Assembly (NCBI GenBank): GCA_963835065.1 | Contig: CAWIEK010000021.1 | Coordinates: forward strand, 1-32,423 | From: an uncultured Chthonomonadaceae bacterium | Lineage (GTDB): Bacteria; Armatimonadota; Chthonomonadetes; Chthonomonadales; Chthonomonadaceae | Direction: 5' to 3' | DNA length: 32,423 nucleotides | Shown: positions 1 to 32,423 of the stretch, one piece after another | How the letters are laid out: each line of letters begins with the position of its first letter | How positions within the stretch are numbered: the stretch's first letter is position 1 | The notes under the pieces: generated by a model | Told to the model about the DNA's origin: nothing | Database searches by the model: none | Seen by the model: the letters and a program-made list of their open reading frames with translations, nothing else | Made by a program: the position numbers and the translations under genes

Positions 1-13
1 TGCAAAGCAGAAC

Positions 14-54
14 AGCCCCGCGTAAGCAGTCATGCCGCGCGGGGCTTTCCTTTT
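14..54 (+). terminator. Probable intrinsic terminator of an upstream gene outside the window
   Basis: AGCCCCGCG (14-22) / CGCGGGGCT (38-46) stem followed by TTCCTTTT. Confidence 0.5.
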
Positions 55-87
55 GCTGTTTGCCGGCGGGAGGCTTTAAGTACACGT

Positions 88-981
88 ATGGAACTCTACC
101 AGCTGGAAGCCTTTGAAGCCATTGTTGCGCATGGCAGTTTTACCCGCGCGGCGGAAGCCCTGAGCCTGAGCCAGCCGGCGGTCACGCGCCAAATTGCCGG
201 TCTGGAGGCGGAATTGAAGACGCCGCTCTTTGACCGATTGGGACGTGCGGTGCAAATGACGGCGGCGGGCGAGGCGCTGCATCGCTACGCGGAAACCATG
301 ATGCGCCTGTCTCAGGAAGCGCGGCAGGCGGTTGCGGACGTGAGCGCGGGCGAAGCGGGGCGCGTCAGCGTGGGCGCGAGCAATACGCTGGCGACGTATG
401 TTCTGCCGCCCCTGCTGCGGCAGTTTCGGCAGGCGCGTCCCCGCGTGGAGATTGCGATACAAACGGGAGTTTCGGCGCAGATTTTAGAGTTGGTGCGGGC
501 AGGGGCAGCCGACATCGGGCTGGTAACGGGCGAGATACGCGATCCGCTGCTGCTGACGACGTTTCTGGCGGAGTATGAAACGCGGGTCGTGGTTTCGGTG
601 GGGCATCCTCTGGCGCGGCTGACCTCGGTAAGCGCGTCGCAACTGGCGGGCAGCCCCTTGATTTTGATGGAATCGGGAACCAACCTGCGCACGTATGTAG
701 ATCGGCTGCTCAACGAGGCGGGCGTGGAAGAGCAAGTCGCGCTGGAACTGGATAACGTCGAGGCCATCAAGCGCATGATCGAAGCAGAGTTGGGCATCTC
801 GCTGCTGCCGGAAGTGGCCGTGCGCCGGGAAGTGGCGACGGGGCGGCTCGTGGCCCTCAAACTGACCGATGTGCCCCGCGCCAAGCGCCAGATTGCTCTC
901 GTACACCGCCGCGACAAATACCTGTCCGTCGTCCTGAAAGCGTTCATGGAGATGCTGGGCAAAGTGAAGAGTGGAGAGTGA
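88..981 (+). CDS. LysR-family transcriptional regulator
   Basis: N-terminal LysR HTH (GSFTRAAEALSLSQPAVTRQIAGLE..L...LFDR), 297 aa, substrate-binding domain ending in IKRMIEAELGISLLP; GGAGG upstream. Confidence 0.95.
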   Translation: MELYQLEAFEAIVAHGSFTRAAEALSLSQPAVTRQIAGLEAELKTPLFDRLGRAVQMTAAGEALHRYAETMMRLSQEARQAVADVSAGEAGRVSVGASNTLATYVLPPLLRQFRQARPRVEIAIQTGVSAQILELVRAGAADIGLVTGEIRDPLLLTTFLAEYETRVVVSVGHPLARLTSVSASQLAGSPLILMESGTNLRTYVDRLLNEAGVEEQVALELDNVEAIKRMIEAELGISLLPEVAVRREVATGRLVALKLTDVPRAKRQIALVHRRDKYLSVVLKAFMEMLGKVKSGE

Positions 982-998
982 GAGTAAAAGTAAAAGTA
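961..998 (+). repeat. Solo purine-rich short-tandem-repeat arm overlapping the LysR stop codon
   Basis: aaagtg aagagtg gagagtg agagta aaagta aaagta; encodes the last residues KVKSGE*. Confidence 0.55.
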
Positions 999-1080
999 CA
1001 ATCCGGCGTCGTTGACCGCGCGCTTTTAGCGTATAATGTGAGTATAGCATTGTACGTTGCTGTAACATAGGAGTTGAATA

Positions 1081-1350
1081 ATGGTAGTTGTCAGTGAACC
1101 TCGTCTCAACATCGCGCAACTCGTTGCGCAGGCAAAAGCTACGAGTGAGCCTGTCGTACTTACGACCAACGGAGAAGCAGAGGTTGTCCTTCTGACGCCG
1201 GAAGCATATCAGGCGTTGCTTGATCGCATAGACCTGTTGGATAGCGTCATCGGCTTTTACAAAGCCGAACTTCAGTTTGAACGTGGCGAGTCACGCCCGG
1301 CTCGCGAAGCGCTGGAGGAGATAGGCCGCAAACATGGCATTCTACCTTGA
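1081..1350 (+). CDS. Phd/YefM-family antitoxin
   Basis: 89 aa; EPVVLTTNGEAEVVLLTPEAYQAL Phd fold motif; GGAG RBS; overlaps downstream toxin. Confidence 0.85.
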   Translation: MVVVSEPRLNIAQLVAQAKATSEPVVLTTNGEAEVVLLTPEAYQALLDRIDLLDSVIGFYKAELQFERGESRPAREALEEIGRKHGILP

Positions 1351-1690
1351 TTTCTCTGATGCCGCCTCAATGGACGCGCAGGACGCGCTTGCCTGGATGG
1401 AGCAACATTCTCCAAAGTATGCTGCGGATTGGTACATCGGTCTTATGGATGCTATTTTCTCGCTGGAGGAGATGCCGCGTCGCTGCCCATTCGCGCCCGA
1501 AAACGATTTTTCTACTCGTGAAGTTCGTCAACTGTTTTACACAAAGCGCAGTATTACCTACAGGATTGTTTTCGTAATTGTGAAGGAAGCGACGGACGAG
1601 GAGGCAGGTGAACTCCGGGTATATCGTATCCGGCATGGAGCGCAACGTCCTCTAACCGCCGGTGAGTTTAAGCAAGGTGAGAAAGATTGA
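1334..1690 (+). CDS. RelE/ParE-family toxin
   Basis: SLEEMPRRCPFAPE...YRIVF...VYRIRHGAQ ParE-like motifs; 17-nt overlap with the antitoxin. Confidence 0.85.
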   Translation: MAFYLDFSDAASMDAQDALAWMEQHSPKYAADWYIGLMDAIFSLEEMPRRCPFAPENDFSTREVRQLFYTKRSITYRIVFVIVKEATDEEAGELRVYRIRHGAQRPLTAGEFKQGEKD

Positions 1691-1851
1691 AACCGTTTTT
1701 GTTGTATAATGTAACGGCTGTTGCCTGTTGTTTCAGAAACGACGTGTAGTGTCGCTGCTTCGTACCCAATCTGGCGCGCTGCATTTTAGCAACCAACCAT
1801 TTTCACCTATTTGCAGGAACCGTTGAGAACACGTTTTGAGGGAAGTAGCTT

Positions 1852-2424
1852 ATGCCGCCGAGTTCGGATTTTGACGCCCAGTTTAAGCCGCCCGTGGAAC
1901 TGGAAGAAGCCTGGACGCGCCACCCTGCCATTGTGAAGCTGGGCGAAAGCCCCGTTTTGCGCCAGGTCGCCAAACCCATCACGCGCTACACGCAGGAAAC
2001 CAATCATCTGATCGAGCGCATGAGGGAAGTGATGAAGGAGGCGAATGGCCTGGGATTGGCCGCGCCCCAAATCGGCGTTTCCAGCCGCGTTATCGTGTAC
2101 GATGCCGGGGAGGGCGTTCGGGTTCTGGTCAACCCCGTGATTTTGAAGAAAACCGGCGAACAGGACGATCCGCCCGAAGGCTGCTTGTCTATTCCCGGCT
2201 TGCAGGGTGTGGTGAAGCGGTTTCAGGAAGTGCAGGTGCAGGGCTTCGATGAGCGGGGCCGACCCGTCAAGCGCCGCGCCAAAGAACTGGAAGCCCGCGT
2301 GATTCAACACGAAATAGACCACCTGGACGGCGTTCTGTTCATTGACCGCGCTGATCCCGATACGCTTGTCTGGATGCTGGGAGACGAGGACAACGAAGAC
2401 GGGAATGGAGCGCCGAGGGAATGA
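1852..2424 (+). CDS. def: Peptide deformylase
   Basis: GLGLAAPQIG, EGCLS and QHEIDHLDG motifs; adjacent to fmt. Confidence 0.97.
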   Translation: MPPSSDFDAQFKPPVELEEAWTRHPAIVKLGESPVLRQVAKPITRYTQETNHLIERMREVMKEANGLGLAAPQIGVSSRVIVYDAGEGVRVLVNPVILKKTGEQDDPPEGCLSIPGLQGVVKRFQEVQVQGFDERGRPVKRRAKELEARVIQHEIDHLDGVLFIDRADPDTLVWMLGDEDNEDGNGAPRE

Positions 2425-2433
2425 GGTTGAGGG

Positions 2434-3435
2434 ATGTCTATGCGTATCATATTCTTCGGGACGGCGGAGTTCGCCGTCCCTTCGCTTGACGCGGTTTTGG
2501 AAGCGGGACACGACGTGCTGCGCGTGGTCACGCAGCCGGACAAGCCGCAGGGGCGAGGCCAGCAGCTTGTCGCTTCTCCCATAAAACAGGCGGCGTTGGC
2601 ACACGGCCTGACGGTTTTACAGCCGCGTCGGGTTCGCGCCGAGGGGTTTCTGGCGAAGATGCGCGATTTGCAGCCCGACGCGCTGGCGCTGGCGGCTTTC
2701 GGGCAGATTATTCCCCAGGCTCTGCTGGACCTGCCTCCCTTTGGGCCGATCAATGTGCATGGTTCGCTCCTGCCGAAATATCGGGGCGCGGCTCCCATTC
2801 AGCGCGTAATTATGGCGGGAGAAACCGAAACCGGCGTGACGACCATGTGGATGGATGCCACGCTGGACACGGGCGATATGCTGCTGGAAGCCTCTCTTCC
2901 CATTGCTCCCGACGATACGGCGGGAACCCTGACGCCCAAAATGGCCCACTTGGGCGCGCGCCTGCTGGTAGAAACCCTGGCAGGCTTGCAGGCCGGCACG
3001 ATTTCACGCCGCAAGCAGGATGACAGCCTGGCGACGTTCGCGCCCGCTATTGTGCCTGAAGACTGTGTTGTCCGCTGGGAGGAACCGGCGGATGTTCTCT
3101 GTAACCGCATACGCGGCGTCAGCCCCAAACCCGGCGCGTCCGCGCAATGCAATGGCAGGCGCGTTAAAATATGGGCGGCGCAGCCTTATGTACGCCCTGA
3201 TCTTCCTTCCCTGCAAAGGTCAACGGATATGAATACACCCGTTCCCCTTCCCGGCACCATTCTTGCGATTTCCAAATCGCCGCCCGGAGTGCTTGTAGCT
3301 GCCGGCGGGGGCACAATCATACTGTTGACCGAAGCGCAGCCGGAAAACGGCAAGCGCATGTCGGCGGCAGATTGGGCGCGCGGGCAGCGACTCGGAGGTG
3401 GCGCGCGGTTTGAAGTGAACGCGGTGAAAGGGTAA
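2434..3435 (+). CDS. fmt: Methionyl-tRNA formyltransferase
   Basis: MRIIFFGTAEFAVPSL, VVTQPDKPQGRG, INVHGSLLPKYRGAAPIQR, LDTGD; start at 2434 or 2440. Confidence 0.97.
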   Translation: MSMRIIFFGTAEFAVPSLDAVLEAGHDVLRVVTQPDKPQGRGQQLVASPIKQAALAHGLTVLQPRRVRAEGFLAKMRDLQPDALALAAFGQIIPQALLDLPPFGPINVHGSLLPKYRGAAPIQRVIMAGETETGVTTMWMDATLDTGDMLLEASLPIAPDDTAGTLTPKMAHLGARLLVETLAGLQAGTISRRKQDDSLATFAPAIVPEDCVVRWEEPADVLCNRIRGVSPKPGASAQCNGRRVKIWAAQPYVRPDLPSLQRSTDMNTPVPLPGTILAISKSPPGVLVAAGGGTIILLTEAQPENGKRMSAADWARGQRLGGGARFEVNAVKG

Positions 3436-3468
3436 ATTCATGCCGCAAGGCAACTGTCAACGCCTGTT

Positions 3469-3500
3469 TTCCTTATCCCTTACCCCTTTTTCCTTATTCC
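3469..3500. repeat. Degenerate pyrimidine-rich heptamer arm downstream of fmt
   Basis: ttccttatcccttacccctttttccttattcc, roughly (ccttayc)n; may pair weakly with gtgaaagggtaaa at the fmt stop. Confidence 0.35.
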
Positions 3501-3672
3501 TAAATTTTATAGTAGAACTTCGGGTTGTTGTGGAATAACGTGTTTGTAACCGTAAGAAAGCCCCGGAACAGGAAAAACAAACGGGCTTGAACACGGCTGC
3601 AAATAAAGTACAAATCTATAACAGGCTCTCTTCAAAATTAAAAGTCAAGAGGGAGAAAAGGAATCACAACAA

Positions 3673-3909
3673 ATGAATAGCCAAGCCTCACATACGTCCG
3701 AAGCGGTGCGCCTGACCAAGCGGGAACTGGAAATACTGGCACTGATTGTGGAAGGCCATTCCAGTAAGCGGGTTGCCGATATGCTGTTTGTCAGCAAGCG
3801 CACCGTGGATTTCCACCTGGACAATATCTACGAGAAACTGCAAGTCACTAATCGCATGCAGGCCATGCAGCGCGCCAATCGTCTCGGCCTGCTGCAGTTC
3901 GCCGCCTAA
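3673..3909 (+). CDS. Stand-alone LuxR/GerE-type HTH regulator
   Basis: LTKRELEILALIVEGHSSKRVADMLFVSKRTVDFHLDNIYEKLQVTNR; 78 aa, no receiver domain. Confidence 0.92.
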   Translation: MNSQASHTSEAVRLTKRELEILALIVEGHSSKRVADMLFVSKRTVDFHLDNIYEKLQVTNRMQAMQRANRLGLLQFAA

Positions 3910-3980
3910 CAGGTTCCGTAAGTAAACTTATAACGTAATCAAGGTTCCAAAATTCAATAACGTGTCATTATCATCATCCC

Positions 3981-4025
3981 ATCAGGCCGTTCGTCGCGCT
4001 CAAAAGAAGCGACGAACGGCCTGAT
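3981..4025. terminator. 17-bp perfect hairpin after the LuxR gene
   Basis: ATCAGGCCGTTCGTCGC (3981-3997) / GCGACGAACGGCCTGAT (4009-4025); weak U-tract. Confidence 0.6.
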
Positions 4026-4036
4026 CGCATTTGAAC

Positions 4037-4092
4037 CTTAACAAAACCTTAATCAAGATTTAACCTCCTCTTAATGTTGGCATGGCTATAAT
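4037..4092 (+). promoter_or_regulatory. Pho-box-like (PhoB/OmpR-family) tandem operator plus -10 element
   Basis: YTTAAY at 4037, 4048, 4059 and 4070 (exact 11-bp period), then TATAAT at 4087-4092 with no canonical -35. Confidence 0.65.
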
Positions 4093-4181
4093 AAGTCAGT
4101 AACAGGCTGGTTCTAAACAGTGTATGGCTCAGTCTGTCATTTGCAAACAAGGCTGTTGCATCCGTTTGAGGAGAAAAACTA

Positions 4182-5034
4182 TTGAAACGTAAAGCGTTTA
4201 CGCTGATTGAGTTGCTCGTCGTGATCGCCATTATCGCCATTTTGGCCGCGATTTTGTTTCCGGTCTTTGCGCAGGCGCGCGAGAAAGCCCGGCAGACGAG
4301 CTGTTTGTCCAACCTGAAACAACTCGGACTGAGTTTGAACATGTACTCTCAGGATTACGACGGCACACTGATGCAGACGTCGTGGGAACTCGGCAGCCTG
4401 AAGGCCAAAGTGCATTGGTCTTATCTGGTGCAGCCGTATGTCAGAAAATCAGCAAATTTTTGTGTGCCCGTCTGACCCTACACCGGTAAAGCCGCTGAAC
4501 CGATTATGCGGTCCGGGCGATACGATTGGGGTGACGCTGTGCGACGCGCAGGCTCCCCTGTTCTCGTACATCAACAGCTACAACGCCATGCCCGCCCATG
4601 ACTGGATTCCACCGTCAGAAGCCGCCTTTGACAAGCCCGCCAATCTCATCGTGTTGGGTGAGCGCCGCAACAACATGAACGACGCGGCCATGACGCTTAT
4701 CGGCCAGTGGAAGGGAACCTCGCCGTTCATTGCCACAAGCGGCAATCATGGCACGGGGAACGGCAGTGGACAGGTTTGTCCCGGCGACACTTACCGCTTC
4801 GTCACATTCGCGGATGTCACCAAAGGGCTTCTGCCGTCCAACAGCAACGACAACCCGGAAATCGTGCGCGTGAAGTTTGATCGGCATACCGGTGGCTCGA
4901 ACTACGCTTTCTATGACGGTCACGCGAAGTGGTTCCGCCTGGAGCAAACGTTCGATCCCGGCAACTGGCAGTGGGGCGATAAGTGGTATCCCACCCCGAA
5001 CCCGGACCCTCGCGCCGGTTCCAAGTGCAACTAA
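4182..5034 (+). pseudogene. Prepilin-type N-methylation / DUF1559 / H-X9-DG protein, split by a +1 frameshift near 4445-4448 (pseudogene or sequence error)
   Basis: [46 protein letters not shown] in 4182..4475; IFVCPSD and RHTGGSNYAFYDGHAK in 4438..5034; removing one A from GTCAGAAAATCAG gives [15 protein letters not shown]. Confidence 0.85.
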
Positions 5035-5064
5035 CTTTTGCCGCCGTTCCCGCTGCAAAGCAAG

Positions 5065-5105
5065 CAAGCCGAAGCCCCGCAATCAGATTGCGGGGCTTCG
5101 GCTTG
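5065..5105. terminator. 20-bp perfect inverted repeat after the DUF1559 gene
   Basis: CAAGCCGAAGCCCCGCAATC-A-GATTGCGGGGCTTCGGCTTG; lies between convergent units. Confidence 0.7.
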
Positions 5106-5120
5106 TTCATGCCTGTTCAT

Positions 5121-5177
5121 TTAAGAGGCAACCCGGTACAGTTTTACCAGCGCAGGAGTGTCCACAAAAGTACGCAT
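5121..5177 (-). pseudogene. Truncated VapC/PIN toxin (N-terminal 18 aa only)
   Basis: Manual translation MRTFVDTPALVKLYRVAS* resembles the PIN N-terminus xLDTSALVKLY; GGAG RBS upstream of the ATG. Confidence 0.6.
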
Positions 5178-5181
5178 TGTG

Positions 5182-5256
5182 CTACTCCATGCGCCGTTGG
5201 CGTATCACCTCATCGGCAACGCTGCCCTCGAAAGTGTCCGTTGGCAGCATAGGTAT
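5182..5256 (-). pseudogene. C-terminal remnant of a probable VapB-like antitoxin, cut by the IS remnant
   Basis: ...IPMLPTDTFEGSVADEVIRQRRME* ends 4 nt before the PIN remnant start; tail resembles antitoxin C-termini. Confidence 0.4.
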
Positions 5257-5604
5257 CTACACAGTTTCTAGTTGGGGTATTCTCTTTGTCTATGGAGACA
5301 CCCCCAATTGCTTTAGAAGCGCGTCTACAAACGCGCTACCATACGCTGGTCGAACAACATAGTACCCCACCTTCGGCACTCGCCAGTGGCTTGCGTTCTC
5401 TGCCCGACGGCGGCAGCGGCTTTGCGGCCACCCAAGCGGCCTGGCGCTTCTTCGCCAACCCGAAGGTGACGTTGCCTGCCTTGTGCCAGCCGTTGCAGGA
5501 CTATGCCCGGCAACAGGTACAAGGACAGGCGTATGTCCTCGTGGTGCATGACTGGAGTTGGCTCGACTACAACGGGCATACGCGCAAGAAAGATCGCCTC
5601 GCGC
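5257..5604 (+). mobile_element. IS4-family (Tn5/IS50-like) insertion sequence remnant: one end plus transposase N-terminus (ORF 5286..5624)
   Basis: ATQAAWRFFANPKV...VLVVHDWSWLDYNGH resembles the Tn5-type DNA-binding domain and first catalytic Asp; rest of the DDE domain absent; candidate terminal repeat CTACACAGTTTCTAG near 5257. Confidence 0.75.
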
Positions 5605-6036
5605 ACTCGCATAGTCGAGCGTAGCCGGCCTTACTTTGTACCGCGCTTTCTCGGAGATAAGTTTATCACGTTTGACTTTCTTGTTGAACTGACAGGCACA
5701 AGCGGTGGAACACCCTTCTTTTTTGTTCAGGTCAAAACTACAAGCACAGGCTATACTACGGATAAACGCGGCAACCGTAAATTGAAAGTCAGAGTAACGC
5801 GCGGCGATTTACTGCGCATGAAAAACTACCCGGCTCCCACTTACGTAATCGGAATTGATGAGGCGGCACAAGTGGGGTACATTGTTTCCACGAATGGCGA
5901 TTGCCCTGCCACTTTGAACGGTTTGCCGATTACACATGAACTGAATTGCGCAAACTTGGCGGCGTTGTGGCAGGAAGTTACAACCTACTGGGCCGTACGC
6001 AACATGCTGATGCCTACTTCTCGCTTTGGAGTGTAA
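5605..6036 (+). pseudogene. DUF4365-like PD-(D/E)xK protein, 5'-truncated at the IS junction
   Basis: RPYFVPRFLGDKFITFDFLVEL...FFVQVKTT...PAPTYVIGIDE; no native start, since the upstream part of ORF 5503..6036 is IS sequence. Confidence 0.6.
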
Positions 6037-6040
6037 ACAG

Positions 6041-6514
6041 ATGATGGATGTTATAGATCAAGTCATAGAACAGCGGGCAGAATCGTTTGCTTATCTCTAT
6101 CTGACGGCGAACAAGCGCCTTGCTGTGTACCGGCAGTATCGGGAACGCAATCCCATGCTTGATTTTCTGGTCAAGATAAAAGATCGAACGTTTGCGGCAT
6201 CAGGAGAGTTCGGCGTCGAGGTTGAAGGCGTTTTAGCCAATGGACGCGACACCGCGCAAACTGAAGTTGAAATGCCTGACATTCAGCCGAAACGCCTCCA
6301 TGCCGATAGCGCCATTCCTGTCTGCCTGTTCGTCTTTTTCGTAGATATGGACTGCGGCTACTATCGCTGGCTGCGAGAGCCTGTTTTGGACGGCACATTC
6401 CAACTGAAAAACAACGACAGCGCGTTGTTTCGTTCCTTGAACGATACGGCAGTGAATGCTATTGTCGCGCAAGTGCAGCAATGGCACAAGTCCAGCAAGC
6501 GGGCAACAGCATAA
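6041..6514 (+). CDS. DUF4365-like protein, second of a tandem pair
   Basis: EQRAESFAYLYLT...LDFLVKI...FGVEVEG...IPVCLFVFFVD..GYYRWLREP; GGAG before ATG 6041. Confidence 0.65.
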   Translation: MMDVIDQVIEQRAESFAYLYLTANKRLAVYRQYRERNPMLDFLVKIKDRTFAASGEFGVEVEGVLANGRDTAQTEVEMPDIQPKRLHADSAIPVCLFVFFVDMDCGYYRWLREPVLDGTFQLKNNDSALFRSLNDTAVNAIVAQVQQWHKSSKRATA

Positions 6515-6563
6515 AACTCTTGTTGTTCTGCATGGAAATCTCTGCATAATACCGGCGTTTGTG

Positions 6564-6592
6564 TTGACGAAACGCGCTGTTCTTGCTACAAT
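6564..6592 (+). promoter_or_regulatory. Sigma70-type promoter of the parDE module
   Basis: TTGACG (6564-6569), 17 bp spacer, TACAAT (6587-6592) with extended TG. Confidence 0.7.
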
Positions 6593-6634
6593 AGGATAGG
6601 GCGAACGCTTGTTTGGAAAGGAACCGGAAAGTCC

Positions 6635-6904
6635 ATGAACATCTATATGTCGGCGGAAGATGAGGCGTATGTCAAAGGGAAAGTGGAAAGTGGGGAGTGC
6701 CATTCTACGAGTGAAGTGGTGCTGATGGCTCTGGAACTCCTCAAAGAACGAGATGAGGTTCGGCGCTGGAAACTGGAACGCCTGCGCTGCGACATTCAGA
6801 TTGGTTTGGAGCAGGCGGACAGGGGGGAAGTGACGCCGCTGGATATTGAAAAAATCAAGTCCGAAGGGCGCAAGCGGCTTGCCGCTATGCAGGAGCAACA
6901 CTAA
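6635..6904 (+). CDS. parD: ParD-family (RHH, CC2985-like) antitoxin
   Basis: KVESGECHSTSEVVLMALELL...LERLRCDIQIGLEQADRG. Confidence 0.88.
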   Translation: MNIYMSAEDEAYVKGKVESGECHSTSEVVLMALELLKERDEVRRWKLERLRCDIQIGLEQADRGEVTPLDIEKIKSEGRKRLAAMQEQH

Positions 6905-7194
6905 TGGCGCAGGCGCTGAAAACGCCGGAGGCGGAACTGGATTTGATGGAAATCTGGCTGTTCATCGCCAGAGACAGCATTGAGGCGGCTGACCGCGTGG
7001 CAGAGAAGATAGACGCAGAGTGTCGTTCGCTGGCGGAAACACCGGGTATTGGCATCAGGCGTGGCGAACTTGCGCCGCGCCTGCAAAGTTTCCCAGTAGA
7101 CAGCTACGTCATTTTCTACCGCCGTGCCGAAGAGGATATTGAAATTCTGCGCGTACTGCACGGGGCGCGGCGTATAACCAGCAGCATGTTTTAA
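6904..7194 (+). CDS. parE: ParE-family toxin
   Basis: TPEAELDLMEIWLFIARDSIEAADR...LAETPGIG...YVIFYR...IEILRVLHGAR; TAATG coupling. Confidence 0.92.
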   Translation: MAQALKTPEAELDLMEIWLFIARDSIEAADRVAEKIDAECRSLAETPGIGIRRGELAPRLQSFPVDSYVIFYRRAEEDIEILRVLHGARRITSSMF

Positions 7195-7215
7195 GCTGCG
7201 TCCCGTTTGGATTTG

Positions 7216-8970
7216 TTATGCAAACAAGGCTTCCATGGCGTCTTCGCGGGCGCTGCGGTACTGCTCGTTGTAGAGTTTCTGGTACACGCCGGGACGCGCT
7301 ACGAGTTCGTCGTGCGACCCCACATCCACAATCCGCCCCGCTTCCATCACCACAATCCGATCCGCGTTCATAATCGTTGACAGACGGTGCGCGATGACAA
7401 AGCATGTTCTGCCCTTCATCAAGCGCTCCAATGCGGCCTGCACGTTCGCTTCCGTTTTGCTGTCGAGGGCGCTTGTCGCGTCGTCCAAGATCAGGATTTT
7501 GGGATCGGTCAGCGTGGCGCGGGCGATGCTCATGCGCTGCTTCTGGCCTACCGACAGCTTGATGCCGTCCTCGCCGATTTTGGTATCGTAGTTGTGCGGC
7601 AGGTTCATAATGAAGTTGTGCATGTCGGCGTTCTTGGCGGCCTGCAATATCTGCAAGTCCGTCGAACCCGGCTTGCCGTACTTGATGTTTTCTTTGAGCG
7701 ATACCGAAAACAACAAACTTTCCTGACTGACGATGCCGATCTGCCGCCGTATGGATTCCAAACGCACCTGCCGCAAATCCACGCCGTCCACGAAAATACG
7801 CCCCTGATTCACATCGTAGAAGCGGGCAATGAGATTGACAAGGCTTGTTTTGCCTGCCCCCGACGGCCCGACAATAGCGATGATTTCGCCGGGGTTCACC
7901 TTCAAGTCAATGTCGTGCAGAATGGGATATTTCGGGTCGTAGCCGAACGACACGTTCTGAAACTCCACCGCGCCCGCCATCTGCTTGATGCTGACCGCGT
8001 TGGGCGCGTCCACGATTTCGGGGCGCGTATCCAGCGTCTCGAAAACGCGCTCAATGGCCGCGCCCGTCCACTGCACCTGTACATTAAAGTCTACAATGCG
8101 AACGGCGGGGTCGTATAATTGCGCGACAAGGGCGTTGAAGGCGATCAGTTCCCCGATGTGCATATACCGGTGTAAAATCAACGCGCCGCCGTACCATAGC
8201 ACCAGTCCCGTGCCCGCGCCGCGTATCACCTGCGCCACGCCCTGCAAGCGCCGGTTCATCTTCATCTGCTGCATACCTAATGTAAAGTTGTCCTTTACGG
8301 TCAGCATGAACTTTTCGGTTTCGTAATCCTCGCGCACGAACGCTTTTACGACATTGATGCCCGTCAATTTTTCCTGTAACATGCCGAGCAGAGCATCCCA
8401 CTTTTCGCGCAGTTCCTCGCTGATGGGGCGAATGTGGCGGATAAACAGCTTGTAGTTCAGCACGTAAAACGGAATGGCAATCAGCGACACGAGCGCGAGC
8501 CGCCATTGGATGTTGAACAGCATGGCAAGCACGATAACCACGCTCATCGAGTCGGCCATAAATTGCACGAACCCACCGGAAATCATCTGCTGAATAAAAT
8601 CAATATCGCTCATCAGGCGCGAAATGATTTTGCCGGTCTGCCGCGTGTCGTAATACGCCAGTGACAGCCGATTCAGATGCCGGTACGATTGGAAGCGCAA
8701 ATCAAAAACGATACGCTGCCCAAGCCAGCCGATGATATAGTTGAGCGCGAACGAAATCAGGCCGCGAACCACATACAGCGCAAAGATACCCAGCGCGATA
8801 AGATTGAGCGTATGCAGGCGATGATGCGGCAGCACGTCGTCAAGGGCGTATTGCAGCAGCTTGGGCATGATAACGGGCGTGGTCGCCTGGCACAGCAGCA
8901 GGAACACGGCCAGGCCGACGCGCTTGCGATAGGGTCGTAAATAGCCGAGTAATCGGCGGAACTGATGCAC
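7216..8970 (-). CDS. ABC exporter half-transporter (TMD+NBD) with degenerate NBD motifs
   Basis: Six-TM domain; GPSGAGKT Walker A; LSVGQ signature; ILILDDATS Walker B; AHRLST. Confidence 0.95.
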   Translation of the reverse strand: MHQFRRLLGYLRPYRKRVGLAVFLLLCQATTPVIMPKLLQYALDDVLPHHRLHTLNLIALGIFALYVVRGLISFALNYIIGWLGQRIVFDLRFQSYRHLNRLSLAYYDTRQTGKIISRLMSDIDFIQQMISGGFVQFMADSMSVVIVLAMLFNIQWRLALVSLIAIPFYVLNYKLFIRHIRPISEELREKWDALLGMLQEKLTGINVVKAFVREDYETEKFMLTVKDNFTLGMQQMKMNRRLQGVAQVIRGAGTGLVLWYGGALILHRYMHIGELIAFNALVAQLYDPAVRIVDFNVQVQWTGAAIERVFETLDTRPEIVDAPNAVSIKQMAGAVEFQNVSFGYDPKYPILHDIDLKVNPGEIIAIVGPSGAGKTSLVNLIARFYDVNQGRIFVDGVDLRQVRLESIRRQIGIVSQESLLFSVSLKENIKYGKPGSTDLQILQAAKNADMHNFIMNLPHNYDTKIGEDGIKLSVGQKQRMSIARATLTDPKILILDDATSALDSKTEANVQAALERLMKGRTCFVIAHRLSTIMNADRIVVMEAGRIVDVGSHDELVARPGVYQKLYNEQYRSAREDAMEALFA

Positions 8971-9073
8971 AATCTTGCTCCCAAATAGGCGAGAAAGCGA
9001 AAAGTATTGTTAATTGAAGCGTTCGGATTGAAGCGACTTTATCAAAGTGCCTTTGCATTAAAGTGAGGCTGCT

Positions 9074-10282
9074 TCAAAATTCGCTGAGTGAATAAAGCGC
9101 CGCTTTGTTTTCCATGCCGGCAGTCTCCGTGCCGGACTTGAACGTTCCCGCAACGGCCAGTGTTTTGCCGTCCGGGGAAAGCGCGATACCATTCACGATT
9201 TCAAACGGTGTTTGCAGGGTTTTCAGGTTGCTGCCGCTTTGAACATCGTAGAACTGCACAACGCGCCCCGCGCCGGCCAGAAACGTTTTGCTGTCGGGCG
9301 TAAACGTCACGGATCGCACCCATCCTAACTGCAGGCGCAGGCGCGTTGCTTCCTGCCCCAATTGCGCGTTCCACAACAGCGCGTCCGTATCCGCGCTGCC
9401 CGTGCCAATGACTTTCCCGTCCGGCGAAAACGCAAGCGAGGTCAGCAAATCGGTATGCCCTTCCAGCGCGTGCAGTTCCTTCCACTGCCGGGCATCCCAA
9501 ATTTTCAGGGCATGGACTTCGGTTCCCGTTGCCAGGGTTGCGCCATCCGGCGAGAAGGCAACGGGGTTTTCCGCGTCTTTCAACGTTGTCAGCAATTTTC
9601 CGGTCTGCGTATCCCAAACCATCACCGTATGATCGGAACTGCCGCCCGCAATCCGCTTGCCATCCGGCGAAAAAGAAACGGAAAGCACGGCGGAACTGTG
9701 CCCGGTCAGCGTACGCAGCAGGGTTCCATCCGCAGCGTTCCACAACTTGACCGTCCGGTCCCAACTGGCGCTTGCGAGGGTTTTGCCGTCCGGCGAAAAC
9801 ACGGCCTGCGCGACGACTTCCTCATGCCCATTCAAGGTCTGCGTTTCTTTGTCGGTTGCCACATCCCATAAGCGAACGGTCTTGTCCGCGCCCGCCGTTG
9901 CCAGCGTGTTGCCGTCCGGCGAAAACGCCACGCTGTTGATAAAGTCGCTATGCCCCGTAAATACGCGCAAGGGTTTCGGCGGAGGAGCGTTGCGGCTGCA
10001 TCCTGTCAATAGGAACAGAGCGAACGTGAAGAGTGAGAGTGAAAAGTTCAGAAAGAATTTGCGCGACGGGCTGAACCCCTTTGCTGTAGGGCGTTCCGCC
10101 AACTGTCCTTCGGACAGAAACCCTCTTATAAAGAATGTTGTGTCCGAAGGACACTGGGCCGCAGGCCATACAGCGAAGGGGTTCAGCCCGTCGCCACAAC
10201 GCCACAAACGCGCCAGTAGCGACAAAACAAAGGATGCCGCTCTTTTGCCTACTTGATTTTCAACTTGTCTCGCCACTCTCAC
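9074..10282 (-). CDS. WD40-repeat lipoprotein; start uncertain (10282 GTG or 10102 TTG)
   Basis: About seven GH..V..VAFSPDG..LA......TV.LW repeats; lipobox LLTGC after a hydrophobic stretch. Confidence 0.88.
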
Positions 10283-10320
10283 TCTCCACTCTCACCAATC
10301 ACTAACCACCAGCCACTACT
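10027..10320. repeat. Tandem-repeat-armed hairpin enclosing the REP-like element
   Basis: gaagagtgagagtgaaaag near 10028-10046 is complementary to cactctcactctccactct (10274-10292); heptamers caccaat cactaac caccagc cactact (10293-10320) overlap the ABC stop. Confidence 0.6.
10063..10194. repeat. REP/REPIN-like 132-bp palindromic element inside the WD40 ORF
   Basis: Arms 10063-10088 and 10169-10194 pair at 25 of 26 positions; inner inverted mini-hairpins TGTCCTTCGGACA (10104-10116) and TGTCCGAAGGACA (10141-10153). Confidence 0.8.
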
Positions 10321-12074
10321 CCATGTCCTTCCAGCGCGACGGCGAATTGCTGATTGTACAATCCGGCGTAACTTCCGCCGAGCGCCAGCAGTTCGGAATG
10401 GCTGCCGGCTTCCAGAATGTTGCCCTTTTCCATAACCACAATTTTGTCGGCTTTGACAATCGTGGACAGGCGGTGCGCGATGACAAAACTGGTGCGCCCG
10501 GCCATCAGGCGATCCAGGGCTTCCTGAATCAAGGCTTCGGTTTCCGAGTCCAGGGCGCTTGTCGCTTCGTCCAGAATCAGGATGCGCGGGTCGGACAGAA
10601 TGGCGCGGGCAATGGCGACGCGCTGCTTTTCGCCGCCCGACAGCTTGGTTCCATCCTCGCCGATTTTGGTGTCGTAGCCGCGCGGCAGGGCTTCAATGAC
10701 GTGCGCGATGTTGGCTGACTTTGCGGCTTCTTCCACTTCCTGATCCGTCGCGTCCAGTTTCCCGTAGCGAATGTTTTCCCGAATGGTCGTGTTGAACAGG
10801 ATGGTTTCCTGTATGACAACGCCTACCTGCCGCCGCAGAGATTTCAGCGCAATGTCGCGCACGTCATGCCCGTCAACGGTAATACGTCCCTCCTGCACAT
10901 CGTAATGCCGTTGCAGCAGGTTTATCATCGTAGTTTTGCCCGACCCGGACTGCCCCACAAGCGCGATCATCTGCCCCGCCTTCACGTCCAGGCTGACGCC
11001 CTTGATAACGGGATGGTCCGGCTCGTAGCCGAACCAAATGTCATCATAACGCACATCGCCGCGCACGTCGGGCAAAACAATCGCGCCCGGTTTGTCTTCC
11101 ACATTGGGCTTGGTGTCAAGGTTCGTGAAGATGCGCCAAAGCGCCGTGTTCACGCGGGCGATCTGGTCATTGAGAGAAATCAAGCGCTGCGTGGGCTGGT
11201 ACACATAGCCGCCCATGTAGCCGTAAAAAGCGATCAGCGAACCCGGCGAGATTTCGCCCTGCATCACCAATTTGCCGCCGTACCATAGCAGCAAGGCCGT
11301 GCCGCATCCACTGGCGATAAACTCCGACAGGCCGACAAGGGCAGTGGAATACGCGGTCATGCGAACGTTGAGGCCGAGCAGGTTACGAGTCTCGCCCGCG
11401 AAATGCCGCACTTCCGCCCGCTCTCGAGCATACGAGCGGACCACCTGCACACCCGCCAGTTTTTCCTGCAAATCGCCGTACAAAACTTCGCGCTGTTCCC
11501 GCACTTCATGGCTGGCGAGCTTGATTTTACCGATGAACGCCCTGTAGTTGAGGATGTACAGCGGATACACGGACAAAGCCACAAGCGCCAGTTTCCAGTT
11601 CAAATAAATCAAAAAGCCCAATGCGCTGACAAGCATCACGACATCCTGCAAGACCGTGACGAAGCTGCCGCCGATGAGTTGATCGAGCGAGGCCACGTCG
11701 TTGGTAATGTTGGACATCAGCTTGCCGGTGGAAGCCTTTTCAAAAAAGCCAAGCGACAAGGATTGGATATGCGAATACAGCTTTTGCCGCATGTCGTACT
11801 TGAAGCGCTGCCCCAAATACGTGACCGCGTAGGAAAGCCAGTAGCCGACGAACGAACTGGCCGTAGACAGCGCGACGAACACGATAAACACCCGCGCCAG
11901 AGGAACATGCCAGTTTTCCCGCACATGCGCGTCGGAAAGGCTGTCAATGAGATACTTGAGGATGTAGGGCGGGGGCAGGGAAAGCGCGGCAGTCAGCAGG
12001 GTAAGGACAACCACAATCGCCATCACGCGCCAGTAAGGACGCAGTTCTTTCAAAAATCGCGCGAAGTTTTGCAT
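10302..12074 (-). CDS. ABC exporter half-transporter (TMD+NBD) with consensus NBD
   Basis: GQSGSGKT, LSGGEKQR, ILILDEATS, AHRLST; paralog of 7216..8970. Confidence 0.95.
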   Translation of the reverse strand: MQNFARFLKELRPYWRVMAIVVVLTLLTAALSLPPPYILKYLIDSLSDAHVRENWHVPLARVFIVFVALSTASSFVGYWLSYAVTYLGQRFKYDMRQKLYSHIQSLSLGFFEKASTGKLMSNITNDVASLDQLIGGSFVTVLQDVVMLVSALGFLIYLNWKLALVALSVYPLYILNYRAFIGKIKLASHEVREQREVLYGDLQEKLAGVQVVRSYARERAEVRHFAGETRNLLGLNVRMTAYSTALVGLSEFIASGCGTALLLWYGGKLVMQGEISPGSLIAFYGYMGGYVYQPTQRLISLNDQIARVNTALWRIFTNLDTKPNVEDKPGAIVLPDVRGDVRYDDIWFGYEPDHPVIKGVSLDVKAGQMIALVGQSGSGKTTMINLLQRHYDVQEGRITVDGHDVRDIALKSLRRQVGVVIQETILFNTTIRENIRYGKLDATDQEVEEAAKSANIAHVIEALPRGYDTKIGEDGTKLSGGEKQRVAIARAILSDPRILILDEATSALDSETEALIQEALDRLMAGRTSFVIAHRLSTIVKADKIVVMEKGNILEAGSHSELLALGGSYAGLYNQQFAVALEGHGVVAGG

Positions 12075-12460
12075 AATGCCGGTTCCAGAAAGGCGATACC
12101 GTTTCCAAGTTGCGTAAACGCCACATTTACCTGTGCTAAAGCAGTTTGGAAGAAGCGTTCAGGGCAGACGGCCTGCGAACAACAAAGCCTCGGTCAGGCT
12201 CCAGGCTGTGAGCATGGCAAAGGCGCGTAGTTTTATCTTCGGCTTTCTATACGTCTATTCTACACTATAAATCACCATTATCGCCACAGTTTGCAGTAAT
12301 TGCTTGCGCGGGTATATCAATGTAACTACATCAGAGTTGCCGCCCTGCTCGTTTTCACGGACGCCGGATGGCTGCAAAGTTCGTAAACTGACGAATGGCA
12401 GCAGGACAGAGGTTCCCGAAATGTTGTCTTGATACTCAGATCAGGCGAACAAACGGAAGC

Positions 12461-12502
12461 AAGCAAACAGGCATTGGTAGAGTTGCCAATGCCTGTTTGC
12501 TT
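12461..12502 (-). terminator. 17-bp hairpin, probable terminator
   Basis: AAGCAAACAGGCATTGG / CCAATGCCTGTTTGCTT, 18 nt past the stop of the small minus-strand gene. Confidence 0.65.
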
Positions 12503-12520
12503 ATGTTTATGTGGATGCCG

Positions 12521-12727
12521 TTAGCGGCGATGTACTTTGCTGCTTTTCTTCGGACGCGCCGCAACGGAGCGGTTGTCGCCCTCCGAACTAAACGTCCGTA
12601 CCCCACCCATCGGGATACGCTCGAAACATTTTCCACAATAGTAGTTGTCTCGCTTAACGGCGGCAACAGGCACACTGGCCCGATGCTGACACTGCGGACA
12701 AACGATAGGCACTTCCCCGGATGCCAT
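12521..12727 (-). CDS. Small zinc-ribbon hypothetical protein
   Basis: MASGEVPIVCPQC...YYCGKC with a basic tail; ATG 12727 preceded by AAAGGGG. Confidence 0.65.
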   Translation of the reverse strand: MASGEVPIVCPQCQHRASVPVAAVKRDNYYCGKCFERIPMGGVRTFSSEGDNRSVAARPKKSSKVHRR

Positions 12728-12773
12728 TGGCAACCCCTTTCCGGCGACTTGCGCCTTGCAAACTGCTTGGGAC

Positions 12774-12836
12774 AATGATGAGTGATGAATGATGAGTGAT
12801 GAATAGAATTTCGTTCATCATTCATCACTCATCATT
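12774..12836. repeat. Heptamer-armed hairpin (GATGART)4 / (TCATCAY)3
   Basis: Left arm 12774-12804, right arm 12814-12836; 22 consecutive complementary bases. Confidence 0.85.
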
Positions 12837-12840
12837 TCCT

Positions 12841-13551
12841 CTAATACCCAACACCTAACACATACAACATCAGAACAAAATGACACGCGCTTCCTCCCAG
12901 GACAAACACATGCCATAAGTCGTGCGCGCCGAACTTGCCGGGCCATAAGCGGGGCCAGTTGGTCGCGTAAAATACGGTTCCCACGGTGTACAATACGCCG
13001 CCGCCGATAAGCCAGTACAGCGCGCTTCGCGGCAGGGTCGCCCACAACGAGGGAAGGGCGAGCAATGCAAGCCAGCCCATGCCGAGATACAAAACCACGC
13101 GCAGCCACTCCGGCTTGCTGTTGAACAGCAGAACGCAGCCAATCCCGATGGCTGCCAGCAGGTACTCCGCGCCAAGCAGACTCAATCCCCACCCACTGCG
13201 CAGAGGAACAAGGCACAGGGGCGCATACGTTCCCGCAATCAGCAGGAAAATAGCGCTGTGATCGAAGCGCATCAGGCGGTTGAGATGCCGTTCCGAAACA
13301 TGCAGGCTATGGTACAGGCCACTGGCAAGATACAACACAATCAAACTGCCGCCGTAAATGGCGAAGCCCAGCGTGTGCCAGGGCTTGCCCCGCGACAAAA
13401 CCAGCAGCGCAATCAAACCTAAAACCGAAATCACCGCCCCGGCAAGGTGCGAAAAGCCGCTAAACGGCTCACGCGGCCAGAAGCGTTTGCTTGCCGCCAC
13501 TTGCACGGACGGTTTCTGATTTTCAACTTCATTTACATTGATTTCGGACAT
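12841..13551 (-). CDS. Hemolysin III / PAQR-family membrane protein (TrhA/YqfA-like)
   Basis: EPFSGFSH, SGLYH, RFDHSAIFLLIAGTYAP, YTVG, HDLWHVFVLGGSACHF. Confidence 0.93.
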   Translation of the reverse strand: MSEINVNEVENQKPSVQVAASKRFWPREPFSGFSHLAGAVISVLGLIALLVLSRGKPWHTLGFAIYGGSLIVLYLASGLYHSLHVSERHLNRLMRFDHSAIFLLIAGTYAPLCLVPLRSGWGLSLLGAEYLLAAIGIGCVLLFNSKPEWLRVVLYLGMGWLALLALPSLWATLPRSALYWLIGGGVLYTVGTVFYATNWPRLWPGKFGAHDLWHVFVLGGSACHFVLMLYVLGVGY

Positions 13552-13596
13552 AAGCCTCTATCAGCGCAACACCGCCTGCCGGTCAAACTTTGGTTC

Positions 13597-13836
13597 TCAG
13601 CGGGGAGAGTGATAGGTCGTGGTTCGCTTCTTGGAAAGCCGCTCCCGGTCATTCTGAAATTCTATTTCGCGCTGCGCGGCGGCTTCGGGCTTGTCGAGTT
13701 CTTCTTGGGCAAGGCGCTCCGCCTTGCTGCGCTGGAATTCGGCGAGACGCTCCGCTTCCTGCTGTTCTGCCGGCGAACCCGGTACGCACTGGCTGGTAAA
13801 CGCCAGTTTGCTTGCACGGTCTTGATTGGTAGACAT
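13597..13836 (-). CDS. Hypothetical charged helical protein (start 13836 ATG or 13890 TTG)
   Basis: Open frame co-oriented with neighbours; E/Q/R-rich; no recognised motif. Confidence 0.5.
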   Translation of the reverse strand: MSTNQDRASKLAFTSQCVPGSPAEQQEAERLAEFQRSKAERLAQEELDKPEAAAQREIEFQNDRERLSKKRTTTYHSPR

Positions 13837-13929
13837 AATTGATTTTGCCTTCTCAGGATCGGCTATGGGCGGCTCTTGCGCTGTCGCCAAACCCTGCGCG
13901 GGGTTGATGCCTGTACGCTTTCTCTATCC

Positions 13930-13990
13930 AAAAACAAAACCCCTGACCTCAAACGCGCAGTCTGCAAAATGCGCGTGAGTGAGAGGGGTT
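13930..13990 (-). terminator. Terminator-like hairpin in the leader of the 13597 gene
   Basis: AACCCCT/AGGGGTT outer stem and ACGCGCA/TGCGCGT inner stem, followed on the minus strand by TTTTGTTTTT. Confidence 0.5.
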
Positions 13991-14060
13991 GGCCTCCGGC
14001 GTATTTGGAAAAAGCGAGCCTGAATATATCCAAGGATAGGCCAGGCGAGTGGTTTAATTT

Positions 14061-14071
14061 AGTATACCACA
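14061..14071 (-). promoter_or_regulatory. Extended -10 promoter (TGTGGTATACT)
   Basis: Minus strand TGTG-G-TATACT, divergent from the higBA-like promoter. Confidence 0.5.
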
Positions 14072-14190
14072 CAATTCCTAGCTGCGCCCTCCACATACCT
14101 GTATGTCTCAGGGCTGGTAGATCGAAGATTGTAAAGACCTTTCAGGTATCAGACTGTAAGAGAGTTCCTGATAAAGATAATCAAAGCCTC

Positions 14191-14219
14191 TTGATTTTAT
14201 GTCCAAAAAGGCATATACT
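14191..14219 (+). promoter_or_regulatory. Promoter and operator of the toxin-first TA module, probably leaderless
   Basis: TTGATT, 17 bp spacer, TATACT; ATG 5 nt downstream; imperfect palindrome TATGTCC-AAAA-AGGCATA in the spacer. Confidence 0.65.
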
Positions 14220-14224
14220 GGAGT

Positions 14225-14563
14225 ATGGATGAAAAAGAGATCGTCTGGATGAGCAGCGAAGTTAAGACGCCGCCGTTTTCAGAAACGGCGCGAGTGGAGG
14301 CCGGACACTATCTTCGTCTGTTACAGCAGGGACACTTGCTTTCTATGCCACAGTCGCGTCCAATGCCACCGTTAGGAGCGGGCTGTCACGAGTTGCGCGT
14401 GAACGATGCCACGGTAAACATACAATGGCGGATAATGGTCTATATTGATGAGGATGCTCTTGTCGTCCTGAATGTTTTTGAGAAGAAGACGCAAAGAACA
14501 TCACCGGCGGACTTGGAAACTTGCAGGCAGAGACTAGCCAGATACTTGAGAGATAGCCGTTAA
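14225..14563 (+). CDS. RelE/HigB-like (Gp49-type) toxin
   Basis: KTPPFSETARVEAGHYLRLLQQG..LSMPQSRPMP.LG.GCHELRV...WRIM...VLNVFEKKTQRT. Confidence 0.9.
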   Translation: MDEKEIVWMSSEVKTPPFSETARVEAGHYLRLLQQGHLLSMPQSRPMPPLGAGCHELRVNDATVNIQWRIMVYIDEDALVVLNVFEKKTQRTSPADLETCRQRLARYLRDSR

Positions 14564-14578
14564 GAAAGGGCATGAAAC

Positions 14579-14890
14579 ATGCGCGCAGAAAAAAGAGCGA
14601 AACTTGAGGCCGCTGGTTATAGCGTAGGAACCGTTGCTGAATTTCTGCAACTGTCTCCCAGTGAGGCTGAGATGGTAGAAATGCGAGTTGCGCTTGTGAA
14701 CATGGCAAAAACGCTGCGCGCGGAGGCCAACCTGACTCAGGCAACGCTTGCAGCAAGAATCCACACAAATCAAGCGCGAATCGCTAAAATGGAGGCTGCC
14801 GACCCCGGCATATCCACGGACTTCATATTAAAGGCGCTGTTTGCTCTCGGCGCAAGCCGCAAGCAAGTGGCTCAAGCCATAGCAGCATAG
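14579..14890 (+). CDS. XRE-family HTH antitoxin (HigA-like)
   Basis: GTVAEFLQLS...LTQATLAARIHTNQARIAKMEAADPGISTD. Confidence 0.9.
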   Translation: MRAEKRAKLEAAGYSVGTVAEFLQLSPSEAEMVEMRVALVNMAKTLRAEANLTQATLAARIHTNQARIAKMEAADPGISTDFILKALFALGASRKQVAQAIAA

Positions 14891-15113
14891 CGTCTGAGAG
14901 TCACGTTCAAGCACATCAGGCGTTACGGCCAGTACGTTGAATGTAGACACTCTGCAATTCACCTGTATCTTTGTCTATAGTGGCTCCATTTGTCAGTGTA
15001 GCATCAGGTGCTAAGGTAGGCTGCACGATTAAGGTTTTACGTTCAACCGTTCAATTTCTGCTTCACTTAAGCGGGCAATTCCAAAACGGTATTTGAGGAT
15101 GAATTACTAAAGT

Positions 15114-15150
15114 AAAGCCCTGCTAAGTGGTAATCACTTAGCAGGGCTTT
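15114..15150. terminator. Bidirectional intrinsic terminator
   Basis: AAAGCCCTGCTAAGTG / CACTTAGCAGGGCTTT, 16-bp perfect stem between convergent genes. Confidence 0.8.
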
Positions 15151-15164
15151 CATACATGAATGCA

Positions 15165-15563
15165 TCAACTAATTTCTATCGTGCCGCCGATGTTGAAGTC
15201 TACGTTCATGTTATACGAGCGTAATAGTCCTGTTCCCACAAGAACCGATTTGCCCATACACACGATATTCACGTATTTCTTGCTTCCTTGCCAATGTACA
15301 TGGCCTTCGTAAATATCAGCAAGTATAAATTCATCATCGGCTTGGCGCATTTTAGCAGTTTCAACATAGGACAACCCGAACAGTTTAACCTCTGCGATAG
15401 AAACCACTAAATCGGCGTCACACCCGGTGTCTATCAAAGCGCGTATCGTTCCAGTATGCCCTTCAAGATGATAAAGAACAATGTCAATCTCCAACTCGTA
15501 TCTACTGTTGACTCTGCCTTTTTCCATGAAATTTTCCGGGTATACAAGATGGAGGCGTGTCAC
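15165..15563 (-). CDS. Clan AA (retropepsin-like) aspartic protease
   Basis: ALIDTG catalytic motif and C-terminal LVGTGLL psi-loop; GTGA coupling to the upstream gene (alternative start 15527). Confidence 0.85.
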   Translation of the reverse strand: MTRLHLVYPENFMEKGRVNSRYELEIDIVLYHLEGHTGTIRALIDTGCDADLVVSIAEVKLFGLSYVETAKMRQADDEFILADIYEGHVHWQGSKKYVNIVCMGKSVLVGTGLLRSYNMNVDFNIGGTIEIS

Positions 15564-15895
15564 AGACTGAACATAGCCGTATGTCCGATTCTGGCTCCAT
15601 ATAGCCGCGCATGGGGATTCTTGCGCAAAAGTATTTTCGCGGCAACTATCGGGCTATCAGCGACAGCACATTCCATACTGTCTACATCTATGGATACAAA
15701 TTTATCCCGGCTAGAGGTTTCTAATTCCTGCTTGCATTTTTCATAAATGGCTTCACCCATTTTGACAATTTCATACCGTTCTTCATTTGAAGGGGCAGGT
15801 CGAGGGATGGCTGCGTTCGCCACCTGATTATCTTTTGCTACCTCTGAAATGTTGGAGCAGTCTATTATATTCATAATTCTCTCTCCCTCCTTCAA
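15560..15895 (-). CDS. Small DUF5678-like partner of the aspartic protease
   Basis: GEAIYEK..QELE....KFVSIDVDS......S...AA..L..KNP.A.LY..RIG pattern. Confidence 0.65.
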   Translation of the reverse strand: MKEGERIMNIIDCSNISEVAKDNQVANAAIPRPAPSNEERYEIVKMGEAIYEKCKQELETSSRDKFVSIDVDSMECAVADSPIVAAKILLRKNPHARLYGARIGHTAMFSL

Positions 15896-15988
15896 AATTG
15901 GCAGGTTTGTTACATACCCATTATACCCGTTGTTTGGGGCAAGTTATTGGGATAGTTATACCACTGCTGTTCAGTCGGGTATGGCGTG

Positions 15989-16294
15989 TCAGTGCATCTG
16001 CTGTTTTTTATCGTCTTCATCGGGCGGAAATAGCATCAGGGCGCATTGCCCGCACACTTTGGGCGGCTTGCGGGGCGCGGTGGGGCGGTGCAGGATGGGA
16101 GCGCCGCAGCCCGCGCACGGAACGCGCACGTCGTCTTTGAAGTACGGCTTGCCGTCCGGCAGTTCGGAAATGCGCAGGCAGACCACACAATCCACTTCTT
16201 CCGCATCTTCCTGCGAAATGATGTTGATTTTATTGCCGCGAATGTTCATGGTTCCCAACGAGCGCGGCTCTTTTTTCTCTGGTTTATCCGGCAT
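15989..16294 (-). CDS. Hypothetical Cys-rich (zinc-binding) protein
   Basis: Three CxxC motifs (CVVC, CAGC, CGQC). Confidence 0.6.
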   Translation of the reverse strand: MPDKPEKKEPRSLGTMNIRGNKINIISQEDAEEVDCVVCLRISELPDGKPYFKDDVRVPCAGCGAPILHRPTAPRKPPKVCGQCALMLFPPDEDDKKQQMH

Positions 16295-16321
16295 GGCGTG
16301 TCCCGTAGTTGATATTGCTCA

Positions 16322-17407
16322 TTATTTGCGCAGGAAAAGCAGGGCGTTGCTCAGGTCGCGGCCCGGATGGGTAATCATTTGCCCCTTGACGTACAGGCCG
16401 CTGGACGCGCCGCCATCTAAATTCATGGCCTGAACCGCGCCCAACTGTTTCATAATCTGCGCGAGTTCGGCGCAGGTCGGGCCGGCAACCGTAACGAGCA
16501 GGGCGTTGCCGTTGGGCAAAATGCCGATGGCGCTGCGCTGGCCCCGATCCGTCAGCACTTTGGGGTCGGCAAAGCCTTCGCCCGCCGCGTCCACCCGTAC
16601 TTGCCCGTCCGTCAGCAGGCGCGGCCCGGCTCCCACCCCGTCATGCACCTGCTGCCAGATTTCCGGGTTGCGGTCCGGCTGGAGTTCCGTGTGAAATCCC
16701 ACCCGCGCGCCCACCGGGAACTTACTCGCTTCGGCTTCTTCCGAACCCCGAAAATTGATGACAAAGCCTACAGTCGGAATAGCCGCATCGCCCCGTACTA
16801 CGCTGGAAACCACTGTTTTATTGACCACAACGGAAACACCGCCCGATAAGCGGCAGCGCTGCCCCCGCGCCGGCGTGAAAATGGCGATGTTGTTGGGCGC
16901 GGTAGGCGTGTGATTGATCCAATAGCCGTACCAGAAATCGGGGGTACGGCTGCGGGGCGTTTCCACCGTGCCGCGAATGGGCATTTGCAATCTTCCCATC
17001 ACGGCGCGGGTATCGGTGAAGCCGACAACCGTGCCAATCGAGCCTTTGTGGATCACCTGCCCGTTGCGTATCAGCGTCATATTGGGGTCTTTGTCCCCGG
17101 TCTTGTTGTAAGCGTCGAAAAACGAGCCGTTGATCGCCGCGACAACATTGCCTTCGCGCCGTATCAGGCTTTCTAATGGTTCCGTCCGTCCGATGCCGTC
17201 TTTTGCTACCGCGATATGCGCCAGCAGATGCCCGCCCGCCAAATTCAGCGTAACGATGTTGCAGCGAAACCCGGTTCCGCCCACGCGAACCAGCCGTGTC
17301 GTATATTGGGCGTCATTGCCGGGTGGAGCCGAGCGTGAGGGGAGTGTCAGGCTGCTCAGGCTGCACAGCGAAAACAGGGCGACTTTCCACGCGATTTTCC
17401 GATTCAA
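16322..17407 (-). CDS. Phosphodiester glycosidase (NAGPA/DUF2233) family secreted protein
   Basis: AAINGSFF, GAGPRLL, RSAIG, AMNLDGGASS motifs; signal peptide after a probable TTG start at 17407. Confidence 0.88.
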   Translation of the reverse strand: MNRKIAWKVALFSLCSLSSLTLPSRSAPPGNDAQYTTRLVRVGGTGFRCNIVTLNLAGGHLLAHIAVAKDGIGRTEPLESLIRREGNVVAAINGSFFDAYNKTGDKDPNMTLIRNGQVIHKGSIGTVVGFTDTRAVMGRLQMPIRGTVETPRSRTPDFWYGYWINHTPTAPNNIAIFTPARGQRCRLSGGVSVVVNKTVVSSVVRGDAAIPTVGFVINFRGSEEAEASKFPVGARVGFHTELQPDRNPEIWQQVHDGVGAGPRLLTDGQVRVDAAGEGFADPKVLTDRGQRSAIGILPNGNALLVTVAGPTCAELAQIMKQLGAVQAMNLDGGASSGLYVKGQMITHPGRDLSNALLFLRK

Positions 17408-17927
17408 GCAACAAGGGCGCGATGGACGACGCGGGCAGGGCAGGGGACGCAAACGCGCCGGTATAGATTTCTTCAAGAATCGTTTCCTGGCCTTCCTGAT
17501 ATTGCGGCGTTTGATCGTGTTGCTCTTGAATTTGTTGCTTCTGATCTTGGCGCGCTTGAACCCTCTGGCTTTGCAGCAGATTGGGCGCGGCTTGATAGTT
17601 CCAGCTATTTTGGGGCGTGAGCTGCAGCAGCGCCAGTTTCGCGCTGACCTCCTCCAAAATCGAGTACAGCCCATAGGCAATCAGCCCCCAACCGGCTATG
17701 CCCGCTAAGGAGATCACGACAGACAACAAGGAATACGGCGTGATATGAAGTGCGAGCGGTCCTAAAGTGGAATGAACTCTGGATAAAAAATTGACGGTTA
17801 AAACTAACGCAAGGCCACCCGACAATAGCGGCGAGGATTTTGCCACGCGGGAGTAACGCAGGCTGGCAAACAGCGCCATCAGCATCAAAACAGGAGACAG
17901 CCATTGCAAGGCAATCAGCAGGAACAT
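17313..17927 (-). CDS. Hypothetical membrane protein (3 TM segments plus Gln-rich tail)
   Basis: AAGGAG RBS before ATG 17927; three hydrophobic segments. Confidence 0.6.
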   Translation of the reverse strand: MFLLIALQWLSPVLMLMALFASLRYSRVAKSSPLLSGGLALVLTVNFLSRVHSTLGPLALHITPYSLLSVVISLAGIAGWGLIAYGLYSILEEVSAKLALLQLTPQNSWNYQAAPNLLQSQRVQARQDQKQQIQEQHDQTPQYQEGQETILEEIYTGAFASPALPASSIAPLLLESENRVESRPVFAVQPEQPDTPLTLGSTRQ

Positions 17928-18139
17928 AATCCGCTCCTTTTCACAGCGTAAACGCCATTTGCAGCCCCTCAATTGTGCATCGCTTCAGCAACGGAGCCAT
18001 GCAAATGTGTCAAACCTTGCTCACGAACTGCATCCGGGTAATATTCCATCCTGCTAATCAGACGAAACGCCTATACTGACGGTTTCGCTCCCTATCCATG
18101 TGCCCTGATCCGTGACACATCCGAAAAGAGGAGAATTCC

Positions 18140-18180
18140 CCGAACACCCAACACCAAATACCAAACACCGACTACCGACA
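18140..18180. repeat. Solo heptamer arm, six units, next to the DUF4337 stop
   Basis: ccgaaca cccaaca ccaaata ccaaaca ccgacta ccgaca. Confidence 0.75.
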
Positions 18181-18183
18181 GTT

Positions 18184-18816
18184 TCAGGACAGCAAATTGG
18201 TAAGCCACGTCGGGTGCAGGCCCCATCCAAGCAGCCCGGCAAGTCCCATTAAGACGCCGAACACGGTGGGAACGAGCGCAAGGGTATACAGCCAGCGTTT
18301 TTGGGTCAGGGACGTGAGCGCGAGCAGGGAAATGGCGATAGCGATTTGCGCATCCGCCAGATCGAACTGGTCGTCATGGATGTTTTTCGCGTCGTACATT
18401 TTTTCCGCGTCTTCCGCGGCTTTTTTCTGCTCCTCCTTTTTCTCATGCTGCTCAGACGCAATCTTTGTATACGCGGCAATCTGATTGCTATAGTCTTTTT
18501 GCAGGCGGGCAGGCGCGGCGGCGGCCTGAAGTTTTAACTGTACAACGGTGGAGTTGGCGATTTCTTCCCGAATGTTGCGGGCCTGATAGTAGCTCCAGTT
18601 GTCAATGCGATCCGCCTGCGCCTGCTGCATGGCTTGAACGATGTTATCGTCCTTGATATGGCAAATACCGAGAAACGTTGCCAGCAATGCAACCGTAATC
18701 GCAACAAGGTTGTTGAGGAAACTCTTGCGCCGGTCACTGGCGGAGCGGGCTGCGGCGTCCTGTTCGTCCCTGGCGCCCTTTGCGTCTTCCACGGCTCCCA
18801 TCGGGTCTAAATCCAT
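18184..18816 (-). CDS. DUF4337-family membrane protein
   Basis: VAITVALLATFLGI..IK, DNWSYYQARNIRE, DDQFDLADAQIAIAISL; GGAGG RBS. Confidence 0.85.
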   Translation of the reverse strand: MDLDPMGAVEDAKGARDEQDAAARSASDRRKSFLNNLVAITVALLATFLGICHIKDDNIVQAMQQAQADRIDNWSYYQARNIREEIANSTVVQLKLQAAAAPARLQKDYSNQIAAYTKIASEQHEKKEEQKKAAEDAEKMYDAKNIHDDQFDLADAQIAIAISLLALTSLTQKRWLYTLALVPTVFGVLMGLAGLLGWGLHPTWLTNLLS

Positions 18817-18849
18817 TTTGCGCCCCTCCTGTGTTCCCTTTGAACTTTA

Positions 18850-18880
18850 ATTTGCGTGTATTCGCGCGTATTTGCGGCTA
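18850..18880. repeat. Solo 10-mer arm (ATTYGCG family) next to the ROK stop
   Basis: atttgcgtgt attcgcgcgt atttgcggct a; same family as 21894 and 23743. Confidence 0.7.
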
Positions 18881-18885
18881 AAATC

Positions 18886-19845
18886 CTAAAGCAGCAATGC
18901 GATGGCGGCTAAATCCTGCGCCCGGTCGCCAAGCGCGGCGGGCACAATGCGGCATACGTCCGCGCTGCGCTTCCAGGCGTATTCGCGGATGGCGGCGCGA
19001 ATGGGTTCCAGAATCAGGTCGCCGGCATGGACGGCGATTGTGCCTAAAATAATACATTCCGGGTTCAGGATTTGAATGATGTTTGCGAGGCCGATACCCA
19101 TGTACGTGCCCGCTTCTTCCAGCACTTGCCGGGCAAAGGGGTCGCCTTCCTTGGCGGCTTCCACAACGTGCGCGGCAGTGATGTCGCCGGGTTTGCCGCC
19201 CGCAAGCGCGAGAACGCGCTTTTGGCGTCCATAGCGCATGCTGTCGCGGGCAAGGCGGGCAATGGCCGGGCCGGAAGCCAGGGCTTCCAAGCAGCCGGAC
19301 TTGCCGCAGCCGCACTTGGGGCCGTTGAGCAGCACGGTTTGATGCCCCATTTCCCCTGCCAAATCGTTGGTTCCCCGGTACAGTTTGCCGTCCAGAATGA
19401 TGCCGCCGCCAATGCCCGTACCCATCGTGACGAACACCATATTGCTAGTGCCCTGTCCCGCGCCGAAGCGCCATTCCGCTAGGGCCGTGGCGTTGGCGTC
19501 GTTTTCCACAATCGTCGGCAATCCCAGGGCGTTTTCAAAGAACGCTTTCACGGGCACGTTTTGCCAGTCGGGCAGGTTGGGCGGCGAATGGACAACGCCC
19601 GTTTTGGTGTCCAGCGGCCCGCCGCACGACACGCCCACGCCCCGAACCGCCAATCCCTGTTCCCGCGCCTGCGCCATCAGGCCGCGCGCATGAACGGCAA
19701 GCTGTTCCAGCACGTCCCGCGGCCCGCGTTCTCCCGAACGAGTTGGCTCGCCGATACGCTGTACAATCGCGCCGTCCGCTTTCGCCAGCACAACGCCGCA
19801 TTTCGTGCCGCCAATATCCACGCCTAAAAGCAAAGTTTCCGCCAT
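18886..19845 (-). CDS. ROK-family sugar kinase (glucokinase-like)
   Basis: GVDIGGTK, ENDANA, GTGIGGG, GEMGH, CGCGKSGCLEA. Confidence 0.95.
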   Translation of the reverse strand: MAETLLLGVDIGGTKCGVVLAKADGAIVQRIGEPTRSGERGPRDVLEQLAVHARGLMAQAREQGLAVRGVGVSCGGPLDTKTGVVHSPPNLPDWQNVPVKAFFENALGLPTIVENDANATALAEWRFGAGQGTSNMVFVTMGTGIGGGIILDGKLYRGTNDLAGEMGHQTVLLNGPKCGCGKSGCLEALASGPAIARLARDSMRYGRQKRVLALAGGKPGDITAAHVVEAAKEGDPFARQVLEEAGTYMGIGLANIIQILNPECIILGTIAVHAGDLILEPIRAAIREYAWKRSADVCRIVPAALGDRAQDLAAIALLL

Positions 19846-20122
19846 GCTATTCGCCTGTTCCTTCTGAAATGTTCCTGTTTCTGCCTGCAATGTTCGCGCA
19901 TGTGATTATGTTTTCCTGCTTTTGCGCTGACCATTGGCTGAGAATTCGTTTCACGAGGTTTGAAGCGAACCTTTGCAGGCTAAACCGCAACAAAGTAGGC
20001 AGGAGAAAACTGAAAGCGAGTGGAGGAGGGAACATGCAGAGAAGAAAGGGAACAACCGACCGGGCGCGAACGGAGTATATGAAAGTTGAAATGCGCCTGG
20101 ATTGCGGGCGCATATCGCTGAT

Positions 20123-20153
20123 GGCTTTTCATGCGCCAAGCGCATGAAAAGCC
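20123..20153. terminator. 14-bp hairpin after the 20170 gene
   Basis: GGCTTTTCATGCGC-CAA-GCGCATGAAAAGCC. Confidence 0.55.
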
Positions 20154-20169
20154 GTCGTTTTGCTGCATG

Positions 20170-21060
20170 TTACCGACTGATGGCGACGCTTGTGGCAAGT
20201 AGTGTGCCGTTGAGGACGGCTTGCCCCGTTGCTATGAGATGATCGCCTGCTTGCAGATTGTGAAACAATACGGGCGTCACCCGGTTGATTTGCGCTTGCG
20301 AGGCGGGCGTGACGGTAATGGCAGCCCCGTTGTTCAGCGTCACCGTCAGCGGGCTGATAGACGTGACCACGCCGGTTAGCATGATGGGAGGCGCGGCGGG
20401 CGTATTGGACGGGGCGGACGCATTACGCGCCCCGCTTGCGTTCGATTTTGCGCTGTTGTTGGTGTTCGCGCCTGTATTTGCGCCCACGCTTGCCACTGTA
20501 GCGGGGGCGCGGTTGGCTTGCAGAAAGTCAGGAATTTGGCCTGCGATAATGGCGCTTGCCGTAATCGTCGTGGCTGTCGCGCCGGAAGCCACGCCTTGAA
20601 TCTGCACTTGCTCACCTTCTTGCAGCGAAGCGGCGGTGATGGGCGTCAGCGCCACCAACTGCGTGGCGTTACCGATTTGCAGCATCTGCCGGTTGCCATC
20701 CCGCGCGGATTGAATCAGAATGCGTCCGGTGCTTGCTTCCCCGTCAAGAATGGTTCCGGCTACCATCGGCATTTGCGAGTTGCCGCTGCTGCCGTTGGAG
20801 TTGAAGCCTGCCGAATTCATACCTACCGAACTGCCCGTTTGCCCCATTGCCGCCTGCCCGTTGAACATCGGATTGTTCGCAGCCTGCCCGGTTCGCGCCG
20901 GGTAGGTGGAGGTCGCCGCGCTCCGTAACGGCATAATCCTGCGGCCTCCCGGCCCCTGTGCCCCTGCGCCCGTACCAACAGCGAAGATAGCGCACAATGG
21001 CAAACCTGCCACAACCAGCCTCTTCGCCCCTATCCTGCCTGCGTTCATTTTTGCTTTCAT
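20170..21060 (-). CDS. Secreted hypothetical protein with two DUF5666-like beta domains
   Basis: Signal peptide; low-complexity linkers; repeated L..G..V...G.......A..I pattern; GGAGG RBS. Confidence 0.7.
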   Translation of the reverse strand: MKAKMNAGRIGAKRLVVAGLPLCAIFAVGTGAGAQGPGGRRIMPLRSAATSTYPARTGQAANNPMFNGQAAMGQTGSSVGMNSAGFNSNGSSGNSQMPMVAGTILDGEASTGRILIQSARDGNRQMLQIGNATQLVALTPITAASLQEGEQVQIQGVASGATATTITASAIIAGQIPDFLQANRAPATVASVGANTGANTNNSAKSNASGARNASAPSNTPAAPPIMLTGVVTSISPLTVTLNNGAAITVTPASQAQINRVTPVLFHNLQAGDHLIATGQAVLNGTLLATSVAISR

Positions 21061-21168
21061 TGCTGTTCCCTCCTGATGAATGCGCTTTCAATTTCAGTAT
21101 AAGGGCACAACGTAAAAATGCGATAAAAGAACGCAGCGTCGGAGTAGAATTTTTTCGGTTGGAAACAA

Positions 21169-21846
21169 TTACGCCGACATTGCTAAACTCTCGATGCAGG
21201 CGGGACCGTCGTTGACGGGCGCGTTCACTCGCTTGGAAACCGCGTATGCTTCCATGTCGGCGGGGGAATACGGCTGGAGCAGGGCAAGCAAGTCCGGCAC
21301 GGCGTTGTTGGACGGGTTTAGCCAATCCGCTTCCCACTCTGGGCGCAGCATGGCGGGCATCCGGTCGTGAATGTCGGCCATCAATTCATTGGGCGCAACC
21401 GTGATAATGGAGCAGGTGCGCAGGGGAACGCCGTCCGGCCCCTTCCACTCCTCCCACAACCCGGCAAACGCGAACAAATCCCCGTCCCGCCGCCGAATGT
21501 ACATCGGCTGCCGCGTATCGTTCTCTTTCTTCCACTCATAAAACCCGTCACTGGGTATCAGACACCGCCGCCGAACCAATGCGTTCTTGAAGGACGGCTT
21601 TTCCGCCAGTGTTTCCGCCCGCGCATTGATCAGTTTGTTACCAATTGCCGGGTCTTTGGCCCAAAACGGTATCAATCCCCACTTGTAAGCGTTCAGGGCG
21701 CGAACCTCTTTTTCCGCAACCACCACCGGGATGGATTGTGACGGCGCAATGTTGTACCGCTCCTGCGCGTCGGCAAGAACTTCCTCCACGCCAAAGCGCA
21801 GCGCAATTTGCTGCGGCGCATGATGCAACGTATACCGGCCACACAT
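21169..21846 (-). CDS. SOS response-associated peptidase (SRAP; YedK/HMCES family)
   Basis: MCGRY start, YNIAP, WGLIPFW, INARAET, RRCLIPSDGFYEW, FAGLW, IHDRMP. Confidence 0.96.
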   Translation of the reverse strand: MCGRYTLHHAPQQIALRFGVEEVLADAQERYNIAPSQSIPVVVAEKEVRALNAYKWGLIPFWAKDPAIGNKLINARAETLAEKPSFKNALVRRRCLIPSDGFYEWKKENDTRQPMYIRRRDGDLFAFAGLWEEWKGPDGVPLRTCSIITVAPNELMADIHDRMPAMLRPEWEADWLNPSNNAVPDLLALLQPYSPADMEAYAVSKRVNAPVNDGPACIESLAMSA

Positions 21847-21893
21847 ACCGCGAACTCCTTCCTTGCGCGTTCTTCGCTGTCCTCTGATGGGAA

Positions 21894-21915
21894 TAGCCGC
21901 GAATGAACGCGAATG
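21894..21915. repeat. 10-mer-family arm upstream of the SRAP gene
   Basis: TAGCCGCGAATGAACGCGAATG, the exact reverse complement of 23753-23774. Confidence 0.75.
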
Positions 21916-22197
21916 GCGATGTAATACTGTCACTCCACAATAAACGGCTGAAGCGGAAAAACTACCATGAACCTGACTATTTCTTATGACTACTTATTGG
22001 TAGTTTCAAGGGTTCCTGGTGATTGGTGATCTGCCCCCGCTAAGTTCGGTCAATTTGCAACAATAAAGAGAACAGGCTTTTCGCTTGCTCTGCGCAAATG
22101 GATATTGGCAATGTCGCGGAGCGGAAACGCAGAAACAAGACTCGAAAAGCGCAGGAGATAGAGCCGGGAGTAACGAATTGATAGCGAACGTTTTACC

Positions 22198-22233
22198 CCT
22201 GAACACCAGAACACCTGAATACCTGAATACCGA
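22198..22233. repeat. Solo octamer arm just before the manD start
   Basis: cctgaaca ccagaaca cctgaata cctgaata ccga. Confidence 0.75.
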
Positions 22234-22242
22234 GGCTTCCTT

Positions 22243-23659
22243 ATGAAAATAACCGATGTGCGCGTGATTGTCACCTGTCCCACCCGCAACTATGTCGTCG
22301 TCAAAATTATGACGGACGAACCCGGCTTGTATGGCGTCGGCGACGCGACGCTCAACGGGCGCGAATTGGCCGTCGCAGTCGCATTAACCGAGCATATCGC
22401 GCCCCTGCTGATTGGCCGCGACCCCGACCAGATCGAGGACATCTGGCAGATGCTGTTTCGGGGAACCTACTGGCGCGGCGGCCCTGTCCTGATGACCGCG
22501 CTGGCCGGTATAGACATTGCCCTGTGGGACATCAAAGGCAAACGCGCCGGACTGCCCGTGTATTCCCTGCTCGGCGGCAGAACGCGAATGGGCGCACTCG
22601 CCTACACCCACGCGGGCGGGCGCGATTTTCAGGAAGTGGAAGACAACGTTCGGCAGTGCATGGAGCGCGGCTTCAAAGTGGTGCGCGCCCAGGTTGCCAT
22701 TCCCGGCACAATCGGCACGTATGGCGTCGGCGGTGCCAAAGAAGCCGCGTCCGCCACCTGGAACGCCCCTCCCGCCCTGCCCGAACCCCGCGACCCGGCG
22801 GAAACGCAGGGGGAACCGGCTTCTCCGTCACCGGAAGGGGCAAAGGACAAGGAGACAAGGAGACAAGGAGAAGGAGAAGAATCAATCCACAATCCACAAT
22901 GCACAGGGATCATTAATGACTTCATCCCTCACTCCTCATCCCTCATCCCTTCCTGTTGGTGATGGCGGACCGATGCCGCAAGTCGAAACATGGGAGCCGG
23001 GGCCGTATTTGCGAACTATTCCCCGCTTGTTTGCGCATTTACGGGATAAACTGGGCGAGGAGGTGGAACTGTTTCATGATGTGCATGAGCGCCTGACGCC
23101 GATACAGGCCGCTCGACTGGCGCGGGAACTGGAACCGTACCACCTGTTCTTTCTGGAAGACTGCCTGCGCCCCGAACATAAAGAGAGTTTCCGCCTTATT
23201 CGGCAGCACACGACTACGCCTCTTGCTATGGGCGAATTGTTCCATACCAAATGGGACTGCCTGCCTCTGCTGGCCGAACAACTCATAGATTACATTCGCT
23301 GCGACCTGGGACACATCGGCGGCATTACGGAAGCGAAAAAGATCGCGGCTATCGCCGAGTGTTACTACATTCAAACCGCGTGGCATGGACCGGGCGACAT
23401 CGGACCCGCCATGCACGCCGCCAATGTCCATGTAGACCTTGCCATCCCCAACTTCGGCGTTCAGGAAATGGTGGCGTTTTCCGAAGAGGTTCACGAAGTT
23501 CTGCCCGGCGCTCCCATTTTCCAGAACGGCTATCTCAATGTCACGGACGCCCCCGGCCTGGGCGTGGACGTGAACGAGGAAGCGGCAGCCCGCTACCCCT
23601 ACAAGCGCGCCTACCTGCCCAACACCCGCCGCGCCGACGGTTCGGTAATGGACTGGTAA
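22243..23659 (+). pseudogene. manD: Enolase-superfamily D-mannonate dehydratase (ManD/RspA subgroup), +1 frameshift within a repeat-derived loop insertion
   Basis: [31 protein letters not shown]...YG in 22243..22962; HDVHERL, LED, MGE, AWHGP, PGLGVD and DGSVMDW in the 22517..23659 frame. Confidence 0.88.
22846..22950. repeat. Composite tandem-repeat insert inside manD
   Basis: (GACAAGGA)3 at 22846-22869; (AATSCAC)3 at 22884-22904; TCATCCC-like x4 at 22922-22949. Confidence 0.85.
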
Positions 23660-23666
23660 CGGCTTT

Positions 23667-25451
23667 TTGGAGGTAAACTATCTTCATCTTAATTGGCCGA
23701 ACGGAAACGAGTTGCCTCCAATTTCTGAATTATCTTTATCTACATTCGCGTTCATTCGCGTTCATTCGCGGCTAGTTCTTCTATTCTCCTGCGCGCTGAT
23801 TGTGGTCGCGCTGTGGCTGCTGCAATGGACGCCGTACCTCAATGTCGCCAACGATTCGGGCCGCTATATGGTCTTAGGCGAATCATTGGCGCGAACCGGC
23901 GATTTGCGGCTGCTCAACGATGTGCGGCAGCCGCTTGATACCCTCTACCCGCCCGGTTTCCCCGCCATCATCGCCTTCTGGATGCGCGTCACCGGGCGTG
24001 ACGCGATAGGCGTGATCCTGCCCGTCAAATTAACGCTGCTGGCTCTGCTGCTCGCTACCTTGCCGATGCTCTACGCGCTGCTCACCCGCGCCCGCCTTCC
24101 CAACCGCTACATTGCCGCCGGACTTTTCATCGCTGCCACCTGCCCTGCCCTGATTTCCTACGCCAACGAAGTGATGTCGGAAATGCCGCTGCTGTTCCTG
24201 TGCCTGGCGTCTGTTGTAGCGGTTGAGGAAACAGGGAACAGGGGACAGGGAATAGAAGAGAAGAAAAGAAGAGAAGAGAAGACGGAAGACGAGGAACCCT
24301 CAACCCTCAACCCTCAACCCTCAACGAGAAACTCCTGTTCCCTGTTCCCTGTTCCCTGTTCCCTTGCTTGCGCTGCCGCCGCGTTCCTGATGCGAACGTC
24401 AGGGATTGCCTTGCTGCTGGCGCAGACGGTCTGGTTTTGGAAGCGGTTTGGGTGGAAGTGGGGTATGGCGGCGCTGCTGGTAATGTTGGTAGTCGTGGGC
24501 GGTTGGCTGAAGCGCAACTCGCATATCACCAAAGCGCACCCGGAAATCCGTTATTCCAGTTATGTGGATCAGTTCACGCTGCGCAATCCAATGCAGGCGG
24601 ACGCGGGGCGCATACCGCTCAATGCGCGCGGCCTGCTGTCGCGTATGAAGTTCGGCCTGCCGACGTACATCGGTTTGATACCCCGCGCGCCCCTGTACAT
24701 GATGGCTCCACCGCGCACCGGCTGGCTGATGCTGTTTTACGTCGTTGCCGTTCCCCTCACGCTGCTGATGTTTGTTGGCATTGGCGAAGCGTGGAAGCGC
24801 GGCCTGAAGTTGTCAGTTGGGTTTGCGTTGCTGTTCTGGTTTGTGGCGGCGATGTGGCCCTGGCAGAACGCCCGTTTTCTGGTTCCGCTCATTCCGTTTA
24901 TGATTTTGTTTTTGGTGCTCGGCGTGTATGTCGCGTCCGAATGGCTGCGCAAGCGCTCCAATACGCGAGCGGTTCATGCCGCGCAATGTATCGGGGTCGC
25001 TGCGCTGCTGGTCTATTTTGCGAATGTGCATCTTCGCGTGATATGGCAGGAACACCGCCCGACACTGCCCGGTTATGCGTTCGGCAGAAACCGGGACGAA
25101 GCCGGGTTTTATGCCGCCTGCGCCTGGCTGCGCCAAAACTCCGACCCGCGCGAAATCGTCATGGGCAAGCCGCAATACCTGCTGCACCTGTACGCGGGCA
25201 ATCTCACGGCGCAGTTGGAGCCGACTACAAGCGCGCGGGCGCAGGAAAAAGCGTATATCGCGCCGCAGCATGTCCGCTATCTGCTGCAGGACTCCTGGCA
25301 GTGGGGCGTACCTCCAAGCCGCAAAATCTTCGACAACTATCTGCAAGAGTACGGCGACCGCTGGCAGTCCGTCTGGACCGACCCGAACGGCAGCGGGGTA
25401 AGAATATGGCGGCGGAAAGAGGAATGGCAAACCGCGAAACACGCGAACTAA
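23667..25451 (+). CDS. GT-C fold (ArnT/PMT-like) polytopic glycosyltransferase; start uncertain
   Basis: DSGRYMVLGESL, YPPGFP, MSEMPLL, MRTSG, RFLVPLIPF; many TM segments. Confidence 0.8.
   Translation: MEVNYLHLNWPNGNELPPISELSLSTFAFIRVHSRLVLLFSCALIVVALWLLQWTPYLNVANDSGRYMVLGESLARTGDLRLLNDVRQPLDTLYPPGFPAIIAFWMRVTGRDAIGVILPVKLTLLALLLATLPMLYALLTRARLPNRYIAAGLFIAATCPALISYANEVMSEMPLLFLCLASVVAVEETGNRGQGIEEKKRREEKTEDEEPSTLNPQPSTRNSCSLFPVPCSLACAAAAFLMRTSGIALLLAQTVWFWKRFGWKWGMAALLVMLVVVGGWLKRNSHITKAHPEIRYSSYVDQFTLRNPMQADAGRIPLNARGLLSRMKFGLPTYIGLIPRAPLYMMAPPRTGWLMLFYVVAVPLTLLMFVGIGEAWKRGLKLSVGFALLFWFVAAMWPWQNARFLVPLIPFMILFLVLGVYVASEWLRKRSNTRAVHAAQCIGVAALLVYFANVHLRVIWQEHRPTLPGYAFGRNRDEAGFYAACAWLRQNSDPREIVMGKPQYLLHLYAGNLTAQLEPTTSARAQEKAYIAPQHVRYLLQDSWQWGVPPSRKIFDNYLQEYGDRWQSVWTDPNGSGVRIWRRKEEWQTAKHAN
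23743..23774. repeat. 10-mer arm (CATTCGCGTT)3 at the 5' end of the GT-C gene
   Basis: cattcgcgtt cattcgcgtt cattcgcggc ta; translated as FAFIRVHSRL. Confidence 0.8.
24227..24363. repeat. Heptamer-armed hairpin inserted in frame in the GT-C gene
   Basis: GGGAACA-like x4 (24227-24254) / (CCTGTTC)4 (24334-24363), enclosing (AGAAG)n and (AACCCTC)4. Confidence 0.88.
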
Positions 25452-25650
25452 ACGAAAAAGAACCAAAAGGGAAAATAAGAGGGGCAGGGAGAGTGAAGCA
25501 AGGGGGGAAGCAGAGAATCGCCTATAGAACATCAAGCGAACAGGAACCTTGTGCTATAATGGGACACGCATTTTTCTAGTTTCGTTCTGATTTCTTATGG
25601 AAGCGTCTTTGACCTGTTCTTTTTCGCGTTCTTTCGCGCTTTTCGCGGTT
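25430..25650. repeat. AACCGCGAAA-family hairpin element between the GT-C and reductase genes
   Basis: Left aaccgcgaaacacgcgaactaaacgaaaaaga; right tcttttttcgcgttctttcgcgcttttcgcggtt; left arm nearly identical to 27927-27966. Confidence 0.8.
25552..25560 (+). promoter_or_regulatory. Extended -10 promoter inside the hairpin loop
   Basis: TGCTATAAT (TGnTATAAT), about 100 nt upstream of ATG 25662. Confidence 0.55.
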
Positions 25651-25661
25651 CATTTAGTATT

Positions 25662-26999
25662 ATGAAGCACTACGATGTGGTTGTGGTTGGGACGGGGCCG
25701 GCGGGTAATGCGGCAGCGTTTGAACTGGCGAGGGCGGGCAAAACCGTCGCGCTGCTGGAAAAGCAGATTTTGCCGCGTCACAAAACCTGTGGCGGCGGAA
25801 TGCCGATGGTGGTGTCGCAGGTAATCGGTTTGGATACGCTGCGCGACCTGGCTCCCGATGCGTTTGTCGAGGCCGACACGCGCTGGATGCGCCACACCTA
25901 TAATTTCAGCGACCCGTACCTTGCGCCCATGAACATGGAAAGCGCGTCCATAAACATAGCAACTGGCGGGGAAAATAACGGCGCAGGCGATGGGGCGAAA
26001 CAGGGGCGGCAGTTGTCGCTGTGGATGGTGCGGCGTTCCGTATTTGACTATGCGCTGGCGCAGCGGGCGGCAAGCGCGGGCGCGGAACTGCGCGACGGGC
26101 TGGCCGTCAAAACGCTGGAAATCAGCGCGGGCAAGCCCATTGTTGTGCGGGCGGAAGGCAAAAGCATTGGGGGCGAGGACGCGAGTACGGTTTGGGAAGC
26201 AACTGCCGATGTGGTCATTGGCGCGGATGGGGCGAACGGCATTGTCGCCAAAACCGTTGGATTGCGGCGGGAACGCGCCCTTGCCATTGCCCTTGAAGCC
26301 GAAGTGCCGCATACGTGGGGCAGCGGACATCCCGATCTGCGCCCGGACGTGTGCCATCTGGAATATGGAGCCGTAAAGCGGGGCTATGCGTGGGTCTTCC
26401 CCAAAGGAGACCATCTTAATGTCGGCGCGGGCGTGTTCCGTCCACGCGGCGAACAGAGCCGGGGCGACAGCACGGTGCGCAATGAACTGCGCCGCGCAAT
26501 CGTAGATTACCTGCGTCTGCTGGACGTGCCAAAAACCGAAGCGGAACTGACGTTCTATGCCCACCCTCTGCCCATTTGGGACGGCATGGAAACCCTGCAA
26601 ACGCGCGACAACCGCGTTCTTTTGGCGGGAGATGCCGCAGGGCTAATCAACCCCTTTTTCGGCGACGGCATTCTCCACGCGCTGAAAAGCGGGCAAATCG
26701 CCGCGCAGTGCATCCTTGCCGGCAATGAAGCGGGCTACACTCGCGCCATTCGAGACGAGTTCAAAACCAATTTCGATGCCGCCTTGAAATTGGCAAAGGT
26801 GTTCTACCGGTGGCCCGGCTTCATTTACAAGCATGGCGTGAAGCGTCCGGGCGCAACGCATACGGCAACGCGCCTGCTGGCGGGCGAACTGAACTTTAAG
26901 GATGTATCCGGGCGCGTGATGCGGCGTTTGCGCCGCGCCATGCTGACCGACCACTCCCCGGACGCCATTGACCCACAGGAGTTGAACAAAGTAGGCTGA
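25662..26999 (+). CDS. Geranylgeranyl reductase-family FAD-dependent oxidoreductase
   Basis: GTGPAG, PRHKTCGGG, RRSVFD, IGADGANG, GYAWVFPK, LAGDAAGLINPFFGDGI. Confidence 0.92.
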   Translation: MKHYDVVVVGTGPAGNAAAFELARAGKTVALLEKQILPRHKTCGGGMPMVVSQVIGLDTLRDLAPDAFVEADTRWMRHTYNFSDPYLAPMNMESASINIATGGENNGAGDGAKQGRQLSLWMVRRSVFDYALAQRAASAGAELRDGLAVKTLEISAGKPIVVRAEGKSIGGEDASTVWEATADVVIGADGANGIVAKTVGLRRERALAIALEAEVPHTWGSGHPDLRPDVCHLEYGAVKRGYAWVFPKGDHLNVGAGVFRPRGEQSRGDSTVRNELRRAIVDYLRLLDVPKTEAELTFYAHPLPIWDGMETLQTRDNRVLLAGDAAGLINPFFGDGILHALKSGQIAAQCILAGNEAGYTRAIRDEFKTNFDAALKLAKVFYRWPGFIYKHGVKRPGATHTATRLLAGELNFKDVSGRVMRRLRRAMLTDHSPDAIDPQELNKVG

Positions 27000-27052
27000 A
27001 CGAATCAGTAGAAGTCGCTTGAATATGAATTGCTTGAAAAGGAGAGGAACCC

Positions 27053-27844
27053 ATGAACTCGGACAACAAGCAGGAGAGTGAAGAACTCAACGGCGTTGAC
27101 CGCCGCCGCTTTCTGACACTGGGCGCAGCCGGCTTGACCGCGCTCGGAACCGCCGCCGCCTTGTACCCGGCAGACGCGCAGGACGCGCCCGCCAAAGGCA
27201 GTACCCCGGCCATGATTACCGCCAAACCCCTGCCCCAAAAGGTGTACAACACGGAAAAAGCCGGCATCAGCCGCAAAACCCACGATGAGCATTACAAACT
27301 CTACATGGGCTACGTCAACAAAGTCAATGAAATCCGAACCAAACTGGCCGGGCTGGGCGTTCCCGATCCGACCAAAGCCAATGCCACCTACAGCGACATC
27401 CGCGAACTGAAAGTGGAGTACTCGTTCGCGCTTGGCGGCGTCAAGAATCACGAACTCTATTTCGGGCATCTTGGCGGCGACGGCGGTGAGCCGACGGGCA
27501 TGATCGGCGACCTCATCAAGAGCGCGTTCGGCAGCTACACCAACTGGAAAGCCGACCTGAAAGCAACGGGAATTGCCGCGCGTGGTTGGGTGTGGCTGGC
27601 GCACGACCATACGGACGGCAGCCTGTTCAACTACATCGGCGACGCGCAAAACGCTTTTCCCGTCTGGCACGCCACGCCTCTCCTCGGCCTCGACGTGTAC
27701 GAACATGCCTACTGGCTGGACTTCCAAACCGCCCGCGCCAAATACATTGATGCCTTCTTCCAGGTGATAGATTGGGACGCGGTCAACGCCAACCTCAAAG
27801 TCGCCGCCGCCGTCGCCGATGCCGCCAAAGGCGCAAGAGGGTAA
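27053..27844 (+). CDS. Tat-exported Fe/Mn superoxide dismutase-family protein
   Basis: DRRRFL twin-arginine signal ending ADA; HYKLY, NHELYF and DVYEHAY metal-ligand motifs; AGGAG RBS. Confidence 0.9.
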   Translation: MNSDNKQESEELNGVDRRRFLTLGAAGLTALGTAAALYPADAQDAPAKGSTPAMITAKPLPQKVYNTEKAGISRKTHDEHYKLYMGYVNKVNEIRTKLAGLGVPDPTKANATYSDIRELKVEYSFALGGVKNHELYFGHLGGDGGEPTGMIGDLIKSAFGSYTNWKADLKATGIAARGWVWLAHDHTDGSLFNYIGDAQNAFPVWHATPLLGLDVYEHAYWLDFQTARAKYIDAFFQVIDWDAVNANLKVAAAVADAAKGARG

Positions 27845-27852
27845 TACGAATG

Positions 27853-28178
27853 AACCACCCGCTGCGCTAGAGGCACAGAGACACAGAGAGGGAACACAGA
27901 GAAAAAAGAAAAAAAGAAGGGGTAAGAACCGCGAAACACTCGAAATAAACGAAAAAAGACCAAAAGAACATGGGCAAATCCGAAGACGCCGCGCATGTTT
28001 AGAACAAGCAGGCTTCTCTTCTCTAGTTTGTAATCCTGTTTAATCCTTCTAATCCCATTAATCCTGTCTATTTCTTTTGTTCTTTTTCGTCCTGGTTCGT
28101 ATATTTCGCGGTTCTTATCTCTCCTTCTCGCATTGGTTTTTCCTCTGTGTCTCTGTGCCTCTAGCGCAGCGGGTGGTT
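27853..28178. repeat. Nested (three-family) tandem-repeat hairpin element
   Basis: 36-bp perfect IR 27853-27888 / 28143-28178; inner imperfect IR 27923-27968 / 28072-28117; innermost TAATCC-based repeat x4 at 28031-28069. Confidence 0.9.
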
Positions 28179-28201
28179 TACTTCTGCATTGGAGCGCGGC
28201 A

Positions 28202-29443
28202 ATGGACGGTTTCGCGGTGCGGGCAATTCGGGCGGAGGAGCGGGAGGAGTGCCTGCGCCTATGGGAGACGGTGTGGCCGGGCGCAAACAGCCCGGCCTAT
28301 TTCCGCCGCTACTTTTATGGCGACCGGGAATGGCTGCCGTATTATACGCAGGTGGGCGTTCTGGACGGCAAAATCGTCAGCGCGGTGCAGATTTGCAAGC
28401 GAACGGTAGCCTGTGGCGACGCCAAATTGACGATGGGCGGCATTGCCAATGTGGCGACCCTGCCGGAATATCGGGGCCGGGGCTATAATACGCAATGCCT
28501 GCAAAGCGCGATTGGCATCATGGAATCCGACGCGATGGATTTCTCATTGCTGTTTACGGGTATCCACGATTATTATGCGCGGCAGGGCTTTGAAACCATT
28601 TCGCAGGCGCGGCTTTCCGGCGTAATCCGCGCCGGGTTTGCGCCCCGTGAAACAAAGTACGCGGTTCGTAAGGCGATTGGCGATGATTTGCCTGCTATCC
28701 AACAGTGCTACGACGATTACAACCAACAGCGTCCGATTGCCGTGCAGCGCTACCCGGCGTACTGGCGCGACTGGATGAACATAAATCCGCAGCACATTCC
28801 CGAAACTTTGTTGGTAGCAGTGGAACAGACGGGCGGGGTTGTTGGTTACGTGAATACGGGCGTGTTCAAAAGCGCGGTTCCCTACAGCGCGGAGGAAGTC
28901 GGCGCAAGCATTATCGAATTTGGAACGCGGGGCGGATTGGATGTGGGGGAACAAGACGAAGCAGCCTGCGCCTTGCTGGGAACGGTAGCGCGGGAAACGC
29001 TTGCCGGTGGCGGCACACAATTACGCCTGCAAATCGCGCTGACGGCTTCCGTCCGGCAGGCATTTGAAAACATCGTCAGCGCAGCCGAACAGGCGACACG
29101 AACAAGCGGGATGGCGCGTTTATTGCACCGGGACAACCTGTTGCGCAGCCTGACAATGGGGCTGAATGACCGCTGGATTAACGCGGGACAGCCGCCCGGA
29201 ACCGTAACCTTCGCCACACCCTACGGCGCGGTTCGGCTGGATGCGACGAGCGCGTTCCTGCGCGTATCGGCAGTGGAAACAACAAACGTCGGGGAAGAAG
29301 CATTACCACAATCGGCTTTGTTCGGCCTGCTGTTTGGAATACAGACACCAGAGCAGGTGACGGCACAAAGGGAAACACGCGCCTTGCTATCCGTGCTGTT
29401 TCCGCCGCAAGATTTTGTTTACTATGGAGCCGATGGATTCTGA
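28202..29443 (+). CDS. Eis-like GNAT acetyltransferase
   Basis: MGGIANVATLPEYRGRG, SLLFTG..DYYARQGF, second GNAT-like domain; GGAG before ATG 28202. Confidence 0.88.
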   Translation: MDGFAVRAIRAEEREECLRLWETVWPGANSPAYFRRYFYGDREWLPYYTQVGVLDGKIVSAVQICKRTVACGDAKLTMGGIANVATLPEYRGRGYNTQCLQSAIGIMESDAMDFSLLFTGIHDYYARQGFETISQARLSGVIRAGFAPRETKYAVRKAIGDDLPAIQQCYDDYNQQRPIAVQRYPAYWRDWMNINPQHIPETLLVAVEQTGGVVGYVNTGVFKSAVPYSAEEVGASIIEFGTRGGLDVGEQDEAACALLGTVARETLAGGGTQLRLQIALTASVRQAFENIVSAAEQATRTSGMARLLHRDNLLRSLTMGLNDRWINAGQPPGTVTFATPYGAVRLDATSAFLRVSAVETTNVGEEALPQSALFGLLFGIQTPEQVTAQRETRALLSVLFPPQDFVYYGADGF

Positions 29444-29473
29444 CTGCTGTTGAGAAGGGAATGATGCAGGACA

Positions 29474-30511
29474 ATGGCGTTGATGCTGGATGAAATTTAT
29501 GAGCAGCCGCAGGCGATTGCATCGGCGGTAGAACAGGAATACGCTAACGTCGCGCGGCTGGTGTCGGAACTGCGCGAACGCGACATCCGGCACGTCATTA
29601 TTGCGGCGCGGGGCACGTCGGACAATGCGGCCACGTATGCCAAATACCTGCTTGAAATCGTGTGCGGCGTACCGGTTTCCCTTGCGGCTCCTTCGGTGTA
29701 CACGCTGTATGACGCTCATGTACAGTTGGGCGGCTGTCTGATGATCGGCATTTCGCAGTCCGGGCAGGCGACGGATGTGGTGCAGACGCTTTCTACGGCA
29801 AGGGCAACCGGCGCATTGACGGCCTGCATTACCAATGTGGCGAATTCGCCCATTACTTACGTCAGCGACCACGTTCTGCTATGCCATGCCGGGGAAGAAA
29901 AAGCGATTGCGGCGACCAAAACGTATACCACCGCGCTGGCGCTGATTGCGCTGCTGGCGGGGCAGTGGGGCAACAAAAGCAGCCTTCTCAATGGGCTGAA
30001 GCAAATCCCGGAACAGATGCGAGCCGTGCTGGAATTGGACGAGGTGATCGCGCAGGCGGTGGAGCGGTATCGCTACATTACGGAGTGCGCGGTTCTGGCG
30101 CGCGGCTTGAATCAGGCGACCGCTCTGGAAGCCGCGCTGAAAATGTCGGAAACAAGTTATTTGGGCGCGAACTCTTACAGCGGCGCGGACTTTCTGCACG
30201 GCCCGATTGCCATTGTAGGCGAAGGTTTTCCCTGCTTTTTGTACGTACCCGATGGACGCGCGTATCCGATGATGCTGGAACTCGCGCTGAAACTGCGGGA
30301 GCGCGCGGCGGAAATGGTTGTGATTGCCCGTTCCCACGAAGCGCTGGAACTGGCGCAGCGCCCCTTACCCATGCCTGTTGACTGCGACGAACTGCTCAGT
30401 CCCCTGCTGTACATCGTGCCGGGGCAGCTTTGGGCGTTCCATCTCGCCCATGCGCGGGGCCAAAACCCGGACAAGCCGCGCGGATTATCGAAAGTAACGC
30501 TGACAAGATAG
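29474..30511 (+). CDS. SIS-domain sugar-phosphate isomerase/deaminase (GlmS isomerase-like, no glutaminase domain)
   Basis: EIYEQP, ARGTSDNA, GISQSG, AATKTY, EAALKMSE, HGP, NPDKPRGLSKVTLTR. Confidence 0.9.
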   Translation: MALMLDEIYEQPQAIASAVEQEYANVARLVSELRERDIRHVIIAARGTSDNAATYAKYLLEIVCGVPVSLAAPSVYTLYDAHVQLGGCLMIGISQSGQATDVVQTLSTARATGALTACITNVANSPITYVSDHVLLCHAGEEKAIAATKTYTTALALIALLAGQWGNKSSLLNGLKQIPEQMRAVLELDEVIAQAVERYRYITECAVLARGLNQATALEAALKMSETSYLGANSYSGADFLHGPIAIVGEGFPCFLYVPDGRAYPMMLELALKLRERAAEMVVIARSHEALELAQRPLPMPVDCDELLSPLLYIVPGQLWAFHLAHARGQNPDKPRGLSKVTLTR

Positions 30512-30516
30512 GAGGC

Positions 30517-30629
30517 AGGCATTAGGCATTAGGCATTAGGCATTAGGAAAATTACATGTGTGGCGCTGTCTAGAACAGCCTATCCTATCATGTATGCGCC
30601 TAATGCCTAATGCCTAATGCCTAATGCCT
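30517..30629. repeat. Heptamer-armed hairpin (AGGCATT)4 / (AATGCCT)4
   Basis: 31-bp perfect IR 30517-30547 / 30599-30629 with inner TACATG/CATGTA stem; fills most of the intergenic space. Confidence 0.92.
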
Positions 30630-30644
30630 ACTTGGATTTTCGCC

Positions 30645-31823
30645 ATGAAGCGACGTGTCGCAGGAAATGTGGAAGCAATAACGGCGGAACGGCAGGGGGT
30701 GCAGGAGATACTCGTGCGCGTTGCCGTTGACGATGCAGGCGCGAGAACAGGGTATGCGGAAGGCGCGCAGCTTGCCTCGCGCGCTGACCGGCGTTCCGCC
30801 ATAAATCTGGTGGAATTAACCGGGCGCGTGTCAGTCGGTGACCGGGTGACGCTGAACACGGTTGCCGTAGAACTGCAATTGGGAACGGGCGGACAGGATT
30901 TTGTCATCGCGGTAGAGCGCGGGCAGGAACCCGACGCGCCCGCGCCCGGCCATATCCTGAAACTGCGCTATACTCCCCTGCAAATGCCCGTCCTTGCTAC
31001 GGAAGCCCCCGAAAGCCCGCATCACAACGACCTGCAAAGTTTTCAGTCGCTCAATGAAATGCCGGTTGTTTGCGCCCAACTCCACAGCCAGCTTCCCGCC
31101 ATTTGCGCGGGCGCGCGGTGGGCGCTGACGCAGCACGGCGGGCACACTCCCCCCCGCATCGCGTATATTATGACGGACGGCGCAGCCTTGCCGCTTGCCT
31201 TGAGCCGCCTCGCGCCGCAGCTGAAGGAGCAAGGCTGGCTGACGGCAACGATCACGGCGGGGCAGGCATTCGGCGGCGATTACGAGTGCATCAACCTGTA
31301 TTCCGCGCTGGCGACGGCGCAGGTGGTTGTGGGCGCGGATATGGTTGTGGTGTGTCAGGGGCCGGGCAATGTGGGAACCGGAACGCCGCTCGGATTTTCC
31401 GGCATTGAGCAGGGGCAGGCGATCAATGCCGTCGCGTCATTAGGCGGCACGGCGATTGCCGCCGCCCGTATCAGTTTTGCCGATGGGCGCAAGCGGCATC
31501 AGGGCCTCAGCCACCACACGCTGACCGTGCTGCAAACCGTCGCGCTTGCGCAGGCCATGCTGCCCTTGCCGATACTGGAAGGCGAACAGATGCAGGACTT
31601 GCTGGAAACGCTGGAAGCCGCCGGGCTGGAAGAATCGCATCAGCCGGTTTTCATTATGGCGGATGGCGGGTTGGATTTGCTGCAAACCGCCTTTCCAAAT
31701 GTAACCACGATGGGGCGCGGCCTCGACGCCGAACGTCCTTTTTTCCTGTCCGCCTGCGCGGCAGGCATTCTGGCGGGGCAGTTTATCGAAGCAAAACGCG
31801 CAAGCATGTTGACAGGGGTATAA
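30645..31823 (+). CDS. DUF3866-family protein
   Basis: LNTVAVELQLGTGG, GHILKLRYTPLQ, LHSQL, YIMTDGAALP, GQAFGGDYE, QGPGNVGTGT.LGFSG. Confidence 0.88.
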   Translation: MKRRVAGNVEAITAERQGVQEILVRVAVDDAGARTGYAEGAQLASRADRRSAINLVELTGRVSVGDRVTLNTVAVELQLGTGGQDFVIAVERGQEPDAPAPGHILKLRYTPLQMPVLATEAPESPHHNDLQSFQSLNEMPVVCAQLHSQLPAICAGARWALTQHGGHTPPRIAYIMTDGAALPLALSRLAPQLKEQGWLTATITAGQAFGGDYECINLYSALATAQVVVGADMVVVCQGPGNVGTGTPLGFSGIEQGQAINAVASLGGTAIAAARISFADGRKRHQGLSHHTLTVLQTVALAQAMLPLPILEGEQMQDLLETLEAAGLEESHQPVFIMADGGLDLLQTAFPNVTTMGRGLDAERPFFLSACAAGILAGQFIEAKRASMLTGV

Positions 31824-31832
31824 TGGAGCATC

Positions 31833-32022
31833 ATGCCTGCCGAAGACAAAGTTCATGGCCCTATCCGCAGCGCCCTGCTCAAATCCGGTTGGCGCATCAC
31901 ATCGAAACCTTTCGTGATGGAACTGGAAGGCGACTTCCTTTCGCCTGCTGATGCGTTTGGGCGATCTGGCCTTGATTGTGGTAGACATGGAAACAGAGGA
32001 GATTACGTCATGGATCGAATAA
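31833..32022 (+). pseudogene. xisH: xisH-like gene with internal deletion and frameshift
   Basis: N-terminus MPAEDKVHGPIRSALLKSGWRITSKPF; in another frame the C-terminus RLLMRLGDLALIVVDMETEEITSWIE*; central part missing. Confidence 0.75.
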
Positions 32023-32351
32023 GCAAATACCGGGCCACCATCGTAAACGCAATAATGGCTTCCAACCCTTACCGCTATCCCTCGCCCAATCCGAATGTCG
32101 AAACGCTGTTCTATCAGGACGACAAACACGACCGCTTTTTGCTGTATGTGACGGGCTGGAACGGCCAGAAAGCCATCAGCAATGTGCTTCTGGCAGTGCG
32201 GATCAAAGCAGGCAAAATCTGGATTGATGAGGATGCGACGGAGGAGGGTCTTGCGAACGCGCTGCTTGCGGCGGGCGTCCCGGAGGAAGCCATCGTGCTG
32301 GCGTTTCAGCATCCTTCCCTGCGGATGACTGGTGTGGATGCAGCCGCGTAG
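32010..32351 (+). CDS. xisI: XisI-family protein
   Basis: DDKHDRFLLYVTGW, IKAGKIWIDEDATEEGLANALLAAGVPEEAIVLAFQHP; GAGGAG RBS. Confidence 0.9.
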   Translation: MDRISKYRATIVNAIMASNPYRYPSPNPNVETLFYQDDKHDRFLLYVTGWNGQKAISNVLLAVRIKAGKIWIDEDATEEGLANALLAAGVPEEAIVLAFQHPSLRMTGVDAAA

Positions 32352-32358
32352 AGGGAAT

Positions 32359-32423
32359 GTCATGCACCCCAAGCGTAAACGCCGGGGCTTGTCCTTCCAT
32401 CTTTCCTACACAGCTGCAGGACT
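32359..32423 (+). mobile_element. Possible IS200/IS605-superfamily (IscB/IsrB-type) left end or omega-RNA 5' scaffold, cut by the window edge
   Basis: GTCATGCACCCC-AA-GCGTAAACGC-C-GGGGCTTG hairpin resembles the GTCA..ACCCC..TAAA..GGGGCTTG ends as recalled; no ORF visible. Confidence 0.45.

Follow-up and report, generated by a model that had tools for sequence, protein, structure and literature searches.

The window, that is, the whole stretch of 32,423 nt analysed here (contig CAWIEK010000021.1, positions 1 to 32,423, from an uncultured Chthonomonadaceae bacterium), carries short tandem-repeat arrays at the ends of its genes and within some of them, either alone or as the facing arms of hairpins. 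Arms were read on the coding strand and are termed left-type when G-rich and right-type when C-rich. The features are collected in Table 1, in which fold strength is the z-score of folding against shuffled sequence. All six complete hairpins of the original prediction, which was made from the window alone, were recovered at the coordinates given there. An Rfam search of the window gave no match. For comparison we used the source genome (G000; assembly 92% complete), a congener (G002), a further relative (G001) and one contig (run X1), which are kin and not independent trials.

Table 1. Repeat-armed features of the window and their strands.
Position	Strand	Feature	Remarks
959..998	+	Solo left-type arm, GAGAGT-type then AGTAAA	Overlaps LysR stop at 979–981
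3467..3497	+	Solo right-type arm, AAGGGAT family	32 nt past + strand stop at 3435
10026..10320	.	Composite	GAGAGT arms 10026–10047 and 10269–10302; GGTGGTT-family arm 10293–10316
10063..10194	.	RAYT-type REP doublet (REPIN) within GAGAGT arms	Separate, known system
12774..12836	.	Complete short-loop hairpin, AATGATG/GATGAGT family	Fold z −8.7 (12765–12845)
12841..12864	-	Left-type arm (coding strand)	Provides stop of HlyIII-family gene
18140..18169	-	Solo left-type arm, GGGTGTT family	Past DUF4337 stop
18847..18880	-	Solo left-type arm, 10-nt unit	Past ROK stop; common to source genome and congener
21889..21915	-	Right-type arm, 10-nt unit	Upstream of SRAP; also in congener
22195..22231	+	Solo right-type arm, CAGGTGTT family	11 nt ahead of manD start
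22842..22950	+	Chimeric insertion within manD	One left arm, two unrelated right arms
23672..23776	+	GxxExxY cassette remnant, gene tail and right arm	Solo arm at 23743
24226..24364	+	In-frame hairpin within membrane-protein gene	AACAGGG outer arms, GAGGGTT inner right arm
25430..25650	.	9-nt-unit hairpin, weak pairing	Same arm family, other loop in congener and further relative
27853..28178	.	Nested element	CACAGAG outer arms, 9-nt inner arms, extra right arm
30517..30629	.	AGGCATT hairpin, SIS gene stop to DUF3866 start	Fold z −8.8 (30505–30640)

The solo arm at 3467–3497 is a true exception to the polarity described below and was absent from the list of the original prediction. The exception claimed there, at 21863–21886, does not score as an arm, and the SRAP array beside it follows the rule. 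The composite at 10026–10320 sits at the stop of a minus-strand transporter gene; the REP repeat that it encloses also flanks a RAYT-like gene at C51:103107, and three of the 34 matches to this repeat in the source genome adjoin the RAYT-like gene on C51. Where the source genome has the arm at 18140–18169, the congener is armless and its spacer is shorter. The insertion in manD has no stable fold (z −0.3) and exceeds by 7 nt the in-frame element found at the same site in the congener, so that manD reads as two ORFs. The remnant at 23672–23776 is identical to the end of an intact cassette of the congener in 81 of 103 columns and shares a reading frame with the start of the ORF that follows. The GT-C label proposed for 23802–25451 found no Pfam or NCBIfam match.

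The in-frame element at 24226–24364 (24220–24368, fold z −5.6) lies at a site that is occupied by other families in the congener and in the further relative. Region 25425–25660 folds weakly (z −1.8, with 10 of 200 shuffles as good). The nested element at 27853–28178 (27845–28185, fold z −15.1) has copies of 75–83% identity elsewhere in the source genome; its outer arms are those of the congener, its inner arms differ and the site is empty in the further relative. The hairpin at 30517–30629 has four units in four lineages: AGGCATT here, AAAAGGG in the run X1 contig, AGGGAGT in the congener and an AGGAAAA-type unit in the further relative. Over 1039 nt of the SIS gene the contig differs at 37 positions (96% identity).

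The source genome contains 5048 tandem-repeat arrays, compared with 230 after a triplet-block shuffle, and 689 close inverted arm pairs, or about 700 small hairpins. The first arm has more G than C in 664 of these pairs (C exceeds G in 10, with 15 ties), whereas inverted pairs spaced 300–5000 nt apart split 147 to 115 of 272. The excess of arrays over the shuffle and the G-first skew of the pairs together exclude chance. On gene calls made for the analysis (6547 genes, with some AT-rich genes missed), left-type solo arms outnumber right-type arms by 497 to 31 at stops, and right-type arms outnumber left-type by 160 to 35 at starts. The arms consist of direct tandem arrays and not of one short imperfect palindrome (REP) per end; the largest families are GATAGTT (329 arms) and AGGCATT (282 arms). 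Repeat-armed hairpins with this polarity, proposed from the window, are thus confirmed genome-wide, as is the orientation of the solo arms.

We compared 449 conserved junctions across 2.06 Mb of the congener. Arms are present in both genomes at 137 junctions, in the source genome alone at 46, in the congener alone at 16 and in neither at 250; when both gaps measure 60 nt or more (320 junctions), the corresponding counts are 135, 33, 11 and 141. Presence/absence polymorphism, which the original prediction had anticipated, is therefore seen at 62 of the 449 junctions, and empty alleles were found. A hairpin is present in both genomes at 62 junctions, and the families differ in 52 of them. This measured count of family turnover at shared sites is new here: different families overwrite the same sites, which is the main property of the system and one that the original prediction missed. 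At 45 of the 52 swapped sites both genomes carry a plain two-arm element, just three sites share any arm family, and the outer ends lie within 10 nt of each other at 35 (left) and 42 (right) of the 52. The orthologous loops (n = 32) are nearly unrelated, with a score of −0.03; shuffled pairs score −0.16 ± 0.03, neutral drift simulated from the 65% identity measured at four-fold sites gives 0.67, and a set of 58 spacers that lack arms gives 0.66. Sites inside genes behave alike, the congener also being armed at 10 of 11. Counting against complete turnover, the family is kept on the same side at 34 of the 137 shared sites, compared with 4.9 by chance, and survival bias alone might yield part of the site fidelity. 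Inspection by eye of a few empty and filled alleles, among them C56:61963 and C57:47111, revealed no target-site duplication, although one may be masked by the 35% neutral divergence. Stability of the sites together with turnover of their contents argues against an interpretation of the arrays as species-specific regulator sites or G-quadruplexes.

The elements are copied with their loops. In three loop clusters, with 43, 24 and 19 members, the flanks of the copies are unrelated, so that two conserved inverted ends around a variable spacer move as a unit. One loop profile matches 51 of 78 CAGTAGT loops, one of 70 AGGCATT loops and none of 497 shuffles, the scoring set including its 43 training loops; none of three pieces from the interior of a cassette with CAGTAGT arms matched it, a result that gives no support to descent by internal deletion. 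Loop orientation relative to transcription (18:18, 8:9 and 4:11) fits a step at the DNA level. The original description of the elements as non-autonomous and mobile is supported by these recurring loops and by the empty alleles, but they are sequence families with loops of their own and are not purely structure-defined.

New elements are also inserted into the loops of old ones. Among 38 nested sides, 10 share the outer arm family with the congener, one the inner family, two both and 25 neither; the inner arm begins no more than 8 nt from the outer arm on 28 of 49 left sides and 16 of 32 right sides. Solo arms occur in multi-arm clusters in 1372 of 2433 cases and mismatched two-arm clusters run left-then-right in 205 of 296, which favours half-replacement and deletion, and not shuffling at loops as first proposed, as the main origin of solo arms. 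Co-directional junctions keep their gene order in the congener at 65 of 101 hairpins, 28 of 78 one-sided arms and 51 of 207 arm-free gaps. Mobility, the link to particular genes and insertion into loops thus survive from the earlier interpretation, while loops as rearrangement points do not.

Two small genes are enclosed by arms. Four-helix-bundle genes (TIGR02436/PF05635) have arms with 7–8-nt units and GxxExxY nuclease genes (PF13366) mostly 9–10-nt units; all three of each kind in the source genome are enclosed, so that this tie, noted in the original prediction, holds. Across the order, pairing flanks were found at 25 of 28 four-helix-bundle and 33 of 38 GxxExxY loci, with a best period of 7–8 in 24 of the 25 and of 9–10 in 28 of the 33. 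The agreement is imperfect for GxxExxY: just 13 of the 33 pass the periodicity cut-off, just 24 of the 33 have G in excess of C, and the gene at C19 of the source genome has mismatched arms that fail the pairing test. The TIGR02436/PF05635 ORF lies inside a terminal stem, as in an rRNA intervening sequence, but the cassettes of the source genome stand between protein genes and not in an rRNA helix. In an alignment of 39 GxxExxY sequences E35, D75, E85, K87 and Y103 are invariant and Q99 is nearly so. The predicted model (pLDDT 94) matches Cas4, lambda exonuclease and Hjc resolvase, and the modelled fold together with the conserved E, D and ExK marks the protein as a putative PD-(D/E)XK nuclease. 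A search for cargo between matched arms found only these two genes, and not the shared transposase of a MITE; ORF-filled spans (32 left-right and 43 right-left) hold mostly ordinary genes. Two points count against a role for the pair: no cassette was matched for the two largest families, GATAGTT and AGGCATT, in the 92% complete source genome, and we know of no catalytic role for the four-helix-bundle protein.

In our view, these are short mobile hairpins of dozens of families, replaced in place across relatives, whose movement probably depends on the two small genes acting in trans, a reading to which we would give an even chance. It builds on the observed families, copying of arm with loop, same-site replacement, nesting, half-replacement and match of arms to genes. 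The hairpins are likely to be REPIN-like selfish DNA that re-targets occupied sites. They are found in the space from a stop codon to the following start signal, and within genes where they preserve the reading frame. The cycle would begin with cleavage of a resident hairpin, probably in cruciform or single-strand form; for the 9–10-nt class the Cas4/RecB-like GxxExxY nuclease is the likely cutter, while for the 7–8-nt class a ring of the four-helix-bundle protein may bind the arms, with a nuclease acting in trans. The donor copy would then be written into the resident loop, and the old outer arms would shrink by slippage to the few bases needed by the stop codon and ribosome site. Solo and mismatched arms would be the leftovers of this overwrite cycle.

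More tentatively, and we regard this as possible at best, the elements may form a homing-like class that recognizes structure and not sequence, in which competing hairpin families, driven by small and unrelated proteins (an Avd-like ring and a Cas4-like nuclease), cut or invade whatever hairpin is resident and overwrite it. Operon junctions and protein interiors would then contain fixed slots whose contents turn over between near-identical species, and a single cause would underlie bacterial heptamer repeats, rRNA intervening-sequence ORFs and the orphan GxxExxY family. No mechanism accompanied the earlier descriptions of gene-end heptamer arrays, for which the name STRR is used, of the rRNA intervening-sequence protein or of the GxxExxY family; the data join them into one testable system with named proteins and DNA substrates. 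The elements also alter proteins by means of in-frame segments, stop codons, in-frame sequence at a gene start (23743) and the disruption of manD. If the targeting is real, such a small nuclease system, able to write DNA into hairpins and independent of any target sequence, would be of interest for genome engineering.

The strongest competitor, although an unlikely one, is that mobile elements land anywhere and survive solely in dispensable DNA such as an older element. Nesting is common and the outer arm is usually the shared one. In 10 of 11 alignments (two ending inside arms) the length difference within the gene is divisible by three, which indicates that selection filters insertions. Other mobile DNA enters the sites as well, namely the REPIN at 10063 and a probable toxin–antitoxin pair behind a left arm at C24:83578. 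Against this explanation stand the swapped sites that are plain two-arm elements in both genomes with closely agreeing outer ends, the swap at 30517 between genes that are 96% identical, and the short distances between inner and outer arms.

Host selection offers a second, distinctly less probable account, in which a stem of about 30 bp is kept at operon junctions for RNase III-type RNA processing or decay, its sequence being interchangeable and mobility merely supplying the parts. The 23S intervening sequence of Coxiella has a 28-bp heptamer stem that is cut by RNase III (PMC4990558), hairpins are scarce between divergent genes (17 of 487, compared with 481 of 3144 gaps) and they favour conserved junctions. 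Nor do they resemble terminators: a T-rich tract, as in the U tract of an intrinsic terminator, occurs at just 100 of 1484 ends, and a terminator scan of 21000–32423 gave six sites compared with 14.6 in shuffles. The loops are poor in −10-like hexamers (85 of 419, compared with 131 in shuffles). However, 440 adjacent left-right pairs mix families, the single one folded (that in manD) being without a stable stem, many junctions are armed in one genome alone, and copies occur inside genes, one of them breaking manD. An RNA-processing role is compatible with the mobile-hairpin reading as a secondary effect.

Movement via RNA, in which an Avd-like four-helix-bundle protein helps a reverse transcriptase to copy an excised hairpin into a DNA break, we consider improbable. 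It would account for the G-rich strand always running toward the loop and, through partial copying from each end, for left-then-right chimeras; transcribed sites are preferred, the rRNA element is excised as RNA (PMC4990558) and two proteins of the source genome match the Avd model weakly (E values of 2e-6 and 5e-7, below the cut-off). However, both reverse transcriptases of that genome lie outside arms, one between cas2-like and cas1-like ORFs and the other beside a SWIM/BRCT-like ORF (labelled by eye), and genome G005, although it encodes a four-helix-bundle protein, gave no hit to PF00078. The two largest clusters show no preferred loop orientation, and conservation by base (A 0.68, C 0.70, G 0.71, T 0.75) gives no adenine-specific variation. 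A diversity-generating retroelement, with a reverse transcriptase next to Avd and such variation, was considered and rejected.

It is very doubtful that nothing moves, with arrays arising by slippage at gene ends and arms drifting jointly by hairpin-templated repair. Some swaps do involve similar units (AGGCATT and AGGGAGT, seven sites), and in two orthologous GxxExxY cassettes (L040 and C39) both arms have changed alike by one base per unit, so small unit changes may remain the work of drift. The orthologous-junction comparison largely refutes the rest: loops are nearly unrelated at orthologous sites yet homologous at unrelated ones, empty alleles exist, and site L034 holds a four-helix-bundle cassette in the congener and a 9–10-nt-class hairpin in the source genome. 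Hardly credible is movement by the genome's RAYT-like transposases as REPINs, despite four Y1 matches in the source genome and a similar shape with conserved inverted ends, a variable spacer and a length of about 100 bp (10.1101/2021.07.10.451892), since the two full-length Y1 genes (C42 and C51), a cargo type also sought by the original prediction, have palindromic repeats of their own and not tandem arms, which enclose PF05635 and PF13366 genes instead.

REPIN–RAYT systems are nevertheless a close parallel, in which non-autonomous doublets, about 100 bp long, have conserved ends around a spacer that varies (PMC3116915; bioRxiv 10.1101/2021.07.10.451892). A genome has several such families, and the cognate gene carries these ends on its flanks. 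They differ in that REPs are self-palindromic, where the present arms are tandem 7–10-nt arrays of fixed G-first polarity; in that the cognate gene is an HUH transposase, not a four-helix-bundle protein and a PD-(D/E)XK nuclease; and in that REP doublets are randomly spread extragenically and rarely mixed, whereas the elements here reuse sites and are often chimeric. The Coxiella S23p intervening sequence (PMC4990558; PDB entries 2GSC and 2RLD) likewise places a four-helix-bundle ORF in its loop and has tandem heptamers in a stem of some 28 bp, but the cassettes described here and hundreds of gene-less hairpins sit in protein-coding operons.

The G-rich heptamers of Xanthomonas and Nostoc (PMC4692102) and the TAACTGA repeats of Beggiatoaceae (PMC4679880) share with ours about four units per array, a G-rich strand past stops and its antisense before starts, convergent pairs and scarcity between divergent genes. 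They are interpreted as single-family G-quadruplex or regulatory motifs, and the available text of these papers names no cognate gene or same-site swap; many units in the source genome lack a run of three G. Octa- and heptanucleotide sites of Geobacter metallireducens (PMC2700814) likewise comprise several classes of facing arrays of 3–5 units with variable spacing, and G. sulfurreducens has another repeat in the proBA gap; they are read as sites for unknown global regulators, the swap being a single anecdote compared with the rate measured here. Polarity and paired arrays are thus already published for single families (PMC4692102; PMC2700814). PF13366 is given as of unknown function (PMC3424549). 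The GxxExxY protein shares its fold and catalytic pattern with Cas4/RecB-type PD-(D/E)XK nucleases and Hjc resolvases, from which it differs in its minimal, stand-alone form of 131 residues within repeat arms.

The tandem-repeat hairpins, in which a G-rich left-type arm and its C-rich right-type complement enclose a loop, form a real and pervasive system of non-autonomous hairpin DNA, and their site-faithful turnover is unusual. In the source genome (G000), TRF detected 5048 tandem arrays of period 5–24, compared with 230 in a shuffle. Inverted pairs less than 300 nt apart (n = 689) had the G-rich arm first in 664 cases and the C-rich arm first in 10; beyond 300 nt (n = 272) this bias was almost gone (147 versus 115). 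Loop lengths peaked at 50–60 nt, with a second group at 5–19 nt. A 70-family arm library, with orientation set partly from the close inverted pairs, gave 742 simple left-then-right hairpins and no right-then-left ones; among 1757 adjacent arm pairs, just 22 were right-then-left and 440 were left-then-right pairs of differing families. Separated left–right pairs were in slight excess over right–left pairs at 0.4–1.5 kb (20 versus 7), numbered 51 versus 37 at 1.5–5 kb and showed no excess at 5–20 kb (148 versus 148).

Arm position relative to genes was scored on our own gene calls for G000. Among solo arms on the coding strand, 497 of the 528 at stops were left-type, a figure that may be inflated because several left units hold stop codons; 160 of the 195 at starts were right-type, which cannot be explained in this way. 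Of 532 left arms, 258 began −5 to +4 nt from the stop; of 442 right arms, 175 ended 10–19 nt upstream of the start. Divergent gene pairs seldom had a hairpin in the gap (17 of 487, compared with 481 of 3144 gaps). PMC4692102 already describes the polarity, the four-unit arrays and the convergent pairs, and the accessible text of PMC4679880 and PMC2408588 reports related arrays, there with no cognate gene named. A role for the hairpins as terminators or promoters was rejected from the sequence pattern.

The arms match the class of gene that they enclose. As originally noted, no intact cognate gene lies within the window; such genes sit elsewhere in G000, where three PF05635 (four-helix-bundle) and three PF13366 (GxxExxY) genes are each enclosed by arms of a different family. 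Across the order, flank pairing exceeded the 95th percentile of cross-locus controls at 25 of 28 four-helix-bundle loci and 33 of 38 GxxExxY loci; the test left out five partial PF05635 loci (L197–L201), four partial PF13366 loci (L045 and L048–L050) and one PF13366 locus with a short flank. The period was 7 or 8 in 24 of the 25 pairing four-helix-bundle loci, and the best period was 9 or 10 in 28 of the 33 pairing GxxExxY loci, 13 of the latter being above the periodicity cut-off. We note that L177, a four-helix-bundle gene in another genome (G005 C1:955451), has a C-rich paired upstream arm, the sole exception among the 25. A tree of 28 four-helix-bundle proteins brings similar units together (one clade contains four loci with 8-nt arms), a grouping that may reflect kinship. 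The protein matches TIGR02436 and PDB entry 2GSC and, weakly, Avd. PF13366 is catalogued as being of unknown function in PMC3424549; its E, D, ExK and Y residues are invariant in 39 sequences, and structure prediction from the alignment gave a confident model closest to Cas4, λ exonuclease and Hjc. No cargo other than these two gene types was evident between arms.

A tblastn search of G000 for decayed cassette genes beside solo arms returned just the 3 + 3 known genes and two marginal matches without arms. The one cassette remnant in the window was detected by orthology alone, not by tblastn: the solo arm at 23743 forms the end of a GxxExxY cassette, the tail of which matches the congener G002 in 81 of 103 columns, and at this junction G002 has a left arm, the whole GxxExxY gene and the same right arm. 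In both genomes the arm shares its reading frame with the beginning of the following ORF, which may explain the retention of the arm. In the one pair of genomes compared, array density was 113 per Mb in the congener G001, with no PF05635 match, and 334 per Mb in G002, with two.

Hairpins have also been copied to unrelated sites. Among 533 hairpins, loop families with unrelated flanks formed clusters of 43, 24 and 19, and 318 of 341 similar loop pairs were dispersed copies, identical loop pairs being kept apart as segmental duplicates. A profile of the largest cluster matched 61 of 497 G000 loops, including 51 of 78 in the CAGTAGT family (with the training set among those scored), compared with 3 of 90 G002 loops and 0 of 497 shuffled loops. 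Empty alleles exist, for example at C56:61963 and C57:47111, where G002 has just 8–12 nt between the genes. The two largest clusters showed no relation between loop orientation and transcription. Adenine-directed mutagenesis was rejected, as loop variation is not adenine-specific. Identical hairpins with identical flanks on different G000 contigs (such as C27/C29, C43/C69 and C8/C20) suggest that the assembly contains segmental duplicates or a mixture of strains.

At conserved junctions, resident hairpins have been replaced by those of other families. The comparison covered 2.06 of the 7.5 Mb of G002 and 0.46 of the 6.6 Mb of G001. For the 449 junctions conserved with G002, arms were present in both genomes at 137, in G000 only at 46, in G002 only at 16 and in neither at 250, an odds ratio of 47 (52 with both gaps at least 60 nt); for the 108 conserved with G001 the respective counts were 12, 35, 2 and 59. 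Both G000 and G002 had a hairpin at 62 junctions, of the same family in just 10, and 45 of 52 family swaps involved a plain two-arm element in both. Families were nevertheless retained at 34 of the 137 shared sites, against 4.9 expected. Orthologous loops scored −0.03, close to shuffled pairs (−0.16 ± 0.03) and far below neutral drift (0.67) and arm-free spacers (0.66), so either whole elements were swapped or the loops evolved much more quickly than neutral sequence.

At 30517–30629 the window carries AGGCATT; the unit at this site is AGGGAGT in G002, of the AGGAAAA type in G001 and, from 30 letters of the left arm, AAAAGGG in a metagenome contig (run X1), in which the adjoining SIS gene has 37 differences over 1039 nt. 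Scanning metagenome contigs by pattern gave no further alleles of this junction. The X1 contig also has 270 nt at 29443–29466, where the window has 22 nt. Arms were likewise present in G002, mostly of other families, at 10 of 11 in-gene sites (two in the window and nine from the whole genome whose ortholog fell within the sample). Sites are common to both classes, as at a junction where a four-helix-bundle cassette in G002 corresponds to a hairpin of the 9–10-nt class in G000, and in one orthologous GxxExxY cassette the left arm alone was exchanged. At a site where G002 carries a four-helix-bundle cassette, G000 (C24:82671–83578) shows a left arm from a different family and, after it, about 900 nt resembling a toxin–antitoxin pair. 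Newcomer elements enter the loop of the resident hairpin, as judged at nested sides by which arm belongs to a family shared with G002 (outer 10, inner 1, both 2, neither 25). Arm perfection did not differ clearly between inner and outer arms (0.895 versus 0.905), and the order of age was therefore taken from the comparison with G002.

Our preferred reading, to which we give an even chance, is that these exchanges occur at the DNA level, with the two cassette genes acting in trans to overwrite the resident hairpin. GxxExxY would cut the resident hairpin, the four-helix-bundle ring would bind the arms, the donor would be copied into the loop and slippage would remove the old arms. The two proteins are candidates open to direct testing. 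For Geobacter, PMC2700814 describes paired arrays of 7- and 8-nt units and a single same-site swap, and its supplements may hold more sites. A literature search that took in few subscription journals gave no paper treating dispersed arms and these genes as one system, nor any measurement of overwriting between families.

The main rival, that junctions are safe havens where elements survive without targeting, we consider unlikely. The loops had been predicted to act as rearrangement points, which the data contradict: co-directional junctions were kept in 65 of 101 cases with a hairpin, 51 of 207 without arms and 28 of 78 with one-sided arms. Loops are therefore not rearrangement hotspots, since hairpin junctions are conserved more than arm-free gaps; breaks may have split some hairpins. 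Host use of the hairpins as RNase III sites, for which heptamers in an RNase III-cut stem around an S23p ORF provide a precedent (PMC4990558), is less probable again and may hold alongside either overwriting or safe havens. An RNA-templated route is less probable still and would have no linked reverse transcriptase; neither of the two G000 reverse transcriptases lies between arms. One (L171, C49:681660) lies between cas2-like and cas1-like ORFs, labelled by eye. All three congeners encode a reverse transcriptase of similar length (L174, G000 C50:52695; L172, G002; L173, G001), near a hairpin whose family differs in each (CAGTAGT, TAGGTAGA and AAAGGAG); in L174 and L172 this hairpin is immediately upstream, at one common offset.

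The hairpin system works like REPIN–RAYT (PMC3116915; 10.1101/2021.07.10.451892), yet membership tests place it outside that group. The RAYT-like genes carry repeats of their own; tandem inverted repeats are not borne out in the RAYT paper PMC5581495, in which the word 'tandem' occurs 0 times. A RAYT-type REP family with 34 matches (window 10063–10194) has its own transposase-like gene (G000 C51:102871–103595), and a second Y1 gene (C42:76532) has a REP-like flank of a different kind. A partial Y1 transposase gene (C49:523642–524023) has 18-nt tandem arrays on both sides, one in frame, representing a third arm type.

Within the window, which spans G000 C21:1–32423, the listed arrays and inverted pairs are present, and four of the six listed hairpins fold far better than shuffles. 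A polarity exception had been claimed near SRAP, but the arm scan did not score it as an arm; the true exception lies elsewhere (see table). No Rfam or tRNA match was found in the window.

Coordinates of further features in the window
Position	Feature	Remark
3467–3497	Arm	True polarity exception
3976–4030	Ordinary non-tandem inverted repeat	Probably terminator
5065–5105	Ordinary non-tandem inverted repeat	Probably terminator
12461–12502	Ordinary non-tandem inverted repeat	Probably terminator
15091–15173	Ordinary non-tandem inverted repeat	Probably terminator
20120–20156	Ordinary non-tandem inverted repeat	Probably terminator
10027–10320	Short arm pair	Encloses RAYT-type REP doublet
25430–25650	Hairpin	Weak fold
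25549–25558	TG-n-TATAAT motif	Within loop of 25430–25650
22243–23659	manD-family dehydratase	Two ORFs
4182–5034	Prepilin-type N-terminal ORF (label by eye)	Overlapping frames 4182–4475 and 4438–5034
5286–5624	Truncated transposase fragment (weak PF14706 match)	Followed by DUF4365-like ORF, then 157-aa ORF
1081–1690	Small accessory pair at gene junction	
6635–7194	Small accessory pair at gene junction	
14225–14890	Small accessory pair at gene junction	
31833–32351	Small accessory pair at gene junction	

The weakly folding hairpin may carry a promoter for the downstream reductase gene in its loop, because the TG-n-TATAAT motif is kept in G002 and a similar motif is found in G001. A repeat insertion splits the manD-family gene; compared with G002 the insertion is out of frame by a single 7-nt step, for which a true frameshift, phase variation and an error of assembly are all possible explanations; the apparent split of the prepilin-type ORF is possibly a frameshift. 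The accessory pairs comprise a Phd antitoxin with a partner, ParD/ParE, a Gp49-like protein with an HTH protein, and XisI, whose upstream partner seems to be broken.
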